This document shows positions 1 through 64,000 of a DNA stretch of 64,000 nt, piece after piece. This DNA comes from Escherichia coli (GTDB lineage Bacteria > Pseudomonadota > Gammaproteobacteria > Enterobacterales > Enterobacteriaceae), in assembly GCF_050320075.1 (NCBI RefSeq), contig NZ_CP190018.1; one strand, given 5' to 3'. The position numbers were made by a program, and so were the translations under genes. How positions within the stretch are numbered: the stretch's first letter is position 1; every line of letters begins with the position of its first letter. A model generated the notes under the pieces. The model saw only the letters and a list, made by a program, of their open reading frames with translations. It did not search any database and was not told where the DNA came from.

Positions 1-256
1 ACATTTTTATATCTGTCAGGTTACTTCATTATGAAAACTGATCATCATCGTTGTTTTTGTTGCAATAGTAGAATACGCGTATTTATTCCTCCATCTCTAT
101 TAATAACGGCAATAAACTGTTCACTTCACTGATATTTAAAATATGTATCCTTTTCAAGCTGTTCAGCGGCGTAAGAAAAAGTATTAATTATGAATTCGAT
201 GATTTAACCATATCTGTCTGATTGGTAATCATCCGTGATTAATGCTGGTCTATTGA

Positions 257-1177
257 TTACGCCAGAACCCTCTCTAGCTTATTCACCGCCGCCACATACT
301 TCGCCGGATTTTTATCTTTAAGCACCGCCAGATTGCGTTGCTTCCAGCGAATAGCCGGAAGATGCTGAATTTCAGGATAGCGATACCGCGACCAGTCAGG
401 GCTGTTTTGCTTAAAACTGAGCAAGAACTCGCGATCCAGATCCGTAAGATGTGACTTCAACGCCTGCGGCAGCAAAGTCGTTACTGACAGAAGCGATTCC
501 AGCGACGTTTCCTGTTGCGTCATCCCTGAAAATTCCTGCGCGTACAACGTGGCGATCCGCTCTGTATCCCAGTTTGGAGCCAGCAACTCGGCGATGGGGC
601 GGGGATGGCCTGCCAGATAACAAAGAAAACCGTCAAAGATCTCCCGCATCAGTCCCGGTTTCTCCAGCATATTCAGCACATCAAACAGATCGCGCGGGTG
701 CTGACGATCAAGCGCAGCGCAGATTTTACCGCCATAAAGATCCGCCAGCGAGACGACACTCATGGTGGTGAAGCCATACTCCATTTCCACACGTTCGCAC
801 ACAGGCATTTCTGCCGGAGGCAACAACAGCCCGCGCCAGACCGGGCTAACCTCGATCTTAATCTTTGCATCAGCGGTATTCACAATGATGCGCTTTTCAT
901 CCGCTTTATTTTCCTGCCGAATCGCGGTGATCCCCGGTCTGCCGTTCAGCGATGCAGTAATCCTCTTCAAAGCGTCGTTGATAGCCGCCAAATCAGTATC
1001 GCGATCCGCAAAGCTCTTGTACGCCAGATCAATATCCACCGACAGACGGGGAAAATCCTGCACAAACAAATTGATTGCGGTGCCGCCTTTCAACGCGAAA
1101 CAGGACTCCTTCGCCACATACGGCAGAGCGGCCATCAACAGTTTGACCTGCCGGGCATAGCTATCACGCAGATCCAT
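257..1177 (-). CDS. abiEii: AbiEii/AbiGii-family nucleotidyltransferase toxin (type IV TA / abortive infection)
   Basis: 306-aa ORF. N-terminal GGTAINLF...RLSVDIDLAYK nucleotidyltransferase signature typical of AbiEii. 14-nt overlap with the upstream AbiEi-like ORF. Confidence 0.8.
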   Translation of the reverse strand: MDLRDSYARQVKLLMAALPYVAKESCFALKGGTAINLFVQDFPRLSVDIDLAYKSFADRDTDLAAINDALKRITASLNGRPGITAIRQENKADEKRIIVNTADAKIKIEVSPVWRGLLLPPAEMPVCERVEMEYGFTTMSVVSLADLYGGKICAALDRQHPRDLFDVLNMLEKPGLMREIFDGFLCYLAGHPRPIAELLAPNWDTERIATLYAQEFSGMTQQETSLESLLSVTTLLPQALKSHLTDLDREFLLSFKQNSPDWSRYRYPEIQHLPAIRWKQRNLAVLKDKNPAKYVAAVNKLERVLA

Positions 1178-1967
1178 CTTCGACTCCTTCCGGTTTAAAT
1201 GCGCGTGGAACAGTAATTTGATAATCCGGCTCCAGCCAGCCGCCGGGTATGATTTGCCGCTTTCCCGTACCTGTTTCTATACCGCTTTGATCAATATACT
1301 GAAAATAAGGGTGTCCATTACGCCGGGCAAGGTAAAGCATCACCCGGTTGGTTTTAACCGAATGGCTGGCGCGAAGCAGTGCCTGCAATTTGCGTGGGCT
1401 GAGAAGATTCAACCCCTGAAACAGAGCATCGGCATGTTCGAACGAGATTAACGAAGGAACGCCGCAGGCGATCTCATACGCGGCCAGTTCCGGAACACTG
1501 CCTGCTAACTGGCGGTCGCCAATTTTCAGTTCCGTAGTAAATGGCGTTACATCAGCGGTAAGGCCTGACGTATACAGCGTGACAAACGTTGCGGATTGTT
1601 CAAAGGCAGAAAACCATCCCGGCAGTTTGACGTAAGCCGGAAGCGCGAGCCAGACCTGCGGCTTACCCTGTTCGGTATAGTGCGCATGACCCTGAAGCGC
1701 AAGGCTGGTTAGCCCCGCCACCCGAACAGGCTTTTCCCACTGCGATTGCAGGCAGTAAACCGCATCCACCCAATCCGGTTCACGACCCGTCCGGCAGTAT
1801 ACGCCGTGAGCGATCCGCCTGAGCCAGCCATTCTTCACATAGAGATAAGAGAGCTTACGATCTATGCCGTTGCGGGTAAGCCATGACTGGAGCAGCACCT
1901 GGCCGGGTAGCGTGTGCTGCATCAGCCAGTTTAGATAGTTTGGCAACTGTCGCCTCTGAATAGACAT
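1164..1967 (-). CDS. abiEi: AbiEi-family antitoxin / transcriptional regulator
   Basis: 267-aa ORF directly upstream of and overlapping abiEii. N-terminal winged-helix-like segment (LTRNGIDRKLSYLYVKNGWLRRIAHGVY) as in AbiEi_4 proteins. Confidence 0.75.
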   Translation of the reverse strand: MSIQRRQLPNYLNWLMQHTLPGQVLLQSWLTRNGIDRKLSYLYVKNGWLRRIAHGVYCRTGREPDWVDAVYCLQSQWEKPVRVAGLTSLALQGHAHYTEQGKPQVWLALPAYVKLPGWFSAFEQSATFVTLYTSGLTADVTPFTTELKIGDRQLAGSVPELAAYEIACGVPSLISFEHADALFQGLNLLSPRKLQALLRASHSVKTNRVMLYLARRNGHPYFQYIDQSGIETGTGKRQIIPGGWLEPDYQITVPRAFKPEGVEDGSA

Positions 1968-2261
1968 TAGTACAAATATTTAAACCAGTGTAGATTCAGG
2001 GATACGCCACAGCAAGAAATAGTTTACTTATTCCTCATTTTGTCGACTAAAAATCGACATTAAACAAAAAATTCAAACTTAATCACTTTCGGGAAAAATG
2101 TGACAAATATATGCTCGGACTGGTTGCGGGGAGCGTGTAACATGGATACAAATCAAAATTATTGCCAGCCTCACTGATGGATTACTGGTGTCAAGAGCCC
2201 CCCTTCGGGCATGAAACGGCTGGCTAATTCTGTACAGACTGTAATCTAAGGACGATAACGC

Positions 2262-5200
2262 ATGACATATCAGGCAATTTTCACTGGCTGGGATGATCTG
2301 ACGATTGAAGACCTTCTGGTCGCTTACCGGAAAGCAAAAGCCGATAGCTTCTTTGAGAATACATTTCCTGTTGCTATCAAATTTGCCGAGTATGAGCAGG
2401 AATTACTTGAAAACCTGCAAAAACTCTTAGATCTTTTGCAGAGCGAAGATGGATTCAGTAGCAATAAGAAGTTGATTGGCAAATTTCGATTGTTACCGAA
2501 AAAATTAACCACAAAGAAAAAACATGAATCCCAAAATGGACACGTCCACTTTTCTAATCCTAAACGAGCAGCCGACCATTTATTTAATAATTTTGATCTG
2601 ATACCAGAGTTTCGTATTATTGGTGACTTCCCGGTTGATAGTCACATTATCTCTGCACTATGGATTAACATGGTCGGGCATAAATTTGATGCCAGCTTAG
2701 ATAACTGTTGCTATGGCGCGCGGCTAAAGCGTATTCGTAATGATGAATTATTTAGCAATGAGCAGGATAATCCATTCCATATCAGTGCCGTGGGTTCTTT
2801 TAGCCCCTACTTCCAGCCCTACCAAAAATGGCGTGGTGATGGCTTAAAAGCTATACGTGACGAGTTGGAAAAAGATCGTGACATTATCGCCGCCTCACTG
2901 GATTTAAAAAGTTACTATCATTTTATTGATCCACTGGCTATAACCTCTGATGATCTCTATAACACACTAAACATAAAACTGACTGAGGATGAAAAAGCGT
3001 TTACTGCACAGTTAGCAGTATTCTTAAAGCACTGGTCTGACGGCGCAGCGGCATTTGGAAAGAAAATAGCGTACAAAACACCTGTTATTAATGGTGGTCT
3101 GGTCATTGGATTAACAGCCAGTCGGATCATTTCAAATATATTGCTACACCATTGGGATAAATTAGTCATTGAAAAACTATCACCAATTCACTACGGTCGT
3201 TATGTCGATGATATGTTCCTTGTAATACGCGATACAGGGACAATTACTAATAATCACGAATTTATGTTATTGCTGCAAGATAGGCTTGGCAATGATTGCG
3301 TTTATTTGAAAAACGAGCAAAAACAAATATGGCAAATACAGCAGGGCGAGCATTTCCAGGGTAAGACCACCATCCAGTTACAATCCGATAAGCAAAAACT
3401 TTTCGTGCTTCAAGGGAGGGCTGGAATAGACCTGCTCGACAGTATCGAAAAGGAGATCTACGAGCTTTCTAGTGAACACCGCTTGATGCCTTCACCGGAT
3501 CAACTGGAACACTCCACCGCAGCTAAAGTCCTTTCCGCTGCCGGTAGTGTAGGTGAAAATGCCGATACTCTGCGCCGTGCGGATGGATTAACCATTCGTC
3601 GTTTGGGCTGGTCACTGCAATTACGCTACGTTGAAACACTGGCACGAGATCTGCCTCCAAGTGAATGGAAAGAACAGCGGGAAGAGTTTTATCAGTTTGC
3701 CTACAACCATATTCTTAGGGCTGATAATCTATTTGCACATTTTAGTTATCTGCCAAGGCTGCTTGGCTTTGCTATCAGTATGAATGAATGGCAGCACGCG
3801 GAAAAAATTGTACTTAAAGCTTACGAATCCATCAACCTGTTGGCATCGGTGATTACTTCAGGTAAGGAAGTGAATATAAATGGTTGCAAAACTCGAGCAG
3901 TAAATGATCTTTGGCGCTGTATAAAAGGCACATTAAGCTGGCTATTTGTTGATGCAGCGACACGATATTACAGTCCTGACAGATTATTTCTTGATAAACG
4001 TTCAAAGAAAGAAGAGTGCCTTGCGGATACATTTTTTAATCATATTTCACAAAGTCTGACGAATCTAAAGGATTTACTGGATCTTCGCTTTGATTCAGCA
4101 GATTTTTATTTAAAAGCGCCATTGGTAGCTCGAGCTGATTTAGCAAAGGAACCTTATAAACAGATCGTAAAGAGTCAGTCGGCAGAAAAACTTGTTAATC
4201 AGCGTGATAGTAAAAAAGAAGTTAAAATACTGAAATTAATGAGCGACTCATCGCTTATTGATATTGACGTTATTAAGCTATTTTTGAAATCAACCAAGAA
4301 TACCCGACTGGAAAAAGTGGCTAAAGGAAATCGTAAGAACGAAAGTTACCTACCTTACATTTTCCCTACACGTCCTTTAACACCCGCTGAAATATCAGAA
4401 CTGGCCCCCGAATGTGTTGGATTACCCTCCACATCCGACAAAAAACCAGATGAGAGACCGTCCACCATTTGGGCAAAATATACTCAAGCATTACGCGGAG
4501 TATGGATCAAACCGACGTTGCTAGCATCGGAGCAGGACTCAGATGAAGCGACAAAAAAAGCTCGGCCTAAGAAATTCATTCATATTGGCACAGACAGGAA
4601 ACATAAAGTTGTCGTTGCGCTAACCAGCATTAAAACAGAGGAGGACGACTGGGCTAAAATGGCCTGCAATAAATCTAACTTGTCCCGTTCAAGGTACCAG
4701 CGGATTTCTGAACTGGTTAATGCAACATTGAAACTATCTCCTAAACCTGATTATGTTTTATTCCCTGAGCTTTCAATCCCGTTACGCTGGGTTAACAGTA
4801 TTGCTGATCGTTTGAGTTCGGCGGGTATCAGTCTAATTGCGGGAACAGAATACCGCCACTTAGACGATAATCAACTGAAGAGTGAGGCCGTACTTGTCCT
4901 TTCAGATAACAGACTCGGCTATCCAGCGAGTGTCAAAATATGGCAACCCAAGCTGGAACCCGCCGTAGGTGAAGATGAGGCATTATTTTCAATTTATGGT
5001 AAGTCTTGGGATTCGACACTTAATGTTAAACAACGTAAGCCGGTATATATTCATCACGGCGTCAATTTTGGCGTTATGATTTGCTCTGAACTCCAGAATA
5101 GTAAAGCGAGGATCCGTTTTCAGGGCGCACTCGATGCATTAATGGTATTGAGCTGGAATAAAGATCTAGATACGTTTGCATCGTTGATTGAATCAGCAGC

Positions 5201-5471
5201 GCTGGATATTCATGCCTATACTATTTTAGTGAATAACCGAAAATACGGCGATAGTCGCGTACGTTCCCCGGCAAAAGAACCCTTTATGCGTGATATTGCT
5301 CGTGTGAAGGGCGGTGATAATGACTTTGTGGTCGCTGCAACGCTGGATATCGACTCGTTAAGGGCATTTCAGAGCAGGGCAAAACGCTGGCCTAAAGGCG
5401 GCGATAAATTCAAACCGTTACCTGAAGGATTCCAGTTGGCAAAGAACCGCAAAAAGCTACCGCCAAAATAA
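2262..5471 (+). CDS. Reverse transcriptase fused to a C-terminal nitrilase (C-N hydrolase) domain; defence-associated RT architecture (UG/Abi, DRT type 1-like)
   Basis: 1069-aa ORF. RT motifs: LDLKSYY (A), GLVIGLTASRIISNILL (B), YVDD at nt 3201-3212 (C). C-terminal FPE (E836, nt 4767-4769) and MICSE (C941, nt 5082-5084) fit the nitrilase-superfamily Glu/Cys. Confidence 0.85.
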   Translation: MTYQAIFTGWDDLTIEDLLVAYRKAKADSFFENTFPVAIKFAEYEQELLENLQKLLDLLQSEDGFSSNKKLIGKFRLLPKKLTTKKKHESQNGHVHFSNPKRAADHLFNNFDLIPEFRIIGDFPVDSHIISALWINMVGHKFDASLDNCCYGARLKRIRNDELFSNEQDNPFHISAVGSFSPYFQPYQKWRGDGLKAIRDELEKDRDIIAASLDLKSYYHFIDPLAITSDDLYNTLNIKLTEDEKAFTAQLAVFLKHWSDGAAAFGKKIAYKTPVINGGLVIGLTASRIISNILLHHWDKLVIEKLSPIHYGRYVDDMFLVIRDTGTITNNHEFMLLLQDRLGNDCVYLKNEQKQIWQIQQGEHFQGKTTIQLQSDKQKLFVLQGRAGIDLLDSIEKEIYELSSEHRLMPSPDQLEHSTAAKVLSAAGSVGENADTLRRADGLTIRRLGWSLQLRYVETLARDLPPSEWKEQREEFYQFAYNHILRADNLFAHFSYLPRLLGFAISMNEWQHAEKIVLKAYESINLLASVITSGKEVNINGCKTRAVNDLWRCIKGTLSWLFVDAATRYYSPDRLFLDKRSKKEECLADTFFNHISQSLTNLKDLLDLRFDSADFYLKAPLVARADLAKEPYKQIVKSQSAEKLVNQRDSKKEVKILKLMSDSSLIDIDVIKLFLKSTKNTRLEKVAKGNRKNESYLPYIFPTRPLTPAEISELAPECVGLPSTSDKKPDERPSTIWAKYTQALRGVWIKPTLLASEQDSDEATKKARPKKFIHIGTDRKHKVVVALTSIKTEEDDWAKMACNKSNLSRSRYQRISELVNATLKLSPKPDYVLFPELSIPLRWVNSIADRLSSAGISLIAGTEYRHLDDNQLKSEAVLVLSDNRLGYPASVKIWQPKLEPAVGEDEALFSIYGKSWDSTLNVKQRKPVYIHHGVNFGVMICSELQNSKARIRFQGALDALMVLSWNKDLDTFASLIESAALDIHAYTILVNNRKYGDSRVRSPAKEPFMRDIARVKGGDNDFVVAATLDIDSLRAFQSRAKRWPKGGDKFKPLPEGFQLAKNRKKLPPK

Positions 5472-5681
5472 GAAACTGATTTTCGCTATTAATAATCAGG
5501 GTATTTTTGCGTGAGATGTTGGTAAACATGATGTAGCCCTTGCCACTCATGACCAATCGCAGTATCTTTCTCCCGCGCCTGCAAAATCAGGCGTCGGGAT
5601 TAGCCTCCTGAAGAAATCTTATCGGCGACACATGACGCGCCAGCGTCTTTTTTTGTGTTGTTCGCACGGTTACATCTCAAT

Positions 5682-5761
5682 GGTGGGCCGGGCGGGGGCG
5701 TCGCAAGACGCGCCAGTGTCCGATAAGGCTGGTAAGGCTAACCCTGCCCGGTTCCACCACC
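5682..5761 (+). ncRNA. Relic P4-type CI-like immunity RNA (second copy, different specificity)
   Basis: The closing stem ggtgggccgggcgggg / ccctgcccggttccaccacc mirrors the resident satellite CI RNA. An internal ccgataagg...aggctaa is complementary to flanking cttatcgg / gattagcct elements at 5598-5625 and 5767-5807. Confidence 0.4.
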
Positions 5762-5817
5762 CGCGAGATTAGCCTCTCCGGTGGTGGCTTGAACACCCAC
5801 TTATCGGAGGTTGCCCT

Positions 5818-6288
5818 ATGGCTACAATCCTCACCACTGACAGCGATTTACTCGATCTATTGACCGTCCCCTTCAATGCCACCACGGATTTCACTGTCCT
5901 TGCTGACTACTGCGCCCGCTTTGCCGAAACCCTGATTGAAACCGACGATCCAGCGCTACGACTGGCGCTCTGCGGGCGGCTTCACGCGGCTCTTGCGCTA
6001 CTGCAACCCACACTACACGACCCCATCCCACCGCATCTTACCGAAAGCCTGACCGTGGATACCCTTCCCGCCACACCAGAGCACTTTATTTCCGAACCTG
6101 ATTCCTTGTGCGAATACTGCCTCGCACTACTCCAGCTTCTGCTGGAACGTCCGGCGGAACCAAAAATGGAGCAAACCCTGACCGGGCTGCTGTGTGAGCT
6201 GGTCTGGTATTTCACGGAAGGACTCAAAGCCCCACGCTGGCTGCGTACCGCCGACGGCGTAAAATTTATCAGCGAGGTGGCCGCATGA
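5818..6288 (+). CDS. Hypothetical protein (first ORF downstream of the relic CI-like cassette)
   Basis: 156-aa ORF. GGAGG SD at 5806-5810, overlapped by the seqC-like element. The stop overlaps the next ATG (ATGA). No family recognised. Confidence 0.45.
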
Positions 6289-6425
6289 TGCAACAGGACT
6301 GGCATTCCGCCGACATTATTGCGGTGCTGAAAAAGCGGGGAACGCCTCTGGCGGCACAGAGAAAAACTCATTGCGGAAGCGCTGTAAATATCGCCAGAAA
6401 TCATCTGGCCTTCAAGGTACTTTGA
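6285..6425 (+). pseudogene. Ner/Nlp-like HTH regulator, disrupted
   Basis: The first ~25 codons ([24 protein letters not shown]) resemble Ner/Nlp. The rest is out of frame: LIAEAL then a stop, with [11 protein letters not shown] readable in another frame. Confidence 0.5.
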
Positions 6426-6434
6426 TAGCAAAGG

Positions 6435-6637
6435 CAAGCAGGCTGGTTCAGTCCAGTGTTTCTCTTCTTGCATTTTCAGAAATGGGAGGCTGGGAGTCTA
6501 TCGAAATGGTTCGTCGATATGCTCACCTCGCGCCTAATCACCTTACCGAACACGCACGGCAAATAGACTCAGTCCTGAACCCATCGGTCCCAAATTTGTC
6601 CCAGTCAAAAAATAAGGAAGGTACTAATGATGTGTAA
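6435..6637 (+). pseudogene. Tyrosine integrase C-terminal fragment (P22-type Int relic)
   Basis: Clear nucleotide and protein similarity to the 3' end of int at 55507-55702 ([31 protein letters not shown] vs [31 protein letters not shown]). The N-terminal ~320 codons are missing. Confidence 0.8.
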
Positions 6638-6651
6638 CTTATTGATTTTAA

Positions 6652-6667
6652 TGGTGCGATAAGAGGA
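6652..6667 (-). other. Degenerate thrW 3'-end att copy (distal junction of the P4-like satellite)
   Basis: tggtgcgataagagga vs tggtgccgataatagga of thrW (1 deletion, 1 mismatch). Preceded by the same ttgattt(t/a)aa context seen between int and thrW at 55.7 kb. Confidence 0.5.
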
Positions 6668-6785
6668 ATGAATATTGCAAGTTAACGCATTGATTTATAA
6701 TAGATTATTATATTCAAAAAATATAACTATACACATATCTATACACACTGCGCGCATCGCTTGTTTTTCGCACAATTAAAAATAA

Positions 6786-7086
6786 GAAAAAAGTTTTTTT
6801 TCGAAAGAACTGTTCACACTGTTCACCTTTCTGTTTTCTCCTTTTATTTCAGTTTGATAGGTGGTGAATAATGGGTGAATGGTGAACATTCGATTCTTCA
6901 CCTCCGGCATTCTGCCGGTGTGACTCATACCGGTGATTAATCCCCCGTACTGAAATCACACAGGGAGAAAAAAAGTTTTTTTTGATTTGATTGTTCACAC
7001 TGTTCACCTTTCATTTTTCTCTTTTAATTTCAGTGTGATAACGGGTGAATATACGGTGAAGGGTGAACAGTGGATTGTTCACCTTC
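6786..7086. repeat. crr-like cis replication region: two ~120-bp direct repeats ~60 bp apart carrying TGTTCACC/GGTGAA iterons
   Basis: 6786-6903 and 6968-7086 align almost base for base (aaaaaagtttttttt...tgttcacactgttcaccttt...ggtgaa...ttcacct). Same architecture as P4 crr, downstream of alpha. Confidence 0.8.
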
Positions 7087-7101
7087 GGGGAATTCAGGGA
7101 T

Positions 7102-7126
7102 AAAAAAAGACCGGCAGATGCCGGTC
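7102..7126 (-). terminator. Intrinsic terminator after alpha
   Basis: gaccggc-agat-gccggtc hairpin followed by a T7 run on the minus strand, 17 nt after the alpha stop. Confidence 0.7.
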
Positions 7127-7142
7127 AGATGAGTCATGATGG

Positions 7143-9476
7143 TCAGGTTGTTGCAGGGTCGTCACATTTTGGCAGCCAGTCGCCGTAGCTTTCCTCTTTC
7201 AGCGTCAGGTTGGTCTGTATCCCCTGTTTGGTATGGCGCTTCTCGTAATTCAGTCCGTATTCCTTCAGCATCACCGGCAGCCCCAGCCCGAACATTTTCA
7301 GACTGAGTACATTCCGGTAGCCGTTTGCCTCCATGTAGGCCAGATAGGCGTGATAGAGGTATTTACGGTAATTACGCGGGATGATACTGGCGTTCCCCAT
7401 ATACATGCCGCTGGTCTGCGGCAGGGTTTCCAGATAGCCGATAAAATCAAACGTCGGGTCGGCATCCCGTTTGATGTTCAGCGCCTCGTCTGAGTTCTGC
7501 TGGGACTGAAGCAGTGACCGGGCGAGCATCGGGTCGCTGAACTTCTGCATCAGGTGACGCACGATGACCGCCAGCTCGCGGGTGATTTTGTCCTTAAGCT
7601 GCGGGTCGCGCTCCTGCGGGGCTATCTGTTCCGGGAAGTGAATAATCACCCGCCGGCGTGACACGCCGCCGCTGCGGTCGGTGAAGCGCATCGGGTTATT
7701 GTTCACGGCCAGAATTACCGCCGGGATATGCGTGGAGTATGCATCCCGGTATTTCGGGTCAACGGACACCGCATCGCCGCCGGTGATGGCCTTGAGTCCG
7801 GCACCGTCGCCGCTCCATTTTTCCTGGTCCGGCAGGCGTATCAGTGAGAAGCCAGTTAACGCGGCACGTTCACGCGGGGATTCCAGCGTCTCGATGGTGG
7901 CCGACGTGGCGTTATCCTCCCCGGCCAGCAGGGTGGCTATTTCGGCCATGATACTTTTGCCGCTGCCGCCGGGACCGGTCACCTCCAGAAAGAGCTGCCA
8001 GTCGTAGCGGTTTGCCAGCACCATAAACAGTGCGGCCAGAATCACGTCGCGTTTTTCCGCACGGCCACCGGCGGCACGGTCAAGCCAGCGCCAGAACGCG
8101 GGGGCGTGGGTCTCCAGCGTTTCACCGTCCACCGGCGGGGTGAAATCCACATCGCACAGGGTGCGCATCCAGTGTGACGGACTGTGCGGGTGGAACGTGC
8201 CGTTCTGCGTGTCGAGCACGCCGTTACGAAAGCCAATCAGGCGGCGGGAGGGGGCTTCCTGCTGCGGAATAATCAGCTTCAGGGTGTCCACCACGGAGGC
8301 CACCTTCCCGGAGGAGAACGGCGCGCGCAGACGCTGAAACAGCCCGGCCACATCCCGGGCAAAGTCCTGTGGTGGCAGCACCTTCCAGACACCATTTTCA
8401 TAACGGGACAGAAGCTGGCCGTTGGCATCGACCGCGAGCGCCTCGCCGTAATGCTCATAGATACGCATGGCCTTTTCGCTGGTACTCATGGCGGAAAACT
8501 CCGCTTCGCTCATGGTGTCGAACGGGCTTTCAGCCGGTGGCCGGATGGCATCATAAATGGCCTTACGGGTGGCTTCCCCGCCGTACTGCGTGAAGGCATC
8601 ATTCCAGTCACCGAAGACCGGCGGCAGGGCAACAACGCCCTCACACGCATCTGCGGCTGCGGCGGCTTTTTTCTGGCCGTCACCGCTGAGGTCACGGTCT
8701 GCGGCAAGGACAATCTGACAGGCCGGATGCTTCTGCCGGGCAAGGCTGGCCAGAGAAAGGAGGTTCACGGAAGAAAGCGCCACCATCACCGTTTCACCGG
8801 TCAGGTGATGTACGGTAAGTGCGGTCGCGTATCCCTCCGCTATCCACAGACGTTTTCCGGCCTGATTCTGTCCTTCAAGGGTGTGACAGGTGCCCCTGAC
8901 CTGTCCGCCTTTCAGGGTGCGCTTACGGCCGTCAGCACTGATTAACTGAAGGTTAACCAGTTCGCCGCTGTCGTCATACAGTGGCACCACAAGGTCACCG
9001 GCACGCCAGCTCACGCCACCGGCTCTGTGTGTGCCGGTCAGCATCCGGCATTCCCGGCCGGGAAAGCCCTTGCGGGTCAGGTAGGCGTTACCGGTTCCGG
9101 GACGGGTTTTCGCCATCAGGGTTTGTGCCAGTGCGGCGGCGTTCTTCCGGGCAGCGTCTGTTTCAGCACCGGCGGCAGCCGTCACTGCCGGGTCAGCCGG
9201 GGGCAGGCTGCCGGTCACGGCAGCCACCTTTGCTGCCGCGTCGGACGGGGAAACACCAAACACCTTTTCAACCAGTTTCAGGCCGTCACCGGCACCACAC
9301 TGATTGCAGTACCAGGTGCCGCGCCCCTCCCTGTCATCAAAACGGAAGCGGTCACTCCCGCCACAGACCGGACAGGGCTGATGACGGTTTTTCAGCACCT
9401 GAATCCCCAGCGCCGGGAGAATACGCGGCCAGTGGCCGAGCGCATGGCTGACGGTGGCGGTTACGTTCATTTTCAT
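7143..9476 (-). CDS. alpha: P4 alpha-type primase/helicase/origin-binding protein
   Basis: 777 aa, the same length as P4 gpalpha. N-terminal zinc-binding CPVCGG...CNQCG, TOPRIM-like core and a GPGGSGKS Walker A motif. Confidence 0.9.
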   Translation of the reverse strand: MKMNVTATVSHALGHWPRILPALGIQVLKNRHQPCPVCGGSDRFRFDDREGRGTWYCNQCGAGDGLKLVEKVFGVSPSDAAAKVAAVTGSLPPADPAVTAAAGAETDAARKNAAALAQTLMAKTRPGTGNAYLTRKGFPGRECRMLTGTHRAGGVSWRAGDLVVPLYDDSGELVNLQLISADGRKRTLKGGQVRGTCHTLEGQNQAGKRLWIAEGYATALTVHHLTGETVMVALSSVNLLSLASLARQKHPACQIVLAADRDLSGDGQKKAAAAADACEGVVALPPVFGDWNDAFTQYGGEATRKAIYDAIRPPAESPFDTMSEAEFSAMSTSEKAMRIYEHYGEALAVDANGQLLSRYENGVWKVLPPQDFARDVAGLFQRLRAPFSSGKVASVVDTLKLIIPQQEAPSRRLIGFRNGVLDTQNGTFHPHSPSHWMRTLCDVDFTPPVDGETLETHAPAFWRWLDRAAGGRAEKRDVILAALFMVLANRYDWQLFLEVTGPGGSGKSIMAEIATLLAGEDNATSATIETLESPRERAALTGFSLIRLPDQEKWSGDGAGLKAITGGDAVSVDPKYRDAYSTHIPAVILAVNNNPMRFTDRSGGVSRRRVIIHFPEQIAPQERDPQLKDKITRELAVIVRHLMQKFSDPMLARSLLQSQQNSDEALNIKRDADPTFDFIGYLETLPQTSGMYMGNASIIPRNYRKYLYHAYLAYMEANGYRNVLSLKMFGLGLPVMLKEYGLNYEKRHTKQGIQTNLTLKEESYGDWLPKCDDPATT

Positions 9477-9490
9477 GGTGTTGTTCTCCT

Positions 9491-9811
9491 TCAGTGCAGT
9501 ACCGGCGCTTTTATGTGACGGGCACAGAGTTCATCCATCACAACCAGCCCGAGAAAGGACAGCGACGGCGCGGCCTTCAGGGGGCCGGATTCCATTAAAT
9601 CTTCCAGCAGGGCACAGGCTATCTGACGCCCTTTTTCCTCACCGTGCTGGCGCAGATAAAAGCCTTCCAGCTCAGCGGCGATGGCCGCCTCCAGTGATTC
9701 AAGGGTGAGATGCGGGTAGCGGTGCTGACGTTCGCACACGGTCAGCCAGGCACAGGCGACAGCGCGACGGTAAAGGGCTGCGCGTAAGACGGGCGGTAAG
9801 GGTGTTTTCAT
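9491..9811 (-). CDS. P4 orf106-like protein
   Basis: 106-aa ORF immediately upstream of alpha, with the position and length of P4 orf106. Confidence 0.6.
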
Positions 9812-9946
9812 TTGTTTTCCTCCCTGTGACAGATGACTGCATTCCGTGCCGGTTGCATTAACTGATAAGGCATATCTGCGTCTCCTGAAGACGTGCGTAT
9901 CCCTGCGCGAATACGCACATTTAATTTTTCGGGTGTCGTTTTTTAA

Positions 9947-10402
9947 TTACAGATAATTGCGGTAACTGTTATCCGGGGTGATTTCCGGGTCAGGCTCCGT
10001 GCGGGGAATTTCCCGCCATTCCCGCGCCACCGGTGCCGCCCGGCTGGCCGGAACAGTGTCCTGCGGGTAAATATCCAGATATTTCTCCCGCCATTTCTGT
10101 AATTCCGGGTCTCCGGCCATTTCTTTCAGTACCGCATGCCGGTTTACGGGGCTGCGTTTAAACAGGTCAGGACGGTCACAGGTAAATTCCCGCAGAAAAC
10201 GCCCCAGCGGGATGTCTGTGGTGCGCCCGTCAGCGAGGATACGCACAAGGATACTGAATTTACGGCGGTACGGGTTCCAGACAATGTCCGGGCAGCGGTA
10301 CGGCATTTCCCACGGAATACCGTCTTCCAGAATGCCGACCACGGCCACATCGGGAAAACCGGCAGAACGGTAAATCTCACCGGGCTGGGGAAAATCAAAC
10401 AT
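9947..10402 (-). CDS. P4 orf151-like protein
   Basis: 151-aa ORF between epsilon and orf106, with the position and length of P4 orf151. Confidence 0.6.
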   Translation of the reverse strand: MFDFPQPGEIYRSAGFPDVAVVGILEDGIPWEMPYRCPDIVWNPYRRKFSILVRILADGRTTDIPLGRFLREFTCDRPDLFKRSPVNRHAVLKEMAGDPELQKWREKYLDIYPQDTVPASRAAPVAREWREIPRTEPDPEITPDNSYRNYL

Positions 10403-10682
10403 GCGTCCTGTCTCCCCGGTCTTTCTGCTGGGCGAGAAAATCGCGGCACAGGCCTTTGGCTTTCAGTTCATTCAGCACAAAATCAATATCTTCATTCAGG
10501 TAGCTGAAAATATGCGGAATGTAGAGCTGATGCAGGCCGGAGAGTTCACGGTGAATCAAATCACCCCCAACAAACCGGGATACGGCGCTGGCGCGGTTGA
10601 GCTTATGGTAAGCCTCAATGCTGAGGTGTTCACGGGCGTCATGACGCGCTGAGACGGTCTGAGGGGCTTTTTTATTACGCAC
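10395..10682 (-). CDS. epsilon: P4 epsilon-like antirepressor (derepresses helper prophage)
   Basis: 95 codons from a GTG at 10680-10682, with GGAGG upstream. Length and position match P4 epsilon. The ORF-track 177-aa ORF is an upstream over-extension. Confidence 0.6.
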
Positions 10683-10872
10683 GGGACACCTCCACCACCG
10701 GCAGACGGGCAGCAAGGGAGAGCACATAGTCACGGACAAGGGAACGGCGGGCGCTGCGTTCATCACCGGCGACGGTGCGAAGCATACAGATACGGGGATG
10801 ACGATCTGCGCGACGGACAGCCGCAAACACAAAGACAAATTCAGGGTGTGAGGTGGTAAGGGTTGTAGCCAT
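10675..10872 (-). CDS. Small ORF (65 aa) downstream of CI RNA; eta-position gene
   Basis: ATG at 10870-10872. Its GGAGG SD (10881-10885) lies inside the seqC-like element, as for the first translated ORF after cI in P4. Confidence 0.5.
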
Positions 10873-10883
10873 GATGGCAGCCT

Positions 10884-10924
10884 CCTTGAAGTAACAGTTA
10901 CAGCTACCACTGGAGTTCCTACGC
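10884..10924 (-). promoter_or_regulatory. seqC-like target of CI RNA
   Basis: Minus-sense gcgtaggaac...ttacttcaagg is complementary to the CI seqB ccttgaagg...ttcctac. Near-duplicate of 11106-11131. Confidence 0.65.
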
Positions 10925-11010
10925 TCATGGGTGGTAGCCCGGACGGGGGTAGGAATACCGGCCTTCAAGGAAACCGGCCAGCCCGAAGGCTGCCCCGCCC
11001 GGACCACCAT
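10925..11010 (-). ncRNA. cI: P4-type CI immunity RNA (contains seqB at 10949-10970)
   Basis: A long closing stem (atggtggtccgggcgggg / ccccgtccgggctaccac) encloses ccttgaaggccggtattcctac, which is complementary to both seqA-like and seqC-like elements. Position between PLE and epsilon. Confidence 0.65.
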
Positions 11011-11105
11011 TATCTGACAGAGGCTACGGTTTAAAAACCACAGCCAGAAAAACAGGTGTGCCGAAGCAACGACGTAAAAAAAGACGCATGGCGCGTCATA
11101 TGTCG

Positions 11106-11131
11106 CCTTGAAGTAACTCGGGTTCCTACGC
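11106..11131 (-). promoter_or_regulatory. seqA-like target of CI RNA (overlaps the RBS of a 22-codon kil-position ORF starting at 11101-11103)
   Basis: ccttgaagtaactcgggttcctacgc on the plus strand is a near-duplicate of the seqC-like element and complementary to seqB. Confidence 0.6.
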
Positions 11132-11225
11132 CCGGCTGCCGATTTTGCGGCAGCGGAAAAACTATATCCGCAAATGCCGGAAAAAGGCAAGCCAGAAAAA
11201 GGGACTTTTTGCAGAACAGGCATCA

Positions 11226-11492
11226 TCATGCGTCATACCCCCGTTGGCGTCCGGCAATGCGGCCGGCCATCCATGCGGTGACTTCAGAGTGCAGCCAGGC
11301 CACATTTTTACCGCCAAGACTCACCTGCGGCGGAAATTCCCCCTTACGGATGAGTTCATAGATGGTCGAGCGTGACAGGCCGCACAGGTGCATCACTTCC
11401 GGCAGACGTAAAAAACGCTCCTGCGTGATGTCCGGCAGCGGCATCAGTGGCGTCACAGGGGCGGGAGACGGGGAAGAAAAAACAGCTTGCAT
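11226..11492 (-). CDS. vis: Vis/AlpA-family excisionase-regulator (P4 orf88)
   Basis: 88 aa. The MerR/AlpA-type HTH ([27 protein letters not shown]) and the position between PLL and PLE match P4. Confidence 0.8.
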
Positions 11493-11594
11493 CGGGCTAC
11501 CTCGTTAATGTCCATACAGCACCGGATAAGTCCGTCCGGCTTCTGGTAGCGCTTTATTTTGTGAATATTTTCAGCAGACGCAACAGGGGGAATT

Positions 11595-11612
11595 TGTTCC
11601 GGCAACCTTACA
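11595..11612. promoter_or_regulatory. TGT-N12-ACA activator dyad of PLL-type late promoter
   Basis: tgttccggcaaccttaca. Centred ~110 nt upstream of the vis start, consistent with a -55 Ogr/Delta-type site. Confidence 0.6.
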
Positions 11613-11770
11613 ATGGCTGTGTGTTTTTTATCCATCTGGACTGGAAGGGTCTCAAAGGGTTCTGAAGGACCTGGAATTTTTTATAGTGAAATACAAATTG
11701 TTTTTTCTTATTTATTTCAGTGAATTAATAAAAATAAACAGTGATAAACAGCATAAAAAGCCCATCAACG

Positions 11771-11884
11771 GGTGAACAGTGGTGAACAGACGGTGAACAG
11801 TCATTACTGCGATTGTTCACCCTTTAACTTACTGTATTACTTATCTTTTTTCTTATGGTGAACAGAGGTGAACAGTAAAATATA
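11771..11884. repeat. P4-type ori: six GGTGAACA/TGTTCACC type I iterons
   Basis: Copies at 11771, 11781, 11793, 11814 (inverted), 11867 and 11877. Same 8-mer as in crr. An AT-rich stretch lies upstream (11690-11760). Confidence 0.8.
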
Positions 11885-11953
11885 AAAAAACAAACAGTAA
11901 GCCGGTTTTTCCTGCGACCTTTTCCTGGCTTGCCGGTCTGAGGATGAGTCTCC

Positions 11954-11971
11954 TGTGTCAGGGCTGGCACA
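11954..11971. promoter_or_regulatory. TGT-N12-ACA activator dyad of Psid-type late promoter
   Basis: tgtgtcagggctggcaca, ~80 nt upstream of the sid ATG (12044). Consistent with a -55 Delta/Ogr site. Confidence 0.65.
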
Positions 11972-12043
11972 TCTGCAATGCGTCGTGTTGCTGTCCGGTG
12001 TACGTCACAATTTTCTTAACCTGAAGTGACGAGGAGCCGGAAA

Positions 12044-12778
12044 ATGTCTGACCACACTATCCCTGAATATCTGCAACCCGCACTGGCACAACTGGAAAAG
12101 GCCAGAGCCGCCCATCTTGAGAACGCCCGCCTGATGGATGAGACCGTCACGGCCATTGAACGGGCAGAGCAGGAAAAAAATGCGCTGGCGCAGGCCGACG
12201 GAAACGACGCTGACGACTGGCGCACGGCCTTTCGTGCAGCCGGTGGTGTCCTGAGCGACGAGCTGAAACAGCGCCACATTGAGCGCGTGGCACGCCGGGA
12301 GCTGGTACAGGAATATGACAATCTGGCCGTGGTGCTGAATTTCGAACGTGAACGCCTGAAAGGGGCGTGTGACAGCACGGCCACCGCCTACCGGAAGGCA
12401 CATCATCACCTTCTGAGTCTGTATGCAGAGCATGAGCTGGAACACGCCCTGAATGAAACCTGTGAGGCGCTTGTCCGGGCAATGCATCTGAGCATTCTGG
12501 TACAGGAAAATCCGCTCGCCAACACCACCGGCCATCAGGGCTACGTCGCACCCGATAAGGCTGTCATGCAGCAGGTGAAATCATCGCTGGAACAGAAAAT
12601 TAAACAGATGCAAATCAGCCTCAGCGGCGAGCCGGTTCTCCGGCTGACCGGACTGTCAGCGGCAACACTTCCGCACATGGATTATGAGGTGGCAGGCACA
12701 CCGGCACAGCGCAAGGTGTGGCAGGACAAAATAGACCAGCAGGGAGCAGAGCTTAAGGCCAGAGGACTGCTGTCATGA
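12044..12778 (+). CDS. sid: Sid capsid size-determination (external scaffold) protein
   Basis: 244 aa from the ATG at 12044 (GAGGAG SD), the same length as P4 Sid. Helical and charged. First gene of the sid-delta-psu operon. Confidence 0.8.
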   Translation: MSDHTIPEYLQPALAQLEKARAAHLENARLMDETVTAIERAEQEKNALAQADGNDADDWRTAFRAAGGVLSDELKQRHIERVARRELVQEYDNLAVVLNFERERLKGACDSTATAYRKAHHHLLSLYAEHELEHALNETCEALVRAMHLSILVQENPLANTTGHQGYVAPDKAVMQQVKSSLEQKIKQMQISLSGEPVLRLTGLSAATLPHMDYEVAGTPAQRKVWQDKIDQQGAELKARGLLS

Positions 12779-13275
12779 TTTACTGCCCGTCGTGTGGACA
12801 TGTTGCTCACACCCGTCGCGCACATTTCATGGACGATGGCACCAAGATAATGATTGCACAGTGCCGGAATATTTATTGCTCTGCGACATTTGAAGCGAGT
12901 GAAAGCTTTTTCTCTGACAGTAAAGATTCAGGAATGGAATACATTTCAGGCAAACAGAGATACCGCGATTCACTGACGTCAGCCTCCGGCAGTATGAAAC
13001 GCCCGAAAAGAATGCTTGTTACCGGATATTGTTGTCGGAGATGTAAAGGCCTTGCACTGTCAAGAACATCGCGGCGTCTGTCTCAGGAAGTCACCGAGCG
13101 TTTTTATGTGTGCACGGATCGGGGCTGTGGTCTGGTGTTTAAAACGCTTCAGACCATCAACCGTTTCATTGTCCGCCCGGTCACGCCGGACGAACTGGCA
13201 GAACGCCTGCATGAAAAACAGGAACTGCCGCCAGTACGGTTAAAAACACAATCATATTCGCTGCGTCTGGAATGA
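12775..13275 (+). CDS. delta: Delta (duplicated Ogr-type zinc-finger late activator)
   Basis: 166 aa. Two CxxC...CxxxxC Ogr-like halves (CPSCGH...CRNIYC and CRRCKG...CTDRGC). ATGA-coupled to sid. Confidence 0.85.
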   Translation: MIYCPSCGHVAHTRRAHFMDDGTKIMIAQCRNIYCSATFEASESFFSDSKDSGMEYISGKQRYRDSLTSASGSMKRPKRMLVTGYCCRRCKGLALSRTSRRLSQEVTERFYVCTDRGCGLVFKTLQTINRFIVRPVTPDELAERLHEKQELPPVRLKTQSYSLRLE

Positions 13276-13348
13276 GGGCTGCCGGTTAACACCGGCCGTC
13301 GCCGCACACCGTATTTTTATTCTTCAGCATGATGAGAAAGAGATAACG

Positions 13349-13921
13349 ATGGAAAGCACAGCCTTACAGCAGGCCTTTGACACCTGTCAGAATAACAAAG
13401 CAGCATGGCTGCAACGCAAAAATGAGCTGGCAGCGGCCGAACAGGAATATCTGCGGCTTCTGTCAGGAGAAGGTAGAAACGTCAGTCGCCTGGACGAATT
13501 ACGCAATATTATCGAAGTCAGAAAATGGCAGGTGAATCAGGCTGCCGGTCGTTATATTCGTTCGCATGAAGCCGTTCAGCACATCAGCATCCGCGACCGG
13601 CTGAATGATTTTATGCAGCAGCACGGCACAGCACTGGCGGCCGCACTGGCACCGGAGCTGATGGGCTACAGTGAGCTGACGGCCATTGCCCGAAACTGTG
13701 CCATACAGCGTGCCACAGATGCCCTGCGTGAAGCCCTTCTGTCCTGGCTTGCGAAGGGGGAAAAAATTAATTATTCCGCACAGGATAGCGACATTTTAAC
13801 GACTATCGGATTCAGGCCTGACGCGGCTTCTGTGGATGACAGCCGTGAAAAATTCACCCCTGCGCAGAACATGATTTTTTCGCGTAAAAGTGCGCAACTG
13901 GCATCACGTCAGTCTGTGTAA
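13349..13921 (+). CDS. psu: Psu (polarity suppression / capsid decoration, Rho antagonist)
   Basis: 190 aa, the same length and position as P4 Psu. Confidence 0.8.
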   Translation: MESTALQQAFDTCQNNKAAWLQRKNELAAAEQEYLRLLSGEGRNVSRLDELRNIIEVRKWQVNQAAGRYIRSHEAVQHISIRDRLNDFMQQHGTALAAALAPELMGYSELTAIARNCAIQRATDALREALLSWLAKGEKINYSAQDSDILTTIGFRPDAASVDDSREKFTPAQNMIFSRKSAQLASRQSV

Positions 13922-14085
13922 AATTCCCCGAAAATCCGCCTGTTTTTACTGAAAAAAGCCATGCATCGATAAGGTGCATGGCTTTGCATGCGTTTTCCTG
14001 CCTCATTTTCTGCAAACCGCACCATTCCCGGCGCGGTCTGAGCGTGTCAGTGCAACTGCATTAAAACCGCCCCGCAAAGCGGGCG

Positions 14086-14104
14086 GGCGAGGCGGGGAAA
14101 GCAC
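14086..14104. other. P2/P4-type cos cohesive-end sequence
   Basis: ggcgaggcggggaaagcac matches the 19-nt P2/P4 cohesive end as I recall it. Located after psu as in P4. Confidence 0.7.
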
Positions 14105-14122
14105 TGCGCGCAACAATGATGA

Positions 14123-15517
14123 TTATGATTTCATTTTATCTGCAATATCTTCTAAGGAATCAAAGAATGCTTTGACAAAGTTGTCTTTATTAACAGTAGT
14201 AAAGTTTTGATTGTAAAATCCTACACATGCAGAAAAAATTGCTCTGCAAGTTAGCTCATTATATTTAGATGAATATAATGGTTCGACTCCACGATACACG
14301 GACCAAGAACCATGAGCTATATCAGACCTAGTCTTATACATTTCCTGAGCCACTCTAGCCCATTTTTTTTCATCTTGATAATAAATAGAAACTAATGAAG
14401 AAACACGACTTACGAAGTTCTTTGTTGTAGATGAATCCTTTTTTTCGCTACTTAGACTAACCAGCCGTTCAAGAGCCGTTGTTAATTTTACTATACGAGA
14501 ACTTTCATCCTTATCCTGTTGTGCGCTACTAAATAAATAGATAGCATCAATTAGCCTGTCTGCAATTACAGAGTTTTCATGAGGTTCTATCGCCAACTCT
14601 ATTAACCGAGAAAGAACTAACCCTAAGTCAGATTTGTAATCATCTTCAAACTTATTCCAAAACTCACCGCTATTGGCTATAGTCCCTTTAGTTGAGTAAT
14701 GATAGTTAAACATTTCGTTTGGTTTCTTGGAAAGATAAAAGCCGTCATAATTTGGGTAAGGATCTGTTGATATACTTAAAAAGTATGGGGAGATATTATA
14801 GTGCACACCAAATAGCTGTAGTATCCCAACCACAAAACATGCAATATTTTTAGCGATTCTCTGCCTACTTAACTTAGAGCGTTTGCTAACAGGGATTTTT
14901 AGGTAGTGTTTATAATGAAATTTATGAGAAGAACAAAATTTCTTAGCTAAATCAAGTTGTTGCTCAGTAAAATCATCACTAATAGTTAAGTGCATTTTTT
15001 CTGCCGATATAATATCAACTCGGCCAATAGACATTATATCTCGTTCCAACCCGTGAGCTAAAATAGGATAATAAAAATCCTCTTCAGACATTTCTCTCCT
15101 TGTTAGTTTTAATGTTTTATTTAGGAGGATAGTACATCCACTCCTGTCGCAACTGCCGTTCTCAACCCAAATATGCATAAACAATATTTTCTTAAGATTA
15201 CTTAAAAATTCATCGGTAGTAACTAGCATTTCTAAGCGATTTGATTTTATAAATCTAGCCGAAATAGCATATAACTTCTCATAAGAGGCATATGATAGAT
15301 GAATTTGAGTTCTAGAAAGATCTGTTCTTCCTTTTATTAGTTCATATGGTGCATCTATGGTCATTCCCAATGAACCAAAATTACCATTATATTCTTTTTT
15401 GTAAAATTCCATAAAATTAGATGAGGATGTTAACTCTTTATTTATTCTAACAGCCTCATCAAGAATAAATTTAAAATCTTTAACGTCTTCCAAACTGGCA
15501 CTCATCATTTTCACCAT
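14123..15517 (-). CDS. Orphan cargo protein with C-terminal HEPN-like Rx4H motif; candidate anti-phage effector
   Basis: 464-aa ORF, markedly AT-rich. Fills the cos-int slot. R397-S-D-I-A-H402 (nt 14312-14329) sits in a helical C-terminal region. Start ambiguous (15517, 15508 or 15505) and overlaps the int 3' end. Confidence 0.6.
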   Translation of the reverse strand: MVKMMSASLEDVKDFKFILDEAVRINKELTSSSNFMEFYKKEYNGNFGSLGMTIDAPYELIKGRTDLSRTQIHLSYASYEKLYAISARFIKSNRLEMLVTTDEFLSNLKKILFMHIWVENGSCDRSGCTILLNKTLKLTRREMSEEDFYYPILAHGLERDIMSIGRVDIISAEKMHLTISDDFTEQQLDLAKKFCSSHKFHYKHYLKIPVSKRSKLSRQRIAKNIACFVVGILQLFGVHYNISPYFLSISTDPYPNYDGFYLSKKPNEMFNYHYSTKGTIANSGEFWNKFEDDYKSDLGLVLSRLIELAIEPHENSVIADRLIDAIYLFSSAQQDKDESSRIVKLTTALERLVSLSSEKKDSSTTKNFVSRVSSLVSIYYQDEKKWARVAQEMYKTRSDIAHGSWSVYRGVEPLYSSKYNELTCRAIFSACVGFYNQNFTTVNKDNFVKAFFDSLEDIADKMKS

Positions 15518-16685
15518 TTAAATTAATAATAAAATCACTATACCACTGCATCATTTTCTTTCGATCTTCTATATACTGTGCATGATTATATACACCACGT
15601 ATCGTGTTTTTATCCACATGAGCCAACTGCATTTCAATCCAAGCAGTATTAAAACCATTTTCATGGAGTATTGTTGATAATGTATGCCTAAATCCATGTC
15701 CTGTAAGTTTTCCCGCATAGCCTATGCGTTTGATAAGTTGATTAACACTTGCCTCACTCATAGGTTTGTTTGGATCATTCCGTCCCGGGAAAACATAACG
15801 ATAATTTCCTGTCATAGATTTAAGTTCATTAAGAAAGCCTAATACCTGGGTCGATAAGGGGACTAGGTGCGGCCTACGCATTTTCATTTTTTCGGCAGGA
15901 ATTTCCCAAATAGCGTTGTCCAGATCAAACTCTTGCCATAATGCCGCTCGCAACTCGATAGTTCTAACCCCAGTAACCATCAATAATTTTGTGGCAATCT
16001 GAACAAGTCGGCTTCCTGCATAACTATCTAAAGCACGCAGAAAATCAGGTATCTCATCTGATTTTAAGAAAGGAAAATGATTTGATTTGTGTACTTCGAG
16101 GGCACTGGACAGATCTGCCGCAGGATTAAACTCTGCTCTTCCGGTAGCAATAGCATATCGAAAAACCTCTGAGCAACGTTGCCGCACTTTGCGCATTTTC
16201 TCCAATGCACCACGTTTCTCAATTTTACGCAGCACATTTAGCAATTCTAGCGGTTTAATTTCCCCTACAGGCCTCGTCCCTACATACGGAAAAATATCAT
16301 TTTGGAACGCCTCAATAATATCTGAGGCATACCCAGCAGACCATTTTGCCGACTTCATCTGATGCCACTCTCTGGCAATCTTTTCGAATGCGTTCTCAGA
16401 TTGAATTCGTAATGCTAATTTTTGTTCTTTTCGAACCTCACTAGGATTTTTTCCCTCGGCCACTATTTTTCTGGCCTCATCACGGCGGGCGCGAGCTTCA
16501 GCAAGTGTGATCGTTGGATAAACACCAAGCGAGATCATTTTAGGTTTACCTGCATAGCGATAACGAAATCGCCAGCTTTTACTTCCATTTGGCTCTACAA
16601 GTAAAGACAACCCTTGCCCATCCCCAAGTGTATAGGCTTTAGCTTCAGGTTTAGCACGGCGAATCTGCATATCATTTAGGGGCAT
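15480..16685 (-). CDS. int: Tyrosine integrase, P4-Int family (DUF4102-type N-terminus)
   Basis: 401 aa. N-terminal LSLLVEPNGSKSWRFRYRYAGK arm-binding-type domain. C-terminal HGFRHT...LAHVDKNTIRGVYNHA catalytic region. Adjacent to the att copy. Confidence 0.9.
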   Translation of the reverse strand: MPLNDMQIRRAKPEAKAYTLGDGQGLSLLVEPNGSKSWRFRYRYAGKPKMISLGVYPTITLAEARARRDEARKIVAEGKNPSEVRKEQKLALRIQSENAFEKIAREWHQMKSAKWSAGYASDIIEAFQNDIFPYVGTRPVGEIKPLELLNVLRKIEKRGALEKMRKVRQRCSEVFRYAIATGRAEFNPAADLSSALEVHKSNHFPFLKSDEIPDFLRALDSYAGSRLVQIATKLLMVTGVRTIELRAALWQEFDLDNAIWEIPAEKMKMRRPHLVPLSTQVLGFLNELKSMTGNYRYVFPGRNDPNKPMSEASVNQLIKRIGYAGKLTGHGFRHTLSTILHENGFNTAWIEMQLAHVDKNTIRGVYNHAQYIEDRKKMMQWYSDFIINLNGENDECQFGRR

Positions 16686-16849
16686 GTGTATAGAATTCCA
16701 AAATCGAACAGGAACATATACATAATCCTATACACATTTAGTACTGGATTCTACTGGAAGGTTATGGACTAACACGGACAACGATAACAAAAAATCTTTT
16801 ATAAAACAGTATGCTTATGGACAAATACGGACGTTTGAAGAAGTTGGGA

Positions 16850-16895
16850 TGGTGCCGATAATAGGAGTCGAACCTACGACCTTCGCATTACGAAT
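16850..16895 (-). other. 46-nt duplicate of the thrW 3' end (att junction between satellite and P22-like prophage)
   Basis: Exact match to 55717-55762 (tggtgccgataataggagtcgaacctacgaccttcgcattacgaat). Diverges inside the anticodon stem, so it is not a complete tRNA. Confidence 0.9.
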
Positions 16896-17126
16896 CTGTA
16901 GCACCAATCATAACTATCTGTTTTAGCAAGCATTAACCGCATTCACCAAGCAATAGTTGATGGCACAAACAGAAAGTTGATGCATGATGTTGTCATGTGT
17001 ATGTCACAAATACGGCACAACGATCTTCAAACATGTAGCCACTCAGCATAGAAGAGCACAAAGCCTTGCAATCCAGTGCAAAGCTTTGTGTGTCTCAGTT
17101 TTGTTTCATCTGTAATTATGTGTTCG

Positions 17127-17429
17127 CTACGATGCAAGAATCCATACCGATAAGCATCCGATAATTGGGAAAGAAAAATCCAACAAACTTCCCACACCCC
17201 ACGCGCGCGGATCAAAACCGCCCCACCACGGCATATTCATACGCTTGCCATGCCCGAACATTTCAATCCAGCGATATTCTGCCTGGGTGTGTTCACGCGC
17301 AATGAAGAACGTACAACCGGCTATCGCACCGTAAGCCCAGTTTCCGGTAAAAAGACCAATCAGTAGCTGCGCAGCCACAGCACAAAGTGCATGAAGTAAG
17401 GGTGTTATATCCATTTTCATCCTACCCAA
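17127..17429 (-). CDS. Small membrane protein of unknown function (att-proximal)
   Basis: 100-aa ORF (likely start MKMDITP at 17420 or 17414) with 2-3 hydrophobic segments. Same strand as the tailspike and acyltransferase. Confidence 0.4.
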   Translation of the reverse strand: MGRMKMDITPLLHALCAVAAQLLIGLFTGNWAYGAIAGCTFFIAREHTQAEYRWIEMFGHGKRMNMPWWGGFDPRAWGVGSLLDFSFPIIGCLSVWILAS

Positions 17430-17456
17430 TAAAACGGGGCGCTCGGCCCATTAATA

Positions 17457-17627
17457 TTATTTAGACGCAAGCGCTGCCTCAATTGCAGATAACATTTGTC
17501 TTAATTCTGCGTTTTCTTCTTCCAGTGCTGTTATTCTGTCGTCTGACTCTCTGGCTACCTGAACAAGCAAGCCAGTAACACCAGAATAATCTACAGTGTA
17601 ATACCGTTCACCTTCTTCACCTAAAGG
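17457..17627 (-). pseudogene. Tail-fibre C-terminal fragment (intramolecular chaperone/S74-like end)
   Basis: 56 codons with no start: ...YYTVDYSGVTGLLVQVARESDDRITALEEENAELRQMLSAIEAALASK*. Resembles the C-terminal coiled tail of S74 chaperone domains. An in-frame stop lies just upstream. Confidence 0.5.
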
Positions 17628-17687
17628 ATGACAAAATCACATAAATAATTTAAAAATCATAGCATTAGATTACTTAATGATTAAATA

Positions 17688-17815
17688 ATAGACTGCGAAA
17701 CGCGACAAAACACAACATATCCAGTCACTATGAATCAACTACTTAGATGGTATTAGTGACCTGTAACAGAGTATTAGCGCAAGGTGATTTTTTGTCTTCT
17801 TGCGCTAATTTTTTG
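17688..17815 (+). other. Lambda-like attP P-arm plus sib/tI hairpin relic
   Basis: aaaacacaacatatccagtcactatgaatcaactacttagatggtattagtgacctgtaacagag, then ttagcgcaag...cttgcgctaa + T6 (17774-17814). Matches the lambda attP P arm and sib region as I recall it. No core or int. Confidence 0.6.
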
Positions 17816-17885
17816 TCAACGCACTGGGTTAGTTGAATTTACAACCATGCTCAGTTTGGTGATCTCTTTAGGTCGATTGTTATGG

Positions 17886-18926
17886 TTATGCTCTGCTTGA
17901 TTCAGTGATTTTGGAATCCTGCATTTTAGTAATCATACCCATAATTTTATGCCTAAGCTTTTCCATTGGGTTTTCGATTAGATAAAAACTTACCGCCCCA
18001 ACTAAGATTGATGCTACCATCGTTGCTATATACATATAGAAACTGATTCCTACGTACCACACACCCATTGCTAGAATCAGGAAGTGCCATAGGTATATAG
18101 AGAAGCTCCATTTACCAATGTAAGACATTAACGGTGTTGACAGAGCCCAAGCAAATACACCTTCTCCATAGCTCATTAGCAGAACAATGAGTCCAAATAT
18201 TGGCGCATAGAAAATAAATTTGTTGAGAACCCATCCATCAGTAAACCCACCAGTTAACTTCCACATAACTTTAGGCAGTGCAATAAGCATTGATACAATA
18301 AAGAACAGGAAGGCTATATCAGACAACTCTTGACCAATTTTAAGGAAATTATCGTGATAGAGAAATGCTGCAATCATTCCGCAAGCAAACAGTGGGAAAT
18401 ACCACATCACCATTCCGCCATACGCACTATCCATCGCAGGGTACAATCCCTGTAGCAATACAGCCAGTGCGAAAATAAGGAATGCCGCTGCTTTTCCATT
18501 GTACACTTTTTGAATTGCGACACCAGCATACGCAAAGAATGGAAGTATGAAGTAGAATTTATACTCAATTGGTATTGTCCAGAAATGAAGCACGGCCTCT
18601 TTCATCGTTATGATTGAGATTGCCGTATTCAAATCAAAATACCCAAAATATGAATACACGAGAACAGCTATTGCGAACACCGGAAGGATTCTCATTGTTC
18701 TTCCAAGGAAATAACTTAAAAGAGACCGCCAGGAAAATCCGGTAGAAATAAATCTACTGGTTAGCAAAAATGCGCTGAGAACAAAGAATATCCAAACGCC
18801 AAACTGTGAACTTCCACCAAGCATAACCTCATACTCATGAAAATATATTCCTGTAGCGTGGGCTATTATTACAAGGAATACCGCTATTGCCCTTAGTCCA
18901 TCAAGAGACTTGATTTTACCTTTCAT
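17886..18926 (-). CDS. oac: Acyltransferase-3 family membrane protein (O-antigen acetyltransferase-like, lysogenic conversion)
   Basis: 346 aa from MKGKIKSLDGLRAIAVFLVIIAH (start 18926). About 10 hydrophobic segments. Sits directly after the tailspike, as oac does in Sf6. Confidence 0.75.
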   Translation of the reverse strand: MKGKIKSLDGLRAIAVFLVIIAHATGIYFHEYEVMLGGSSQFGVWIFFVLSAFLLTSRFISTGFSWRSLLSYFLGRTMRILPVFAIAVLVYSYFGYFDLNTAISIITMKEAVLHFWTIPIEYKFYFILPFFAYAGVAIQKVYNGKAAAFLIFALAVLLQGLYPAMDSAYGGMVMWYFPLFACGMIAAFLYHDNFLKIGQELSDIAFLFFIVSMLIALPKVMWKLTGGFTDGWVLNKFIFYAPIFGLIVLLMSYGEGVFAWALSTPLMSYIGKWSFSIYLWHFLILAMGVWYVGISFYMYIATMVASILVGAVSFYLIENPMEKLRHKIMGMITKMQDSKITESSRA

Positions 18927-19009
18927 TTCTTTCCCAGATATGGAGTGAACATCTGCGAAAATGTAGCACATTTCAAGGTAAACAAGAAGCGCATCCATGC
19001 GCATTTTCA

Positions 19010-20929
19010 TCACCCTGCCTTGGTGTATGTCCAGTTAAATGTTGTTGTTCCCTGGCTTGTGATGGTTACAATCCTTCCTGTCACTGTAAATGATATCAAC
19101 CCTCCTGACTTAAGCGGAGTTAAAGTAAGTGTTGTTCCGTCCCACATGGCAAGCTGAAGCGAAGAGAAATTTGTTCCACTGCTTTCTGCCCAAACGCTTA
19201 TCAGGTACATCCCTTGGCTATTTGGCAGTTCAAACAACGTAGTTGCTACGTTAGCTGCAACAGCCTGAGTTCCTTTCGCTGTGTACACTGCTGGCAACTG
19301 ATTACCTGCAGAGCTTCGTGATTCAACATATGAGCCTGAAGTTTGCGTCCCAGTTAATGAGCAGTCAGTAAATACTCCATTCCCTGTGCTGTAAGTTGAT
19401 ATTACAGGAGTCCCACCAGTCGGAGCCTTAAACCGGCATCCCTCAGCAATTATTTTTGCTGTTGAGTCTGTCAGCAATGTGTTTGGGTATCCAGAGCCAG
19501 TGTAGGTTATTGATTCGCTATCAAGGAAGCTATCGGTACTTGATTTTATGTTAACAATGCTTGTGCCTGTTGCAAAGATAAATGCTGCTGTCCCACTCCC
19601 CGTTGTTTGCATTGAGTTTCCATGCCCGGCCAATCCTGATATATGGGCAATAGTATCATTAAGTTTTATATACGACGCAGTAATTCCATTTGTATTTTTT
19701 ATTATATTAGACTCACCATCATACCCTGTAATAGTAAGACACTTACATCCAGAAAAATATAACCCTGAGGAATCAAATGTATATTGCGACCCGTCAACTG
19801 TGATCTGGTCTCCTGCACAGTTTATTAGCTGAGGAGACAGGCAATTTACAACATACCATGCCTGTGCTGCATCCAGCACATAACATGTATCCCACTGTAT
19901 TGTCGTTCCGTTCGCCTTATAGAAACCATGCGCAACTCTCCTCGCCCATACCTGGGTATACTTTGTTAGGTAATTTCCAGAGTCATCATATATGGCCCAC
20001 CATGCACCATCAACCTCAACATTTTTAATGTGCATAACGCCTGGTGAAGTAGTTCCTCCATCAATTAGAATGCCAATTTTACCATCATTGCCAGTAGGTG
20101 ATGTAGGGCGTCCTCCATCGTAAAAAATATAGACATTTTCAATATTTATTGTATTAAACGCTGCGTGGTAATGGAAACAAGCTATATTTCCTATTACTGC
20201 TATGAAAGTTTCCGGCCTATTTATGTTGCTGTTTGTTTCGCCATTTATTGTGCAGTTTGAATTCATCTCTATCGTTGCATTTACGAAGTAAGTTCCAGAT
20301 GTCAATAATACATTCCGCCCTGTATTAATTGCGGCCTGTATGCCTGCATAGTCAAGAGACTGAGTTAGTGATGTTACGAATGGATAAACAGCCTGCGCCG
20401 CTGATAGTGTGGAGAATTTCTCGCTGAGTGGATGCAGAGTTCCGTCAGCTGTTGCACCGAAATCCTTGGCTGAAATGAAGTTGGTATTTTTATCATGTTG
20501 AGTTAAAGCTATTGAGCCGATATATGGCTGCTTAACTGCAACTAGTGCATCTCCCATTCCATCAGCATCGCTTTCTAACTGCTGCTTAAACTGATCAGGG
20601 TCATACTTCAGCACATTAGGAAAATAGAACTGCTGTGCACCATACGCATCATATACAGCCATAGAATGGCCTTGCACAGTTACGAACTTGGCAATCTGTC
20701 CGTTATATACAGGGTAACCAGCGGCGTTAATGATGATTGGTTGCGAAACAGGAACGTGAGAGCCGTCTTCGTTCTCTACATAAACCTGAATCTGGTTTTC
20801 TGGATTTACTGGGTCCGTGTCAATTTTACCGATATAAATTTTGCCATTGGCAACCGCTTTAAAAGAACGCGCCATAGTGAAGAGTTGCGAAGGCATGCTT
20901 ACCACAACATTTGCGGTGATATCTGACAT
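19010..20929 (-). CDS. Tailspike: P22-type N-terminal head-binding domain with divergent receptor-binding body
   Basis: 639 aa from [40 protein letters not shown] (start 20929). The N-terminal ~110 aa are P22 gp9-like. The remainder is Gly/Thr/Asn-rich, like a beta-helix. Confidence 0.85.
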
Positions 20930-21050
20930 TTCATTGCTCCAGACGAATGATATGATGCAACCATGATGTGATTGCATACCGAAATGGTACTATTGAGTAT
21001 TTATCCAGTAGGTTACGATGCCATTCCACCCAACTGGTGAGGCATCAAGG

Positions 21051-21311
21051 ATGTACAGCAAATACGACGAGGCGCAGTTTCACTTGAGACTTCCGCATGA
21101 ACTCCACGCGAAAATTAAGCAGCGTGCGAAGATGAATAACAGGTCGCTGAACTCAGAGATAATTGCAGCGATTGAGGAATCATTGGATAAACAAAGCTCT
21201 GCATCAGTTTACATTGACGATGCAGAGCGTATGGCAGAACAACAATCTGATATGGTTAAGAAAATTGTCTTTGATACGCTCAAGAAGCTATATAAAAAAG
21301 ACAGCAGATAA
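21051..21311 (+). CDS. mnt: Mnt-like ribbon-helix-helix repressor (immI remnant)
   Basis: 86 aa. The C-terminus DDAERMAEQQSDMVKKIVFDTLKKLYKK closely resembles P22 Mnt. No arc or ant genes nearby. Confidence 0.75.
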   Translation: MYSKYDEAQFHLRLPHELHAKIKQRAKMNNRSLNSEIIAAIEESLDKQSSASVYIDDAERMAEQQSDMVKKIVFDTLKKLYKKDSR

Positions 21312-21400
21312 CCATCCGTTACGGAGGATTTATGCACAGAGATATGCTGAATATTGCGTTCTACATATTTGGTTTTTGCACGTTCCTGGTGTTTGCGAAG

Positions 21401-23794
21401 CTATTCTGACAGCGCATCAGACTTAGCCCCCTGAGTCAGGGCGTTAATGGCCTTTTGTGCCTGCTGCATGGCTTTCTCGAACGCTGTTGATCCGCGTGGG
21501 GTGTTTGCCATTCGGAGCATTGCATTTCTGAATGGCTCGCTCTCATAGGCGCGAGTAAGAAGTCCGTAGCTTACCGCTGCGCCAGTTGTCGCAGGGTTCA
21601 TTGCTGTCCCATATCCGATAATGAACGGGATGGTTTGCTGCCCTGTTGGTGTTGTTACTGCCGCTTTTGCAGCCTGCTGCGTGGATTGCAGGTAGTTTTT
21701 CAATCCTTTCAGATAAGCGGCTTCCTGACCTTTAAATGTGATGCCAGTCTGGTTTTGCAGGATGTTAAGCTGTCGAAGGAACTGGTCAGGGGAACCACCT
21801 GATTTCTCCATCGCCTTTCCAATGATGCCATTGCGCATTTGCGCCCTGCCAACACGACCAACTGAGTTATACAGCGTCTTAATTTCCGATTTGTTCTTGC
21901 TGAATAGCATGTTGTTGACAACTTCCGGCGTCAGGTCGCCTTTCATGAGAACATTCTTCAGCCTGGTATTCTTTAGTTTCGCCGCTTCGTCAGCGTAGAC
22001 GGCATTGGCCTGCTGATATTTACGGAGAGTATCGTTGCCAAGATTCTGACCAATGGCACCATTGATATCGTCGGTCATTGCCTTGTAAACGCGCTGAATG
22101 GCAGCATCGGAACGGTTTGGTAACACTGGTCGCTCCCCCTTCACGTCCATTCTGAACTGGCTGCGCAGATCGCTTAATTGCTTCAAATCCAGATTTACCG
22201 GACCATCAGGACCAGCATTGCGAACAAGCTCATCACGATAGGACTGAAGTTTTGAAATAGTCTCGTTATCAGCAACCTTACCAAGCTTCTGCAGGTTAGA
22301 TATTTCTGTATCAATCTGCTGAATTGCTCTTGCAGGCTGAATGTTTATTCCCGCCATAGCATTCTGAACCTGCTCCAGTCGATTTCCTGCAGCGCGACGA
22401 ATTCCTGATGTTTTCGCTTTAAGGCTGTCAATAACAACCGCTGGATCATACTCACCGAATTTATCAGCAAATCTCTGCACCAACTGGCTTCTCGCTTCCT
22501 GTTGCGTTGCTCTCATTCCGCTTGTGCCAGCCAGAGGGATATTTTCTGCTGTAGTCTGCGCCATTTTTCCGACGCGGGAAGTTGGTTGTAACAGGTCTGT
22601 GGTGTGCAGAGGAACTCCTTCACGCTCTGCAAATCTGATAGCCTGCTGCGCTTCTGGCGCGATAGCACCACGAACGCCACGATAAGCAGCACCTAACCCA
22701 CGTCCGGCAGCGTTAATAGCACCGCCAGTAAGTACACCAACGCCTAAATCGGTGGCGAGTGCTTCCGCATCATCTTTCGCACTATTTGCAGCAAGTGATC
22801 CAACTGCGTTTTCTGCGAGAAGTCGTGTTGCCCCCTGAGCAATTCGACCAGCAAGTGTTGGTGCCTGTGCCGCCGCTCTCTCAACGCCAGCAGGAGTGAG
22901 GTAAGGCAATGATTCAGCAAATACCCTTCCCTCTGTCGTTTGTGGAGTCAGCGCGCCTTGCTGAAGGCCAAAGTCCTGCTCTAATCCCTGCGTTGTTACT
23001 CGTGGCGCTGGTTGATATGTCCCATCGCCAATGCCGAGTTTACCTCCAGCCCAAGCCGCCGCGCTTGTTACAGCATCAGTGAGTTCAGCAGGTATGTTCG
23101 CTACGTTGATTCCTGCCTGTAGTAAGCCGCGCCCGGTTTCAGCAAGTCCATTACCAAGGTCAGACATTATTCCGCCTTGCTGCTGAACAGGTTTCGGTGC
23201 GACAGAACTTACGGGTTGAGGTGGCTGCTGACTGGCTGCCTGCTGCTCAATCTGAGCAAATGGATTATTTGGGTCTGACTGCACGCCTGATGCCGATACT
23301 TGTTCGGATGACTGTGCTTCCAGTTGTGCAAACGGGTTGTTAGGGTCTTGCTGAGGATGTACCTTTGCAGAGGTGGCGCGCTGTTCGACTGTTGAGTCTG
23401 TCACCGGGTCACCCGCCCATTGAGCAAAGCGATCATCAACGTAACCGCGGCCTTCAGGTCCTGGCGTATATTCACCACGCTTTGCCTTCATAACGTTGCC
23501 GGGACCGTCGTGATAAGCCTGAAGAGCGTCACGCCAGTTACCAAACTGCTGGTACATCTTTGCCAGATAGCGCGCGCCAGCGTCAGCCTGATATTCGGGG
23601 TTTTGCATTTGCTCATCGGTATAACCCATATCACGCCATGTCCCAGGCATGACCTGAGTCAATCCTACAGCCCCGGCGGAGCTTACTGCGGCAGGGTTGT
23701 AAGAAGACTCCTTGGCACCCAGTGCAGTCATCAACCCTTCTGGCACACCGTAACGTGCGCCAGCCTGCTCTAACAAATCACGGTAATTAGCCAT
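21401..23794 (-). CDS. Ejection (internal) protein, gp16-position, with N-terminal lytic transglycosylase (SLT) domain
   Basis: 797 aa. Has the GAKESSYNPAAVSSAGAVGLTQVMPGTW SLT motif, and a tandem DPNNPFAQ(L/I)E repeat after it. Last of three ejection-protein genes. Confidence 0.7.
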   Translation of the reverse strand: MANYRDLLEQAGARYGVPEGLMTALGAKESSYNPAAVSSAGAVGLTQVMPGTWRDMGYTDEQMQNPEYQADAGARYLAKMYQQFGNWRDALQAYHDGPGNVMKAKRGEYTPGPEGRGYVDDRFAQWAGDPVTDSTVEQRATSAKVHPQQDPNNPFAQLEAQSSEQVSASGVQSDPNNPFAQIEQQAASQQPPQPVSSVAPKPVQQQGGIMSDLGNGLAETGRGLLQAGINVANIPAELTDAVTSAAAWAGGKLGIGDGTYQPAPRVTTQGLEQDFGLQQGALTPQTTEGRVFAESLPYLTPAGVERAAAQAPTLAGRIAQGATRLLAENAVGSLAANSAKDDAEALATDLGVGVLTGGAINAAGRGLGAAYRGVRGAIAPEAQQAIRFAEREGVPLHTTDLLQPTSRVGKMAQTTAENIPLAGTSGMRATQQEARSQLVQRFADKFGEYDPAVVIDSLKAKTSGIRRAAGNRLEQVQNAMAGINIQPARAIQQIDTEISNLQKLGKVADNETISKLQSYRDELVRNAGPDGPVNLDLKQLSDLRSQFRMDVKGERPVLPNRSDAAIQRVYKAMTDDINGAIGQNLGNDTLRKYQQANAVYADEAAKLKNTRLKNVLMKGDLTPEVVNNMLFSKNKSEIKTLYNSVGRVGRAQMRNGIIGKAMEKSGGSPDQFLRQLNILQNQTGITFKGQEAAYLKGLKNYLQSTQQAAKAAVTTPTGQQTIPFIIGYGTAMNPATTGAAVSYGLLTRAYESEPFRNAMLRMANTPRGSTAFEKAMQQAQKAINALTQGAKSDALSE

Positions 23795-25126
23795 TTACTG
23801 CCCCAAAGATGGAAGATATCCGTAGCGATTAATGAAGTCGATTGACAGTTCGGGGTGCTGCTTCAGGTAATCTATAGAAGCCTGAGGCGCTTCCACTCGC
23901 TTGATACCGTTTTGCTGAACGTACTTACCAACCGCCTCATTACGCTTCTGGTTGAGCGTGTTCAGGATGACGCCAGCGTTGCGACGAAAGGACTCCTCGC
24001 TCTGCGAGTTCTGCAGCGAACCAACAGCCTGGTCGAGCTTTTTGCCCTCGGCATCAGAAAGTGCGCCCATGCCTCGCATGGCCTGAACCGCTGTCAGGTA
24101 TGCTTGTGATTTAAAGGTATCAAGTCGTGCCTGAGTGTCTGCAGCCTGTGAGCCTGGAACGTTGGGGATTACTCCACGTAAGCCTGTAATGCTCTTAAGT
24201 GAAGGAGAACTAACGATATCGTTCAGAGTGAACATGCTGGTTGTGAGGGTGTTGATGCCGTCTTTGTAGCCATCATTTAGCGCTTGCTGCTTCTGCTGCA
24301 ACTGCTGGTTGTTGGCTGCTATGCGGCTCTGTATTTCCTGGCGCTTCAGGTCGTTAGTTTCTGCTGATAGCATCCGGTCAAGGCGCTTATTTTCGTTGTT
24401 AATGCGGTTTGTTTCTGCGTCCAGATTAATGCGCTGCTGACCTAAATTCGCCTGGATATCTTGCCCGCGCATTGTGATTGCTTGATTCCGAGCGGCGGTT
24501 TGCGAATCCAGGTCCTGACCGCGCATGGCAACCTGGCGACCCTGCATTTTATCCTGTAGGTCAAAGTATTTTTCGGGTCCGAGACTGTTCATCCCCAGGT
24601 GATCGACAAATTCTCCGAACTGCCGCGGGTTCTGTTGGTACATCTGAGCGACGTCCTGAGGATTAACGCCAACACGAGCTAACTCACCGGCGTTGTTTTG
24701 CAGCCATGATTGCATTGCTTCTGGAGACGATGACGCAAGGCGTGCGCCAGCCGCTAAGGTGCCGATAGAATTACGCTGGTCTTCATCAATGAATCCCATG
24801 CCTTTACGAACGGATTCAATCTGGTCTGGATATTGAGTAGCCAACTGACGCAAAGCACCGCGATCACCAGAAGCATAAGCATTAGCGTATGCCTGCTGAA
24901 ATTCTTTCTGCCGCTGAGCCTGCTTTTCCTGCTGAAACACCCCCGCAATACCTGAAAGGCCTTGCAAAGCAGTCAGCCCAACATTGTTAGCTCCTGAACG
25001 CTCAATATCATTGTTCTGCCTGATAAGCTGAAGCGTATTGCCGATGTCATTTACGCTCGGAGCGTTTGAGTTGACGCCGCCGATACCAGCCAACAATCCG
25101 CCATTTGATCCTTGCCAAGTAGCCAT
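23795..25126 (-). CDS. Ejection protein, gp20-position
   Basis: 443 aa, Gln/Asn-rich and coiled. Lies between the gp7-like and gp16-like genes. Confidence 0.6.
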   Translation of the reverse strand: MATWQGSNGGLLAGIGGVNSNAPSVNDIGNTLQLIRQNNDIERSGANNVGLTALQGLSGIAGVFQQEKQAQRQKEFQQAYANAYASGDRGALRQLATQYPDQIESVRKGMGFIDEDQRNSIGTLAAGARLASSSPEAMQSWLQNNAGELARVGVNPQDVAQMYQQNPRQFGEFVDHLGMNSLGPEKYFDLQDKMQGRQVAMRGQDLDSQTAARNQAITMRGQDIQANLGQQRINLDAETNRINNENKRLDRMLSAETNDLKRQEIQSRIAANNQQLQQKQQALNDGYKDGINTLTTSMFTLNDIVSSPSLKSITGLRGVIPNVPGSQAADTQARLDTFKSQAYLTAVQAMRGMGALSDAEGKKLDQAVGSLQNSQSEESFRRNAGVILNTLNQKRNEAVGKYVQQNGIKRVEAPQASIDYLKQHPELSIDFINRYGYLPSLGQ

Positions 25127-25135
25127 GATTACCCC

Positions 25136-25828
25136 TTAAAACAACGAGCCAAGCAATCCGATACCAGCACCAATGCCAGCGCCCCAAGGTGTTGATGTTC
25201 CCAAAAGGCTGGCAAGACCTGCACCGGTAATCGCACCAGACGTGCCACCGCTAATTGCAGTCTGAAGACTTGATGGTTTATTGGCATTAGCAGCGGCAAG
25301 AGCTGCGCTTTGCTGTGCAATGCTGCTCATGTTGTTGGCGTACGTCTGCCCGGCGTTTGCCTGACCTTGCAGCGCACCAAGCCCAACGTTTGCCAGATTG
25401 TTGTAATTGCTCATCTGATTTGATAACCAAGACTGACCGAGTGTCGGCGCGATCGTAGCCAGTTGATTGCTTGTGGCTGTCGAACCAAGTCCACCCGTCG
25501 CCTCCGCAGCAGCAAGACTCTGGTAACGCGCCTGCCCTGCAAGGTCTTTATACTGCTGAGAGTTGTAATACTGATTAAGTGCCTGCCCCTGACCTTCTAA
25601 ACTGGAAAGGTTCTGAAGCTGGTTAACATACTGCTCCGCAAGAGGCGTGAACGGAGCAAGGTTTTTCATGATCGTCTGCCACTGCTGATTTTGCAGATCT
25701 GCAGCATACTTCTGAGCTTCTGCTGCATACTTTGCGCTTTTATCAGAACTGCCACCTTTCCCGCCTTTTTCAGGGCAATAAGGTTCCTCGCCGCGCAGTT
25801 TTCTGCCCAGCTTAAATGCATATAACAT
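25136..25828 (-). CDS. Ejection protein, P22 gp7-like
   Basis: 230 aa. The N-terminus MLYAFKLGRKLRGEEPYCPEKGGKGGS resembles P22 gp7. Confidence 0.7.
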   Translation of the reverse strand: MLYAFKLGRKLRGEEPYCPEKGGKGGSSDKSAKYAAEAQKYAADLQNQQWQTIMKNLAPFTPLAEQYVNQLQNLSSLEGQGQALNQYYNSQQYKDLAGQARYQSLAAAEATGGLGSTATSNQLATIAPTLGQSWLSNQMSNYNNLANVGLGALQGQANAGQTYANNMSSIAQQSAALAAANANKPSSLQTAISGGTSGAITGAGLASLLGTSTPWGAGIGAGIGLLGSLF

Positions 25829-25830
25829 GG

Positions 25831-26289
25831 CTATCTCCCGTGATTCAGGAAGTCGATTAGTTCTTCGCGTGTGGCGCTGTAAAAAGTCACGTCATCCACG
25901 CCTTTAAAGTATTTCTTGATGGTTCCGACACGCTTAAGGCCAATCATTGCGCAGTACATCTGACCGTGGCGGAATTTGCGTGCAGCGAACGATGTTACGC
26001 ACTGAACGGTGGTGTTAGTCAGAATGTATCTCCAGAACGCCAGCCCGATTTCCTTGCTGAAGCCGCGAATCTCTGGCAGGTACATGGCGTGGCAATCGAA
26101 TGTCAGCGGCTGAATCTCTTGATAGTAAACAATGCCGCCAAACTGACCGTGCACGTTAACCTCAAAGTAACGGCATTCAGGCTTGTAGTCGTATCCATCA
26201 CCGTTGTTGCTTCCGGCAATAATGTCAGGGTGATTTCCGACTGCTTCGATCAGGTCGATGTTTCGCGTTGGTTTGAACTGAATCATCAC
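25831..26289 (-). CDS. P22 gp14-like head assembly/ejection-associated protein
   Basis: 152 aa. Position between the tail needle and gp7. Sequence recalled as gp14-like. Confidence 0.6.
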
Positions 26290-27134
26290 TGCTCCGCGAT
26301 TATCTTGATGGTTGTGGCAGTAAACGCCGCACCATTCGACTGAATGGTTAACGTACTGCCATTTGTGGCAAGAAATCCGTCTTTATCCACGCTGAAGAAC
26401 GTAGCTAACAAGATGTTATCGGTTGTTGTCGCCGAGTTGCGACTGCTTACCAGTGTGTCAGGAACAGAACCGGAAAAGGTTAGCTGCATTGACCTGTTGG
26501 CTGTTCCGCTGGGCCACGTCCCGACAATCGACAGCTTGAAGAACAGGGTTTTGTTCTCGTTGAACACAACCATCTTGTTGTTAACGGTGTCGAAGAATGG
26601 CGCCAACGCGCCGGATGACGGCGTGAGCGTTTTCAGCAGGCTAACAAGGTTGGTCGGCGCTGTCGGGATGGTTACAGATACGCCAGAGTAAACAACCTCT
26701 GACTTTTTGCGAGTAGTGGCATACTCCAGAGCATCGATGCGCGTTTCATGGTCTGAAACCTGCGATTCCAGCGACTGAACTCTGGTATCAAGCGACGCAA
26801 TATCGCTTTCATTCTGAGCTATTCGTGTTTCATGTTCCTGAAGAGTTGATTCTGCCTGGCTGATTCGCTCCTCATGATTAACAAGCGTTGCTTCCGCAGC
26901 AGAAATTCGCTGCTCATGGTCAGCGAGAATCACATCCTGCTCATCGTTCCTGACCTGTGCATCATAAGCGCCCTGTCCGGCCTCGTTGGCCTTGTTAGCC
27001 ACGTTACCAACATCAGTGCCCTGTGCGATAACGTAAAGCAGATACGACTGCGAGAAGATATTGCGTGGAAGGACTGATGTGTCGAGCCGCGTAGCCTGGA
27101 TGATTACCGGCACATTGAGATTCGAATCCGCCAT
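26286..27134 (-). CDS. Tail needle (gp26 analogue) with C-terminal knob, Sf6-type
   Basis: 282 aa. Has a heptad-rich trimeric coiled-coil core ([40 protein letters not shown]) plus a ~130-aa C-terminal beta-rich domain. Confidence 0.8.
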
Positions 27135-28552
27135 TACTCAATCCTTATCTGGCAGCCAGACAGAGTGACAGGTGACTTCGTGATAACGCGCAATTTGAAG
27201 CCGACATTTTTCCTGATGCGCCCTACTCGCTTCCACAAAACGCGTTTGTCGTAAACGAACGGTTCATTCTGCTCAATCATCTGCTCACGCCCGTAATTGA
27301 TGCCGTCAGTGGTTGCAGAGAGAAAAAGGCGGTCAGCATACTGCGCAACGCCAGTTGACGATTCAACCTCAAGGTCGAACACTCTGGCGTTATCCGCTTT
27401 GAACAGTGGAGTAAACAGCAGGTGTTCCTGTTGCTTGTCGTACTGGCTGCTGATGTCGAATTGCAATTTCCCGGTCACGGACTCCAGCTTATCGCCACAC
27501 GTTATCTGATTGCCTTCGTAAATGAAGTCGATAGCGCGGTACACATCGTCATACAGGCCTGTTTTCAGCACACACCATTGCGGACCATTGGCACTTGAAG
27601 ATGCGTCGTACACGAGGACGTGACGCGGAAGATGGATAATCAGCAACTCATGAGCATCAAACCGCAGCGATTCCATCACACCATCAGCCAGTTCATCAGC
27701 AGTGTAGGAGCGTAGTATTTTCTCAATGCTCGCGCTGGCGATTGGTGACACCTGACCGGAGCCGATGATGTATACAGACGGCGCACCTGTTGCCGGATTG
27801 CTGATAAACGCATAGGAATCAGCAAACGGCGTTTTGCAGTAAGTCCCGGCGATTCCTTTTTGCACCATCAGTGATGGCTGTGCGACATACAAAGCGGCAC
27901 CAACGGTGGTTGCGCCAGTCAGGGAGAAATATTCAATCGTCGATGAACCAAAGCAGACGATGAAGTCTCGCCATGTTCCGATGCCGATGATGCCGTCCGG
28001 CTGCGATTCTGCGCGATATTGTGCACTGTATCGGTCAGGGTGCGATTCGTCTTCAAGGTCAGTGATAAACCATGAATCAGTTCCGTCTTTTGACCACGCA
28101 TAACGCCCACGTAAGCGCGTAATGTCGCGAACTGAACCTAACTCGTACTGTGTGAATCCGCTGTCTGTAGGCCAGTTTGAGACGGTTTTAACCGTGCCAT
28201 CATAGCGATACTCGACCAGTTGACCATTAACGCCTACCGCCTGTGATGTTCGACCATGCGCCATTGATACTCTACCACTTCCGGCAACATCACCGACTTC
28301 ACTTTCTCCTTTGTACAGCTTGCCACCACACACGCGATAAACAGCACTCTGCGCCATGTTGTACTCGACGCCGCGAGATACACCGTTCACATCAGAACGT
28401 TTGGCAATGCCCGGGAATGAGCGAAGATATCCGCTGCTGTTGAGTATTTCTTTGGGTGTAGCCAGCATATTCACTGGCATATAGTCGATATAGTCAGCGT
28501 TTCTAAAGTCTTTGCCGACACCTTTCATAAGCGGAAGTTGCTGAATCGGCAT
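27134..28552 (-). CDS. Tail hub / head-completion protein, P22 gp10-like
   Basis: 472 aa, the same length and position as P22 gp10. Confidence 0.75.
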
Positions 28553-28560
28553 TTATTCAC

Positions 28561-29043
28561 CTATGCGTTTGGGATATCGCCATCAATCAGAGGGAGATCG
28601 CCTGGGTAATATCGGTCAGATGTGAACACGTCATATTTATTACCCTGCCCTACAGGAAAATCTCCACGTCGTCGCATTGAAGGAACAACCAGAGTGTCGG
28701 TCATCAAGGCATCATATGAGCGTTGGGCGTTACTGAGAACTTGCGGAGTTGGCTCAAGGCTGTAATCAGATAGCATTCTCAACAATAACTGATAGCCTAC
28801 TGCGTGTTTGTATTTTCTTGGAAGACCTGACTCATCATCTGGTAATGGCTGCTCATCTCCAGTTGCGAAAGCGTAACCAATGTCGCCGGGGTTAATCATC
28901 CACTCTGACATCATATCTTCCAGATCATTTACACCATCTTCAATTGATTGCGGCTCAACATCAGTCAGCGATGCATTAGAAGCAATAGCAAACTTACGAA
29001 GCGCAAAAAGGACGATCTCACCCTTTGTCAGTGCTGTTGCCAT
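28561..29043 (-). CDS. Head-completion / tail adaptor protein, P22 gp4-like
   Basis: 160 aa, between the coat region and gp10. Confidence 0.7.
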   Translation of the reverse strand: MATALTKGEIVLFALRKFAIASNASLTDVEPQSIEDGVNDLEDMMSEWMINPGDIGYAFATGDEQPLPDDESGLPRKYKHAVGYQLLLRMLSDYSLEPTPQVLSNAQRSYDALMTDTLVVPSMRRRGDFPVGQGNKYDVFTSDRYYPGDLPLIDGDIPNA

Positions 29044-29203
29044 TGTCCGCCGCCTTACGACCTCGCTTACTGGTCGGTTTCAATTCATCAACTGAGGCAA
29101 CAAAGCCCAACCTTTCGAAAAACTGGAAGTCTTTTTCTGCGATAACGGCCTGTACATGCCCGGATTCGTTATCTGCGGCAAGGAATACACTCATCCGATC
29201 CAT
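29018..29203 (-). CDS. Small hypothetical protein between coat and gp4
   Basis: 61-aa ORF in the late operon orientation. It overlaps the gp4 start by 26 nt. Confidence 0.35.
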   Translation of the reverse strand: MDRMSVFLAADNESGHVQAVIAEKDFQFFERLGFVASVDELKPTSKRGRKAADNGNSTDKG

Positions 29204-29245
29204 ATTGTTTCCTTAAAACATAAAAGGGGCGTAAGCCCCTTGTTA

Positions 29246-30517
29246 TTACGGATTACCGAAGAACTGACCGCCCATGTGAGGGTTAAAGCACACATATGCA
29301 GGAAGTAAGTCGAAGCGCATTTTTTGCACGTTGGCATCGCCATCTGCGTATTTATGTACGCGGATGGAGAAACCTTCATATGTTGCAACAGCAGAATCAA
29401 TACTGTGCAGTTTCGGCAGTGGGATAGAGCCAAGTCCACAGAAGAACTTGTTATAGAACAGGTTTGGCTTCATTGTCTGGCTAGCAGTGCCTACTACAGA
29501 TACGGCATCGCCTGCCTCTACCTGACGACTTACAGAGTTGTACTGCGGGTTTGTAGTGTCATAAATCGGAACACCAGAAAGCGTAACCGTCACATCGCCA
29601 CTGCTGTCTGAATTAGCATCAGCAGTAACCGTTGCAGTGAAGCTAATTGGTGTGGCTCCGTTATACAACGCCTGTTTGGTCTGCTGTTGCAGCCAGTAGG
29701 TATTGGTGAATTTAACCTGATCACCAGCTTTCAGAAAACCTGTAACGCTGGCTGTCGCTCCGGTCAATGTTACAGTGAACTGGTATGAGTCTTTAACTGC
29801 GTTATAGGTAACAGTTGGCTGTGTTTTGACTGTCAGTGTTCCGCCAAATGCCCCCTGCGTACGAGAGGCAAGCCCATTAGACATCAGTGCGCGAATGCCG
29901 CCAAAATTGGTTGGAATCTGCGCATTCTCCCATGCAGTACGAACCAATTGATCTGAAGCGTGCAAACCAGTCTGCGCATCAGCAAGTCGCTGTGCAGACC
30001 ATGGATCCATTACAGCATAGTTTTCACCTTCATTAACGCCGAGGTCTTTCAGGAAAGATGCCGTCTGCGCAACATCAGACCATTTGGTGATTGGAGTATT
30101 GGGGCTACCAAGTGACAACGCACCGTTATTCATCATGAAGTGAGCAAGCTCTGTTTCAAGGTCGGTAACGATTCGCTGGCGAACCGGCGCGAGAATTTCT
30201 TCCAGTTGGTTAAGCTTGATCGCTTCCTCCAGTTGCTGATATTCAACAGCAACAGTGATGTAGTTACCTACACGCCCCGTAGCTTTACCTGAGATCAGGT
30301 TGTTTTTATTTTGCCCTGAAATATCACCAGTGGGAGTACGGAGGGATGAGAATTGATGCGGACGTTTAAAGCTAACGCTATCGCCAGTGCTGGAGTTGAT
30401 TTCACCTGCCAGCAACTGACGGTCTACGGTTTTCGCCAGAACTAAATCTGACATAAAACCCGGAAGGAATTTTTTCAGAACGATTTGACTGACGTTACTG
30501 TCGAGATTGTTAGGCAT
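29246..30517 (-). CDS. Major coat protein (HK97 fold with I-domain, Sf6/P22 group)
   Basis: 423 aa, following the scaffold gene. Length equals the Sf6 coat protein as I recall it. Confidence 0.85.
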   Translation of the reverse strand: MPNNLDSNVSQIVLKKFLPGFMSDLVLAKTVDRQLLAGEINSSTGDSVSFKRPHQFSSLRTPTGDISGQNKNNLISGKATGRVGNYITVAVEYQQLEEAIKLNQLEEILAPVRQRIVTDLETELAHFMMNNGALSLGSPNTPITKWSDVAQTASFLKDLGVNEGENYAVMDPWSAQRLADAQTGLHASDQLVRTAWENAQIPTNFGGIRALMSNGLASRTQGAFGGTLTVKTQPTVTYNAVKDSYQFTVTLTGATASVTGFLKAGDQVKFTNTYWLQQQTKQALYNGATPISFTATVTADANSDSSGDVTVTLSGVPIYDTTNPQYNSVSRQVEAGDAVSVVGTASQTMKPNLFYNKFFCGLGSIPLPKLHSIDSAVATYEGFSIRVHKYADGDANVQKMRFDLLPAYVCFNPHMGGQFFGNP

Positions 30518-30528
30518 TTATCTTTTCC

Positions 30529-31413
30529 TTATTCGATTTTTGCGCCGGGGCATAATTTGTTGAATTCGTCTTGTTTCGCATCAGCACCGCCACCACGTAC
30601 TTCCGGCTCTGGCTTGATGGCTTTCTTTGGTTTTGGAGCAAGGCTTACCTGTTTGCTAATCTGCCCCAAGAGGAATGCTGCGCGAATTGGATCTGTCTCA
30701 GCGGCTACACGCTGGCGTAATTGCTGGCTCTTACCTAAGCCATAGGCGAGTAGTTCAGAGCCTTCGTCTGCACAGTGAATGATGATTTCCTGCTGAATTG
30801 GTGGTAGCTCACTAAGAACAATGGCCTCCATTTCCTGATAATCTTTCACAGGAAGTTTGGCTGCCCGTTGTTTATGCGCTTCTACCCTTTGCTGGAAACG
30901 CTGTTGGTATTCCTGTTGCTGACGTAGTTTTTGTTGCTGCTGCTGTTCGACACGGCCTTTTTTCTCATGCCAATCAGTCAATGCCTGTTCAAACGCCTGT
31001 TCGTCATAATCACACGACTCAAGAGTCGGTTTTGGTGGAATAGCGTCTGGTTGTGGTTGCTGATGTTCCGCAGGCTTGGCTAATGCTTCCTCAAGCTGGC
31101 GGCGCAACTCACGGTTTTCTTTCTGTGTTTCTTTGAAGCCTTTGCGAAGATCTTTCACCCATTGCGGTGCAGGTTGCCCGTCAATGTGATCATCATCGTC
31201 AGCGTTAAGCTGAATTTCTTCATCACCAATACGCAAGGCGTAATCTTCTGGTGTCTCTTCGGTTTTTTCAGGATCAGTTGCCATCTCTTTTCCGTTGTCA
31301 TCCTGGCTTTCATTCTCAGGCTGTGACTCTGTTTGGATGATGGTTTCTTCTGCATTTTCCTGTGTTTCAGACAGGTCAATAACCTGACCGTCGATGATCA
31401 GTTCGTTTTCCAT
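30529..31413 (-). CDS. Scaffolding protein
   Basis: 294 aa, highly acidic, Gln-rich and helical. Lies between portal and coat. Confidence 0.8.
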   Translation of the reverse strand: MENELIIDGQVIDLSETQENAEETIIQTESQPENESQDDNGKEMATDPEKTEETPEDYALRIGDEEIQLNADDDDHIDGQPAPQWVKDLRKGFKETQKENRELRRQLEEALAKPAEHQQPQPDAIPPKPTLESCDYDEQAFEQALTDWHEKKGRVEQQQQQKLRQQQEYQQRFQQRVEAHKQRAAKLPVKDYQEMEAIVLSELPPIQQEIIIHCADEGSELLAYGLGKSQQLRQRVAAETDPIRAAFLLGQISKQVSLAPKPKKAIKPEPEVRGGGADAKQDEFNKLCPGAKIE

Positions 31414-31426
31414 TGATTACTCCTGG

Positions 31427-33553
31427 TTAACTCGGCATTAAGTCTGCCGGTGACTGTGGTGGTGACTGGAATTGCTGTTGTTGTGACTCGGCGACATCTT
31501 TCAGAAGGCGTATTGCCTCCATCACTGCTTTGTCATCGATGTTTCTGGCTTGAGCCAGTTTATAGACAGTGTTTGCCTGACTCTCCATCGCATCCTGCTG
31601 GGCAGTAAATGCTTTGATTTGAGTTTGAGCGGTTTCGTTAGTTGCTTTTTGCGCTTCTGCCTGCGCTGCTACCATTTGCGCCTGAGCGAGAACCATTTCA
31701 GGATTTGGCTGGCTTTGTGCTGCCATTTGCGCCTGTTGAACAATCTGCTGCTCTTTCTCATTGCGTGGTTTTGCAATACCAGATATCAGCAGTTGGTTTC
31801 GGTTGTACTCTTTGAAGTCATCAAGGCCTTCGCCATCGATATTGTCCAGAATAATACCCTGAATTGCCGGGCGCATTGGGTCTGTTGGAAGCATAGAGCT
31901 AAGGACATTTGTCAGTACAGAAACCGTTGCATCACGTCGTGCTGTGTAGCTTGGTCCAACATCAACCGTCACATCGTATCGACCGACAGAAAGGTCATTT
32001 AACGCAACAACAGCCCCTGTTTGCCTGTCAACAACCTGTGCGCTCAGGACAGCGATATCATCACTTCCATCTTCGTTAACGATGCGCACTTCACGTTCTG
32101 AACCGTACACTTCACGCGCCATTGACAGCCATACTTCACCAGCGCGTTTAAGACTTTTCGCCATATTGTCCAGATAGATAAACGAAGCCATATCTGCTCT
32201 GTTCATCAAGTTGTTAACCGTTTCCTGAGCAATATTACTTGGCATCTGCTGCATGGCCTGACTGCCGCCTGTAACCTCCTGAATATCTGCACTGGTTTGC
32301 TGTAGTAATGCAGCCAATGCCTGATTCATAACCGCAGGCTGTGTATATCCTGCCGGGGTAGCTCCAGCGATAATGTTGCCAGATTTATCTCTCACTTCGC
32401 GCAACGGCAAGAACGCTGGGCGTTTCTTGTTGCGAGCCTCCCAGTGCTTCTCAAGTCCACGAATTTGCTCCATGCCAACTATAGGGATCTGACCGGGGTC
32501 TTGCGCTGCAGTATCAGCCAGCATTGAAACCTGAAGGTTGTACAAACGCTGTGGATCCATTGCTTTTGCAATGTGCCCTTCGACACGCTCAATGTCATCA
32601 ATGAACCAGCGTTTTCCATAAACCGGGATGAGGGGGATATGCTCACCAGGAATACGTCGAGGTTTCTCAAGGAAACCATCACCATCCACTACGGATACAT
32701 ACACACGACGGCGCTTCACTGAGCGCCTTGCCACTTCCTGAAATCCAGATATTGCCAGTTCATCTTCAATATCTTCAACCTGATCACTGTCGTATGTTGC
32801 AATCTCTCCAGTGATTGGATGTCGATAACTGATGACGTCAACAGACTCTTTACGAACTTCGTAATACTTCGCTATGTAAATAACATCTGCATCAAACCAG
32901 TCATATTCCCAACTGGTCATAGACGTTACATCCAGAGAAGCAGGAGGTTTCTTTCCGTATTCAGCCTCATATTTTTCAGGTGACAACGAATACATGCAGA
33001 ACGCCCACAACGCGTCAGATTTGTCGTACTTCTTAGCGTCAGGGTCAAACCACACAGAGCGCGACGGGTCGTATATTGGTTCAATAGCAATGCGCTGACG
33101 ATCGTCCATGGGGTCGTATTCATTGACCAGCATCGACGTCAAACGGAAGCAACCGAAACCACCAGTAGCAGCGTCGTCAAATGCATTATCGCAAGCCTCA
33201 CCGCCATCAGTTTCTTCGTAGTCAGCACGGAACAGACCATTTAATTTATTGGCTAACTCTTCGCTTGCCTCTCTGTCACCAGGACGAAACTTAACGGTGA
33301 TTCTATTATTGCGGTATTCTGCAATGATGCGGTTAAGTTCAGTTGCTACCTTATTGATTTCAAACTTAGGATACTTCTCGAACTGCTCATCAAGCTTAGT
33401 TCCAGCCGCCGTTGCTCCTTCCCATTGACCTCCGGGGACACGAGCAAACCTCGTAGCTTCAATGCACTTTTCGCGCACTTCCTTCTGTGGAGAATAGGCG
33501 CGGTCAAACCTGAGCATGATCCGCTCATGTTTTTTCTCTAATGTCTCTGCCAT
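31427..33553 (-). CDS. Portal protein
   Basis: 708 aa from MAETLEKKHERIMLRFDRAY (ATG at 33551-33553, 2 nt after the terL stop). The ORF-track start at 33625 is an over-extension into terL. Confidence 0.85.
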   Translation of the reverse strand: MAETLEKKHERIMLRFDRAYSPQKEVREKCIEATRFARVPGGQWEGATAAGTKLDEQFEKYPKFEINKVATELNRIIAEYRNNRITVKFRPGDREASEELANKLNGLFRADYEETDGGEACDNAFDDAATGGFGCFRLTSMLVNEYDPMDDRQRIAIEPIYDPSRSVWFDPDAKKYDKSDALWAFCMYSLSPEKYEAEYGKKPPASLDVTSMTSWEYDWFDADVIYIAKYYEVRKESVDVISYRHPITGEIATYDSDQVEDIEDELAISGFQEVARRSVKRRRVYVSVVDGDGFLEKPRRIPGEHIPLIPVYGKRWFIDDIERVEGHIAKAMDPQRLYNLQVSMLADTAAQDPGQIPIVGMEQIRGLEKHWEARNKKRPAFLPLREVRDKSGNIIAGATPAGYTQPAVMNQALAALLQQTSADIQEVTGGSQAMQQMPSNIAQETVNNLMNRADMASFIYLDNMAKSLKRAGEVWLSMAREVYGSEREVRIVNEDGSDDIAVLSAQVVDRQTGAVVALNDLSVGRYDVTVDVGPSYTARRDATVSVLTNVLSSMLPTDPMRPAIQGIILDNIDGEGLDDFKEYNRNQLLISGIAKPRNEKEQQIVQQAQMAAQSQPNPEMVLAQAQMVAAQAEAQKATNETAQTQIKAFTAQQDAMESQANTVYKLAQARNIDDKAVMEAIRLLKDVAESQQQQFQSPPQSPADLMPS

Positions 33554-33555
33554 GT

Positions 33556-34968
33556 TTACCAACCGGAGGATGAGGGAACGTATATTTCTGTTTCTTCGCG
33601 GACCAATGCCGGGCAATGCATACACATCATCAGCGCATCAGCCAGGTTAGGAGATGGAATACCGAGCTTCTGCTTCATTTCGACCTTAGTCATTAGCTCA
33701 AGCTTCCCGTTGTTATTGAATTTGCGCTGAATCTGCGTCAGTTCTGCAAACAGCTTCTCCAGCATCTTCTCGCCTATCGCTTCTTTGTCGAAGCTCAGCA
33801 TGTCGTCGGGGTCTGCATACTCACCGTGGACAACCGCCCGATATGTCAGATACAGCCTGTCAGCCAGCGCGTAATAGAATTGCGCTCGCTTATTGCGGAA
33901 TACATCGCCAATAGTGCGAACGTTGTCGCCCTGTACGACTTCATCAGCCCATGCTCCGGCCTGATAAGGCCCATCTTCATCGAATGGCGATTCGCTGCCC
34001 TTGAACATCGTGGCGGTAATTTTCTTGCCGGAGAATGCTTCCGTTGTCTGTCTGCGTAGCCCTGCACCGACACCATCGCCATCCCACAGGTAATGGTCAG
34101 CGCCGTCTTCAATCGCCAGCGAAGTAGCCCAGTCAGCACCCTCGTTGATGTCCATCAGCAGACCTTCGGCAATGCGCTTAACCACCGAACCGTGACGCGA
34201 TGCGTAACCTTTAGCATCTGGCCCTGTATCTGATGGATCATGTGCAGAGACAACAGCGCCTTTCGCTTTCCATCCGAGTTTCTTGTGCGCATCGGTTGCG
34301 GCTTCAAGCCATTCACGTTTGATGATTGCCATATCACTTGCGCTTACTGGCTCACCAAGCCAGATGTGACGATACAGTGTCGGGTTTCTGCGTTTACACT
34401 CTTCCATCTCCAGACGGAGAACTTCAGGAAAGTGCGGGTTGTCGGTGTAGTTCACCGTCAGCAGGCAAATATCATCTGGAGGATTTATGACGAATCGCTG
34501 ATAGGTATCGTCGAGAATGTTTTTCGGGTTAAAGCTCACCCATATTTCGGAAAACGGCTTGCGGATGGTTGGTATCAGGATATCCCATGATTCCTTCGTT
34601 ACCGCTTCCGCTTCCTCCACCCAGCAAATATCAATACCTTCTAGCGATTTAATCTTCGTCGGGTTGTTTTTGATGCCGTAGAACATGAATTCAGCATTCG
34701 TTCCGAGATGACGAATCATGGAACGCTGAATTTCAAACTCAGCCGAATAGCCTTCCCGCTCTATGGTGTCTTCAAGCAACCGGATTACCGAATCGCTGAT
34801 ACTGTTTTGCAGTTCACGAGCGCAGAGAATACGCACTGGCTGCCGACGCGCCGCTTCAACAAGCAGCCTCGCAATTGCCCATGACTTACCGCTACCTCGA
34901 CCGCCTTTGGCGACTTTGTAGCGATGCGCCTCAATGAACGGTTCAAAGATAGGATTAATCGAGGTCAT
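33556..34968 (-). CDS. Terminase large subunit
   Basis: 470 aa. Walker A KGGRGSGKS near the N-terminus and a nuclease-type C-terminal half. Overlaps the terS stop. Confidence 0.9.
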   Translation of the reverse strand: MTSINPIFEPFIEAHRYKVAKGGRGSGKSWAIARLLVEAARRQPVRILCARELQNSISDSVIRLLEDTIEREGYSAEFEIQRSMIRHLGTNAEFMFYGIKNNPTKIKSLEGIDICWVEEAEAVTKESWDILIPTIRKPFSEIWVSFNPKNILDDTYQRFVINPPDDICLLTVNYTDNPHFPEVLRLEMEECKRRNPTLYRHIWLGEPVSASDMAIIKREWLEAATDAHKKLGWKAKGAVVSAHDPSDTGPDAKGYASRHGSVVKRIAEGLLMDINEGADWATSLAIEDGADHYLWDGDGVGAGLRRQTTEAFSGKKITATMFKGSESPFDEDGPYQAGAWADEVVQGDNVRTIGDVFRNKRAQFYYALADRLYLTYRAVVHGEYADPDDMLSFDKEAIGEKMLEKLFAELTQIQRKFNNNGKLELMTKVEMKQKLGIPSPNLADALMMCMHCPALVREETEIYVPSSSGW

Positions 34969-35405
34969 TTTCCGAATAGAGTGCTCATCGGTGATGTTTC
35001 AATCTGAATTGCGCCGCCGTCTTTGCCTGTTAGCTCGTGATCAACCTTGTCGCGCCATTTATCCTTCTGTCGGTTCTTAAGCCAGAAAATGGCAGCGGTT
35101 GTATCAGGCGGGTAATACTTCTCAAGCGGAGTTTCGACAATTCTGTTTTCAATAACACGAATATCGATATCTGGAGCCACGAAGCCCATAGCGCGTTGAT
35201 AAAGACGATCACTAACTTCTGCATCAGCGACGGCCTTACCCTTTTTTATGGACTCCGAAAACTTAGGATAATCAAGCTTCCACTTGTTAATAGTTGACTC
35301 ACTGACTTCAAAGAAATCAGCAAGTTCTGCATCGGTGTAGCCCAGCAAGCACAGTTTGCGTGCCTGTTCGGCATACGCCTCTTGATACTTTGTTGGGCGC
35401 GCCAT
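34965..35405 (-). CDS. Terminase small subunit (HTH N-terminus)
   Basis: 146 aa. The C-terminal GKDGGAIQIETSPMSTLFGK tail is as in Sf6-group small terminases. Lies immediately upstream of terL. Confidence 0.8.
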   Translation of the reverse strand: MARPTKYQEAYAEQARKLCLLGYTDAELADFFEVSESTINKWKLDYPKFSESIKKGKAVADAEVSDRLYQRAMGFVAPDIDIRVIENRIVETPLEKYYPPDTTAAIFWLKNRQKDKWRDKVDHELTGKDGGAIQIETSPMSTLFGK

Positions 35406-35407
35406 GT

Positions 35408-35650
35408 TTATGCTCCGGTGGTGAACAGGTCTAACGCTTCCTTCGATTTACGCACCGCTTCGATAGTGCGGGTCGTGATATCCGAATTAGCGCCGCCTGA
35501 CTGGAAGTGAATTTTGAATAGCTCAAGCTTCAGCTCGTCAGTGCCAATGAACTGAAATGCTTCTTCTGCGGCTGCGTTCTGGTTCATGACCAGCTTGTAA
35601 ATCTCTAACTGGAATTTCTGTTCTTCAGTCATGGGAATAATCTCTGCCAT
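35408..35650 (-). CDS. Hypothetical small protein upstream of terS
   Basis: 80-aa helical ORF with a stop 2 nt before the terS start. Confidence 0.4.
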   Translation of the reverse strand: MAEIIPMTEEQKFQLEIYKLVMNQNAAAEEAFQFIGTDELKLELFKIHFQSGGANSDITTRTIEAVRKSKEALDLFTTGA

Positions 35651-35848
35651 TATTGGCTCCGTTTATCCGTTAAAAGGGATATCAGTTAAGTTATCCCGTG
35701 CAGGGTATAAGCCATTATCAAAGCCACTCTGTAGGGAATGGATTTTGTGATGGCAATAAAAAACCGCCCGTAGGCGGCAAAATTAATGTTTCGTAATTGC
35801 GTCAGATCATTAACCATAGTTATTGTGTAGCTGCTTTGTGTCGTTGGG

Positions 35849-36421
35849 GTGAACGACGAAAAAGCGAACAACATAATTAATGAGGTGACTATGGAAGTCG
35901 AAAAAATGCTGGTCAAGGACCGGAAGTGTGGCTCTTGCTCAGTTTGCTGTGTTTCTTTGGCAATAGATGAGCCCGAATTGAAAAAAAAGCATGCGGTACC
36001 GTGTACCTATCTCAGGCCTCAGGGTGGTTGCTCGATCTATGCTGATCGACCGTCATTGTGCAAAACATGGCACTGCGGATGGCGGATGATGCCTTTCATG
36101 GGGCCTGCGTTAAGACCAGATCGGTCCAATCTCCTAGTGCGCTTCACGGGAGAATGTTGGATTTTCGGTGATGCTGACGACCAAAGGGAATCTGCATTAA
36201 TGAATAATGATACTTTAAACGCAATGAGCGCTCTGGTCTCGCGTAATATGAAAGTTTCAGTATCAGTTCCAACTAAGCCGGGTTATTGCGACGCTGAACA
36301 TGTCATCAATGATGATATTATGGAGGCGGTAAAAGAACGGTCTTTGTCAAAAGTTAAAGAAATAATTTGGACAGTAATTTGCCGGTGCAAAGTCTCCGCG
36401 ACCAACCCGCGAAAGCAATAA
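35849..36421 (+). CDS. YkgJ-family CxxCxxCC zinc/iron-chelating domain protein (moron, opposite strand)
   Basis: 190-aa ORF (likely start MEVEKM or MLVKDRK). Has CGSCSVCC plus downstream Cys/His (CSIYADRPSLCKTWHC). AT-rich and flanked by hairpins at ~35765 and 36432-36459. Confidence 0.6.
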   Translation: MNDEKANNIINEVTMEVEKMLVKDRKCGSCSVCCVSLAIDEPELKKKHAVPCTYLRPQGGCSIYADRPSLCKTWHCGWRMMPFMGPALRPDRSNLLVRFTGECWIFGDADDQRESALMNNDTLNAMSALVSRNMKVSVSVPTKPGYCDAEHVINDDIMEAVKERSLSKVKEIIWTVICRCKVSATNPRKQ

Positions 36422-36457
36422 ATTAAGCTGAACGCCAAATTTATCCGAAATTTGGCG

Positions 36458-36646
36458 TTACATTAATTCAAATGTCGGCATAGCCAACCAATCATCTGGT
36501 AAGCATGTGTTTTCGACAGACTGCATTAACCGCTCATCACTTCGACATGTGAAAGTTTCTTTGTGACCGAGCGAGCCCTGTGAAGAATTAGGGCAATCCA
36601 TATCTTCACCTGTTTTTTTCACTAGAGCGTTATTAATCTCAATCAT
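36458..36646 (-). CDS. Hypothetical small protein
   Basis: 62-aa ORF between the lysis cassette and the moron. No recognisable family. Confidence 0.25.
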   Translation of the reverse strand: MIEINNALVKKTGEDMDCPNSSQGSLGHKETFTCRSDERLMQSVENTCLPDDWLAMPTFELM

Positions 36647-36871
36647 TGTGAGTTCCAGACCTCAGACTAATTAATTTCAACCCCACTATTGCGAGGCTAA
36701 ATCCTGGTATTTGTAATGACTGGCTCTTATCTCAACGCAGCCCCTTACCGCGCGCAAGATGCTCAATATCAAGCATCAGCAATGAGATGTTTAATCTGGA
36801 TTCACTCCAGAAGTGATCACCACCCTGTCTACAGAGCCAGATGTGAAGGATGATGAGTAAAATTATCGCTA

Positions 36872-37309
36872 TCATCGAAGGCATTGCGTCCTGATGTACT
36901 CCTGCAGGTAGTTAACCTGCGCGGTTATCCTGTCGATTCCACTTCGGAGACGGTAATAATTGAGTTCAGCATCTGCTGTAAGTCTTGGGCTTTCTCCATC
37001 GCCCATGCTGCTGGCTCCGGTCGTTGACTTTGCACAGGTGGCGGCGACTTGCAGGCGTTTACGACCAGCAGAAACATCAGCACGGAGACTTTCGATAGTC
37101 GCGTTAGCATCAGCAAGCTCCTTTGTGTATCTGGCGTCGAGTTCTGCTACATCATGTTGCCGCTTCTGCATATCAGCGATAATAGATGTGGCTTTATCGC
37201 GCTGTTCTTTATAGGTAATGGCGTTATCACGGTAATGATTAACAGCCCATGACAGGCAGACGATGATGCAGATAACCAGAGCGGAGATAATCGCGGTTAC
37301 TCTGCTCAT
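36872..37309 (-). CDS. Rz: Rz i-spanin
   Basis: 145 aa with an N-terminal TM segment and a coiled periplasmic domain. Overlaps the endolysin stop. Confidence 0.85.
36925..37116 (-). CDS. Rz1: Rz1 o-spanin lipoprotein embedded in Rz (+1 frame)
   Basis: Lipobox LLVVNAC followed by a Pro-rich mature peptide. Entirely inside Rz, as in lambda. Confidence 0.8.
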
Positions 37310-37782
37310 ACCTCAATCTCTCTGACCGTTCCGCCAGCCTCTTTGAATTTTGCAATCAGGCTGTCAGCCTTATGCTCGAACTGACCATAACCAGCCCCCG
37401 GCAGTGAAGCCCAGATATTGCTGCAACGGTCGATAGCCTGACGGATATCACCGCGATCAATCATCGGCAAAGCGCCACGCTCCTTAATCTGCTGCAGCGC
37501 AACAGCGTCCTGGCTTTTGGGAGAGAAGTCTTTCAGTCCAAGCTGCTTGCGGTAAGCATCCCACCAACGGGAAAGAAGCTGGTAACGTCCGGCTGCTGTT
37601 GATTTGAGTTTTGGGTTTAGCGTGACAAGTTTGCGAGGGTGATCGGAGTAATCAGTGAATAGCTCTCCTCCTACAATGACGTCATAACCATGATTTCTGG
37701 TTTTCTGACGTCCGTTATCAGTTCCCTCTGACCACGCCAGCATATCGAGGAACGCCTTACGTTGATTATTGATTTCCACCAT
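37306..37782 (-). CDS. R: Endolysin, lambda R-type lytic transglycosylase
   Basis: 158 aa, near-identical by eye to lambda R ([35 protein letters not shown]...). Confidence 0.95.
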
Positions 37783-38089
37783 CTTCTACTCCGGCTTTTT
37801 TAGCAGCGAAGCGTTTGAGAAGCGAACCAATCGAGTCAGTACCGATGTAGCCGATGAACACGCTCGTTATATAAGCGAGATTGCTACTTAGTCCGGCGAA
37901 GTCGAGAAGGTCACGAATGAACCAGGCGATAATGGCGCACATCGTTGCGTCGATTACTGTTTTTGTAAACGCACCGCCATTATATCTGCCGCGAAGGTAC
38001 GCCATTGCAAACGCAAGGATTGCCCCGATGCCTTGTTCCTTTGCCGCGAGAATGGCGGCTAACAGGTCATGTTTTTCTGGCATCTTCAT
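37766..38089 (-). CDS. S: Holin, lambda S-type (dual start MKM)
   Basis: 107 aa, near-identical by eye to lambda S107/S105 ([39 protein letters not shown]...). Confidence 0.95.
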
Positions 38090-38486
38090 GTCTTACCCCC
38101 AATAAGGGGATTTGCTCTATTTAATTAGGAATAAGGTCGATTACTGATAGAACAAATCCAGGCTACTGTGTTTAGTAATCAGATTTGTTCGTGACCGATA
38201 TGCACGGGCAAAACGGCAGGAGGTTGTTAGCGCGACCTCCTGCCACCCGCTTTCACGAAGATCATGTGTAGAAGGCCGCAGCGTAACTATCACTGATGAA
38301 TTCAGGATAGCCAGTGGCTACGGCTCAGTTTTGGTTGTGCTGTTGCTGGGCGGCGATGACGCCTGTACGCATTTGGTGATCCGGTTCTGCTTCCGGCATT
38401 CGCTTAATTCAGCACAACGATAAGAGCACTCGGTGCATTTAAGCCAAGCCCCATAAGGGAGAATGCTCTTACCTGTTGCACAGGTA

Positions 38487-38545
38487 TAAAAAATCCCGAA
38501 ACCGTTATGCAGGCTCTAACTATTACCTGCGAACTGTTTCGGGAT
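38487..38545 (-). terminator. tR'-like terminator of the 6S late leader RNA
   Basis: atcccgaaac...gtttcgggat hairpin plus a U6 run on the minus strand, ~194 nt downstream of the PR'-like -10, as in lambda. Confidence 0.75.
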
Positions 38546-38686
38546 TGCATTTTGCAGACCTCTCAGCCTGCGATGGTTGGAGTTCCAGACGATACGTCGA
38601 AGTGACCAACTAGGCGGAATCGGTAGTAAGCGCCGCCTCTTTTTATCTCACTACCACAACGAGCGAATTAACCCATCGTTGGGTCA

Positions 38687-38715
38687 AATTTACCCAAGTT
38701 TATTCAAAAAGTCAA
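38687..38715 (-). promoter_or_regulatory. PR'-like late promoter (Q-modified)
   Basis: Minus strand ttgact -17 nt- taaatt, matching the lambda PR' context (ttgact...gggtaaatttgac). Just downstream of Q. Confidence 0.75.
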
Positions 38716-38757
38716 TATTATGCCGTTAATATGTTGCCATCCGTGGCAATCATGCTG

Positions 38758-39381
38758 CTAACGTGTGACCGTATTCAAAATGTTGTCTGCGATTGACTCT
38801 TCTTTGTGGCATTGCACCACCAGAGCGTCATACAGCGGCTTAACAGTGCGTGACCAGGTGGGTTGAGTAAGGTTTGGGATTAGCATCGTTACAGCGCGAT
38901 ATGCGGCGCTTGCTGGCATTCTTGAATAGCCGACACCTTTGCATCTTCCGCATTCTTTCTCAACAACTATCCCCCACAGCTCTGTTTTTGATATATCAAC
39001 CGCACGGCCTGTACCGTGGCAATCTCTGCATCTTGCGCCCGGCGTCGCGGCACTACGGCAATAATCCGCATAAGCGAATGTTGCGAGCACTTGCAGTACC
39101 TTTGCCTTAGTATTTCCTTCAAGCTTTGCAACGCCACGGTATTTCCCCGATACCTTGTGTGCAAACTGCATCAGATAGTTGATAGCCTTTTGTTTGTCGT
39201 TCTGGCTGAGTTCGTGCTTACCGCAAAATGCAGCCATTCCGAATCCGGCTTGTGATTGCGCCATCCCCATAGCAGCCATCACATCAGTACCGGAAAGAGA
39301 GTCAGAAGCCGTAGCCCGTGGTGAGTCACTCATCATCGGGCTTTTTGGCGAATGAAATTTAGCTACGCTTTCGAGTCTCAT
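38758..39381 (-). CDS. Q: Late antiterminator Q (lambda type)
   Basis: 207 aa, the same length as lambda Q. Zinc-binding CRDCHGTG...CGRCKG motif. Confidence 0.9.
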   Translation of the reverse strand: MRLESVAKFHSPKSPMMSDSPRATASDSLSGTDVMAAMGMAQSQAGFGMAAFCGKHELSQNDKQKAINYLMQFAHKVSGKYRGVAKLEGNTKAKVLQVLATFAYADYCRSAATPGARCRDCHGTGRAVDISKTELWGIVVEKECGRCKGVGYSRMPASAAYRAVTMLIPNLTQPTWSRTVKPLYDALVVQCHKEESIADNILNTVTR

Positions 39382-39566
39382 GGCCTTCCCCTTTTGCCCT
39401 GCTTGACCATCAGGACGCCGTTAACTATTACGTGACGCTCGCCTTTGCTGTCTCGGTTGTACTTGAGCACTGTTCCTCTTGCGCAGGAAAGCATCCTTGC
39501 CACTTCGGTCTGATTGCCTCGTGTCTGGATAAGAAGCTCTGGTATCGTTTGAATTGTGGCGTTCAT
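39378..39566 (-). CDS. ninH: NinH
   Basis: 62 aa with a Fis-like HTH (GNQTEVARMLSCARGTVLKY). Position before Q. Confidence 0.75.
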   Translation of the reverse strand: MNATIQTIPELLIQTRGNQTEVARMLSCARGTVLKYNRDSKGERHVIVNGVLMVKQGKRGRP

Positions 39567-39925
39567 GCGTTCTCCAGTTCGGTGATTTTTATTCCAAGCC
39601 TTCCGCCTGGTACTTTCACGCCACGAATTACGCGAATGTCATCGAATTGCTCGTCGTCTTCCGCAAATCCGGCGTGGATAAGGGAGTCGAGTAAACCTTT
39701 CAGGATGTTGTCGAGGTCGCGACGGCGGGAGTCCGGAACATCTACGATGACTTTGATGCGGAGTCGTGATTTGGTGAAAATGTCTAACTTAAGTTGGCGG
39801 ATGATTTGCTGAACGTCTTTTCGGTATTTCTGGCCTTTATCGCTGATGTAGTATTGGCTTCCCCGTCTTCGCCAGTAGGTGTTCAGCGACGGCGGGTATG
39901 GAAGCACAAACTGATATTCGTTCAT
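39563..39925 (-). CDS. rusA: RusA Holliday-junction resolvase
   Basis: 120 aa with PPSLNTYWRRRG...DLDNILKGLLDSL motifs. Confidence 0.9.
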   Translation of the reverse strand: MNEYQFVLPYPPSLNTYWRRRGSQYYISDKGQKYRKDVQQIIRQLKLDIFTKSRLRIKVIVDVPDSRRRDLDNILKGLLDSLIHAGFAEDDEQFDDIRVIRGVKVPGGRLGIKITELENA

Positions 39926-40212
39926 GACTTAATCTTCCCCTCCTTCAGCAGTATCGCCTGCGTCCTGATAACGCCTTCGAGGTGGTAAAGTCTGGTGTCT
40001 TTGTTGTCGAGGTTATGGGTGCGTCGGTCGATTTCATCGTGACACGCGCTACAAGCCCATGCGCCGATCAGGTCGTCAGGCTTCATTCCCGTTCCGCAAA
40101 TTCCAGCCATCCGGTAATGTGCCAGAACTGTAGTTTCAGGATTGCCATTGCATATGCCGTAAATACGTACCTGGCATTCTCTGCCGCGCGCTTCTTTGCG
40201 TAGATTAGCCAT
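39922..40212 (-). CDS. NinX/YbcO-like (DUF1364) putative nuclease
   Basis: 96 aa, Cys/His-rich (CQVRIYGICNG...CSACHDEID). In the nin region. Confidence 0.6.
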   Translation of the reverse strand: MANLRKEARGRECQVRIYGICNGNPETTVLAHYRMAGICGTGMKPDDLIGAWACSACHDEIDRRTHNLDNKDTRLYHLEGVIRTQAILLKEGKIKS

Positions 40213-40934
40213 TAAGCAGCCTCACCTGTTACTTTCAGCATTCCGTTATCGAGCAGCTTTCTGGTCAGCCACTGTTGACCACGCCCGGTGATTTTTGTGG
40301 TGAACGATATCTGTATTCCGTGATTTGTGTTGACCGCTGTTTCTTTCACTGTGAAATAGCCGCGATCCATATATTCCTGCATTGGCACATTGCGCCGGGA
40401 ACCTGAAGCAATAAGGATTTTGTGATCGCGCATCCACGCAAACAGTTTGTTTGGACCAATACCGACAACTTTTGCAAAGTTTCCAATCAAAATTCCGCTG
40501 GCCTCGCCAACGCGATCGGCAAACTCAACTTTAGGTGCGGCAATTGCGAGCTGGTTTTCCAGTTGCATTTTCTGCTCAGCAAGATCAGCAGCAAGGCGCA
40601 ACGCTTCTGGTAGCGTTTTGGGGATATTAACCGCAGCTTCTTCAAGCTCTCGCCAACGGTCAACAAGGCGAGCGGTGAACTCTGGCGACAACTGGGCAAC
40701 AACGACAATACTATCTCGCTTACCTTGTTCGCCTTCGAAGACGTAATGCTCGTACTGAACATTGAACCCTAAGTTATTGATTCTTTCGAAAACCTCAATT
40801 TGAGGAAGCCGGATAACACCATTTTTAGCCAGCGTTTCGATGGTACGCTTCACATTGTCATGACGCTTACCAACCAACTCAGCGATTTCAATGCTTGTCA
40901 TTTTGATGGCATTGCCATTTATTAACTCATTCAT
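40212..40934 (-). CDS. Rha-family phage regulatory protein with C-terminal antirepressor (ANT/KilAC-like) domain
   Basis: 240 aa with an N-terminal MTSIEIAELVGKRHDNVKRTIETL Rha signature. Confidence 0.7.
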   Translation of the reverse strand: MNELINGNAIKMTSIEIAELVGKRHDNVKRTIETLAKNGVIRLPQIEVFERINNLGFNVQYEHYVFEGEQGKRDSIVVVAQLSPEFTARLVDRWRELEEAAVNIPKTLPEALRLAADLAEQKMQLENQLAIAAPKVEFADRVGEASGILIGNFAKVVGIGPNKLFAWMRDHKILIASGSRRNVPMQEYMDRGYFTVKETAVNTNHGIQISFTTKITGRGQQWLTRKLLDNGMLKVTGEAA

Positions 40935-41097
40935 CGTCTTCTTCCTCGTACATTGAACTATTCGGATCGCTCATCAGTTCTGCGCAGCAATCGGAGCACA
41001 CGTGAACTTCCAGCACATGCAGCTTCTGACCGCAGTTAGCGCACGTTAAAGCCCGCTCGACGCTTTCTTGTTCGTAACTTCGATTTGGGTCAATCAC
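40927..41097 (-). CDS. ninF: NinF
   Basis: 56 aa from a GTG overlapping the ninE stop: [34 protein letters not shown].... Closely resembles lambda NinF. Too short for the ORF track. Confidence 0.75.
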
Positions 41098-41276
41098 CTT
41101 GTTTTCCTCGCACGTTCTCTAAGCCACCGGATATCCCACAGGTGAGCCGTGTAGTTGAAGGTTTTTACGTCAGATTCTTTTGGGATTGGCTTGCGTTTAT
41201 TTCTGGAGCGTTTCGTTGGAAGGTATTTGCAGTTTTCGCAGATTATGTCGGTGATGCTTCGTCGCTGTCGTCTCAT
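41094..41276 (-). CDS. ninE: NinE
   Basis: 60 aa, basic. Same length and position as lambda NinE. Confidence 0.75.
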
Positions 41277-41683
41277 TCGTACCTCCTGTCGGTAAATCTG
41301 ACACCCTTACCAATAGCCCATGCTGTCGTGTACTCAATCAGACTTGCCATACGCTTCACGCTCATCTGTGCGCTGCTCTCACGAATGTTGACGTATTCGC
41401 CTTCAAGCCCGGGCAAAACATCAGCTTCCTGCTTTGTCGCCACTGCATGACCGCTTATCAACAAAACCTTCCATTGTTCTGGTTTTAACCATTTATCGCA
41501 CCATTGAACCTGACGTGCGATATCCGCCAGCATCGCGTGAAATTTTGCGTTCTGGTCAAGGTTGCGCTTGTAGTCAGTAATGCGGATGGTGACTGGCTTG
41601 TCTTTATCGAGTGGTGTTGCGAGGATGGCATTTATTGCAGCTTGCTGTTGTTGCTTAGTTCGGAGGAAGATTGTTTGCTTCAC
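41273..41683 (-). CDS. ninB: NinB (Orf-family recombination mediator, ssDNA binding)
   Basis: 136 aa. [19 protein letters not shown] motif typical of NinB. Confidence 0.8.
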
Positions 41684-41694
41684 TGAATACTCCT

Positions 41695-41886
41695 TTATTT
41701 TTTATGCCTGTAACCCCATTCTTCCAGCAACCTTGCGGCGTACCACCCAAGAAACAAAGGAAAGAACATTACAATGAGATATTCCCCGCCACGGTCAATG
41801 TTCGAAATTGACCAGATTACGATGTAACCAGTGCAGGACAGGAATATTACAAACCCCAAAAAGCTACTTCGTCGACTCATGCTCAC
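41695..41886 (-). CDS. Small two-TM membrane protein
   Basis: 63 aa with two hydrophobic helices. ATGA-type coupling with the upstream ORF. Confidence 0.4.
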   Translation of the reverse strand: MSMSRRSSFLGFVIFLSCTGYIVIWSISNIDRGGEYLIVMFFPLFLGWYAARLLEEWGYRHKK

Positions 41887-42158
41887 TCCTTCACTTTTAT
41901 TCCAGCAGCGCGGATGTTTTCCTCATAAGCATCCATTGCATCACCGAAGCCATTGGAATAATCAACAGTAAACCCTTTGGCTAATGCTTCTCTGCTGTCG
42001 ATAAACTTTGGCGCGGTTATTTCAATAGCTGCGCGAGATGCCTGCCATGCCCTCCATGCCATTTCCGTGGATGAATAAACATACCCGCAATCACCATATG
42101 CAAGGCTTAAATTTTGCTTTTTCGCGAACTCCAAAAACTGCTTTCTTGATTCGTCCAT
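41883..42158 (-). CDS. Hypothetical protein (nin region)
   Basis: 91-aa ORF in operon orientation. Confidence 0.45.
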   Translation of the reverse strand: MDESRKQFLEFAKKQNLSLAYGDCGYVYSSTEMAWRAWQASRAAIEITAPKFIDSREALAKGFTVDYSNGFGDAMDAYEENIRAAGIKVKE

Positions 42159-42175
42159 CGATACTTACCCTCAGT

Positions 42176-42382
42176 TCAACTAACAAAACGCCACGCCATT
42201 TTTGCTACGACAACAGGCATAACACCGATAATCACCCAGACAAATGCAGCGCCAAACAACGTATACCATGGGTCTTTACCGTCATTCACAAGACGAATGT
42301 AGCTATGCAGAACAATAAAAAACGTCAGAAGAATCCATCCAACGCCAACGCATTTGCATGCGACGAGCATAAACTCAGCCAC
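42176..42382 (-). CDS. Small two-TM membrane protein
   Basis: 68 aa with two hydrophobic helices. Downstream of the primase-helicase. Confidence 0.4.
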   Translation of the reverse strand: MAEFMLVACKCVGVGWILLTFFIVLHSYIRLVNDGKDPWYTLFGAAFVWVIIGVMPVVVAKMAWRFVS

Positions 42383-42458
42383 GATTTACTCTCCCCCAAA
42401 TAAAAAGGCCTGCGATTACCAGCAGGCCTGTTATTAGCTCAGTGATGTAGATGGTCAT

Positions 42459-44339
42459 TTAATACTCCGTCACGTTTTCCTGTCGCCACGCCTCGTCATA
42501 TTCCGATTTCGGCATATTGGCGATGTAGCTATATGGCGATCCTGATTCAAGTTGCAGGAACTGGTGCGATTGCTCGTCAAGGAACAACGGGACACCACCT
42601 TCCCAACCTTCGCCGTTACGTTGCTTTTCAAGCATCAAAACAGATGCCGGAGATGCCAGTAGCTGTTCGTCCTTCTCTGACATCCTTTCACCACTCTGAA
42701 CTCTCTGTAACGCTCTCTCGCGAGCCTTGTTACGCCAGATGATGAAAAGGTTGTCTGTCAGGTCTGTTATCGCTCCAGAGCCTTTTACGTCCATTTTCCC
42801 GGTTGGTTTTTCTTCGCTGTCACCTTTTCGCGAGTGAGTAACGAGAATGACGTGGGAGTTTGTTTTGTTTTTGAAATCGCAAATCGAGTCAACAAACGCC
42901 TTCTGCCCGTTATAGTCATCGTCGCCTATGCCACATTTCATCAGGCTGTCGATGATGAATAACTGGATGCCGTATCGGCGGCGAGCGTAGTCGAATATTT
43001 CGATCAGCCTGTCGGCTTTCGCCGTTCCGGTCAGACCAAACACCCAAAGTCTTTCGTCATAAAATTTAAATGCAGAGTCAATTTCCAGCACTGGCGGCAT
43101 CTTGCAGCACGTCGCCTGACGGGTAAGTCGTTTAAGGAGAATGCCTGGCTTCAGCTCAAGTGACGCGATGCACGTCTTCACACCCTGACGCATTGCCTCA
43201 AGTGCCATATGCCCGACAACCTCCGTTTTTCCGTGACCGTTCACACCATTGACCAGCGTCAACTCGGCCTCACGGAACTGGAATTTATCTGCCAGAGATT
43301 CCCACGGTGGATTAAACAGATACTGCTGCTTGCCGTAGAAAGCGTTGATAGTGTCCTGGTAAAACTCTCGCGCGCTGTAGAGTTCTTCAGGATCGAAGTA
43401 GGATGCCGTGCCGATGTACTGCCAGATTTCATCCTCGGTAACACCGTTCATCAGGCATTCGTTGATGTCTTTGTACGGCAGAGTAACAAGACGGCAACGA
43501 TGTTCACCGAGTCGGCTTGCGATTTCCCTTGCGGCTTCACGACCAACATCATCAACGTCCATCGAGATGAATATTTCCTCAAACCTGTCGAGGTTGTGAT
43601 ACTCAAACTCAATCCACTGTTGCTTAGCGCCTTTCCCGCCACCAAACGGCACGGATAACGCCGAGATGCCGTATTGCGCATAGCTCATACAATCAATTTC
43701 GCCTTCGCAAAGTACAACCGCCCTCACGCCAGCGTCCAGAGCCTGCCATCCGAACAGACAAGGTTCGCAATCACCCTCTGCCATAATGACTTTCTTCCCG
43801 TCCGGGCGCTCAGTGCTGATTCGCTTGACCTGCAACAACTCACCATCGCGTTTGTACGGAAGCACCAGTGCATCAAGTTCTCGTTCTCCATTCCACACCT
43901 TGCCGCTGACAACCTCGTAGCGCTTTACGACTTCTGGCGATATGCCACGCGATTGCAGGTACTCAAGATGGGATTCTGTTCTGGTAACGTAGCGGGCGAT
44001 TTTCTTGCGGTCAGGTCTGGAGAATTTCTTCTCACGTTTGGCATCGAAATGGTGATCGTCATCCTTGATTCCGAGAAAGGCTTTCGCTTCCTGCATAGCC
44101 TGATGCAGGTTAATTCCACGACATGCCATCCACAAATCAAGCATGTCACCGCCGTCTCCCTCAGCGAAATCAGCCCATTTTTTCTTGCCGCTAAGGTTGA
44201 CCTTAAGGCTGTTTCCCTTGTCACCGTTGACGTTACCGGCAACCCACTCATGCCCCTCTTTCTTGCCGTTTGGCAACAGGTGCGGAGCCACCCTGTCAAC
44301 CTGCGCCCAAAGCAGGTCGCTAAGTTCACTTGGCGTCAT
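42459..44339 (-). CDS. Bifunctional TOPRIM primase / DnaB-RecA-like helicase (T7 gp4/Twinkle-like)
   Basis: 626 aa. TOPRIM residues (VLCEGEIDCMSY, FISMDVDDVG), then Walker A GVNGHGKTE and Walker B LFIIDSL. Confidence 0.8.
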   Translation of the reverse strand: MTPSELSDLLWAQVDRVAPHLLPNGKKEGHEWVAGNVNGDKGNSLKVNLSGKKKWADFAEGDGGDMLDLWMACRGINLHQAMQEAKAFLGIKDDDHHFDAKREKKFSRPDRKKIARYVTRTESHLEYLQSRGISPEVVKRYEVVSGKVWNGERELDALVLPYKRDGELLQVKRISTERPDGKKVIMAEGDCEPCLFGWQALDAGVRAVVLCEGEIDCMSYAQYGISALSVPFGGGKGAKQQWIEFEYHNLDRFEEIFISMDVDDVGREAAREIASRLGEHRCRLVTLPYKDINECLMNGVTEDEIWQYIGTASYFDPEELYSAREFYQDTINAFYGKQQYLFNPPWESLADKFQFREAELTLVNGVNGHGKTEVVGHMALEAMRQGVKTCIASLELKPGILLKRLTRQATCCKMPPVLEIDSAFKFYDERLWVFGLTGTAKADRLIEIFDYARRRYGIQLFIIDSLMKCGIGDDDYNGQKAFVDSICDFKNKTNSHVILVTHSRKGDSEEKPTGKMDVKGSGAITDLTDNLFIIWRNKARERALQRVQSGERMSEKDEQLLASPASVLMLEKQRNGEGWEGGVPLFLDEQSHQFLQLESGSPYSYIANMPKSEYDEAWRQENVTEY

Positions 44340-44446
44340 GATTCCCTCAGATTGAGATTTTTAAACCAGAAATCGACAAACGAAATACTTAACCAGCCGT
44401 GGTTATAACCAGCGACCAGTAGCGATTTGATTTTTGATTTCATGGT

Positions 44447-45307
44447 TCACCTGTCGAAAAACACGTAGCCAGTTTTCGATACGGTGATTGCGGATGGTGG
44501 TTTGGATTGTGGTTGAATGGTTTCTGGCTTTTCGTCGTTCCAGCGCTGACCGTTCAGGTAGCTCGATGGTAACAACCTGTCGAATCCGAACTGCTTACCA
44601 TTCCTGCATGCGATGTCTTCTGCCAGCATCGTGGCAAACTCGCTTGCCGTACCCCTTGTAGTTTTACGCCATTCCCTGAACTGTGTTCTGAATGCCGAAG
44701 CCGCGTTTTTCTTCCCGGCTTTCCGCATGCCTGCACACCAGAATATTTCCTCGAATGCCTTGTCGGTTTCTTCGTGACGGTCAGGTGATTTTTCACACTC
44801 CGTCCGAACACTTTCGGACATAGTGTTTTTATTATTTCTTTTTTCTTTTGTAATAGTTTCTTTTGTGTGTCCCTGTTTTGGTGACAGCGCTGTCACCGTT
44901 TTGGTGACACTTTTTGTCACCAATGCAGTGACATTATCACCAGAGTAGTGACACCCTTCGATTTGCCATTCCTCGATGTTCTTGTTAGGCCCGATTTGCT
45001 GGCCTTCGCGAAGGATTACCTTCATCGCGATAAGCTCATTCTTGGCCTTGTTTACCTTCTGTCTTGGCAGCCTGGTAATTTGAGCTAACTGACTATCAGA
45101 GATGCGATCCATCTTTTTACCGTAGCCGTATGTTTTACGGCATATGGCGTGGGCAACCTTGCTCTGATTTTTCGTTAAATCTGCGCCGATAAGCTCTTCA
45201 TACAGGGCATTTGCAAGACGGGTATAACCATCTTCAACTTCTGCCACACGACGCTCCACAGGCCGTTGTGAAGACCTTAAATGTGTTACGGTTGCAAGAT
45301 TACTCAT
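44447..45307 (-). CDS. Replication initiator, lambda O-family N-terminal domain
   Basis: 286 aa. Has the [41 protein letters not shown] winged-helix signature. Contains internal iterons. Confidence 0.8.
44879..44956. repeat. Phage replication origin iterons (GTGACA/TGTCAC) inside the O-like gene, with adjacent AT-rich tract 44820-44870
   Basis: At least five GGTGACA/TGTCACC half-sites within 80 bp, followed by a T/A-rich block. Lambda-ori-like layout. Confidence 0.7.
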
Positions 45308-45446
45308 GACCTTTCTCCTTCTGCATCAGCTTCACTTTTTCCAACTCAGCCCGGAATCGACCAGGCTGCTTGAAGCTGGACAGGAAGCGATCACGTAGTA
45401 TGTGTTTGTGAATTTTGTCCTGGTAAGGACTGAGTTGTTTTGTCAT
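45300..45446 (-). CDS. Small protein (48 aa), P22 orf48 position
   Basis: [48 protein letters not shown]. The stop overlaps the O-like start. Too short for the ORF track. Confidence 0.5.
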
Positions 45447-45480
45447 AATTACTTCTGTGGATTGATCCAGTCTTTCTACA

Positions 45481-45762
45481 TCAGGCCTCGAAGAATTCGC
45501 CGTTCTTCGGGGCTTTTTCTTTTGTCAGGTAATCGGCAAGCCGCTTAGTCAATTCAGCCATTTCATCGTCTTCGATTCCGTATTCCAGAACAGCAAGCAT
45601 CATGCTTACCTGCGAGAAGAAACCATTCTTCCATCGGCTTACCTGATATTCAGGAACCCCCATTGCTCGAGCGAATGTCTTCTGCCCCATCAGTGCCAGT
45701 TTGTTCAGCAAGGCTGACTCGATGCGAGCCGCTTTCTTGCTTTTAGTTGCAATAGTACCCAT
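45481..45762 (-). CDS. cII: CII-type lysogeny establishment activator
   Basis: 93 aa. [33 protein letters not shown] resembles lambda CII / P22 C1. Confidence 0.85.
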
Positions 45763-45838
45763 AGATAATTTCCTTAATGATTAGATAGAGTTGGCTTCGC
45801 AAAGAAACGCAAAACCATAGAGATTTGTTTCTGGTAAT

Positions 45839-45853
45839 GCCCTTTTTCAGGGC
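45839..45853 (-). promoter_or_regulatory. nutR boxB
   Basis: Minus strand gccctgaaaaagggc, identical to lambda nutR boxB, between cro and cII. Confidence 0.85.
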
Positions 45854-45878
45854 TGTGATGTGTAAGAGCTAGAATGTC

Positions 45879-46094
45879 TTAAGCGGCTTTGCGTTCCGGC
45901 GGGAACACGTCATCAAGACTGACTTTTGCGCCTAACTTGTTTAGGCACTCAACAAGAGCACGGCATGTTTTAAGGTCTGGGAAGCGACGACCAGATTCCC
46001 AATGTCCGATAGCTCCCTGTGTGCATCCAACTGCCTTAGCAAGTGTTGTTTGAGAGATATTCAGTGACTCTCGATATTTTCGTAGGTTGCTCAT
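45879..46094 (-). CDS. cro: Cro-like HTH repressor
   Basis: 71 aa from MSNLRKYRESLNISQTTLAKAVGCTQGAIGHWESG (GGAGGG SD). Divergent from the CI-like repressor. The ORF-track 128-aa version is over-extended. Confidence 0.8.
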   Translation of the reverse strand: MSNLRKYRESLNISQTTLAKAVGCTQGAIGHWESGRRFPDLKTCRALVECLNKLGAKVSLDDVFPPERKAA

Positions 46095-46122
46095 ATGCCC
46101 TCCATAGTAACCATGAAACAAT

Positions 46123-46196
46123 AATACGATATGTACTTTTAGAATGCAAACAAAAAATACATCTTGTGCGTGGATGATTTTAGTACAGAGCGTAAT
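46123..46196. promoter_or_regulatory. OR operator cluster (AGTAC-N5-GTACT family)
   Basis: aatacgatatgtact (46123-46137), aatacatcttgtgcg (46156-46170, weak) and agtacagagcgtaat (46182-46196), between cro and the repressor. Confidence 0.55.
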
Positions 46197-46205
46197 AATA
46201 AGGGT

Positions 46206-46865
46206 ATGAAAATGAAATGGTATGAACTGGCTAGATCCAGAATGAAAGAGCTCGGCATAACTCAAGAGAAGTTAGCTGAAGAGCTTGGTATGACGCAGGG
46301 TGGAATTGGTCACTGGTTGCGCGGATCTCGTCATCCATCTCTTGACGAGATTGGTGTGGTGTTTAAATACCTTGGTATTGATAACGTCTCATTCAACCAC
46401 GACGGTACATTTTCACCTGTTGGCGAATACTCATCTGCCCCCGTTAAAAAACAATATGAGTACCCTGTTTTTTCTCATGTTCAGGCCGGGATGTTCTCGC
46501 CTGAGCTTAGAACCTTTACCAAAGGTGATGCGGAGAGATGGGTCAGCACAACCAAAAAAGCCAGTGATTGTGCGTTCTGGCTTGAAGTTGAAGGTAATTC
46601 CATGACCGCGCCAACAGGATCCAAGCCAAGCTTTCCTGACGGGATGTTAATTCTCGTTGACCCTGAGCAGGCTGTTGAGCCAGGTGATTTCTGCATAGCC
46701 AGACTTGGTGGTGACGAGTTTACCTTCAAGAAGCTGATCAGGGATAGCGGGCAGGTGTTCCTACAGCCACTAAACCCGCAATATCCAATGATTCCATGCA
46801 ATGATAGCTGTTCCGTAGTAGGGAAAGTTATCGCCAGCCAGTGGCCTGAAGAGACATTTAGTTAA
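46206..46865 (+). CDS. CI/C2-type prophage repressor (XRE HTH + S24 LexA-like autopeptidase)
   Basis: 219 aa from [34 protein letters not shown]. Ala-Gly cleavage site (VQAGMF), Ser (GNSMTAP) and Lys (FTFKKL). Confidence 0.9.
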
Positions 46866-46944
46866 CAGCCTCACAACTCTAAAACACACATCAATAACCC
46901 GACCTTAGCGTCGGGTTTTCTTTTTCCAAAATATAAACCCATTA

Positions 46945-47017
46945 AATACAAAGCGTTATAAAAAACTAATTATATTTAGAACATTTTGTATTGACTCGAT
47001 AAAGTACAAATCGTACT
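46945..47017. promoter_or_regulatory. OL operators / PL promoter
   Basis: agtacaaatcgtact (47003-47017, perfect 5-N5-5 palindrome) overlaps ttgact...tactat. A weaker aatacaaagcgttat lies at 46945-46959. Confidence 0.55.
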
Positions 47018-47074
47018 ATTTAGCCATCAGCAGGACGCACTAACCACCATGAAGGTGATGCTCTTAAAAATTTA

Positions 47075-47089
47075 GCCCTGAAGAAGGGC
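47075..47089 (+). promoter_or_regulatory. nutL boxB (boxA-like gctcttaa at 47060-47067)
   Basis: gccctgaagaagggc, identical to lambda nutL boxB, upstream of N. Confidence 0.85.
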
Positions 47090-47199
47090 AGCATTCAAAG
47101 CAGAAAGCTTTGAGTAGCGCGAAATGCAGCTGCAAGACAGCAACCGTGGAGATAAGCATCACGGCGCGTTACTCAAAGCTAACTGACAGGAGAATCCAG

Positions 47200-47526
47200 A
47201 TGAATGCACAAACACGCCGCCGCGAACGTCGCGCAGAGAAACAGGCTCAATGGAAAGCAGCAAATCCCCTGTTGGTTGGGGTAAGCGCAAAACCAGTTAA
47301 CCGCCCAATTCTCTCGCTGAATCGCAAACCGAAATCACGAGTAGAAAGCGCACTGAATCCGATAGACCTTACGGTGCTGGCTGAATACCACGAACAGATT
47401 GAAAGCAACCTGCAACGTATTGAGCGCAAGAATCAGCGCACATGGTACAGCAAGCCACGCAGTGAAATGGGTGTGACTTGTGTTGGTCGCCAGAAAATGA
47501 AATTAGGCAGCAAACCACTTATTTGA
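47200..47526 (+). CDS. N: Antiterminator N (lambda type)
   Basis: 108 aa from MNAQTRRRERRAEKQAQWKAANPLLVG, with the arginine-rich motif essentially that of lambda N. The ORF-track start at 47110 is over-extended. Confidence 0.9.
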   Translation: MNAQTRRRERRAEKQAQWKAANPLLVGVSAKPVNRPILSLNRKPKSRVESALNPIDLTVLAEYHEQIESNLQRIERKNQRTWYSKPRSEMGVTCVGRQKMKLGSKPLI

Positions 47527-47534
47527 GGTGAGAT

Positions 47535-47786
47535 ATGGAGTTTCATGAAAGTGCGATTTGTGATTTTCGCGCTAACGCAAATTCAGTAAAACCACAGCCA
47601 ATTGCAGTTCTTTTTAAAACAATGGGGGCGTGGGCTGTTTTATGCTTCGCCGCTGACGACACTGACGCAAGAATGGCAATAGGCCAAGAGATGGAGATGG
47701 ACCCGACAAACGATGAATTCATAATTTATGGCGCTCCATCTAATTACTTACTTGATACCTGCAACATTTACAACAAGGCTGCCTGA
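47535..47786 (+). CDS. Hypothetical protein after N
   Basis: 83-aa ORF with a GGTGAG SD-like sequence. No family recognised. Confidence 0.4.
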   Translation: MEFHESAICDFRANANSVKPQPIAVLFKTMGAWAVLCFAADDTDARMAIGQEMEMDPTNDEFIIYGAPSNYLLDTCNIYNKAA

Positions 47787-48012
47787 TGGTGGCCTTTATT
47801 TTTGGCATAAACAACAGAATAAACACTGCACTGTGTATTCATTCCAACGAGTGAATACACGGAGCAATGTCGCTCGTAACTAAACAGGAGCCGACTTGTT
47901 CTGATTATTGGAAATCTTCTTTGCCCTCCAGTGTGGGGGCTTTTTTATATGCATACCAATAACGCTTCACTCGAGGCGTTTTCGTTATGCAATCAAACAG
48001 AAGGAGCATCCT

Positions 48013-48183
48013 ATGCAACAGTTCGCTATTGCAGGGGCGGCATCGGTTCGCCCTTTCAACCCGATTTTATCGGTACAGCATTCACGAAAAAATATTTTAA
48101 CCGGAGCAGACTTTAAACAACCAAGAATGAAAAGTTTGCTCGAAAAGCTTTGGGATATTTTGAAACAACAAGGCCGTCCATGA
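48013..48183 (+). CDS. cIII: CIII-like FtsH inhibitor
   Basis: 56 aa from an AAGGAG-preceded ATG. MQQFAIAG...LLEKLWDILKQQGRP parallels lambda CIII MQYAIAGW...LIDILNQPG. Confidence 0.6.
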   Translation: MQQFAIAGAASVRPFNPILSVQHSRKNILTGADFKQPRMKSLLEKLWDILKQQGRP

Positions 48184-48258
48184 GTTTTACGGATAACTGG
48201 TCAGACGAAGAATTCATTCGTCAGATGAAAGAATTAATCGGTAACGAAGGAGATATTC

Positions 48259-48429
48259 ATGTCACTTGCAACCACAGTGAAGGAGAGCAAGTTACAGAGA
48301 CGCATGTACACGCAGAAAGCTCTCTGGTATCGCCATAATGGCGACCGCGAAGGAATGCGGGTATGCCTTAATTTGTCCCGAGTCGAAGTATTAAATCAGC
48401 GTTATTTCCTTGGGCCATGTCCATTCTGA
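48259..48429 (+). CDS. Small ORF (56 aa) at kil position
   Basis: GAAGGA SD. MSLATTVKESKLQRRMYTQKALWYRHNG.... Overlaps an alternative 62-aa ORF (48150-48338), and it is unclear which is real. Confidence 0.3.
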   Translation: MSLATTVKESKLQRRMYTQKALWYRHNGDREGMRVCLNLSRVEVLNQRYFLGPCPF

Positions 48430-48439
48430 GAACAATCAT

Positions 48440-49045
48440 ATGAGCAAAGAATTTTACGCAAGACTGGCAGCTATTCAGGAGAATCTGAACGCGCCAAAGA
48501 ATCAGTACAACTCATTCGGTAAATATAAATACAGAAGCTGCGAAGACATTCTTGAAGGCGTTAAGCCGTTACTGAATGGCCTGTTTTTATCAATCAGCGA
48601 TGAAGTTGTGTTGATTGGTGATCGGTATTATGTGAAAGCCACGGCAACTATTACCGATGGCGAAAACAGTCATACGGCAACCGCACTAGCACGAGAGGAA
48701 GAAAGCAAGAAAGGAATGGATTCTGCACAAGTTACGGGGGCTACAAGCTCTTATGCACGCAAGTATTGCCTCAATGGTTTGTTCGGCATTGATGATGCGA
48801 AAGATGCAGATACCGACGAGCATAAACATCAGCAGAACGCAGCAGCAAAGCAATCAAAACCATCACCTACACCTGAACAGGTTCTAAAAGCATTCACTGA
48901 CGCAGCAATGCAGAAAAACACCGTAGAAGAGCTTAAACAGGCGTTCGCCAAAGCGTGGAAGATGCTCGAAGGGACGCCGGAGCAGCACAAAGCGCAGGAC
49001 GTTTACAACATCAGACGAGGCGAATTAGAAGGGGCAACTGCTTAA
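48440..49045 (+). CDS. erf: Erf single-strand annealing recombinase
   Basis: 201 aa from MSKEFYARLAAIQENLNAPKNQYNSFGKYKYRSCEDILEGVKPLL, very close to P22 Erf as recalled. Confidence 0.9.
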   Translation: MSKEFYARLAAIQENLNAPKNQYNSFGKYKYRSCEDILEGVKPLLNGLFLSISDEVVLIGDRYYVKATATITDGENSHTATALAREEESKKGMDSAQVTGATSSYARKYCLNGLFGIDDAKDADTDEHKHQQNAAAKQSKPSPTPEQVLKAFTDAAMQKNTVEELKQAFAKAWKMLEGTPEQHKAQDVYNIRRGELEGATA

Positions 49046-49428
49046 TGGCACATTCGATTACAGTAAGACTAAACAAGCCCGCAAGAGAGTTTCAGGCCGG
49101 GGAAAATATCGGATTCAACATCCGTGCTGGCGTTCAGTATTACGATCGCCAGACAAAAAAGAAAGAATGGACAAACTACAGCGCCGTTGTATTTGCCAAG
49201 CCGGGGGCGCAAGCGGATTACTACCGTAGTGTTCTTGTTGAAGGTGGCATTGTTGAAGTTACCGGAGAAAACATCAGGGTTGATGTTTATCAGGGGCAAA
49301 ATGGTCAATCAATCACTCTTGAATTACTGAATGCAAAGATTGGATTTGCAGCTTCAGGAAACAGCCAACAGCAGCAAAGTAGCAATCATCAAAATAATCC
49401 TGAATACGACGATTCAATTCCCTTCTAA
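49045..49428 (+). CDS. Phage single-stranded DNA-binding protein (OB-fold, acidic tail)
   Basis: 127 aa, TAATG-coupled to erf. A Gln-rich linker precedes the terminal DDSIPF, an SSB-type acidic tip. Confidence 0.65.
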   Translation: MAHSITVRLNKPAREFQAGENIGFNIRAGVQYYDRQTKKKEWTNYSAVVFAKPGAQADYYRSVLVEGGIVEVTGENIRVDVYQGQNGQSITLELLNAKIGFAASGNSQQQQSSNHQNNPEYDDSIPF

Positions 49429-49451
49429 ATTAGCAAAATAAGGATTCCATT

Positions 49452-49748
49452 ATGCCAGCGCCTCTGTATGGTGCGGATGACCCGCGCCGCTGTTCCGGCA
49501 ATTCCGTATCGGAGGTGCTGGATAAATTCAGAAAAAACTACGATCGGATAATGTCGCTACCGCAGGAAACGAAAAAGGAAAAGGAATTTCGCCACTGTAT
49601 ATGGCTTGCAGAGAAAGAAGAACGCGAGCTAATTTACCAGACATCAATCCGACCATTCCGCAAAGCCACATATACCCACTTCCCTGAATATATCGACCCG
49701 CGCCTGCGTAATTACCGCTCACGCTATGGCGCTATCAGTAATGACTGA
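49452..49748 (+). CDS. Abc2-like (anti-RecBCD) candidate
   Basis: 98 aa in the erf-proximal position where P22 carries abc genes. The N-terminus MPAPLYGADDPRR is recalled as Abc2-like, but this was not verified. Confidence 0.4.
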   Translation: MPAPLYGADDPRRCSGNSVSEVLDKFRKNYDRIMSLPQETKKEKEFRHCIWLAEKEERELIYQTSIRPFRKATYTHFPEYIDPRLRNYRSRYGAISND

Positions 49749-49758
49749 GGAATTAACA

Positions 49759-50049
49759 ATGAAAACAATGAAGATAAACATCGACCTCGGAAAATACGTT
49801 ATTACCGGAACCAAACACGATCTGATTCTTAGTGAAAGAGGAATTATCAAAGAAGGCGAGAATGCAGGGAAAGAAACACTAAGCCGTATCGGTTATTACA
49901 GCAAGTTTGAGCATCTGGTTAAAGAATTATGCAACCGTGAAATCCTGTTATCTCAGGCGCAGACGCTACAGGATATTCAGCAACATATCGAGAATTTAGG
50001 TGTGTCACTTAGCATGGCTATTGACCAGTTCGTGGAGAGTAAATCATGA
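49759..50049 (+). CDS. Hypothetical early protein
   Basis: 96 aa from [10 protein letters not shown], with a GAGGA SD 7 nt upstream. Confidence 0.45.
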
Positions 50050-50210
50050 GAGGACTTGCATACAATCCCGGCATTCTTCCGGCAGAAATGATTATTCGCC
50101 AACGCGTAAAGCCAATGCCATCGAGAGAGGAATTGCTCAAGAGAAATTCTTTTCCGTCAGTAAATCAAAACAAATATCTGAATGCGATGTGGCGGAGTGG
50201 GAAGAAATGA
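50046..50210 (+). CDS. Hypothetical small early protein
   Basis: 54 codons, ATGA-coupled at both ends. Too short for the ORF track. Confidence 0.35.
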
Positions 50211-50647
50211 AACAAATGTCACTAATTGAGATGGATGGTTTTCTGAAAGGTAAATGCATCCCAAGTGATTTAAAGGTTAACGAAACAAACGCTGAATATC
50301 TTGTCCGTAAGTTCGGTGAACTTGAATCAAAACTCAACGAGCAGCGTGAGTATTACGAAGGTGTTATCTCGGATGGGAGTAAGCGTATTGCAGAACTGGA
50401 AAGCAACGAAGTCCATGAAGACGGAAATCAGTTTCTTGTTGTTCGCCACCCCGGGAAATCTCCGGTAATCAAGCACTGCACTGGTGACCTGGAAGAGTTT
50501 CTGCGGAAGTTAATCGAACAAGACCCGTTAGTAACTATCGACATCATTACGCATCGCTATTACGGGATTGGCGGTCAATGGGTTCAGGATGCAGTTGAGT
50601 ATCTGCATATGATGTCTGAAGCTGGCATTCGCATCAAAGGAGAGTGA
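50207..50647 (+). CDS. Hypothetical early protein
   Basis: 146 aa from [12 protein letters not shown]. The upstream part of the 215-aa ORF-track entry overlaps two other genes. Confidence 0.45.
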
Positions 50648-50648
50648 T

Positions 50649-51728
50649 ATGAGCACTATCACTAAAGAACGTATCGAATTGTTCATTAAATCCCCGCTTG
50701 AAAACGGGCTTACCCGTGGCGAACAAATGGAACTGGCACGAATTGCACTGGCATCACTGGAACGCGAACAGATTCGCCACGAGCATGCCAAATGGTCTGA
50801 CTCCACATTTGGCTGCGTTGGCCCCATTGGTCCACTGAAACACCTCTCAAAAGAGGCACTGGAAGCCGCAGCCGAACCAGACGATCTTAGCGAGTGGGCT
50901 GATATGCAGTTTCTGTTGTGGGATGCACAGCGCCGTGCTGGCATCAGCGATGCTGAAATTACCGCTGCTATGGAAGATAAATTGAAGATCAACATGGAGC
51001 GCCAGTGGCCTGAACCAAAAGATGGTGAGCCTCGCTTGCACATTAAAGAACCCGGCAACTCTCCGGTAATTCCGGATGGTTTATCCACGGTATGCGCTGA
51101 GGCTTATCAGGTTGTAGGAGTTATGGCAGATGCGCTTGGTGTATTCGGTGATGCAGCAGTACAGAAAGTTCTGGATAACCTGTCACAGCAAAAACTTGTT
51201 CACAGAGATGTGCTGCCGTTCTCGCTTCCGGTGACTCCGGATGGTTGGATAAGCTGTAGTGAGCGAATGCCTGTAATTGGCGAGCTAAATTGGAGAACTA
51301 GTTTTCCTTTACTGGTTACGTGTGAGATCGGCGTTATACCTGCTTATTACGGCTTTGTGAGCGTTAATGGTGATAGGCATTATGGCTTTATGGAGAGTCT
51401 TAAATACGGAGACGATAACGGCAACCATCCTCAAACTAATGAATATGGTCTGATTAGCAATGTCACACACTGGATGCCACTACCAGAACGCCGCAGGAGT
51501 CGAACAGTGAATAATGCAGAGTTATTTCAGAAAATTTCGGCTCTCGCGACTGAATGCCACGCTATAGCATCTGAGCTTGATGTTGGCGATGAACGAACCG
51601 AGATGTTCGAAATATACAGTGTGCTGCGCAATCTCTGTCGGCGTGGCTACGCCACTCAAGTAGGGCGAATGACTAACCCACTACTCTCATTCTGTGATGA
51701 GGATGACTCGGATGAGGATGACGAATGA
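50649..51728 (+). CDS. EaA-like protein (DUF550-like N-terminal, DUF551-like C-terminal regions)
   Basis: 359 aa. N-terminal HEHAKWSDSTFGCVGPIGPLKHLSKEALEAAAEP...EWADMQFLLWDA and C-terminal GWISCSERMP...THWMPLPE resemble P22-group ea proteins. Confidence 0.55.
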   Translation: MSTITKERIELFIKSPLENGLTRGEQMELARIALASLEREQIRHEHAKWSDSTFGCVGPIGPLKHLSKEALEAAAEPDDLSEWADMQFLLWDAQRRAGISDAEITAAMEDKLKINMERQWPEPKDGEPRLHIKEPGNSPVIPDGLSTVCAEAYQVVGVMADALGVFGDAAVQKVLDNLSQQKLVHRDVLPFSLPVTPDGWISCSERMPVIGELNWRTSFPLLVTCEIGVIPAYYGFVSVNGDRHYGFMESLKYGDDNGNHPQTNEYGLISNVTHWMPLPERRRSRTVNNAELFQKISALATECHAIASELDVGDERTEMFEIYSVLRNLCRRGYATQVGRMTNPLLSFCDEDDSDEDDE

Positions 51729-52108
51729 TGCATAAATCAGTAGCCGGTGAGTTTCAGAAGGAAGTCGATAATACCACTGATCTATTGGACGATATTTTAA
51801 GCATTCTCGCGCTGCTTGAGGCTGGCGATTGGTCAGAACATTGCACTAAAACAGAGCTAGGCGGTCGGCTTGAAAGAGAGATTACACGACTGATTAGCGA
51901 TGCCCAAAATGATTTGTCACCTGAGCATCTCCCCTGCGATGTAGTTCTTGTGCCAGGGATGAGGATACACGAAGGCGTCAGAACGAAAACATTATTAACC
52001 GCATTACAGAGGAGAGCCGAACTAAGCTCGCGGATAAAGTTGATGCCATCCAAAATATTTGATGTCGTCAAATTTACGCCATCGCAACATACTGAGAGAG
52101 ATAAATGA
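51725..52108 (+). CDS. Hypothetical early protein
   Basis: 127-aa ORF, ATGA-coupled. Confidence 0.45.
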   Translation: MMHKSVAGEFQKEVDNTTDLLDDILSILALLEAGDWSEHCTKTELGGRLEREITRLISDAQNDLSPEHLPCDVVLVPGMRIHEGVRTKTLLTALQRRAELSSRIKLMPSKIFDVVKFTPSQHTERDK

Positions 52109-52731
52109 GCACGGTAGCGAACGATCTCACAGAAGATATTCTCAATGAAATTATTGCTGGTGCAAATACCTCGCTTGAGCAACTTCTTGCGTTAGCACTG
52201 AGAGCCGAACGTCGAGACAGAAATCGTTTTTATGAGCGATTACCAGGGAAGCGACCAGATAGATCGGATGAAGAAGGTTGCGATATAGACTACATGGAGC
52301 CTTCAGAGATTTATCAACTTGGTAAAGATGACGGCTGGAACGCTTATCACGATGCTGTGATGAAGTTGGATGAAAAAGTTAAACCTCTTTCTCGACCGGT
52401 AGATCACGGTTTCCGCGATAACTGCGAATGCTCTAGTTGCCAGACCACGACCCGTATTTGTTCCGAATTGACAGATAAGTCCAGCCTAATCTACGAAGTT
52501 AATGTAGGCGGTAATACATGGGTCGAATGCACAAGAGCTGCATACGTAAGAGCAAAAGACAAGGGTGAATTAACCAGAGTTGTTACCAATCACCCAAATA
52601 ATGAGCTTAAAGATCACCAGATTCGAGAACTGGTGAACGAGTTGAGAGATATTGCGGTTCAGTACCACGGAACGCAGCAATTGCGGGAGAAGATTGCCAG
52701 AGCAGTGAACAACTCAGTCCGTAAAAAATAA
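52105..52731 (+). CDS. Hypothetical early protein
   Basis: 208-aa ORF, ATGA-coupled. Followed by a hairpin at 52749-52773. Confidence 0.45.
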   Translation: MSTVANDLTEDILNEIIAGANTSLEQLLALALRAERRDRNRFYERLPGKRPDRSDEEGCDIDYMEPSEIYQLGKDDGWNAYHDAVMKLDEKVKPLSRPVDHGFRDNCECSSCQTTTRICSELTDKSSLIYEVNVGGNTWVECTRAAYVRAKDKGELTRVVTNHPNNELKDHQIRELVNELRDIAVQYHGTQQLREKIARAVNNSVRKK

Positions 52732-52786
52732 GCAATAGTACGATAAAGAGGCCCCATGCTCTTGATGGGGCCTGTAGCAACTAGCG

Positions 52787-52870
52787 TTATGGACGCTGGT
52801 TTACGTACTCAATGATCGCTTTGATAATCGCGAACATCGGCGGCACGATTTTGAACAGTAAGTTAACCAT
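52787..52870 (-). CDS. 27-aa hydrophobic peptide (candidate type I toxin)
   Basis: MVNLLFKIVPPMFAIIKAIIEYVNQRP. GAGG SD 6 nt upstream of the ATG. Convergent with the early operon. Too short for the ORF track. Confidence 0.35.
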   Translation of the reverse strand: MVNLLFKIVPPMFAIIKAIIEYVNQRP

Positions 52871-53117
52871 AACAGGCCTCACTTAGTTTTATCGCGCCTA
52901 GCTGCAAATACCTTTGGGCTTGCCTTTGCAGTTGCAATATCTGTAGTCGCCAGATACTTACGGCACGATTTCGAGTTAAGGTAAGGTTTTAGAGTCACCA
53001 AAAACCTGGACTTAAATCTTCTTTGAGAACAACGATGTTTAGTAAATGGTCATTATTACCTGGTATGACCACTCAACGTTTCTTGATGAATCCAGTACAT
53101 TCGGTTAATCTTAATTC

Positions 53118-53170
53118 AGTCGCCAGATACTTATGGCTCAGGAACAGAGCCGCAAACTCTGTTTCCTTTT
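53118..53170 (+). ncRNA. Candidate sRNA whose 5' end is complementary to the peptide-mRNA leader
   Basis: ttgatg -17 nt- taatct promoter-like sequence at 53083-53111. The 16-nt agtcgccagatactta (also at 52945-52960) sits at the predicted 5' end. Ends in the ggaacagag/ctctgtttcc hairpin plus TTTT. Confidence 0.3.
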
Positions 53171-53201
53171 AAAAAGCCCAGCCTAGTCAACTGGGCTTTT
53201 T
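53171..53201. terminator. Bidirectional hairpin terminator
   Basis: The aaaaagcccag...ctgggcttttt stem is flanked by A5 and T5 runs. Confidence 0.6.
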
Positions 53202-53496
53202 AATGTCTATTTTTAACCCAATGAACCTTCAATACCGTAACATCAGTGTCTTGCGAATTAAGATAGTGTGTATAGGTTATGCATGCAAGTACATAACTCT
53301 GTGGATAACTCAGGAAGGAAAAAGTAGCTCCCGCGCAATTTAGGCCAGACAAGGCTTTCGCAAAAGTCAACAGAGAGAAAAAATTTGTTAAAAATAACGT
53401 TTGTTGGAATTGTATATATTTATGCCTTTCAATAGTTAGCATCTTATTAACATCTTTTTTAAGAGATAGAGTTCAAAAATATATAGCTTCAACATA

Positions 53497-53516
53497 TACT
53501 GTATGTGTATACAGTA
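53497..53516. promoter_or_regulatory. LexA (SOS) box
   Basis: tactgtatgtgtatacagta is a perfect TACTG-N10-CAGTA palindrome, 17 nt upstream of the umuD'-like start codon. Confidence 0.85.
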
Positions 53517-53532
53517 TTAAGAGGCGAGTATT

Positions 53533-53922
53533 ATGGGCTTCCCTTCTCCTGCGGCGGATTATGCTGAGAGCCGTATTTCTCTTGATCAGCAGATAATTAG
53601 ACATCCTTCAGCGACCTACTTCATGAGGGCAGCTGATAGTCATCATCGTGAGGGAATATTACAGGGTGCATTGCTGGTGGTCGATTCCTCACTTACCCCG
53701 GTTGATGGTTCTCTGCTTGTATGCGCTCTGGATGGGGAATATCGCGTAAAAAGATACCGGAAGTATCCACGTCAGCATCTGGAGGATTTAAGAACCGGTA
53801 AGAAGGAAGCATTGCCAAAGGATGACGATGGATGCACGGGCAGCAATGCCGTGTTTGGTGTGATCACTCACATTATCAACGACGCAAGAAGTGGCGAGTT
53901 TGATGATTGTCCCGTGATGTAG
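53533..53922 (+). CDS. UmuD'-like S24-family protein lacking the N-terminal cleavable arm
   Basis: 129 aa beginning MGFPSPAADY, i.e. at the residue after the UmuD Cys24-Gly25 cleavage site. DS (Ser) and VKR (Lys) align with UmuD Ser60/Lys97. No umuC in the window. Confidence 0.75.
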   Translation: MGFPSPAADYAESRISLDQQIIRHPSATYFMRAADSHHREGILQGALLVVDSSLTPVDGSLLVCALDGEYRVKRYRKYPRQHLEDLRTGKKEALPKDDDGCTGSNAVFGVITHIINDARSGEFDDCPVM

Positions 53923-54227
53923 GAGAACTGATTAGGCGGTGCAATGCACCGCCTTTTTATCACACTGCGCGGAATGCGATTTCGCCAGGTATTACTTCAC
54001 CTTGCCAATACATTTGGACAGCAGACTTTCGGCGATGCGTTGCACTTGTTGAGCAGATTCCAGAAATCAGAGATTCATTCGACAAGGTTGCAAAGCGCGT
54101 TCCGGCATTCAAAGGAATCCTCAACGAATGGGATTCCCTCGTTGATCTGTTGAAGTCTGAAATGAAGATACACGGAAACAAAGCACCAGAGACTTACAGA
54201 AGAATTAGCGAGTTACGCAAGGACTAA
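53907..54227 (+). CDS. Hypothetical protein (eaC position)
   Basis: 106-aa ORF between the umuD'-like gene and xis. Confidence 0.4.
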   Translation: MSRDVGELIRRCNAPPFYHTARNAISPGITSPCQYIWTADFRRCVALVEQIPEIRDSFDKVAKRVPAFKGILNEWDSLVDLLKSEMKIHGNKAPETYRRISELRKD

Positions 54228-54317
54228 CCACAGCCTCATACTCGATGAGGCCTGTTCATTGCTCAATGATATCCAGACCTACCGCAATAATACCAATCCA
54301 ATAAATGGAGATTCCAG

Positions 54318-54665
54318 GTGGAAGAAGAAATCTTCACTCGTGAAGAGGCAGCGTCGTATCTGAAGGTAGACAAAGGCACTATCACGCAGTGGATACGAAG
54401 TGGACGACTTCAGGCCGCAAAGATAAATCCAGATAAACCTAAAAGCCCATATCGCATTTGCAAGTCAGACTGCATTGCGGCGCTTAAGTCTGTGAGACAC
54501 AATAGCGCGGTGAATGCGGTTGATGTGCAGGAGGTTAAAGCATGTCAATCAAACTACGCGGTGGCACGTGGCACTGCGATTTCGTCGCGCCAGATGGATC
54601 AAGAGTTAGACGCTCTCTTGAAACATCGGACAAAAGGCAAGCGCAAGAACTTCACGATCGTCTGA
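54318..54665 (+). CDS. xis: Excisionase (P22 Xis-like)
   Basis: 115 aa, GTG start. HTH REEAASYLKVDKGTITQWIRSGRLQAAK and a C-terminal HRTKGKRKNF, as in P22 Xis. Overlaps the int start. Confidence 0.85.
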   Translation: MEEEIFTREEAASYLKVDKGTITQWIRSGRLQAAKINPDKPKSPYRICKSDCIAALKSVRHNSAVNAVDVQEVKACQSNYAVARGTAISSRQMDQELDALLKHRTKGKRKNFTIV

Positions 54666-55702
54666 AAGCAGAAGCGTGGAGAGTAAAAAATCTCGGGGAA
54701 TCACCGAAAAAGCTATTCAAGGAAGCCTGCATACGGTGGCTGCGTGAGAAATCGGATAAGAAGTCCATTGATGATGACAAGAGCATTATATCGTTCTGGA
54801 TGTTGCACTTCAGAGAAGCCATTCTCTCTGACATAACAACAGAAAAAATAATGGAGGCGGTAGATGGGATGGAAAACCGCCGCCATCGCCTGAACTGGGA
54901 GATGAGCCGGGACAGGTGTTTGCGACTTGGCAATCCGGTGCCGGAGTATAAACCAAAGCTTGCAAGCAAAGGAACGAAGACGAGGCATCTGGCAATACTT
55001 CGCGCCATTCTCAATATGGCTGTTGAATGGGGATGGCTTGACAGGGCACCCAAAATATCAACACCACGCGTTAAGAATGGACGCATCAGATGGCTTACAG
55101 AGGAGGAATCGAAGCGCCTGTTTGCAGAAATTGCTCCTCACTTCTTCCCTGTGGTCATGTTTGCAATCACGACAGGCCTTCGCCGTTCCAACGTTACAGA
55201 CCTTGAGTGGTCACAGGTCGATCTGGATAAGAAAATGGCATGGATACACCCTGATGAAACAAAAGCTGGCAATGCGATCGGAGTTCCTCTTAACGAAACC
55301 GCATGCCAGATATTAAGAAAACAGCAGGGGCTCCATAAGAGATGGGTATTTGTCCACACCAAACCTGCCTACCGAAGCGACGGAACAAAAACAGCAGCGG
55401 TAAGGAAGATGAGAACCGACAGCAACAAGGCATGGAAGGGAGCGTTAAAGCGGGCAGGCATTAGTAACTTCCGCTTCCATGATCTGAGGCATACCTGGGC
55501 AAGCTGGCTGGTTCAGTCCGGTGTCTCTCTTCTTGCACTTAAAGAGATGGGAGGATGGGAAACTCTCGAAATGGTTCAAAGATACGCCCACCTTTCAGCC
55601 GGGCATCTCACCGAGCACGCAAGCAAAATCGATGCGATTATAAGTCGCAATGGCACAAATACGGCACAAGAGGAGAACGTGGTGTATTTAAATATGGGGT
55701 AA
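54542..55702 (+). CDS. int: Tyrosine integrase (P22 Int-like, thrW-specific)
   Basis: 386 aa with DKRQAQELHDRLKAEAWRV near the N-terminus and HDLRHTWASW...RYAHL catalytic motifs. The stop is 14 nt before the thrW 3' end. Confidence 0.95.
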   Translation: MSIKLRGGTWHCDFVAPDGSRVRRSLETSDKRQAQELHDRLKAEAWRVKNLGESPKKLFKEACIRWLREKSDKKSIDDDKSIISFWMLHFREAILSDITTEKIMEAVDGMENRRHRLNWEMSRDRCLRLGNPVPEYKPKLASKGTKTRHLAILRAILNMAVEWGWLDRAPKISTPRVKNGRIRWLTEEESKRLFAEIAPHFFPVVMFAITTGLRRSNVTDLEWSQVDLDKKMAWIHPDETKAGNAIGVPLNETACQILRKQQGLHKRWVFVHTKPAYRSDGTKTAAVRKMRTDSNKAWKGALKRAGISNFRFHDLRHTWASWLVQSGVSLLALKEMGGWETLEMVQRYAHLSAGHLTEHASKIDAIISRNGTNTAQEENVVYLNMG

Positions 55703-55716
55703 CTACTTGATTTAAA

Positions 55717-55792
55717 TGGTGCCGATAATAGGAGTCGAACCTACGACCTTCGCATTACGAATGCGCTGCTCTACCAACTGAGCTATATCGGC
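55717..55792 (-). tRNA. thrW: tRNA-Thr (CGU)
   Basis: The 76-nt reverse complement reads GCCGATATAGCTCAGTTGGTAGAGCAGCGCATTCGTAATGCGAAGGTCGTAGGTTCGACTCCTATTATCGGCACCA, a cloverleaf with a CGT anticodon and encoded CCA. Confidence 0.95.
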
Positions 55793-55906
55793 CCTGAAAG
55801 GACATGTTCACGAACGTGAATCACGGTGGACAAGGTTAAAACTAACCGGGCGATGCGTCAATGGCCTTGTGAATCAAATGGCTACTTTTGCATCACCCGG
55901 TTTTAT

Positions 55907-57160
55907 TTACGCACGAATGGTGTAATCACCAATGCCGATCCACTTGTAAGTGGTCAGTGCTTCCAGCCCCATTGGGCCACGCGCGTGGAGTTTTTGTGTG
56001 CTTACCGCCACTTCCGCACCCAGACCAAACTGGCCGCCATCGGTAAAACGCGTAGAGGCGTTAACGTAAACAGCGGACGAATCCACTTCGTTAACAAAAC
56101 GCTGGGCGTTGCGCATATCGCGGGTCAGGATCGCATCGGAGTGTTGTGTGCCGTGTTCACGAATATGGGCGATGGCATCGTCAAGATCGCTGACGATTTT
56201 AACGTTCAAATCTAATGACAGAAACTCATCGTCATACTCTTCGGCTTTAACAGCCACCACCTTCGCGGGGCCTGCCTGCAACTGCGCCAGCGCAGCTACA
56301 TCTGCGTGTAATGCCACGCTGCTTTCCGCCATTTGCTTGCTTAATGCGGGCAGGAAGCTATCGGCGATGTTTTTATTTACCAGCAACGTTTCTACCGTAT
56401 TACATGTGCTCGGACGCTGAGTTTTTGCGTTGACGATTACTTTCAGGGCTTCAGCGATCTCTGCACTTTCATCAACGTAAATATGGCATACGCCTATACC
56501 GCCTGTGATCACCGGGATTGTCGACTGTTCGCGGCACAGCTTATGCAGGCCAGCGCCTCCACGCGGGATCAGCATGTCGATGTATTTATCCATACGCAGC
56601 ATTTCACTGACCAGCGCACGGTCAGGATTATCAATCGCCTGCACGGCACCCGCCGGTAAGCCGCAGGATTTCAGGGCGTCCTGAATCACCGCTACCGTTG
56701 CAGCGTTAGTGCGACAGGTTTCTTTGCCACCACGCAGGATCACCGCGTTACCGGTTTTCAGGCACAGCGAAGCGACATCAACCGTCACGTTCGGGCGCGC
56801 TTCATAAATCACGCCAATAACCCCCAGCGGTACGCGACGACGCTCAAGACGCAGGCCGCTGTCCAGTACGCCGCCATCGATTACCTGCCCCACCGGATCG
56901 GCGAGATTACACACCTGACGCACATCGTCGGCGATGCCTTTCAGCCGTGCGGGCGTCAGTGCCAGACGGTCAAGCATCGCTTCGCTAAGGCCATTGGCAC
57001 GCGCGTCAGCAACATCCTGGGCGTTAGCGTTGAGGATGATTTCGCTTTGTGCTTCCAGTTCATCGGCGATTTTTTCCAGCACGCGATTTTTTTCGCGGCT
57101 GGAGAGTTGCGCTAATTTATACGAGGCTTGCTTCGCGGCAATGCCCATTTGTTCCAGCAT
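55907..57160 (-). CDS. proA: Gamma-glutamyl phosphate reductase
   Basis: 417 aa. E. coli ProA sequence recognised. Follows proB. Confidence 0.95.
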
Positions 57161-57171
57161 CAGCCTGCTCC

Positions 57172-58275
57172 TTAACGGGTAATCATGTCATCACGGTGAA
57201 CGGCAACCGGGCCATATTCATATCCCAGTATTGCATCAATTTCTTGCGAGTGGTGTCCGGCAATGCGGCGTAATGCATCGCTGTTGTAACGACTGACGCC
57301 GTGAGCGATATCGCGACCTTCGAGGTTGCAAATGCGGATGACTTCACCACGCGAGAAATTGCCAGTCACGCTTTTAATGCCTTTCGGCAACAGGGAACTG
57401 CCGCGTTCAAGAATGGCGGCAGTTGCCCCTTCATCTACCGTGATTTCACCCGCCGGCGGCGCACCGAAAATCCAGCGTTTACGGTTTTCAAGCGGAGTCG
57501 CCTGGGCATGGAACAGCGTACCGACGGAAATGCCTTCCATCACATCACCAATAACGCCCGGCTTGCTGCCCGCGGCAATAATGGTGTCGATACCCGCACG
57601 GCAAGCCACGTCCGCGGCCTGCAATTTGGTACTCATGCCGCCAGTTCCGAGGCCTGAAACGCTGTCACCGGCAATCGCGCGCAGTGCGTCATCAATGCCG
57701 TAAACATCTTTAATCAGTTCTGCCTGCGGATTGCTGCGCGGGTCAGCGGTATACAAACCTTTTTGATCGGTCAGCAGCAACAGTTTATCGGCACCCGCCA
57801 GAATCGCCGCCAGCGCAGAAAGGTTATCGTTATCGCCGACCTTAATCTCTGCCGTAGCGACAGCATCGTTCTCATTGATTACCGGAACGATATTGTTATC
57901 GAGCAACGCACGCAGGGTGTCGCGGGCGTTCAGGAAGCGTTCACGGTCTTCCATATCAGCACGAGTCAGCAGCATTTGCCCGACGTGAATGCCATAAATC
58001 GAAAACAGCTGTTCCCACAGTTGAATCAGTCGACTCTGCCCTACCGCCGCCAGCAGTTGTTTCGAGGCGATAGTCGCTGGCAGTTCCGGGTAACCCAGGT
58101 GCTCACGTCCGGCGGCGATCGCGCCCGACGTCACAATAACAATCCGATGCCCGGCGGCATGTAACTGCGCGCACTGGCGAACAAGTTCAACGATATGGGC
58201 ACGGTTCAGGCGGCGCGATCCGCCTGTTAGCACACTGGTGCCGAGTTTTACCACCAGCGTCTGGCTGTCACTCAT
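57172..58275 (-). CDS. proB: Glutamate 5-kinase
   Basis: 367 aa from [19 protein letters not shown] (ATG at 58273-58275). The ORF-track start at 58362 is over-extended. Confidence 0.95.
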
Positions 58276-58562
58276 GATTCTCTGCCATTCAATTTTAGGA
58301 AAAATGATATCAAACGAACGTTTTAGCAGGACTGTCGTCGGTTGCCAACCATCTGCGAGCAAAGCATGGCGTTTTGTTGCGCGGGATCAGCAAGCGTAGC
58401 GGCAGTTGTTTACGCTTTTATTACAGATTTAATAAATTACCACATTTTAAGAATATTATTAATCTGTAATATATCTTTAACAATCTCAGGTTAAAAACTT
58501 TCCTGTTTTCAACGGGACTCTCCCGCTGAATATTCGCGCGTTAATTAAAATCAGGAATGAAA

Positions 58563-59618
58563 ATGAAAAAGAGCACTCTGGCATTAGTGGTGATGGGCAT
58601 TGTGGCATCTGCATCCGTACAGGCCGCAGAAATATATAACAAAGACGGTAATAAACTGGATGTCTATGGCAAAGTTAAAGCCATGCATTATATGAGTGAT
58701 AACGACAGTAAAGATGGCGACCAGAGTTATATCCGTTTTGGTTTTAAAGGCGAAACACAAATTAACGATCAACTGACGGGTTATGGTCGTTGGGAAGCAG
58801 AGTTTGCCGGTAATAAAGCGGAGAGTGATACTGCACAGCAAAAAACGCGTCTCGCTTTTGCCGGGTTGAAATATAAAGATTTGGGTTCTTTCGATTATGG
58901 TCGTAACCTGGGCGCGCTGTATGACGTGGAAGCCTGGACCGATATGTTCCCGGAATTTGGTGGCGACTCCTCGGCGCAGACCGACAACTTTATGACCAAA
59001 CGCGCCAGCGGTCTGGCGACGTATCGGAACACCGACTTCTTCGGCGTTATCGATGGCCTGAACTTAACCCTGCAATATCAAGGGAAAAACGAAAACCGCG
59101 ACGTTAAAAAGCAAAACGGCGATGGCTTCGGTACGTCATTGACATATGACTTTGGTGGCAGCGATTTCGCCATCAGTGGGGCCTATACCAACTCCGATCG
59201 CACTAACGAGCAGAACCTGCAAAGCCGTGGCACAGGCAAGCGTGCAGAAGCATGGGCAACAGGTCTGAAATACGATGCCAATAATATTTATCTGGCAACT
59301 TTCTATTCTGAAACACGCAAAATGACGCCAATAACTGGCGGCTTTGCCAATAAGACACAGAACTTTGAAGCGGTCGCCCAATACCAGTTTGACTTTGGTC
59401 TGCGTCCGTCGCTGGGTTATGTCTTATCGAAAGGGAAAGATATTGAAGGCATCGGTGATGAAGATCTGGTCAATTATATCGACGTCGGTGCTACATATTA
59501 TTTCAACAAAAATATGTCAGCGTTTGTTGATTATAAAATCAACCAACTGGATAGCGATAATAAGCTGAACATCAATAATGATGATATTGTCGCGGTTGGC
59601 ATGACCTATCAGTTTTAA
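58563..59618 (+). CDS. phoE: Phosphoporin PhoE (outer membrane porin)
   Basis: 351 aa from [21 protein letters not shown] (signal peptide). Porin C-terminal ...VGMTYQF. Confidence 0.95.
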
Positions 59619-59625
59619 TGGATAT

Positions 59626-59648
59626 TGCCGGATGTGATGCATCCGGCA
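59626..59648. terminator. Hairpin between convergent phoE and crl
   Basis: tgccggatg-tgatg-catccggca. Confidence 0.6.
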
Positions 59649-59656
59649 CATTTCAC

Positions 59657-60115
<459 letters not shown>

Positions 60116-61360
60116 TTAACACAATCGTTTTTCAATCCAGTCTGTTATTTCCTGAAGACCTTTGTCAAAATTCCGATACACCGGGTTAAATGGGATCTCT
60201 AACAATTTACCGTCAGCAGATGATGAGGTGATTAAGCGTGAGTCCTCTTCCGGGCTGAACGGATCGTTCTTCCAGTAGCCTGATAACATTGGCGTTGGGC
60301 AGCGACGTCCCAGCAATCCTTGCACTTTTAATGAATAGCGATTCAGCTCCACGCGCAACGCTTCGTCGGAAGCATCATGCATCCCCAAACGGCTCGCCAG
60401 AACGTCAAGATACATTTCCGGCACCTGTTGCTGGCACTTAAAATCACTCAACAGGGTATGAACTACCGGACCAAGACAGGCAACCGCTTTCAGACGCGGC
60501 GATTCAAGGTATGCCAGACGCACGGCAACGTTAGCGCCGAAACGGAAACCAAAGGCCGCGACGCGAGTGTGATCTACCCACGGTACGTTAGGCAGCGCCT
60601 TTAAGACGTGCTGATGCAACAGGCTGGAGTCCTGGGTGAGCTTCCATTTTGAAGAAAAGCCCACCGACGGCATATCAATAGTCAGCATCGCAATGCCGCG
60701 CGGCGCAAAATAACGTTCATACAGGCTGTAATAGTCCGTCTGCATCGCATCCAGACCACCACACATTAATACTGTCGGGAACGGGCCATCGCCTTTCGGC
60801 ATATGCAAAAAGCCGGTGATGGGCGCACCGCCGGGTACGGTAAACTCCATCTGCCGCATGGTGCCCGGCAGACGCTGAGCGGCCTCTTCATAGGCGCGGT
60901 TTGACAAAGCCTGCGCTTGCTCGGCCAGGTCATCTCCTTTCAGATGAGGATAGGCGGCAATGTTGTACAACGTAGCCGCATGCAGCCAGTGACGACCACT
61001 GAGTTGCGGATCTTCTTCCGCACAGGCTTTTTGTTGCCACACCATCGCCTGGGTGGCCCACTCATAAATCCAGTTGCCACCACGGTAGCCAATCACCGTA
61101 TCGTATAAATCATCGTCGGTACGTTCGGCATCGCTCATCACAATACGTGCCTGGACGTCGAGGATTTCACGTGGGTCAATGCCGCGCCAGATCCACATCA
61201 GACGGTTAATCATGCGATACCAGTGAGGGATGGTTTTACCATCAAGGGCCGACTGCACAGGCGGTTGTGCGCCGTGATTAAAGCGGCGGACTAGCGTCGA
61301 GGTTTCAGGATGTTTAAAGCGGGGTTTGAACAGGGTTTCGCTCAGGTTTGCCTGTGTCAT
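60116..61360 (-). CDS. frsA: Fermentation/respiration switch esterase FrsA
   Basis: 414 aa, alpha/beta hydrolase. Conserved position between crl and gpt. Confidence 0.9.
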
Positions 61361-61451
61361 GGATGCAGCCTCCAGAATACTTACTGGAAACTATTGTAAC
61401 CCGCCTGAAGTTAAAAAGAACAACGCCCGGCAGTGCCAGGCGTTGAAAAGA

Positions 61452-61910
61452 TTAGCGACCGGAGATTGGCGGGACGAATACGACGCCCATATCCCACGGT
61501 TGTTCGATCCAGGTATCTTGCGGGATATCAACAACATAGTCATCAACCAGCGGACGACCAGCCGGTTTTGCGAAGATGGTGACAAAGTGCGCTTTTGGAT
61601 ACATTTCACGAATCGCAACCGCAGTGCCACCGGTATCCACCAGGTCATCAATAACGATGAAGCCTTCGCCATCGCCTTCTGCGCGTTTCAGCACTTTAAG
61701 CTCGCGCTGGTTGTCGTGATCGTAGCTGGAAATACAAACGGTATCGACATGACGAATACCCAGTTCACGCGCCAGTAACGCACCCGGTACCAGACCGCCA
61801 CGGCTTACGGCAATAATGCCTTTCCATTGTTCAGAAGGCATCAGTCGGCTTGCGAGTTTACGTGCATGGATCTGCAACATGTCCCAGGTGACGATGTATT
61901 TTTCGCTCAT
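61452..61910 (-). CDS. gpt: Xanthine-guanine phosphoribosyltransferase
   Basis: 152 aa, [25 protein letters not shown].... PRPP-binding [11 protein letters not shown]. Confidence 0.95.
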
Positions 61911-62170
61911 GTGAAGTGTCCCAGCCTGTTTATCTACGGCTTAAAAAGTGTTCGAGGGGAAAATAGGTTGCGCGAGATTATAGAGATCTGGCGCACTAAA
62001 AACCAGTATTTCACATGAGTCCGCGTCTTTTTACGCACTGCCTCTCCCTGACGCGGGATAAAGTGGTATTCTCAAACATATCTCGCAAGCCTGTCTTGTG
62101 TTGACAACATTTTCTGCTAACCCTGTGACCTGCAATACTGTTTTGCGGGTGATCGACAAGGAGACTTAAC

Positions 62171-63628
62171 GTGTCTGAACTGTCTCAATTATCTCCACAG
62201 CCGCTGTGGGATATTTTTGCCAAAATCTGTTCTATTCCTCACCCGTCCTATCATGAAGAGCAACTCGCTGAATACATTGTTGGTTGGGCAAAAGAGAAAG
62301 GTTTCCATGTCGAACGCGATCAGGTAGGTAATATCCTGATTCGTAAACCTGCTACCGCAGGTATGGAAAATCGTAAACCGGTCGTCTTGCAGGCCCACCT
62401 CGATATGGTGCCACAGAAAAATAACGACACCGTGCATGACTTCACTAAAGATCCTATCCAGCCTTATATTGATGGCGAATGGGTTAAAGCGCGCGGCACC
62501 ACGCTGGGTGCGGATAACGGCATTGGTATGGCGTCTGCGCTGGCGGTTCTGGCTGACGAAAACGTGGTTCACGGCCCGCTGGAAGTGCTGCTGACCATGA
62601 CCGAAGAAGCCGGTATGGATGGTGCTTTTGGCTTACAGAGCAACTGGTTGCAGGCTGATATTCTGATTAACACCGACTCCGAAGAGGAAGGTGAAATCTA
62701 CATGGGTTGCGCGGGGGGTATCGACTTCACCTCCAACCTGCATTTAGATCGTGAAGCAGTTCCAGCTGGTTTTGAAACCTTCAAGTTAACCTTAAAAGGT
62801 CTAAAAGGCGGTCACTCCGGCGGTGAAATCCACGTTGGCCTGGGTAATGCCAACAAACTGCTGGTGCGCTTCCTGGCGGGTCATGCAGAAGAGCTGGACC
62901 TGCGCCTTATCGATTTCAACGGTGGCACACTGCGTAACGCCATCCCGCGTGAAGCCTTTGCGACCATTGCTGTCGCAGCTGATAAAGTCGACGCCCTGAA
63001 ATCTCTGGTGAATACCTATCAGGAAATCCTGAAAAACGAGCTGGCAGAGAAAGAGAAAAATCTGGCATTGCTGCTGGACTCTGTTGCGAACGATAAAGCT
63101 GCCCTGATTGCGAAATCTCGCGATACCTTTATTCGTCTGCTGAACGCCACCCCGAACGGTGTGATCCGCAACTCCGACGTGGCAAAAGGTGTGGTCGAAA
63201 CCTCCCTGAACGTCGGTGTGGTGACCATGACTGACAATAACGTAGAAATTCACTGCCTGATCCGTTCTCTGATCGACAGCGGTAAAGACTACGTGGTGAG
63301 CATGCTGGATTCGCTGGGTAAACTGGCTGGCGCGAAAACCGAAGCGAAAGGCGCATATCCTGGCTGGCAGCCGGACGCTAATTCTCCGGTGATGCATCTG
63401 GTACGTGAAACCTATCAGCGACTGTTCAACAAGACGCCGAACATCCAGATTATTCACGCGGGCCTGGAATGTGGTCTGTTTAAAAAACCGTATCCGGAAA
63501 TGGACATGGTTTCTATCGGGCCAACAATCACCGGTCCACACTCTCCGGATGAGCAAGTTCACATCGAAAGCGTAGGTCATTACTGGACACTGCTGACTGA
63601 ACTGCTGAAAGAAATTCCGGCGAAGTAA
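62171..63628 (+). CDS. pepD: Aminoacyl-histidine dipeptidase (peptidase D)
   Basis: 485 aa, GTG start, M20 family. Sequence recognised as PepD. Confidence 0.95.
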   Translation: MSELSQLSPQPLWDIFAKICSIPHPSYHEEQLAEYIVGWAKEKGFHVERDQVGNILIRKPATAGMENRKPVVLQAHLDMVPQKNNDTVHDFTKDPIQPYIDGEWVKARGTTLGADNGIGMASALAVLADENVVHGPLEVLLTMTEEAGMDGAFGLQSNWLQADILINTDSEEEGEIYMGCAGGIDFTSNLHLDREAVPAGFETFKLTLKGLKGGHSGGEIHVGLGNANKLLVRFLAGHAEELDLRLIDFNGGTLRNAIPREAFATIAVAADKVDALKSLVNTYQEILKNELAEKEKNLALLLDSVANDKAALIAKSRDTFIRLLNATPNGVIRNSDVAKGVVETSLNVGVVTMTDNNVEIHCLIRSLIDSGKDYVVSMLDSLGKLAGAKTEAKGAYPGWQPDANSPVMHLVRETYQRLFNKTPNIQIIHAGLECGLFKKPYPEMDMVSIGPTITGPHSPDEQVHIESVGHYWTLLTELLKEIPAK

Positions 63629-63684
63629 TTATTTGATTTGCTGCCGGATGGCGTTTAATCGCCTTCCGGCAGTTTCATCCTTCA

Positions 63685-64000
63685 TTATCCTTCGATAAAA
63701 GCCATCCCTGTAAATGTCCGTCTCGGGTTGCCACGTTCAATCTGGTGATGGAACATTCGCCGCTGCGATTTCAGCACCGCGCTATTTTCCTGTTGCTGTT
63801 GTTCCAGCTTCCAGGCAATCAGCAATCGCGCCAGCCGCTTGTTAGCATGCCCAGAAACAAGTTTTTGCGCCCATGATGAGGCCGATACGGACTCGGACAA
63901 ATCCACTGAATAGTGCCGCACCAACTTTCGCTTAATGCCCATGCGTTATCGCCATCCAGAGAAATCAGCGCCGAACGCAGCGTGTCAGAGCAGCGGCCCG
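63685..64000 (-). CDS. prfH: Release-factor-homologue PrfH, C-terminal part (continues beyond window)
   Basis: Position next to pepD as in E. coli. The reading frame stays open to the window edge. The RF-like C-terminus is recognised only weakly. Confidence 0.45.

Follow-up and report, generated by a model that had tools for sequence, protein, structure and literature searches.

A predicted UG5-large reverse transcriptase–nitrilase carried as cargo of a decayed P4-like island in Escherichia coli

The locus and its genomic setting

The window analysed here, a 64,000-nucleotide stretch of an Escherichia coli genome (RefSeq contig NZ_CP190018.1), carries a gene for a 1069-residue protein that RefSeq labels 'RNA-directed DNA polymerase'. 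An earlier note on this DNA had described a single open reading frame (ORF) with reverse transcriptase (RT) and nitrilase motifs, and the ORF call and translation bear this out, with LDLKSYY (D214), GLVIGLTASRIISNILL (residues 279–295), YVDD, FPE (E836) and MICSE (C941) all present in the translation of 2262–5471. The gene and its surroundings comprise the following features.

257–1967, minus strand: AbiEii (257–1177) and AbiEi (1164–1967), a type IV toxin–antitoxin/Abi module (Pfam, PADLOC)
1968–2170, no strand: AbiE-side intergenic DNA, independent of the neighbouring cargo gene (~90% identity to an abiEi–hsdR intergenic region)
2041–2060, no strand: palindrome TGTCGACTAAAAATCGACAT, a repeat within 1968–2170
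2171–2261, plus strand: RT-specific 5′ region of 91 nt with the Shine–Dalgarno sequence TAAGGA before the ATG (locus alignments)
2262–5471, plus strand: predicted UG5-large RT-nitrilase gene, 1069 aa, ATG start (WP_001521910.1)
5562–5764, plus strand: isrK/C4-type immunity RNAs of a decayed P4-like element (Rfam RF01394, 68.8 bits; RF01695, 71.1 bits)

The RT-nitrilase gene lies in a mobile or defence island, between AbiE on one side and P4-type immunity RNAs on the other, with a complete P4-like satellite adjoining. The carrier itself is decayed and retains int and HTH fragments. A second isrK/C4 copy is found at 10927–11167 on the minus strand, inside the intact P4-like neighbour that has no RT, and a Serratia locus (L002) shows the same isrK/C4 arrangement; these RNAs belong to the P4-like carrier and are not RT-associated. 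The RT-nitrilase is cargo of a decayed P4-like satellite island and stands beside an independent AbiE module.

At ≥99% identity the gene occurs in 259 of 5,426 complete E. coli genomes, that is, about 5% of them carry this UG5-large defence RT. Full-length relatives at least 69% identical are spread over many gammaproteobacterial genera, mostly without a transmembrane (TM) neighbour, with copies about 70% identical in Vibrio, Alteromonas, Marinobacter and other genera, and the orthologues are set among type I restriction–modification and ATPase genes. A tblastn search against a phage collection gave no match to the RT-nitrilase, two PLSDB 'plasmid' matches (99.9%) look chromosomal or prophage-derived and not like real plasmids, and the supplementary tables of Rousset (PMC9122126) list neither the E. 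coli RT-nitrilase nor AbiE.

A conserved partner gene was sought by all-against-all BLAST of the neighbours at 29 loci and was rejected, each family being confined to at most 6 loci. Downstream of the RT-nitrilase there is no hydrophobic or TM ORF (maximum 19-residue Kyte–Doolittle mean of 1.14); a downstream ORF of ~150 aa appears only in three divergent loci (L017, L034 and L039; 47–66% identity), in two of which, L017 and L034, it passes the TM threshold.

Family assignment and domain organization

The PADLOC model RT_UG5-nitrilase (PDLC03780) matches residues 1–1068 at 1034.5 bits. The runner-up models are again UG5 (189 bits; UG5_small, 133 bits), followed by Drt1a at 88.6 bits, while every PADLOC RT class other than UG5 and Drt1a remains below 45 bits, with retron, group II and Cas-RT models at ≤32 bits; NCBIfam models for retrons, Drt2, Drt3 and Drt4 score far under their cut-offs. 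The placement of the RT domain in UG5 is thereby a ranking of HMM scores, not a phylogenetic tree, and by these scores the gene product is a UG5-large, class 3 UG/Abi RT of the DRT11/DRT5L type. It is a known kind of system, in a subclade ~26–30% identical to the assayed UG5-large proteins. The identification as a UG/Abi defence-type RT-nitrilase fusion that groups with neither retron nor group II intron RTs is consequently upheld, whereas the DRT type 1 (UG1) architecture proposed alongside it is not: Drt1a HMMs match only fragments, at 88.6 and 34 bits, and UG1 proteins measure 1200–1300 aa against 1069 aa here. Other family traits are present, namely a fused C-terminal C–N hydrolase with the catalytic Glu-Lys-Cys(-Glu) and a length of at least ~1,000 aa with an RT–hydrolase extension, the latter described for class 3 (PMC9226505).

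A group II intron RT or maturase was also considered and rejected. No group II intron Rfam match was found in 1–16000, a Pfam search of the protein gave zero matches at E ≤ 0.01 (including RVT_1, GIIM and Intron_maturas2), and the structural likeness of the protein to group II intron RT/maturase is that of the generic RT fold only. The earlier remark that residues 1–200 and ~400–800 match nothing recognizable is correct for Pfam and fails for family-specific models, namely the PADLOC UG5 model and the DRT11 alignment given below. A 'DUF4136' connector named for DRT11 is unconfirmed in the E. coli protein, Pfam at E ≤ 0.01 having given no match.

The protein is organized as RT, α-helical repeat and CN-hydrolase, in that order, and its AF2 model has a pLDDT of 87.3 and a pTM of 0.90. 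The corresponding features, all on the plus strand, are as follows.

2262–3410: RT domain with family-specific N-terminal extension, residues 1–383
2901–2903: RT motif A aspartate D214, invariant in 128 of 128 relatives
3201–3212: RT motif C YVDD (Y314–D317; from the translation), with Y314, D316 and D317 invariant
3468–3491: SSEHRLMP motif, residues 403–410, with S404 at 3471–3473 (translation)
3516–4496: all-α helical-repeat domain, residues ~419–745 (AF2 model)
4575–5372: C–N hydrolase (nitrilase-superfamily) effector domain, residues ~772–1037
4767–4769, 4950–4952, 4971–4973 and 5082–5084: nitrilase catalytic tetrad E836, K897, E904 and C941
5409–5432: tail motif FKPLPEGF, residues 1050–1057 (translation)

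The RT part consists of helices (15–60), a β-hairpin (74–122), a further helix (125–144) and the palm (184–383); residues 1–200 are the RT N-terminal extension and fingers and are conserved across the family. The helical-repeat domain, likewise shared by the family, is most variable at 521–700 and includes a conserved FPTRP island with the invariant R704. In 128 relatives at 29–82% identity, D214, Y314, D316, D317, K377, S404, E836, K897, E904 and C941 are all invariant, as anticipated for the catalytic residues; among them, the catalytic lysine K897 and the second glutamate E904 had been overlooked earlier. Both the RT catalytic centre and the nitrilase tetrad are intact, and the related DRT11 loses its defence when the equivalent DD is mutated to AA (PMC13436386; bioRxiv 10.64898/2025.12.16.694600).

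The upstream region and the AbiE module

A leader between the RT gene and a divergent AbiE operon had been pointed out previously, and this arrangement is confirmed, with AbiEi and AbiEii recognized by Pfam and PADLOC; the gap measures 294 bp with the longest abiEi ORF (1164–1967) and 315 bp with the RefSeq start. One reading of this leader is that it encodes a structured ncRNA which the RT would use as scaffold or template, in the manner of class 2 systems (DRT2, DRT9, DRT3) or retrons. The non-coding gap upstream of the RT gene is sizeable, adjacent ncRNAs are known for class 2 UG/Abi RTs and retrons (PMC9226505, PMC13275509), and a short block right before the Shine–Dalgarno sequence is conserved in three enterobacterial loci. 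We nonetheless regard this reading as very improbable, as most of the leader, 203 of its 294 bases, recurs at ~90% identity beside abiEi in an RT-less strain (L047) where hsdR replaces the RT gene, the homology to this abiEi–hsdR junction stopping near 2170. Conservation of the same AbiE-side intergenic DNA extends to L003 and to the Serratia locus L002, and the remaining segment, 2171–2261, is presumed to be the 5′ untranslated region of the RT gene.

Further evidence points the same way. The leader folds no better than shuffled sequence (z-scores of +0.95 for the whole and +0.68 for the RT-specific 91 nt), and an Rfam search at E ≤ 1 over 1–16000 returned no match in 1968–5471, only the P4 isrK/C4 RNAs and two chance-level matches. 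Leader similarity is confined to 3 close enterobacterial loci, whereas in 11 of 29 full-length orthologous loci the upstream gene lies ≤20 nt from the start or overlaps it. In several of those 11 the downstream gene is only 13–36 nt off, and some orthologues have ≤20 nt of flank on both sides. In DRT11, moreover, there is no flanking transcript, and deletion of 179 bp upstream left defence unaffected (PMC13436386). With AbiE-side homology, folding, Rfam and orthologue spacing all against it, the suggestion of a cognate ncRNA or template is not supported, which removes a misleading lead; judged by these comparisons, the 'leader' appears to be mostly regulatory DNA of the AbiE module and not template RNA. 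The ncRNA-dependent classes (class 2 UG/Abi DRT2, DRT3 and DRT9, and retrons) were likewise rejected for the protein, there being no conserved structured ncRNA beside the gene. A simple scan for σ70 promoters and terminators over 1900–2350 found nothing.

The divergent arrangement raises the alternative of a joint functional unit of RT-nitrilase and AbiE, in which AbiEi, bound at the intergenic operators, controls RT expression or the modules are mutually dependent. Between the genes lies a shared control region of 294 bp in which two operator-like repeats occur, and the palindrome at 2041–2060 is a putative AbiEi operator, a function we infer from the known autoregulation of AbiEi. The AbiE–RT junction recurs in Serratia L002, an abiEi remnant persists in L003 and DRT11 likewise adjoins an AbiEii-like gene; as a weaker possibility, the cargo-independent block 1968–2170 may hold a promoter reading into whichever cargo follows, and AbiEi would then control the gene in that slot, be it RT-nitrilase or hsdR. 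However, AbiE is found at the same chromosomal site in L047 with hsdRMS in place of the RT gene, AbiE is missing from 27 of the 29 loci with full-length orthologues, and DRT11 and DRT1 function as single genes (PMC13436386, PMC13275509); on these grounds functional dependence is unlikely, though coupling at the level of transcription is conceivable. AbiE is a separable neighbouring module, not part of the RT system, and the RT-nitrilase has no conserved partner gene and no conserved or structured flanking RNA.

Known relatives and proposed mechanism

The closest comparison is with DRT11 (Sinorhizobium meliloti RMO17 pSymA, WP_040120558.1), an experimentally validated UG5-large system without TM partner or ncRNA (PMC13436386; bioRxiv 10.64898/2025.12.16.694600). 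It aligns with the E. coli protein at 30% identity over residues 13–1067 (E = 2 × 10−145), with the same order of RT, helical linker and CN-hydrolase, aligned YVDD and catalytic Cys, Lys and Glu, and a matching [A/S]-S-E-W-R-x-M-P motif and FKPVPDGF tail. As at the E. coli locus, TM partner and ncRNA are absent and the gene sits in a variable defence region. The two proteins differ at 70% of residues and in length (1005 versus 1069 aa, the gap lying mostly in the helical domain), and DRT11 is found on an alphaproteobacterial megaplasmid, the E. coli gene on an enterobacterial P4-like island.

The second relative, E101 'RT-nitrilase + 1TM' (Rousset 2022, PMC9122126), which is the 'DRT5L' of PMC13275509, is a UG5-large protein encoded on an E. 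coli P4-like satellite. It is 26% identical to the present protein in the RT (13–410) and 29% in the nitrilase (773–1057), with a helical domain that BLAST does not align, and it carries SSAFRFLP and a K-x-x-P-x-G-F tail as the present protein does. E101 is about 950 aa, AT-rich, located in the psu–int hotspot and dependent on a ~230-aa 1-TM partner, whereas the gene at 2262–5471 adjoins a P4 immunity region and has no TM gene. The absence of that gene means that behaviour could differ from that of E101; DRT11 is proof that TM-less systems can work.

DRT1/UG1 from Klebsiella pneumoniae (Gao 2020; cryo-EM structure PDB 9YFD, PMC13275509) has the same class 3 architecture of RT, α-helical repeat and nitrilase, and also a C-terminal K-x-x-P-x-G-F motif and a Ser-containing segment right after the palm. 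It belongs to a separate UG group, measures 1229 versus 1069 aa and is ~14–18% identical to the E. coli protein. Our family profile matches 9YFD in the RT as well as the nitrilase region (E = 1.5 × 10−31) and phmmer in the last ~120 residues only (E = 1 × 10−6); the relation rests on sequence profiles, since 9YFD was not among the matches of a Foldseek search of a PDB library. What has been described for DRT1 includes filament formation and the Dda trigger, both of which would be extrapolations for any UG5. By analogy, the two proteins are likely to follow the same logic of protein-primed adduct, nitrilase oligomer and abortive infection. More distant are AbiK/AbiA/Abi-P2, DRT4, DRT7 and DRT9 (classes 1 and 2), protein-primed polymerases without a nitrilase effector whose HMMs score low on the E. 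coli protein; AbiK primes on Tyr, and DRT9 needs an ncRNA.

We propose, with a probability of roughly 0.78, that this UG5-large RT-nitrilase is a self-contained, single-polypeptide abortive-infection system, template-free and protein-primed, carried as P4-like cargo beside an independent AbiE module. The earlier view of template, product and nitrilase role as unresolved has largely been overtaken by work on DRT1, DRT5S and DRT5L (PMC13275509) and on DRT11 (PMC13436386), with template-free, protein-primed single-stranded DNA (ssDNA) adducts shown for purified DRT1, DRT5S and DRT5L (E101) (PMC13275509). By analogy to DRT1, DRT5L and DRT11, the RT would prime without an RNA template on one of its own residues, S404 being the best candidate, and add a short, semirandom ssDNA adduct to itself. 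The adduct would lead to oligomerization via the nitrilase domains, leaving the effector competent but dormant, with dormancy probably held by the K-x-x-P-x-G-F lid conserved at the C-terminus. A cue from the replication stage of the phage might then release the nitrilase, which would act on an essential amide or nitrile-type substrate and abort the infection. Anti-phage defence dependent on both sets of catalytic residues, those of the RT and those of the nitrilase, has been demonstrated for DRT11, E101 and DRT1; what is said here of activity, phage range and trigger is extrapolated from UG5-large proteins 26–30% identical and from DRT1 (~14–18%).

Alternatively, the gene could be a silent or non-functional passenger that lacks a partner, such as the E101 1-TM protein, or has lost selection. 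The E101 system is active only at room temperature and with its 1-TM partner (PMC9122126, PMC9226505), no TM ORF lies downstream here, the P4-like carrier is decayed and no promoter was called. Against this stand a full-length, intact ORF maintained across all 259 genomes, the invariance of every catalytic residue and the mostly TM-less loci of relatives ≥69% identical. The TM partner (clusters 85/1858) is in any case optional, occurring in 31 of 299 UG5-large members (PMC9226505), and the TM-less DRT11 is active (PMC13436386). We judge a passenger to be distinctly unlikely, somewhat more so than a joint unit with AbiE. The practical value of reading the gene as a self-contained system lies in correct annotation, from 'RNA-directed DNA polymerase' with a blank Pfam record to a predicted intact UG5-large defence RT. 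For the UG5-large branch without TM partner or ncRNA, the protein offers a convenient representative native to E. coli, suited as a test protein for nitrilase substrate, phage trigger and priming residue.

Candidate priming serine and C-terminal tail

New in this analysis are the invariant S404 as candidate primer and a K-x-x-P-x-G-F tail common to DRT1. S404 is conserved in 128 of 128 relatives, with E405, R407 and P410 conserved in more than 90%, and SSEHRLMP has counterparts in DRT11 (ASEWRAMP), E101 DRT5L (SSAFRFLP) and DRT5S (SSDFLLLP). Like the T-S402-S-I-P priming site of DRT1, it lies in the segment that follows the palm, and the register between the two is not unambiguously alignable: in a MAFFT alignment with DRT1, DRT5L and DRT5S (supplement sequences, machine-read with some errors) the Ser motifs are co-located and the register ambiguous, and a sub-profile of residues 365–520 searched against PDB for a residue-level alignment of the DRT1 priming loop returned only spurious myeloperoxidase matches. 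Given this ambiguity, the position of S404 where a helix is predicted to end in the AF2 model and the published statement that conservation of the DRT1 priming Ser does not extend to other class 3 DRTs (PMC13275509), S404 as the best candidate priming residue is a prediction only. The broader idea that S404, within [S/A/T]-S-E-x-R-x-x-P, is the priming residue of all UG5 RT-nitrilases and equivalent to DRT1 Ser402 is put forward tentatively, the odds being somewhat against it. It would go against the published remark; if it is true, the Ser primer and the C-terminal lid would date back to the common ancestor of all RT-nitrilases.

In the tail FKPLPEGF, K1051 is conserved in 127 of 127 sequences and P1052, P1054 and G1056 in more than 93%. 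The motif can be aligned to T-K1219-T-Q-P-A1223-G-F of DRT1, in which both K1219A and A1223F abolish defence (PMC13275509), and to IKHNPPGF of E101. A profile alignment against DRT1 gives a different register, so that residue-level equivalence is provisional; the tail is probably a lid over the nitrilase active site. S404 on the one hand, and K1051 with G1056 on the other, make two mutagenesis-ready predictions.

Family assignment, active sites and domain architecture

The open reading frame at 2262-5471 (+) runs unbroken from its ATG start and encodes the 1069-aa reverse transcriptase (RT)-nitrilase, in whose translation every motif quoted in the earlier note was found where that note had placed it:

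D214, RT motif A (LDLKSYY)
residues 279-295, RT motif B (GLVIGLTASRIISNILL)
nt 3201-3212, RT motif C (YVDD)
E836, nitrilase FPE
C941 (nt 5082-5084), nitrilase MICSE

In an alignment of 128 sequences with 29-82% identity, the RT residues D214, Y314, D316, D317 and K377 and a complete nitrilase tetrad of E836, K897, E904 and C941 are invariant (128/128), bearing out the expected conservation of catalytic residues in orthologues; S404 and R704 are likewise invariant (128/128). E904 lies seven residues past the catalytic Lys (K897), and canonical nitrilases likewise carry a Glu seven residues after the Lys. The full-length gene is present at no less than 99% identity in 259 of 5426 complete E. coli genomes, and full-length relatives at 69% identity or above occur in Citrobacter, Yersinia, Salmonella, Vibrio, Alteromonas, Marinobacter, Idiomarina and further genera. 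Given the invariant active sites, these full-length copies and this spread across genera, we judge from sequence that the gene is not decaying.

The PADLOC RT_UG5-nitrilase model (PDLC03780) covered residues 1-1068 with 1034.5 bits; the earlier statement that residues 1-200 and ~400-800 match nothing therefore holds for Pfam, which gave no match to the protein at E<=0.01, and fails for the PADLOC UG5 model. UG5_small scored 133 bits, Drt1a (UG1) 88.6 bits over residues 151-409 only, and all remaining PADLOC UG, retron and Cas RT models below 45 bits each, while NCBIfam retron, Drt2, Drt3 and Drt4 reached 18-32 bits against cut-offs of 200-450. Because these family-specific scores are unambiguous, we assign the protein to UG5-large, which in the scheme of Mestre et al. 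2022 (PMC9226505) belongs to the class 3 UG/Abi RTs. The earlier placement among UG/Abi rather than retron RTs thus stands, and the proposed DRT type 1 (UG1) identity is rejected on the gap between the Drt1a and UG5-nitrilase scores.

Sequence comparisons with characterized systems support this assignment. A tblastn search of plasmids with the RT-nitrilase as query recovered the gene of DRT11, the experimentally validated S. meliloti UG5-large system, on RMO17 pSymA, with 30% identity over residues 13-1067 in a pairwise alignment (E 2e-145). E. coli E101 DRT5L is 26% identical across the RT part and 29% across the nitrilase part; its defence was validated as UG5 "RT-nitrilase + 1TM" by Rousset et al. 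(PMC9122126), and Neville et al. (PMC13275509) purified the protein under the name "DRT5L". A profile of the 128 relatives matched the cryo-EM chain of DRT1 (9YFD) in both its RT and nitrilase regions (E 1.5e-31). The kind of system is already known, named UG5-large/DRT11/DRT5L and detectable by PADLOC, with defence validated twice, biochemistry done once and E. coli P4-like satellites reported as carriers (PMC13436386; PMC9122126; PMC13275509). For the ~1067-aa gammaproteobacterial subclade, which differs by at least 70% from the experimentally studied UG5-large proteins, there appears to be no experimental study in the literature searched.

A search of 1.8 billion representatives yielded 858 relatives at E<1e-30, many alignable from residue ~10 to ~1067. 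Across the 128-sequence alignment, residues 21-60, 121-160 and 181-340 are well conserved, 381-520 are conserved too, 521-700 and 720-780 are variable and rich in gaps, with a conserved FPTRP island around R704 breaking the variable stretch, and 781-1060 form the block of highest conservation. An AlphaFold2 model built with 70 of the relatives' sequences was confident (mean pLDDT 87.3, pTM 0.90) and contains:

15-60, N-terminal helices
74-122, long beta-hairpin
125-144, helix leading into the palm
184-383, RT palm
385-407, long helix after the palm
~419-745, all-alpha region
772-1037, alpha/beta sandwich, followed by an extended tail

As the modelled helices and hairpin feed into the palm, residues 1-200 are, in this model, an RT N-terminal extension plus fingers. 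Foldseek agreed with the modelled layout, which fits the "RT / alpha-helical repeat / nitrilase" description of DRT1.

The leader and neighbouring genes

The most interesting idea in the earlier note, that the leader between abiEi and the RT (294 bp from the longest abiEi ORF, 315 bp from the RefSeq start) could encode a cognate ncRNA or template, is not supported by any of five tests. Rfam gave no match at E<=1 anywhere in 1968-5471, and folding of the 294-nt leader was no more stable than that of dinucleotide shuffles (z +0.95). Among 43 orthologous loci, leader similarity (nhmmer and blastn) was confined to the close enterobacterial loci L002 (Serratia), L003 and L029. A same-strand upstream gene lies within 20 nt of the RT start or overlaps it in 11 of 29 full-length orthologous loci (L004, L005, L008, L009, L010, L017, L021, L025, L027, L037 and L039); L004, L017, L037 and L039 also have a downstream gene at 13-36 nt, and therefore no space for an adjacent RNA gene. 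The most telling comparison is with L047, an E. coli locus with AbiE and without the RT, whose abiEi-hsdR spacer is ~90% identical to window 1920-2170. Because this homology is kept with hsdR cargo and ends near 2170, 203 of the 294 leader bases belong to the abiE side irrespective of cargo, leaving a short RT-specific remainder whose folding is likewise no more stable than expected by chance (z +0.68):

2171-2261, 91 nt, contains the SD

Published data agree with these negative tests: DRT11 showed no flanking transcript and tolerates deletion of 179 bp upstream with no effect on defence (PMC13436386), and DRT1, DRT5S and DRT5L polymerize dNTPs without a template in the presence of RNase A, their DNA product being freed only by proteinase K (PMC13275509).

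Nor was a conserved partner gene found, no neighbour family occurring in more than 6 of the 29 full-length loci. Only the window and Serratia L002 have AbiE together with the RT; L003 keeps a remnant. Homologous ~150-aa ORFs begin 13-36 nt past the RT only in three divergent loci (47-66% identity):

L017, 9276-9716
L034, 9220-9672
L039, 9233-9688

These lack a Pfam match and, in L017 and L034, have one predicted TM helix that passes the threshold; presumably they represent the TM partner that is optional in UG5-large. Downstream of the RT, the window lacks a hydrophobic ORF; the TM gene accompanies only 31/299 UG5-large members (PMC9226505), and DRT11 is active without it (PMC13436386). Many marine gammaproteobacteria (loci L005, L010, L021, L025, L027 and L037) carry a ~70%-identical RT that abuts or overlaps other defence genes, with type I R-M (HsdM, HsdS) or SMC/AAA ATPase genes upstream of the RT (~6001); here the RT is wedged into other defence operons and probably co-transcribed with them.

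Proposed mechanism and candidate residues

For the RT-nitrilase, UG5-large membership, intact active sites, a three-domain architecture and the lack of a conserved partner or flanking RNA are established. By analogy with DRT1, DRT5L and DRT11, the RT would use one of its own side chains as primer and add short semirandom ssDNA; this adduct would lead to nitrilase-mediated oligomerization, leaving the effector both enabled and locked until a phage replication-stage cue unlocked the nitrilase, which would then act on an essential substrate and abort infection. Two motifs lift this transfer above guesswork, and part of the remaining interest lies in the residue-level predictions, open to testing, that they provide.

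The first, [S/A/T]-S-E-x-R-x-x-P around S404, lies where the post-palm helix ends, just ahead of the loop that the model predicts with least confidence (429-438). It appears as ASEWRAMP in DRT11, SSAFRFLP in E101 DRT5L and SSDFLLLP in DRT5S, and the corresponding stretch of DRT1 holds the priming site T401-S402-S403-I-P, a few residues past the aligned "...NEI" helix end. Since the register of S404 against that site is ambiguous in the alignment, and the DRT1 authors state that other class 3 DRTs do not conserve the priming Ser (PMC13275509), we keep S404 as a predicted, candidate priming residue.

The second, the tail motif FKPLPEGF at residues 1050-1057 (K1051 in 127/127; P1052, P1054 and G1056 >93%), aligns with T-K1219-T-Q-P-A1223-G-F of DRT1 and IKHNPPGF of E101 DRT5L. 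In DRT1 the tail covers the nitrilase pocket as a domain-swapped lid, and defence is lost with either K1219A or A1223F (PMC13275509). Because the profile alignment to DRT1 chose another register, residue equivalence is provisional.

The AbiE module and its P4-like carrier

The divergent operon upstream of the RT, described earlier as AbiE, is a genuine AbiEi/AbiEii pair (Pfam AbiEi_3 8e-36, AbiEii 3e-35; PADLOC 266 and 385 bits). A palindrome, TGTCGACTAAAAATCGACAT, lies at 2041-2060 inside the cargo-independent shared block, and a related 20-bp copy, TGTCGCCTCTGAATAGACAT, overlaps the abiEi start codon at 1948-1967; the two are spaced by 93 bp and conserved in Serratia L002 and in L003. As AbiEi is known to autoregulate, they are most simply read as likely AbiEi operators. 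At the same chromosomal site, on the ecp-ykgJ-yagU side, RT-less E. coli strains (L047, NZ_AP022064.1, 6903-13819, against window 257-2170) have int'-abiEii-abiEi with hsdR-hsdM-hsdS divergent, and ~200 bp of intergenic DNA is ~90% conserved. This comparison makes the abiEi-adjacent site look like a slot in which cargo is exchanged behind an unchanging control region, and such alternative defence cargo is a remaining point of interest.

The carrier of RT and AbiE is a decayed P4-like element, beside which an apparently complete P4-like satellite lies in opposite orientation (window ~7143-16700; 21244-30786 in L001):

5562-5764 (+), c4-a1b1/isrK/C4 immunity RNAs (Rfam), directly after the RT stop
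7143-9476 (-), alpha primase-helicase of the complete satellite
10927-11167 (-), c4-a1b1/isrK/C4 set of the complete satellite (Rfam)

Both immunity RNA sets (c4-a1b1, isrK, C4) score 44-86 bits. Beyond the first follow an ash-family ORF, a 156-aa ORF and HTH and integrase fragments; the complete satellite further encodes Icd-like, ash, HTH, sid-like, ogr/Delta, psu and int genes. Serratia L002 has the order int - AbiE - RT - isrK/C4 - orf153 - HTH_35, and in the window G+C is ~40-43% in the RT region versus 56-61% in the adjacent alpha region. P4-like satellites are reservoirs of defence cargo, UG5-large included (PMC9122126; PMC9226505).

The psu-int hotspot of the complete satellite holds a 461-aa HEPN-domain gene, followed by int, that is probably further defence cargo. 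Just past the alpha primase 3' end, a 123-nt direct repeat (6785-6907 and 6966-7088; 80% identity, 181-nt spacing) may mark either the end of the satellite or a replication region of the P4 crr/ori type. In other E. coli genomes, integrase fragments that match window 6479-6667 adjoin a tRNA-Thr, which suggests that the sole tRNA in the window, tRNA-Thr (CGT) at 55717-55792 (-), was the original attachment site for one of the stacked elements. Two E. coli "plasmids" in PLSDB, CP088862.1 (L046; 35 kb) and NZ_CP146678.1 (64 kb), contain a 99.9%-identical RT, which in CP088862.1 lies beside Mu-like tail/baseplate genes and pinE, and are probably chromosomal or prophage DNA mislabelled as plasmids.

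Follow-up and report, generated by a model that had tools for sequence, protein, structure and literature searches.

We consider it probable that positions 5540-5820 of the 64,000-nucleotide Escherichia coli stretch analyzed here (the window) form a complete IsrK/seqA-C4/CI switch, that this switch was the controlling part of a defence island, now truncated, which had inserted at a tRNA and belongs to a family widespread in Enterobacterales rather than to a second P4 satellite, and that its C4 RNA blocks translation of the gene immediately downstream, ORF156. The RNA families, the fold, the promoter and terminator motifs, the three-way complementarity with its covariation, and the gene context were established directly (Table 1). 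As a representative of two curated RNA families the cassette is unexceptional, and it has a pairing specificity of its own.

Table 1. Features of the switch, the island remnant around it and the resident P4-like satellite (window coordinates)
Feature	Position	Strand	Basis and remarks
AbiEii	257-1177	-	Pfam; defence cargo of the ORF156 island (cargo 257-5471)
AbiEi	1164-1967	-	Pfam; defence cargo of the ORF156 island
RT_UG5-nitrilase DRT, 1069 aa	2262-5471	+	PADLOC, E = 0, 1034 bits; cargo of the ORF156 island
Sigma-70-type promoter, TTGCCA-17 nt-TATCTT	5540-5568	+	Sole promoter-like site in 5400-6700
IsrK/seqA-type leader RNA	5575-5653	+	Rfam RF01394, 68.8 bits (gathering score 50)
Upstream target: a1 TTAGCCT (5600-5606), b1 CTTATCGG (5618-5625)	5600-5625	+	Pattern search; co-varies with the RNA boxes in homologues
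C4/CI-type antisense RNA	5676-5764	+	Rfam RF01695 (gathering score 45); full-length model match 1-87
Downstream target: a2 TTAGCCT (5769-5775), b2 CTTATCGG (5800-5807)	5769-5810	+	Pattern search
ORF156, first and here only intact gene under the switch	5818-6288	+	Conserved; 646 homologous protein clusters
Ner-like HTH_35 pseudogene (internal deletion, frameshift, stop)	6285-6440	+	tblastn matches to the HTH_35 protein of locus L087 in two frames; frameshifted in RefSeq
Tyrosine recombinase C-terminal fragment	6434-6637	+	RefSeq pseudogene
Degenerate copy of tRNA-Thr 3' end, old island/tRNA junction	6644-6668		Sequence comparison; the resident P4-like satellite starts there
IsrK-C4 cassette of the resident P4-like satellite, boxes CCTTGAAGG / TTCCTAC	10927-11167	-	Rfam
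C4 of the resident satellite	10927-11014	-	Rfam C4 model, 86.1 bits
isrK of the resident satellite	11077-11154	-	Rfam isrK model

A cassette with the seqA-seqB-seqC layout of P4 immunity had been predicted at this site in a preliminary description of the sequence; its features were found within 1-2 nt of the predicted positions, and both Rfam models scored above their gathering scores. The promoter pattern TTGnnn-TATCTT with a 17-nt spacer is kept in 55 of 61 homologous modules. From 5' to 3', the leader consists of a hairpin, a second hairpin that presents box a1, the unpaired box b1 and an intrinsic terminator, the last being formed by a hairpin (5634-5647) and a following TTTTTTT whose T-run is kept in 52/61 modules. 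An isrK leader was taken to be defined by a model score that exceeds the gathering score, by a preceding promoter and by intrinsic termination at its 3' end (here 5634-5654), and this leader combines all three. The short MTRQRLFLCC ORF (ATG at 5632), previously described as having its RBS overlapped by the upstream target, does not stand as a conserved gene, its ATG being located at the foot of the leader terminator hairpin.

The predicted fold of the C4 element is C4-like. The minimum-free-energy structure (-51.1 kcal/mol, z = -4.2; 0 of 200 shuffled sequences fold as well) has a long closing stem and two internal hairpins, as in the C4 of the resident P4-like satellite, and the element at 5676-5764 scored 71.1 bits with the Rfam model and 99.1 bits with a covariance model built in this analysis. 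In an alignment of 53 homologues, 99.7% of the cells at 27 base pairs are paired, and 12 pairs show double (compensatory) changes; none of 500 shuffles reached the observed level, and slid controls were 32-46% paired. Among the homologous modules, 1-nt indels occur inside the C4 region, and hence no reading frame is conserved over C4. As a separate observation, a CDS call over the C4 RNA ('ash', PF10554) is the sole item that would register as a satellite marker ('epsilon').

Within the C4 RNA, the loop of the second hairpin exposes box b' (CCGATAAG, 5720-5727), and an unpaired stretch contains box a' (AGGCTAA, 5735-5741). The reverse complement of these two boxes gives the target pattern TTAGCCT-N(8-36)-CTTATCGG, which was found exactly twice in the 64 kb (5600-5625 and 5769-5807), with 0.00 matches in shuffled sequence. 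The earlier claim of two bipartite targets complementary to the RNA, the second at the GGAGG of a 156-aa ORF, was thus confirmed, with two occurrences of the pattern against an expectation of 0. Box b2 overlaps the Shine-Dalgarno GGAGG (5806-5810), which lies 7 nt 5' of the ORF156 ATG at 5818, and the direct succession of b2 and GGAGG is visible across the compared modules. The element thereby shows one of the features taken to define a C4 RNA, two exposed boxes complementary to an upstream site and to a downstream site at the RBS of the next gene.

These pairings are conserved in homologous loci, as would be expected from the initial reading of the site. In 52 of 61 distinct modules, each of the four box pairings is a perfect Watson-Crick run of 7 nt or more, a level reached by only 3.6% of non-self combinations. 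Covariation is three-way, linking the RNA boxes with the upstream and the downstream target; about 35 a x b combinations occur among the 61 modules, and close relatives show compensatory box swaps. Cognate duplexes were calculated at -30 to -33 kcal/mol and non-cognate ones at -14 to -24 kcal/mol. The proposal that the specificity differs from that of the resident satellite was likewise upheld: complementary runs between relic and resident boxes are 3 nt or shorter, whereas cognate boxes match over 7-8 nt. Given that the boxes of the two cassettes are wholly different, cross-talk between them is not expected.

Such a private specificity could serve a retained stand-alone RNA immunity module that silences in trans incoming satellites or islands with matching seqA/seqC sites. 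P4 CI and P1 C4 RNAs are well established as conferring immunity in trans; promoter, RNA and boxes are intact here despite the decay of the remaining island, and the many specificity alleles imply that cross-immunity matters in the ORF156-island family. However, the same a'+b' combination was found in no other element among 5,426 complete E. coli genomes (searched with a 35-nt query), IMG/VR viral contigs (scanned for the exact pattern) and the 61 modules; apart from the relic, the E. coli search gave as a comparable match only an allele whose b' box reads CACTAAG. Moreover, the 64-kb window has no further target site beyond the cassette's own pair, and the ORF156-island relatives have no replication module to exclude. 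The suggestion that this locus excludes matching satellites thus gained no support, and we regard a role of this kind as distinctly unlikely.

ORF156 is carried by 1,328 of the 5,426 complete E. coli genomes and is also present in numerous further genera. It has no match in Pfam, PHROG, PADLOC, NCBIfam or PDB. Its predicted fold (AlphaFold model, pLDDT 77) is a helical bundle, generic in kind, with a small beta-hairpin, and no membrane or nuclease features were seen. A relationship to P4 orf151 was considered and rejected, the sequences being unrelated. C4 is situated about 55 nt 5' of ORF156 in 60 of 72 full-length loci, and the same arrangement is present at 5575-6288 of the window. In the other 12 loci a C4 match is absent, although one of them (L024), which is masked upstream, retains a partial 3' end of C4. 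Seven species (L012, L050, L054, L059, L060, L065 and L067) have lost C4 while keeping the promoter, the leader and a full-length ORF156. Given that loci without C4 exist, the switch is dispensable for the gene.

The seven C4-less loci bear directly on the idea that the trio of promoter, RNA and ORF survives as an addiction module, with a toxic ORF156 and the C4 RNA as its antisense antitoxin. P4 kil and P1 icd, which occupy the position equivalent to that of ORF156, encode toxic products, the Gifsy-1 module ends in growth arrest, and the trio persists in several decayed contexts. A potent toxin would nevertheless be intolerable in the seven loci unless a matching C4 were supplied in trans, and ORF156 lacks both a PADLOC match and the membrane or nuclease features just mentioned. 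Retention of the trio in decayed loci was rejected as decisive evidence for addiction, since ORF156 or C4 had served to locate these loci in the first place, and since C4-less derivatives exist. We therefore consider an addiction module very improbable.

In intact relatives, the backbone consists of variable defence cargo, IsrK-C4, ORF156, a Ner-like HTH_35 gene, a PF12835 (MpsA-type) recombinase gene (PF12835 match of 205.9 bits), a P4-family integrase gene and a tRNA. The HTH_35 gene overlaps the ORF156 stop codon in 45 of 72 relatives and is a pseudogene in the window; the PF12835 gene is present in 35/72 and the P4-family integrase gene in 40/72. Complete islands are about 10 kb long, have host genes at both ends, and hold just the cargo, the switch, ORF156, HTH_35, the PF12835 gene and the integrase gene. 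In the intact E. coli tRNA-Asn island of CP057259 (L087), a gap of roughly 870 nt separates the HTH_35 and PF12835 genes. In 79 loci from other species, the 10 kb around ORF156 contained no homologue of alpha, sid, delta, psu, orf151 or DUF5375 of the resident satellite. The core set used for P4-like satellites comprised int, psu, delta, sid, alpA, 'epsilon' and alpha; of these, alpha, sid, delta and psu are absent beside the relic cassette.

The reported absence of alpha and sid at the cassette was correct, and delta is missing there as well, but a relic of another satellite, one of the two readings first offered, was not supported by the comparison: ORF156 belongs to a family of 646 clusters with another backbone, and the 79 loci have none of these satellite genes nearby. 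Since intact family members have this other backbone without satellite genes, the absence of such genes is native and does not reflect decay. A last remnant of a second P4-like satellite, from which alpha, ori, sid and cos were deleted, would fit the CI/seqA type of the RNA cassette, the tyrosine-recombinase fragment and tRNA junction that adjoin it, and the ORF156 start MATILTT, which resembles the MATTLTT of the resident satellite's Icd-like gene. This reading is opposed by the 79 loci, which are equally free of homologues of the resident-satellite genes within 10 kb, by the restricted content of the complete islands, and by ORF156 itself, which bears no relation to P4 orf151 and lacks any match in PHROG; this reading is largely refuted and, in our view, extremely improbable.

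The window copy is a truncated member of the island family, given that its HTH_35 gene is a pseudogene and that the PF12835 recombinase gene and the P4-family integrase gene have been deleted. The order AbiE-RT-C4-ORF156 recurs in Serratia (L023). For the recombinase fragment at 6434-6637, an origin from the PF12835 gene or from the island's P4-family integrase gene was considered, and both assignments were rejected because the L087 proteins gave no tblastn match to it; the fragment is the C-terminus of another recombinase and probably stems from a previous occupant of thrW. In strain 7/2, an intact tRNA-Thr directly follows the junction, and identity between the window and other strains stops at position 6668. 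A complete P4-like satellite and a phage probably inserted later, between the truncated thrW island and the tRNA.

The thrW relic layout is common to strains 7/2 and Ecol_743; AR_0067 and YZLc1-3 are further carrier strains. About 257 E. coli copies are near-identical to the window relic (at least 99%), and they are too little diverged for their intactness to prove selection. Copies of the Ecol_743 type (about 545 genomes) share the truncated layout and have a diverged RNA module and ORF156 (83% nucleotide and 94% amino acid identity); their three box copies match one another and their ORF156 is intact. Comparison of the window copy with that of Ecol_743 reveals a mosaic: they are nearly identical in the HTH pseudogene region but only 83% identical in the RNA module. 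The dN/dS of ORF156 is 0.09-0.24, and its use as a sign of selection after truncation was dropped on account of this mosaicism. IsrK-C4-ORF155 trios also occur alone in an unrelated RHS/T6SS context with perfect matching, and other lineages are further decayed, with C4 or the ORF156 N-terminus deleted.

Because the downstream operon is dead in the window copy, the switch there may be a recently stranded relic that is no longer used. In the extreme form of this idea, the cassette is inert, is intact merely through the recency of the truncation, and will decay. The loss of HTH_35, PF12835 and integrase functions, the little weight that the intactness of the approximately 257 near-identical copies carries, and the further decay seen elsewhere are all in line with it. 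On the other hand, the diverged Ecol_743 type retains matching boxes together with an intact ORF156, and the trios in the RHS/T6SS context persist with perfect boxes. This counterargument is weakened by ascertainment bias, as the loci were found via ORF156 or C4. On balance, we consider an inert relic unlikely.

For the preferred reading, a switch heading a truncated defence island, the motifs in the cassette and the precedents of P4, P1 and Gifsy-1 make the following course most likely. The promoter would be constitutive and would give rise to short leader RNAs that stop at 5634-5654 and to read-through transcripts, the latter being processed to a C4 RNA of about 85 nt. Box b' in the loop and the unpaired box a' would then pair with a2/b2 (5769-5807), covering the ORF156 RBS and blocking translation. 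In intact islands, this block would also silence the HTH_35/PF12835 operon through polarity, and that operon may have a role in mobilisation. The a1/b1 sites in the leader or the short RNA would either aid termination, as in the P4 model, or titrate C4, as in the Gifsy-1 IsrK model. With its private pairing code, the relic switch would be blind to the resident P4-like satellite, and vice versa.

The same two RNA families occur in the same order in P4 immunity (PLE leader seqA, CI RNA seqB, seqC), where a promoter, a leader with the first target, a processed, stem-closed two-box RNA and a second target at the RBS of the first gene likewise follow one another. Even the opening seven codons of ORF156 are nearly the same as those of the corresponding gene behind the P4-like resident copy. 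The relic differs from P4 in its pairing boxes and in what follows the switch, which is kil/eta, epsilon, orf151 and alpha in P4 and ORF156 with a Ner-like HTH gene here. Unlike P4, ORF156 islands have no replication or capsid-redirecting genes, and the AlpA/Vis gene found upstream in P4-like elements is absent here. The immI region of P1 and P7, in which boxes a' and b' of c4 RNA recognize a1/b1 and a2/b2 to control icd-ant, shares the bipartite recognition, the two targets and the coverage of the first gene's RBS by the downstream one, and is also matched by the RF01695 model. Coordinated changes in the boxes underlie the heteroimmunity of P1 and P7, and the variants described here differ in the same manner. 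However, the operon controlled here contains no antirepressor gene, the host element is a chromosomal island, and the diversity of specificities (about 35 combinations in 61 modules) is far larger. IsrK-C4 has been equated with the P4 immunity system, and P1, P7 and N15 have systems of similar structure (PMC3632133).

In the Salmonella prophage Gifsy-1, IsrK/STnc1160 controls a downstream operon, and IsrK is structurally homologous to the P4 seqA RNA (PMC4825925). The isrK-orf45(STnc1160)-anrP locus resembles the switch in that one promoter yields both a short IsrK RNA that ends at a terminator and an mRNA that reads through, a processed stable RNA complementary to IsrK arises 3' of it, and translation of the downstream gene stays silent until this balance is altered (PMC4825925). 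In Gifsy-1, however, orf45 extends over the C4-like region and is translated, which provides translational coupling to anrP (PMC4825925), whereas the 1-nt indels exclude a conserved ORF over C4 here and the output is ORF156 instead of an antirepressor.

As regards the island, the 'integrase-only' defence islands described from tRNA hotspots of E. coli (PMC10121019) are similar in tRNA insertion, in defence cargo (AbiE, DRT, R-M), and in the presence of an integrase and absence of phage or conjugation machinery; in the passages compared, neither an IsrK-C4 switch nor an ORF156/HTH_35 pair is named as backbone. PF12835 is a signature for the MpsA-type atypical relaxase of SGI1 (PMC10484663). Judging from this domain match, the protein encoded by intact relatives may link them to MOB_M/MpsA-type integrative mobilizable elements (SGI1; PMC10484663; bioRxiv 10.64898/2026.01.13.699239), and their PF12835 gene may be of the MpsA/MOB_M type and encode a putative relaxase. 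Homologues of this protein occur on plasmids, some of about 5 kb, and are all annotated merely as integrase-domain proteins. The terms 'small RNA' and 'antisense' do not occur in the text of the bioRxiv article, and the SGI1 sgm-sRNA was dismissed as a homologue of the IsrK-C4 switch, the SGI1 paper giving no sign of relatedness.

The P4/P1-type RNA immunity switch is thus not a marker of satellites or phages, as it also heads widespread small defence islands inserted at tRNAs, and calls of 'ash family protein' or PF10554 on the C4 RNA, used as the 'epsilon' satellite marker, can mislead annotation. The three-way covariation provides a clean natural data set on the diversification of antisense specificities. 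As a tentative and broader proposal, IsrK-C4, ORF156, HTH_35 and the PF12835 recombinase could be the conserved module that controls and mobilises those 'integrase-only' defence islands of Enterobacterales that occupy tRNA-Phe, Asn, Thr and Asp. The islands would then be silenced by P4/P1-type RNA immunity in dozens of a x b specificities such that co-resident islands do not cross-repress, with stranded copies such as that in the window as fossils. The mobility of these islands has hitherto been unexplained; if the PF12835 gene encodes an MpsA-type relaxase, the switch would be a direct experimental handle on island activation and movement.

The cassette upstream of ORF156 matches the Rfam models of the C4 antisense RNA, the family of P1/P7 C4 and P4 CI, and of the isrK-type leader, a structural homologue of the P4 seqA RNA. 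The 89-nt C4 element was predicted to fold into a 17-bp closing stem around two hairpins, with an energy of -51.1 kcal/mol (z = -4.2) that no sequence in a set of 200 shuffles equalled. The bipartite motif TTAGCCT...CTTATCGG, the reverse complement of the C4 boxes CCGATAAG and AGGCTAA, occurs only twice in the 64-kb window (0.00 expected), and its downstream copy overlaps into the GGAGG (5806-5810) located 7 nt upstream of the ORF156 ATG (5818). Taken together, the Rfam matches, the fold and the two target sites confirmed the preliminary description of a CI-RNA-type cassette. A short ORF proposed to start at ATG 5632 was not supported: this ATG lies at the foot of the terminator hairpin, and single-base indels between homologous modules in the C4 region (alignment columns 13, 46 and 78) indicate that no reading frame is conserved there. 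The RefSeq 'ash family protein' call at this site overlies an RNA gene. The same holds for the 'ash family protein'/PF10554 call at the resident satellite, and ash-ORF156 fusions are found among database proteins. PF10554 serves as the 'epsilon' marker of a P4-like satellite finder (PMC8628076), which could yield spurious component hits, given these CDS calls on C4 RNA.

Features of the cassette, the resident satellite and the surrounding locus (window coordinates)
Feature	Position	Strand	Basis or remark
Defence cargo, with slot between AbiEi and IsrK promoter	257-5471		
Promoter TTGCCA-17-TATCTT	5540-5568	+	sequence motif
isrK-type leader, RF01394	5575-5653	+	Rfam, 68.8 bits (gathering score 50)
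Upstream target site	5600-5625		bipartite motif
'ash family protein'/PF10554 call	5608-5772		RefSeq
Intrinsic terminator, end of leader	hairpin 5634-5647 + T7	+	motif
C4 antisense RNA, RF01695	5676-5764	+	Rfam curated model, 71.1 bits (gathering score 45)
Box b' CCGATAAG	5720-5727	+	loop of C4 hairpin 2
Box a' AGGCTAA	5735-5741	+	unpaired stretch of C4 RNA
Downstream target site	5769-5807		bipartite motif
Degenerate tRNA 3' end	6644-6668		old island/tRNA junction
Resident P4-like satellite	about 6668-16700		full gene set
'ash family protein'/PF10554 call	10897-11229		RefSeq
Resident satellite C4	10927-11014	-	Rfam
Resident satellite isrK	11077-11154	-	Rfam
HEPN-domain gene	14123-15517	-	464 aa, psu-int slot
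Prophage	about 17000-55700		between satellite and tRNA-Thr
tRNA-Thr (thrW)	55720-55792		

The resident satellite carries alpha, a DUF5375 gene, orf151, an Icd-like gene, C4, isrK, AlpA, sid, delta, psu, a HEPN cargo gene and an integrase. Its C4 RNA has the same overall fold shape as that of the cassette; its boxes are CCTTGAAGG and TTCCTAC. The claim that the two differ in pairing specificity held, since the longest complementary run between the cassettes was 3 nt in every combination; crude duplex energies were -30 to -33 kcal/mol for cognate and -14 to -24 kcal/mol for non-cognate pairs. Judging from these sequences, no cross-talk between the two switches is expected. The psu-int slot is a known P4 defence hotspot, and the HEPN-domain gene that it holds here had no PADLOC match.

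Relatives were gathered through ORF156, the gene under the switch, whose homologues in Enterobacterales form 646 protein clusters; scanning one genome per species gave 79 loci. In 60 of the 72 full-length loci, the ORF is preceded at ~55 nt by a C4-type element on the same strand. We aligned 61 distinct modules and read the upstream target boxes (a1, b1), the loop box b', the unpaired box a' and the downstream targets (a2/b2). Their alleles co-vary three ways, in ~35 a x b combinations: a includes TTAGCCT, TTGGTCT, TTGACCT, TTGGAAC, TTGGCAT, TTAGCAT and GTAGGAA, while b includes CTTATCGG, GTTACAGG, CTTACTGG, CTCACTGA, CATACTGG, TTTGTTGG, CTCATCGG and CTTAGTGG. In 52 of the 61 modules each of the four pairings is a perfect Watson-Crick run of 7 nt or longer, compared with 3.6% of non-self combinations; homologous loci thus preserve the complementarity. 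Among the closest relatives, E. coli Ecol_743 has b altered at all three places (CCTGTAAC / GTTACAGG), and PapRG-06-5 has a altered at all three. The CI-type fold is also backed by covariation: across 53 sequences 99.7% of cells were paired, with 12 pairs changed on both sides, a level reached by none of 500 shuffles (slid controls, 32-46% paired). Promoter spacing is kept in 55 and the terminator T-run in 52 of the 61 modules. The anatomy of the switch is thus conserved, and the cassette belongs to the known IsrK-C4 class, in which it has a specificity of its own.

Several loci depart from the common arrangement. In Sodalis sp. RH13 a single ORF156 homologue is preceded by two C4 copies in tandem (L053/L055, 8525-8610 and 9836-9921), and the a1 box of the first copy (TTAGCAT) mismatches its own a' box. 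In E. coli PapRG-06-5 and S10, IsrK-C4-ORF155 trios stand alone beside ISEc1, RHS and T6SS genes (L004 9121-9726; L090 6860-7569), each with yet another specificity and with all boxes matching. In three tRNA-Asn islands with the HTH_35/PF12835/integrase backbone described below, a different RNA module, Rfam sRNA-Xcc1 (RF02221, 69.5 bits), occupies the C4 position upstream of the ORF156 homologue (L009 9841-9925; also L011, L020).

Intact relatives share a backbone other than the satellite's. From cargo to tRNA, it comprises variable cargo (AbiE, DUF4747, TacAT, an AAA_23/MComp1/Trypsin_2 gene set), IsrK-C4 followed by ORF153-156, a Ner-like HTH_35 gene overlapping the ORF stop codon (90.6 bits), a 294-aa Phage_int_SAM_2 + Integrase_1 protein (PF12835, 205.9 bits) and a P4-family integrase, which is encoded on the opposite strand and lies ~160 nt from tRNA-Phe, Asn, Thr or Asp. 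The HTH_35, PF12835 and integrase genes are present in 45, 35 and 40 of the 72 full-length loci, respectively, and a complete Klebsiella island of ~10 kb between host genes consists of backbone parts and nothing else. Searches with the resident satellite proteins found no alpha, sid, delta, psu, orf151 or DUF5375 gene within 10 kb in any of the 79 loci. This family-wide lack contradicts the proposal that the cassette is a relic of a second P4 satellite, which we regard as highly improbable; together with the backbone, it indicates that satellite genes were never part of these islands. The window copy is a truncated member of the ORF156 island family: its HTH_35 gene is disrupted by an internal deletion and a frameshift, and both the PF12835 and the integrase gene are lost. 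Of the original interpretation, the distinct specificity stands, and the satellite origin gives way to a truncated defence island. For the SGI1 MpsA-type atypical relaxase, PF12835 serves as the signature (PMC10484663), and a 2026 preprint reports MOB_M relaxases of this type to be the commonest chromosomal relaxases, often annotated as integrases. The 'integrase-only' defence islands that Hochhauser et al. described at tRNA hotspots of E. coli have an unexplained mobilisation (PMC10121019). We infer that ORF156 islands may be of this type; the papers searched made no earlier tie between the family and the IsrK-C4 switch.

The order in E. coli strain 7/2 is AbiEii-AbiEi, reverse transcriptase (1069 aa), cassette, ORF156, HTH pseudogene and recombinase fragment, with tRNA-Thr (thrW) directly adjoining. 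In the window genome, the satellite and a phage were later inserted between island and tRNA, so that three elements are stacked at thrW; the prophage carries tail-spike/head-binding and acyltransferase genes (RefSeq annotation). Between AbiEi and the IsrK promoter lies a slot that acts as a cargo hotspot with conserved flanks; it contains an RT_UG5-nitrilase DRT in the window (PADLOC, E = 0) and an hsdRMS type I restriction-modification system in Ecol_743 (L003 994-8933). A Serratia locus (L023) has the AbiE-RT-C4-ORF156 order of the window, with 81-90% amino-acid identity in AbiE and RT. The two truncated thrW islands are mosaic (window 6270-6680 vs L003 9728-10140): they are nearly identical in the HTH pseudogene region, far more diverged in the recombinase fragment and 83% identical in the RNA module, which points to recombination between island alleles. 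The cassette might be an inert recent relic, which is unlikely although not negligibly so: the copies in ~257 genomes share at least 99% identity, and those of the window and Ecol_743 are mosaic, so that sequence conservation tells little about the truncated state.

The proposed mechanism was built by analogy with P4, P1 and Gifsy-1 (PMC4825925; PMC3632133), with general background for the P1 and P4 details, and we infer all its dynamic steps. The promoter would produce short leader RNAs and read-through transcripts, and C4 would be excised from the latter; its two exposed boxes would pair with a2/b2, masking the ORF156 ribosome-binding site, and the untranslated mRNA would terminate prematurely, thereby keeping the HTH_35/PF12835 operon off in intact islands. 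The a1/b1 boxes might let C4 strengthen termination in the leader, as in P4, or turn the short RNA into a decoy freeing the mRNA, as in Gifsy-1 IsrK. Orphan immunity aimed at incoming elements, although conceivable in principle, is improbable: no other element with the same a' + b' pair was found in 5,426 E. coli genomes, IMG/VR or the 61 modules. An addiction module is very unlikely, being weakened by seven species that have C4 deleted and the promoter and ORF156 kept. In these derivatives (L012, L050, L054, L059, L060, L065 and L067; ~300 nt upstream of position 10001), the promoter and leader 5' hairpin are joined to the a2/b2 region; C4 was apparently lost by recombination or deletion between direct repeats (a1/a2 or b1/b2), and the intact ORF156 is presumably free of repression.

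ORF156 is the only remaining cis output of the switch in the window. The family is conserved (153-156 aa; dN/dS 0.09-0.24), and its predicted structure (pLDDT 77) combines a helical bundle with a beta-hairpin at the C-terminus and has generic structural neighbours only; Pfam, PHROG, PADLOC, NCBIfam and PDB gave no family assignment. The start ATGGCTAC is retained in most of the 61 modules. The N-terminus MATILTT (5818-5838) resembles MATTLTT of the resident Icd-like ORF (10852-10872, minus strand), an unrelated protein of 65 aa, and this likeness of the first seven residues suggests a portable RNA module that extends into the first codons of whichever gene it controls.

Follow-up and report, generated by a model that had tools for sequence, protein, structure and literature searches.

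Within a 64,000-nt window of Escherichia coli contig NZ_CP190018.1, we identified the parts of a P4-like satellite: the alpha primase, sid, delta and psu genes, the C4 and isrK RNAs and, between psu/cos and the integrase gene (int), a HEPN-family gene (Table 1). The cos string also occurs in the P4 hotspot clones of Table S2B (PMC9122126), and the thrW repeat matches annotated tRNA-Thr at 100% in thousands of E. coli genomes. The ORF list and the sequence confirm the 464-codon open reading frame (14123..15517, minus strand) that a preliminary description had placed between cos and the integrase; residues are numbered throughout according to this frame. With ~7.5% stops per random codon, the computed chance of 464 open codons at 33% G+C is ~1e-16, and the frame is thus far above chance expectation. 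The ORF was correctly said to be about one third G+C next to a GC-richer backbone: its G+C content is 0.330 vs 0.56 for the alpha-to-psu backbone, and its GC3 is 0.26 vs 0.71 for alpha. Since the integrase is itself AT-rich (G+C 0.415, GC3 0.33), the compositional break lies at cos and not at the int/cargo boundary.

Table 1. Features of the cos-int slot and of the gene it contains (coordinates in the window; residues of the 464-codon frame).
Feature	Coordinates	Strand	Remarks
Terminator-like G+C-rich hairpin and T-run	14067..14086	-	Begins on the final base of cos, 37 nt past the HEPN-gene stop codon
P2/P4-type cos, GGCGAGGCGGGGAAAGCAC	14086..14104	+	Left border of the slot; 18 nt past the HEPN-gene stop codon
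HEPN-family protein CDS	14123..15505	-	Probable start ATG 15503-15505; stop TAA 14123-14125
C-terminal HEPN domain, residues ~284-464	14126..14668	-	Predicted all-helical (AlphaFold2 model)
Rx4H motif R397-S-D-I-A-H402	14312..14329	-	Preceded by invariant Y394, followed by invariant G403
HEPN core helices, residues ~319-351	14465..14563	-	Conserved; DRLIDAI ... K344-L-T-T-A-L-E350-R
N-terminal region, residues 5-283	14669..15505	-	Predicted helical subdomain ~9-142, then alpha/beta subdomain ~144-273
P4-type tyrosine integrase	15480..16685	-	Right border of the slot; ORF and RefSeq annotation
Shine-Dalgarno-like GGTGA	15511..15515	-	5 nt upstream of ATG 15505, in the 3' end of int
Sigma-70-like promoter candidate	15537..15564	-	TCGAAA, 16 nt, TG-TATAGT; within int, shortly upstream of the HEPN gene
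tRNA-Thr (thrW) 3'-part copy	16849..16895	.	Attachment-site repeat on the integrase side of the satellite

Homologues open with MSAS..., which corresponds to M5 of the 464-codon ORF, and the junction GGTGAAAAT-N-ATGAG is kept in Klebsiella and Serratia; the true start is therefore probably the ATG at 15505, which gives a protein of 460 aa. The 38-nt overlap with int noted earlier holds for the longest ORF, whereas the probable start reduces it to 26 nt. The 460-aa form is present on 508 contigs, and its RefSeq entry, WP_235839804.1, is named 'HEPN domain-containing protein'. The junction GGTGAAAA-N-ATG is also found in Klebsiella (L002) and Serratia (L014). Coupling of HEPN-gene expression to that of int is probable, as the start codon and the GGTGA ribosome-binding site fall within the final 26-35 nt of the integrase gene; the hairpin just beyond cos would end the transcript. 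The promoter candidate is a weak lead only, as a consensus scan of the region found seven promoter-like sites against 9.6 ± 3.2 in shuffles, which is not above chance.

Other strains carry a DEAD-box helicase, or a reverse transcriptase together with a hypothetical protein, in the slot of the same psu/delta/sid backbone, and Serratia satellites have a HEPN homologue in the same psu/cos-int position. Of 5426 complete E. coli genomes, 15 carry the gene and 2242 match the flanks of the query. These observations support the earlier view of the gene as single-gene cargo of a variable cos-int slot. Such variability fits published work on P4 hotspots (PMC9122126, PMC13586616), in which experiments established that P4-like satellites store defence systems at the psu-int locus (PMC9122126) and six of eight randomly chosen satellite cargos without known function protected against phages (PMC13586616).

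Domain architecture and conserved residues

In an AlphaFold2 model, helices span residues 284 to 463, as anticipated for a C-terminal part described as all-helical, and the C-terminal third is confidently predicted to adopt a helical bundle with the fold of the HEPN superfamily. The nearest solved folds in a search of PDB structures are the HepT/HEPN toxins of HEPN-MNT pairs. The combination of profile, structure and PADLOC searches suggested in the preliminary description thus returned a HEPN fold with HepT-type nearest relatives, but Foldseek with the whole chain gave no significant match and PADLOC none at all.

The R397-S-D-I-A-H402 stretch had been read as a HEPN motif. It lies where it was described, but 1.56 Rx4-6H motifs are expected in the protein by chance and one is present, R397-H402; because the count is at chance level, the motif alone is no evidence. 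The HEPN case rests on conservation and fold, not on the motif. R397 and H402 are invariant in an alignment of 19 homologues and again among 30 family members with identity down to 16%, which bears out the conservation of the pair that the earlier reading required; Y394 and G403 are likewise invariant in both alignments, and E350, K344 and R371 among the 30. In the core helices, D320, L322-I326, K344, T347, L349, E350 and R351 are invariant in the 19-sequence alignment. Certain HEPN domains are non-catalytic, and the R/H pair is usually missing in those.

The preceding ~280 residues had been said to match no recognised family, and searches of Pfam, NCBIfam, PHROGs and PADLOC with this region indeed gave zero matches. 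No non-HEPN fold stands out for it in structure searches. Its two subdomains are delimited by the secondary structure of the AlphaFold2 model, and P151 is invariant in the 30-sequence alignment. By analogy with other HEPN effectors, we propose that these residues may act as a sensor or regulatory module.

Distribution of the family and its neighbourhoods

An exhaustive profile search yielded 898 cluster representatives at E<=1e-3 (clusters at 50% identity), and the close relatives comprise 27 clusters. The gene is thus no 'orphan', and its HEPN domain is already named in RefSeq and UniRef. With the whole protein, Pfam returned just a sub-threshold HEPN_Apea match and a spurious PFU match; NCBIfam, PHROGs and PADLOC returned nothing, and PADLOC 2.0 matched neither the protein nor ten distant relatives. 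A profile search against PDB sequences gave no match, the phage collection yielded no record of the family, and the sole match in the plasmid collection was a distant Vibrio HEPN protein on a large plasmid. A literature search by accession found no paper on the protein or its homologues, and the strings DRLIDAI and TALERLVS do not occur in the searched portions of the DefensePredictor supplements. The claim of an undescribed family stands insofar as it has no Pfam, NCBIfam or PADLOC 2.0 model and we found no paper testing it, but it is weakened by the ApeA-like catalytic blocks and the HEPN label already in use.

Relatives occur in Y. pestis, Serratia, Pectobacterium and Brenneria, and the index of the assembly collection has 4228 blocks with the close homologue from K. 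pneumoniae. A scan of the genome collection with two peptide patterns from close relatives found four species-representative genomes. In E. coli, K. pneumoniae, two Serratia and Y. pestis the gene immediately follows a P4-type integrase gene; integrases adjoining HEPN homologues are ~63% identical to the query integrase. The int-to-HEPN gap ranges from -26 to +13 nt with a conserved ribosome-binding junction, and in several genera the start codon of the HEPN gene lies within int. Remnants of decayed satellites in K. pneumoniae and Y. pestis still contain the int-HEPN pair. Family genes have a G+C content of 31-34% vs 45-56% for their hosts. Relatives are also found outside satellites, in IS-flanked islands and in toxin-antitoxin or defence islands, where loci adjoin YoeB/Phd, RelA_SpoT, a restriction enzyme, SymE, Gp49/HTH or an AAA_21/AAA_15 ATPase. 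No neighbouring gene is conserved across eleven independent contexts.

Comparison with ApeA and other HEPN systems

The protein shares its part order with ApeA (Gao_Ape; Ec1ApeA WP_000706972.1, Ec2ApeA WP_032180471.1), likewise a single-gene system: a helical N-terminus, an alpha/beta middle and a C-terminal HEPN domain. Both contain the catalytic block Y-x-x-R-[SN]-x-I-[AV]-H and an upstream A-L-E helix, and for either protein the closest HEPN folds among solved structures are those of HepT-type toxins. Since its catalytic blocks resemble those of ApeA, the protein may represent a compact, distant relative of a system already described; as a member of that family it would form a ring of HEPN dimers, be activated by a small nucleotide bound in a pocket that lies between N-terminal region and HEPN domain, and cut tRNA anticodon loops. 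ApeA itself is a phage-activated tRNA anticodon nuclease that acts by abortive infection (10.64898/2026.01.26.701840). Starting from the partial Ec2ApeA sequence given in the supplement of the ApeA preprint, we assembled a new ApeA alignment and compared the resulting 22-sequence profile with the 30-sequence family profile. Three weak, colinear local matches emerged (middle region, 199-242 with 243-286 of ApeA; helices, 319-359 with 340-380; catalytic block, 389-407 with 494-512), in which invariants of the two families coincide: A332/A353, K344/N365, L345/L366 and E350/E371 in one block and Y394/Y499, R397/R502, S398/N503 and H402/H507 in the other (family/ApeA). The HEPN-only profiles score 25.5 against 14.8 for the reversed control, and some family members are named 'Apea-like HEPN' in UniRef and JGI.

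Other measures speak against membership, which we regard as unlikely though worth keeping in mind. The hhalign probability is 9% for the local and 1.7% for the full-length comparison, the full-length score of 26.1 is close to that of its reversed control (22.1), and reciprocal HMM searches (hmmsearch) reach 8-14 bits. The protein has 460 aa vs 583-600 aa in ApeA and ~30 residues between the ALE and catalytic helices vs ~115 (~85 fewer), and the pocket residues of ApeA could not be aligned to it. The matches from the PDB structures searched included no ApeA chain. The PADLOC ApeA model gave no match to it even at E<=10; this is weak evidence because the model, which recognises Ec2ApeA as a positive control (PDLC02157, 2.2e-12), also misses three remoter ApeA homologues. 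Pfam HEPN_Apea (PF18739) matches residues 342-434 at 15.3 bits (cut-off 24.4, E 0.028) in one of 19 members, and it does not discriminate since Ec2ApeA itself lacks a match to that model. We did not file the protein as ApeA, as the profile comparison gave similarity at the level of motifs only.

DARNA (PD-T7-3) resembles the protein in being a single ~456-aa chain with a HEPN domain and a ~300-aa non-catalytic domain. Its HEPN domain is N-terminal (R117/H122) and followed by a Pds5-like domain, however, the reverse of the order found here, and PADLOC, which we take to include the Vassallo PD-T7 systems, does not match the protein; on this architecture we rejected an identity with DARNA. HepS of the Gifsy-1 prophage and the HepT/HEPN-MNT toxins are stand-alone HEPN proteins of <250 aa, whereas here the domain is fused to the ~280-aa N-terminal module, and on this architecture we also rejected HepS. 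HepT requires an MNT antitoxin, whereas the gene here has no partner; a search for an adjacent cognate antitoxin gene in eleven contexts found none conserved, which speaks against assignment to HEPN-MNT or type II toxins. ApeA, DARNA and HepS are single-protein HEPN defences, phage-activated tRNA anticodon nucleases that act by abortive infection (10.64898/2026.01.26.701840; 10.64898/2026.02.22.705581; PMC13043305), with DARNA responding to a phage-specific cue by cleaving anticodon loops (10.64898/2026.02.22.705581).

A further HEPN protein, 'HEPN-TPR' (pFR83, E. coli ATCC 8739; PMC9122126 Table S2B), is single-gene cargo of the same psu/cos-int slot and shares a similar catalytic block, L-Y-K-x-R-S-x-x-x-H. 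Its HEPN motif lies near residue 290, ahead of a region that the authors call TPR, and it is unrelated outside the catalytic block (BLASTP E 2.6) and thus a different protein. Because 'HEPN-TPR' is listed under 'additional tested systems' and not among the validated ones (PMC9122126), slot position and a HEPN domain guarantee no phenotype on a small phage panel. Going by their descriptions, none of the new P4 systems Crouga, Bandua, Aernus, Toga, Reve and Hailong (PMC13586616) matches the protein.

Proposed function and alternative readings

We think it reasonably probable that the product of this gene is an anti-phage effector consisting of one polypeptide, and that a P4-like satellite integrated at thrW carries the gene as exchangeable cargo in its psu/cos-int hotspot. 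RNase activity, dimerisation, trigger, RNA target and protection we infer by analogy with characterised HEPN systems. The model suggests an active site built from Y394, R397, S398 and H402 together with E350 and K344 of the preceding helices. HEPN domains would dimerise and thereby combine two Rx4H motifs into a single metal-independent RNase site, which would be kept closed while the cell is uninfected. A cue from phage infection would be sensed by the N-terminal module, perhaps involving a pocket common to it and the HEPN domain, and the opened RNase would cut cellular RNA, most probably tRNA anticodon loops. Translation would then halt, the infection would abort, and sister cells carrying the satellite would be protected. 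If the gene is protective, it adds to the defence catalogue a large family undetected by PADLOC 2.0.0, offers a compact relative for comparison with ApeA-type activation, and provides a natural case of a predicted HEPN RNase silenced by a fused domain without an antitoxin. It would also show that cargo next to int can outlast the decay of a satellite. It would represent no new kind of mechanism, as mobile-element hotspots are already known to harbour HEPN nucleases that act as single proteins by abortive infection.

A more specific form of the effector hypothesis, which we put forward as speculation, combines a new phage-sensing N-terminal module with an ApeA-like HEPN core in an int-HEPN pair that moves and survives as a unit, its arming tied to integrase expression. 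A true coupling of effector expression to integrase expression would be an unrecognised way to arm a satellite defence only upon activation of the element.

Alternatively, the HEPN RNase could be an addiction or stabilisation toxin that retains the int-cargo module or the whole satellite, with a small protein, an RNA or a covalent modification acting as an unrecognised antitoxin. The HepT-type nearest folds, the persistence of the int-HEPN pair in decayed remnants and the toxin-antitoxin genes next to several loci would suit such a toxin. We nevertheless judge it improbable: the loci compared share no adjacent small ORF or MNT gene, a search for an RNA antitoxin found no tandem repeats, and the gene fills the int-cos interval to within 18 nt. 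An N-terminal module of ~280 residues conserved in the family also fits a built-in regulator better than a free toxin.

P4 satellites manipulate their helpers through sid, psu and delta, and the protein might have its role in the life cycle of the satellite or in the conflict with the helper phage, for instance by trimming transcripts of helper or host at P4 derepression or by interfering with a P2-like helper, and none in general anti-phage defence. The tight, conserved spacing to int, which would tie its expression to that of the integrase, speaks for such a role. Yet the gene occurs in just 15 of the 2242 flank-matching E. coli genomes, which places it outside the core life cycle; relatives reside outside satellites; and the 898 representatives of the wider family far exceed the four genomes of the two-pattern scan. 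We consider a life-cycle role quite improbable.

That the protein is a degenerate or non-catalytic HEPN protein, a functionless hitch-hiker in the slot, would agree with the failure of the related hotspot cargo to be validated in PMC9122126 but is scarcely credible, given a frame kept intact in AT-rich DNA, catalytic residues invariant across a family diverged to 16% identity, retention in K. pneumoniae after the remaining satellite decayed, and E. coli copies from different hosts and countries that are >99% identical.

The cargo gene within its satellite

The window, to which the chromosome of E. coli strain YZLc1-3 (NZ_CP123240.1) shows 100% identity, carries the HEPN gene between cos and the integrase gene (int) of a P4-like satellite. 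This satellite and a P22-like prophage, with genes for a tailspike, an O-antigen acetyltransferase, an Arc-family regulator, ejection proteins and gp10, form a tandem integration at thrW.

Features of the window
Feature	Position	Strand	Remark
Second P4-like element	2262-6637		decayed; adjoins the satellite
'RNA-directed DNA polymerase', 1069 aa	~2262-5471	+	decayed element; RefSeq
Second isrK + C4 RNA copy	5575-5764	+	decayed element; strand opposite to first copy
P4-like satellite	~7100-16900		
alpha primase-helicase	7143-9476	-	
C4 + isrK immunity RNAs	10927-11154	-	
sid-like, delta, psu	12026-13921	+	
Hairpin	14067-14086	-	six pairs, all G+C, then TTTTAAT
cos GGCGAGGCGGGGAAAGCAC	14086-14104		
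HEPN gene, longest ORF	14123-15517	-	
Tyrosine integrase (int)	15480-16685	-	
47-nt copy of tRNA-Thr 3' end	16849-16895		just past satellite integrase
P22-like prophage	~17100-55700		
Complete tRNA-Thr(CGT)	55717-55792		

The HEPN ORF has 33.0% G+C (GC3 0.26) and the alpha-to-psu backbone 56% (alpha GC3 0.71), with the integrase intermediate (41.5%, GC3 0.33). Since int shares the low G+C of the cargo, the satellite changes composition at cos rather than where int meets the cargo. The gene and its relatives have 31-34% G+C versus 45-56% in their hosts. The hairpin, on the cargo-gene strand, begins with the final base of cos and could terminate the cargo and int transcripts; the cos-flank sequence around it is found again in other P4 hotspot clones of PMC9122126.

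The preliminary description correctly placed the 464-codon ORF, its 38-nt overlap with int and the RSDIAH codons (14312-14329). The frame is present, but its first ATG is probably not the real start. The N-termini of homologues read MSAS..., the int/cargo junction GGTGAAAAT-N-ATGAG is kept in Klebsiella and Serratia, and a 460-aa form, the commonest in the collection, occurs on 508 contigs; together these observations favor ATG 15505 (M5) as the probable start. A putative GGTGA ribosome-binding site lies 5 nt upstream of this ATG, within int. RefSeq annotates 461 aa, starting at M4 with a 29-nt overlap with int.

Relatives and genomic contexts

The protein had been called an orphan, a label that its relatives contradict. 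A word-seeded search returned 27 clusters at 30-100% identity, mostly from Enterobacterales. When 1.84 billion representatives were searched exhaustively with an HMM, 898 proteins passed E<=1e-3 and 344 passed E<=1e-10; most are 430-500 aa long and align over nearly their full length. RefSeq names the E. coli protein 'HEPN domain-containing protein', and some members are labeled 'Apea-like HEPN' in UniRef and JGI. The family is without any curated model: Pfam gave just HEPN_Apea in one of 19 members, at 15.3 bits versus a 24.4-bit cut-off; NCBIfam, PHROGs and PADLOC 2.0 gave zero matches to the protein, and ten distant members were blank in Pfam and PADLOC too. A literature search by accession found the protein's accessions in no paper.

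Genomic contexts of the gene and its relatives
Carrier	Context
E. coli (window)	int, gene with 26-nt overlap, cos, psu
K. pneumoniae	decayed satellite: int, 5-nt gap, gene, psu fragment, chromosomal genes
Serratia fonticola	P4-like satellite; gene 13 nt past int
Serratia sp. L9	P4-like satellite: int, gene with 4-nt overlap (longest ORF, GTG start), psu
Y. pestis NCTC5923	int, gene, IS
Brenneria	integrase-rich island
Pectobacterium	gene adjoins AAA_21/AAA_15 ATPase
Metagenomic relative	IS1-flanked; with RelA_SpoT, Phd/YoeB, restriction enzyme
Another relative	gene adjoins SymE and Gp49/HTH

No neighbor is conserved across these contexts, so the HEPN gene is a single-gene unit. The proposal that the cos-int slot is a variable cargo site is borne out: the gene occurs in 15 of 5426 complete E. 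coli genomes, whereas its flanks are matched in 2242, and the same psu, delta and sid accompany other cargo (a DEAD-box helicase, or a reverse transcriptase plus a hypothetical protein). It was found in none of the phage records and plasmids in the collections searched.

In K. pneumoniae (loci L002-L005, 6820-9840) a 67% identical homologue is the middle piece of a three-piece remnant, with int before it and an 82-aa psu fragment after it; sugar-utilization and DUF3237/ADH genes border the remnant, and the collection's index lists the homologue in 4228 assembly blocks. Here the cargo has apparently persisted longer than its satellite. Four other genomes, from three further genera, have integrases beside HEPN homologues; each of these integrases is ~63% identical to that of the window, a hint that int and the cargo gene may move together as a single module. 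In Pectobacterium sp. B2J-2, a 516-aa ABC-type AAA_21/AAA_15 ATPase and a 285-aa protein with no Pfam match are encoded directly downstream of the homologue on the opposite strand (locus L017, 7488-9895, -), a pair resembling PARIS or Gabija-like two-gene ATPase-plus-effector defenses.

HEPN core and likeness to ApeA

The Rx4H motif, offered earlier as evidence for a HEPN domain, is meaningless alone, being at chance level (1.56 Rx4-6H matches expected for a protein of such composition, one observed), but the HEPN assignment itself is sound. An AlphaFold2 model built from 19 sequences reached pLDDT 80.3 and pTM 0.76. Foldseek returned no match with the whole chain as query; the structure matches (scores in parentheses) were HEPN toxin 8xdj (9.7), AF0298 2hsb (9.2), YutE 1ylm (9.1), HepT 7ae2 (8.8) and 5yep (8.0), sacsin HEPN 3o10 (7.7) and Csm6 8jbc (7.7), with AbiA, Csx1 and AbiV lower in the list. 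Among 30 aligned members, down to 16% identity, the sole invariants are P151, K344, E350, R371, Y394, R397, H402 and G403, and the proposed catalytic pair R397/H402 is thus conserved.

We compared the family with 22 aligned full-length ApeA sequences, retrieved using the partial Ec2ApeA sequence that the supplement of 10.64898/2026.01.26.701840 provides. Profile-profile comparison gave only weak local matches (probability 9%), which are colinear. Invariants coincide in two blocks (family/ApeA): A332/A353, K344/N365, L345/L366 and E350/E371, then Y394/Y499, R397/R502, S398/N503 and H402/H507. The HEPN-part profile scored 25.5 versus 14.8 for the reversed control, the full-length profile 26.1, hardly above its control (22.1), and reciprocal hmmsearch gave 8-14 bits. 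The candidate shares an ApeA-like flavor of the HEPN core; however, it is ~120 residues shorter and lacks the long stretch that ApeA has between the ALE helix, which carries E350, and the catalytic helix. A true remote ApeA is unlikely; in our reading of these alignments the core appears ApeA-like, and membership of the ApeA family goes beyond the evidence. Existing models discriminate ApeA weakly, as both miss true ApeA sequences: that of PADLOC 2.0 matches Ec2ApeA and misses homologues ~35% identical to it (P0287, P0254, P0305), and Pfam HEPN_Apea leaves the experimentally characterized Ec2ApeA (P0203) undetected at E<=0.1. Automated surveys probably undercount ApeA-like proteins.

Candidate function

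The psu-int locus is an established defense hotspot, and uncharacterized HEPN cargo there has already been noted (PMC9122126); Table S1 of that work lists single-gene 'HEPN_Apea' cargos and Table S2B, among additional tested systems, 'HEPN-TPR', a different protein. Of eight unknown P4 cargos picked at random, six protected against phages (PMC13586616); compared by description, none of the systems named there fits the HEPN protein. ApeA, DARNA and HepS are single-protein HEPN defenses that, when triggered by phage, cleave tRNA anticodons and act by abortive infection. The kind of protein and its genomic place are both well known; the family-level variant is new.

Of the readings considered for the HEPN protein, a phage-activated HEPN RNase of abortive infection is the likeliest, and in our view a reasonably likely one. 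The N-terminal module would serve as a built-in sensor through which phage activates the RNase, and the activated RNase would then bring about abortive infection, with ApeA-like tRNA cleavage, proposed purely by analogy, as our leading guess for its action. The preliminary description, which proposed a satellite-borne HEPN anti-phage effector, made a real observation and interpreted it broadly rightly, apart from the orphan status, the first-ATG start and the motif as evidence by itself. That the protein is instead an addiction toxin strikes us as improbable, and a factor in the satellite life cycle or in conflict with the helper as more improbable still. A dead passenger can be all but dismissed.

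In the decayed element beside the satellite, RefSeq also annotates an ash family protein, a frameshifted HTH gene and an integrase fragment; its large reverse transcriptase may be defense cargo of the remnant.

Follow-up and report, generated by a model that had tools for sequence, protein, structure and literature searches.

The P22-like prophage at thrW carries five copies of a 9-bp word, AYGKCACAA, distributed over the two arms of its attachment site, and we put at about 85% the probability that the 16-mers found where these words stand in tandem mark arm-type binding sites for the prophage's own P22-family integrase. The window, i.e., the whole 64-kb stretch of DNA analyzed, contains a series of elements at thrW: an SfV-type scar, a P4-like satellite, and the prophage itself (16896-55716), which has P22-like morphogenesis genes, including a P22-type tailspike, and an SfX/HK542-type thrW integration module. 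The components of the module and its junctions are as follows.

54318-54665, + strand: excisionase (Xis), 115 aa, HTH_17 domain, 42% identity with P22 Xis
54542-55702, + strand: prophage integrase (Int), 386 aa, P22 family, with last codons overlapping both int-proximal arm sites
55700-55712, - strand: IHF-consensus match, AATCAAGTAGTTA, in the interval from the int stop codon to the tRNA end (consensus match only)
55717-55792, - strand: thrW, tRNA-Thr(CGT), whose 3' 46 nt (55717-55762) form the other att copy
16850-16895, unstranded: 46-nt copy of the 3' part of thrW, a junction with the satellite arm on its left and the prophage distal arm on its right
17057-17108, + strand: hairpin (14-bp stem, 17057-17090), then GTCTCA (17092-17097) and GTTTCA (17103-17108), from folding and homology

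Sequence searches bore out the original prediction of an exact 16-nt repeat, both in its positions and in its distances. The 16-mer, CACAAATACGGCACAA, occurs exactly twice in the 64-kb window, on the + strand each time (17005-17020 and 55654-55669); the first copy lies 110 nt into the distal arm and the second 47 to 48 nt before thrW. No further match with up to two mismatches was found in the 64 kb (0.06 expected), and the repeat is clearly nonrandom. Positions 16850-16895 and 55717-55762 hold exact copies of the 46-nt att sequence, and 16866-16888 corresponds to the 23-nt core of the P22 annotation. A 10-mer within the repeat, ACAAATACGG, had been proposed as a core shared with the satellite arm, and it is indeed present on the + strand at 16821-16830, 19 to 20 nt from the att copy, as well as at 17006-17015 and 55655-55664 (0.10 expected in the window). 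A fourth copy, absent from that prediction, lies on the - strand at 52452-52461, inside an ORF, where no similarity to the other sites was found beyond the 10-mer.

Rebuilding attP by joining both prophage ends gave five copies of AYGKCACAA in a single orientation (+), and this 9-mer, rather than the 16-mer, is the true repeat unit. Two copies stand in tandem, 11 bp apart, in the 3' end of int, whereas the distal arm holds one solitary copy plus one tandem pair with 11-bp spacing. The window contains seven occurrences of the word against 3.0 expected, and five of the seven, every one on the + strand, fall in the arms. The predicted arm-type Int sites, with offsets from the tRNA 3' end, are listed here.

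55650-55658, + strand: proximal pair, first site, ATGGCACAA, offset -67, inside the int coding tail
55661-55669, + strand: proximal pair, second site, ACGGCACAA, offset -56, 11 bp after the first
16960-16968, + strand: distal solitary site, ATGGCACAA, offset +110
17001-17009, + strand: distal pair, first site, ATGTCACAA, offset +151
17012-17020, + strand: distal pair, second site, ACGGCACAA, offset +162

The 16-mer is the overlap of a tandem 9-mer pair. The 10-nt "core" is the junction between units, comprising 4 nt of the first site, a 2-nt spacer, and 4 nt of the second, and would not be a recognition element; at its position, relatives have ACAAATATGG. A repeated word distinct from the core on both arms of attP is what is expected at the attachment site of a heterobivalent tyrosine integrase, as are the adjacent xis gene and an arm match to the IHF consensus, the latter identified by consensus only. 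Equivalent IHF matches, again to the consensus only, are found in P22 (AATCAAATACTTA) and in the SfV-type scar (6635-6647). Neighboring arm sites of this sort are an ordinary feature of attachment sites of the lambda/P22 type.

The prophage Int is a tyrosine recombinase, with a PF00589 catalytic domain at residues 184 to 353 (E value, 1.3e-35). It is 54 to 55% identical to the P22 and SfV integrases, and the 54% identity with P22 Int extends across all 386 aa, N-domain included; full-length homology and the same core and attB place it in the thrW-specific P22 Int family. An AlphaFold2 model has strands at residues 4 to 6, 9 to 15, and 21 to 25 and a helix at 31 to 51, with a pLDDT of 83 to 87 over residues 4 to 51. 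In Foldseek, a full-length alignment was obtained between the model and lambda Int (1z1b_A; E value, 1.4e-8; 381 to 388 columns across lambda Int chains), and XerA and IntI were matched as well. The model thus predicts a separate N-terminal arm-binding domain, a small β-sheet plus helix. This domain was not recognized in Pfam or PDB sequence searches, no sequence-level similarity to the lambda Int N-domain was detected, and its fold is a prediction.

Conservation of the sites was assessed among relatives of the module. The int-xis-attP DNA is 97.5 to 98% identical to the SfX/HK542/mEp213/mEp043/HK75/HK446/mEpX2 module, and the free phages HK542 and mEp213 have all five sites around one intact attP core, including both 16-mers and the solitary site. 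In IMG/VR relatives with Int 62 to 65% identical, AATGGCACAAATATGGCACAAG is kept in an otherwise unalignable int 3' end, and where the distal arm is present the 1+2 layout is retained; in two relatives (L068 and L083) the solitary distal site reads ATGGCACAT. Relative to the tRNA end, P22 and SfV have GTCCCA/GTCTCA at -65, -54, +100, +154, and +165, with no other copy in 1.6 to 1.8 kb, and the window counterpart is GKCACA at -65, -54, +112, +153, and +164. These observations bear on the idea that the 16-mer is a nonfunctional leftover, either of a small duplication or of a coding constraint on the Int tail copied into the other arm. One copy does lie in coding sequence, and the identity between the copies ends abruptly after 16 nt. 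However, the proximal pair is conserved across Int relatives of 62 to 100% identity amid divergent flanks, the copies sit at fixed offsets, the five 9-mers share one orientation and 11-bp phasing, and P22 and SfV have a parallel site architecture. A leftover is disfavored and, in our estimate, extremely unlikely.

The arm word also varies with the integrase. Window-type Int N termini (WHCDF...RVRRSL) occur with paired GGCACAA and a GTN-TAQ tail motif, and P22-type N termini (WYASF...RFKQSL) occur with paired GTCCCA. A Xenorhabdus homologue has a P22-type N terminus and a GTCCCA pair beside a different tRNA-like 3' end (CGTCCCAtctaCGTCCCA). In these pairings the arm word follows the Int N-domain type and not the target tRNA. 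A related possibility is that the 9-mers bind Xis or another accessory protein rather than the Int N-domain. Xis covaries with Int between the module types (42% versus 54% identity), so covariation alone cannot separate the two as binder, and directionality factors commonly bind tandem direct repeats. The sites, however, occupy both arms in a 2+3 layout, whereas the known Xis sites of lambda and P22 are on one arm only and P22 is described as having five arm-type Int sites; an annotated Int site of lambda likewise overlaps the int 3' end, and the motif tracks Int N-terminal strand residues even in the homologue that uses another tRNA. We regard recognition by Xis or another accessory protein in place of Int as quite unlikely, although some of the five sites may be Xis bound. 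Arm-type sites for the prophage Int therefore remain our preferred reading. The original prediction holds in this respect, from the position of the repeats on both arms, the P22/SfV offsets, the conservation, and the tracking of the N-domain, but with a 9-mer present five times, not the 16-mer, as the unit.

On the model of the homologous P22 and lambda systems, Int would bind the arm sites (e.g., ATGGCACAAATACGGCACAA) through its small N-terminal domain and the core within the thrW-identical block through its central and catalytic domains, and host factors such as IHF would bend the arms, so that one Int tetramer could bridge arms and core. Such bridging would make integration (attP x thrW) and Xis-dependent excision (between the junctions at 16850 and 55717) directional.

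It had further been proposed that the shared 10-mer allows the Int or Xis of one element to act on the junction of the other, in either direction, with coexcision or interference at a shared att. The relevant features of the satellite are as follows.

15480-16685, - strand: P4-like satellite integrase, 401 aa, Arm-DNA-bind_3 + Phage_int_M + Phage_integrase, with its start codon facing the att junction
16764-16832, + strand: the satellite's own hexamer pairs, ATGGACtaacACGGAC (16764-16779) and ATGGACaaatACGGAC (16817-16832), not part of the phage system
6651-6672, unstranded: satellite distal junction, with aTGGTGC and then a degenerate tRNA 3'-end copy, GATAAGAGGAATGAA, as read in the sequence itself

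Any 10-mer of the 16-mer is nominally improbable in the two satellite arms (0.003 expected, a post hoc figure), this one is 19 nt from the att copy, and the gapped form ATGG-ACAAATACGG-AC is similar to ATGGCACAAATACGGCAC. The att copy at 16850 is moreover physically hybrid, with satellite arm, core, and phage arm. Nevertheless, the 10-mer at 16821-16830 lies inside the second hexamer pair of the satellite. These pairs have the form ATGGAC-N4-ACGGAC (family form, ATGGAY-N4-ACGGAC) and, written as RTCCRT-N4-RTCCRT with a variable spacer, they recur in most of 23 relatives of the satellite Int, from different species; they are probably bound by the satellite Int or its AlpA-type excision factor. 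The 10-mer, which includes that variable spacer, is not conserved in the satellite lineage: it is exact in only 1 of the 23 relatives and absent from O55:H7, another E. coli lineage with the same tandem arrangement, which reads ATGGACtaatACGGAC (ACTAATACGG in this independent tandem). No AYGKCACAA with up to two mismatches was found in the satellite int-proximal arm (16686-16849).

The two recombination systems differ in other respects. The satellite and prophage integrases are 22% identical over a 127-residue stretch confined to the catalytic domain, and their N-domains are unrelated. Mismatches between 6651-6672 and 16849-16870 confine the satellite crossover to aTGGTGC (16849-16855), at the extreme tRNA 3' end, and two relatives (L100 and L101) have the same G-less variant at the satellite distal junction. 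The satellite crossover falls outside the segment corresponding to the core annotated for P22 (16866-16888), so that the "shared att" amounts to a common tRNA gene with different crossover sites. The hybrid junction (satellite arm, att, phage arm) is rare, being present in 9 of 5,426 complete E. coli genomes, and P4-like satellites are known to depend on P2-like helpers, not on P22-like phages. The 10-mer in the satellite arm is best read as a fortuitous overlap with the satellite's hexamer pairs, at which recognition by the phage Int is not predicted, and cross-talk through the 10-mer at the shared att is highly improbable. We would give equally little weight to a variant confined to the hybrid junction (16686-17060), in which proteins bound to the satellite pairs, which stop 18 nt short of the att block, modulate prophage excision, or in which the phage Int weakly recognizes the gapped ATGG-ACAAATACGG-AC. 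If true, a P4-like satellite and a nonhelper P22-like prophage would affect each other's stability just by using a common tRNA gene.

The practical value of these results is modest. They remove a false lead, since the 16-mer and 10-mer give no evidence for phage-satellite cross-talk, and they provide a concrete arm-site consensus, AYGGCACAA (five predicted sites, 2+3), for the widespread SfX/HK542-type thrW module. They also suggest how a two-base change in each site can shift arm specificity within the P22 Int family, together with changes in the Int N-terminal strands and in the Int C-terminal tail that the sites encode. Possible uses are the design of orthogonal integrase/attP pairs and the prediction of independently excisable tandem thrW prophages.

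The closest known system is P22, which shares with the window the target gene thrW, the 46-nt identity block including the 23-nt annotated core, an int 3' end overlapping the proximal pair, and an IHF-consensus match abutting the tRNA end. In both, the repeated word occurs five times, arranged 2+3, and the offsets nearly coincide, the solitary distal site being shifted by 12 nt. Five arm-type Int sites are described for P22 and have reportedly been footprinted experimentally; we equate the GTCCCA words with these sites provisionally, from their position and copy number and the number of sites described. The arm word itself differs at two of seven positions, GGCACAA in the window versus GTCCCAA in P22 and SfV, and the P22 word was not found at the homologous positions of the window, which suggests that the module is a different arm-specificity subtype within the P22 Int family. 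The hairpin (-20.7 kcal/mol; z, -2.67) and the old-type pair behind it (17057-17108) are homologous to the distal-arm hairpin and tandem arm pair of P22 and SfV (84 to 85% identity over 46 to 51 nt), but they sit inside the distal arm in P22 and about 87 nt further from the core in the window; they are probably a relic of an older arm and/or a terminator 3' of int in the circular phage. A published listing gives P22 attP a length of 260 bp, notes IHF sites, and names Xis as directionality factor (PMC4111918).

Lambda attP (P1, P2, and P'1 to P'3) resembles the window, by prediction, in having a heterobivalent Int with arm sites flanking the core, and the predicted three-domain fold of the window Int aligns with that of lambda Int. 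In the lambda record, the "int 4" Int binding site spans 27814-27854, with the int stop at 27812, and tandem sites overlap the int 3' end as in the window. Lambda has two arm sites distal to int and three next to it; the window counts are reversed. The arm consensus sequences are unrelated, and the window target is a tRNA gene.

The SfX/HK542 group consists of lambdoid siphoviruses or podoviruses whose virion modules differ, whereas the window prophage has the P22-type tailspike; the GenBank records examined for the HK542/mEp213 group annotate the core but no arm sites. In Shigella flexneri, SfI is integrated beside SfX at thrW as tandem prophages (PMC3306764). In such arrays, successive integrations into the regenerated thrW leave elements separated by att copies, and the window elements likewise stand in series, but the middle element has a P4-type integrase and a crossover confined to the extreme tRNA 3' end.

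The 16-mer CACAAATACGGCACAA occurs exactly twice in the whole window, at 17005-17020 and 55654-55669, both on the plus strand; no third site is found there, even at two mismatches (0.06 expected). Its 10-nt core, ACAAATACGG, starts at 16821, 17006, and 55655 on the plus strand. An exact sequence search of the window confirmed the positions and distances listed in the original prediction. A fourth, unlisted copy of the 10-mer lies at 52452-52461 (-), inside an ORF (52105-52731); its flanks show no extended similarity to the arm sites, and it was set aside as a chance match because nothing beyond the 10-mer is shared. The tRNA gene thrW, tRNA-Thr(CGT), occupies 55717-55792 (-), and the 46 nt at its 3′ end have an exact second copy at 16850-16895.

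Elements in the window, from left to right
257-5471: defence genes (AbiE, DRT reverse transcriptase), not part of the satellite
257-1967 (-): AbiEii/AbiEi pair
6479-6667: scar of an SfV-type int 3′ end, 96% identical to SfV (RefSeq pseudogene, 6434-6637)
~6651-16849: P4-like satellite, with primase, AlpA, a delta/ogr-like gene, psu, a HEPN gene, and an integrase
15480-16685 (-): satellite integrase, with an Arm-DNA-bind_3 domain
16896-55716: P22-like prophage, 38.8 kb, with a P22-type tailspike head-binding domain
54318-54665: prophage xis
54542-55702: prophage int

The 1069-aa reverse transcriptase gives a full-length match to the DRT RT_UG5-nitrilase model (1,034 bits). The scar, left by an earlier prophage of the SfV type at thrW, comprises the last ~190 nt of an SfV-type int, adjoins the satellite on the left, and closes the defence island; it carries its own tandem GTCCCA pair (6587-6592 and 6598-6603) and an IHF-consensus match at 6635-6647 (-). 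Scar, satellite, and prophage therefore record at least three successive thrW integrations in the window. Beyond thrW, ORFs 55907-57160 and 57172-58362 (-) are taken to be proA and proB. In S. flexneri, thrW lies immediately downstream of proA (PMC3306764).

Reading outward into the flanks of the 16-mer revealed a repeated unit of less than 16 nt, with five copies in the two prophage arms, the distal arm at the 16850 end and the proximal arm at the int 3′ end near thrW.

Copies of the repeated unit in the prophage arms
16960 (+): ATGGCACAA, distal arm
17001 (+): ATGTCACAA, distal arm
17012 (+): ACGGCACAA, distal arm
55650 (+): ATGGCACAA, proximal arm
55661 (+): ACGGCACAA, proximal arm

The 9-mer AYGKCACAA has seven matches in the 64 kb, against 3.0 expected, and five of the seven fall in the two arms, all on the plus strand; the tandem pairs have 11-bp phasing. 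The 16-mer is the stretch common to the two tandem pairs, and the 10-nt core named in the original prediction spans the junction of two sites: 4 bases from the end of one, 2 nt of spacer, and 4 bases from the start of the next. The 7-mer GGCACAA was rejected as the unit, because its 10 occurrences in the window do not exceed the 10.9 expected; the information lies only in the 9-mer and in how it clusters. In the genomes of the free phages HK542 and mEp213 the two prophage ends are fused, so that one core has a 16-mer on either side, the first within the int 3′ end and the second ~110 nt past the core.

The int-xis-attP DNA of HK542, mEp213, mEp043, HK75, HK446, mEpX2, and SfX is 97.5 to 98% identical to that of the prophage, whereas that of P22 is only ~72% identical; the P22 and SfV Int proteins are 54 to 55% identical to the prophage Int. 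Conservation was followed in 80 IMG/VR loci encoding relatives of this Int. At 62 to 65% Int identity the int 3′ end is otherwise unalignable, yet it reads AATGGCACAAATATGGCACAAG, so what is conserved is not the 10-mer as such. In two loci of this group the sequence extends into the distal arm, which keeps both the solitary site and the tandem pair, ATGGCACAT and then ATGACACAAatATGGCACAT.

Counted from the tRNA 3′ end, P22 and SfV have the word GTCCCA (GTCTCA at two SfV sites) at -65, -54, +100, +154, and +165, and nowhere else on either strand of the 1.6 to 1.8 kb examined; the GKCACA cores of the window stand at -65, -54, +112, +153, and +164. The two words are related as G-K-C-M-C-A-A, and one window site, GTCACAA, is intermediate between the GGCACAA and GTCCCA types. 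A MAFFT alignment of attP set the distal tandem pair of the window opposite that of P22 by motif similarity, the BLAST homologue lying farther out (17060-17110); because of this mispairing, positional equivalence is given as offsets from the core rather than as alignment columns. An IHF-consensus match, AATCAAGTAGTTA, lies at 55700-55712, between the int stop codon and the tRNA end, and P22 and the SfV-type scar have such a match at the corresponding place. Layout, conservation, and the P22/SfV parallel thus support the earlier reading of the repeats as arm-type Int sites. On these sequence comparisons, we take the feature to be the arm-type site set of a P22-family integrase, real, functional in kind, and ordinary.

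A different arrangement was seen at four of the IMG/VR loci (L026, L036, L037, and L038): directly after an int and att copy of the window type comes a distal arm of the SfV type, with GTCCCA/GTCTCA sites. Either two prophages of different arm-specificity types would stand in tandem at thrW there, or the attP sites would be hybrids.

The segment 17060-17110 is 84 to 85% identical by BLAST to the part of P22 and SfV in which their hairpin and distal tandem pair lie; in P22 this part is ~87 nt nearer the core than its counterpart in the window. The window segment contains GTCTCA (17092) and GTTTCA (17103), 11 bp apart, and 17057-17090 forms a hairpin whose stem is 14 bp long (-20.7 kcal/mol, z = -2.67). 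The window-type arm thus looks like a newer GGCACAA cassette that separates the core from an older arm of the P22/SfV type. The circular phage may have kept the older part as a sib-like terminator acting downstream of int.

The arm word follows the type of the Int N-domain. Window-type N termini (TWHCDF...RVRRSL) accompany GGCACAA and a tail motif, (N/D)(G/V/D)TN(T/M)(A/T)Q, and P22-type N termini (TWYASF...RFKQSL) accompany GTCCCA; a Xenorhabdus homologue whose N terminus is P22-type adjoins a different tRNA-like 3′ end, and CGTCCCAtctaCGTCCCA is nonetheless present in the 3′ end of this int. The tail motif, Int residues 370 to 376, is encoded over 55650-55669 and is kept in homologues of 56 to 91% identity, in which the rest of the tail varies; the overlapping DNA sites seem to dictate this constancy, the motif being their echo in the protein. 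An AlphaFold2 model of the prophage Int, built on 34 homologues, predicts three β-strands and a helix at residues 4 to 51 (pLDDT, 83 to 87), and Foldseek aligned the whole model over 381 to 388 columns with full-length lambda Int chains (1z1b_A; E = 1.4e-8). Searches with the N-domain gave only a faint DUF6538 match in Pfam (E up to 5) and, by phmmer against the PDB, matches restricted to the core-binding and catalytic parts; hhalign of a three-sequence profile against lambda Int gave a probability of 1.4%.

The original prediction also considered possible, from the 10-mer in the satellite arm, cross-talk between phage and satellite at the shared att. The satellite arm, from the int start to the att copy, contains two pairs of its own, ATGGACtaacACGGAC (16764-16779) and ATGGACaaatACGGAC (16817-16832), and the 10-mer falls inside the second. 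Relatives of the satellite Int were collected from 23 species-level genomes (76 to 97% identity, all but one at ≥83%). Most directly adjoin an intact thrW; the layout, read from the tRNA end to int, is likewise shared by most: GTCCGT-N4-RTCCAT, ~40 nt, GTCCAT-N4-GTCCGT, and TGTGTATAG and CTATACAC at the int start. The hexamers are conserved and the 4-nt spacer is variable (ATTC, ATTA, AACC, ATCA, and others); the exact 10-mer is found in 1 of the 23. The same satellite-phage junction occurs in 9 of 5,426 complete E. coli genomes, the eight besides the source strain being O55:H7, and the one O55:H7 junction examined reads ATGGACtaatACGGAC. No match to AYGKCACAA within two mismatches was found on either strand of the int-proximal arm of the satellite. 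The phage and satellite integrases are 22% identical across 127 residues of the catalytic domain and differ in their N-domains. Comparison of the satellite junctions (6651-6672 and 16849-16870) confines the satellite crossover to aTGGTGC, which forms the very 3′ end of the tRNA and lies outside the segment (16866-16888) that corresponds to the annotated P22 core. No long third att copy was found at the far end of the satellite, where the junction, read at 6640-6680, is a short degenerate copy.

With a variable spacer, no 9-mer match, unlike N-domains, and a separate crossover, cross-talk through the 10-mer is unsupported. Interference at the hybrid satellite-phage junction is very improbable. 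Any 10-mer of the 16-mer would be expected 0.003 times by chance in the satellite arms, which makes the coincidence real, although the figure is post hoc; it arises because both systems use AYGG-initiated repeats phased at 10 to 11 bp and the drifting spacer here reads AAAT. A better candidate for satellite arm-type sites is CTATACACA, with four copies divided between the two satellite ends (6727-6747 and 16685-16736), against 0.23 expected window-wide. In relatives of the satellite Int with identities as low as ~60% it is seen again close to the int start, and it probably represents the arm-type or operator sites of the satellite Int itself.

Two further observations concern the satellite. 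The cargo position beside int holds a 464-aa gene annotated as HEPN domain, at 14123-15517 (-), which has no Pfam or PADLOC match and whose first 38 nt lie within the 3′ end of int. The left end has two 123-nt direct repeats (6785-6907 and 6966-7088, 80% identical) rich in TGTTCAC(C)/GGTGAACA words, presumably resembling the P4 ori/crr iterons bound by the alpha primase.

Given the five sites, their layout and conservation, and the family relationship of the prophage Int to P22 Int, a mechanism can be proposed by analogy with P22 and lambda. The Int N-domain would bind the arm 9-mers, and the core-binding and catalytic domains would act on the core inside the 46-nt block, with IHF-type bending allowing a single tetramer to bridge arms and core. 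Integration would recombine attP with thrW and regenerate the tRNA; excision would join the junctions at 16850 and 55717, aided by Xis. Five arm-type sites have been reported for P22, and from position, copy number, and this count we infer that its GTCCCA words are those sites. Papers on SfI, epsilon34, and SfX describe the 46-nt core only, and no annotated arm sites were found for the SfX/HK542-type specificity subtype, to which this site set belongs. The lambda record offers a precedent, with an annotated Int binding site (27814-27854) that overlaps the 3′ end of int (27812).
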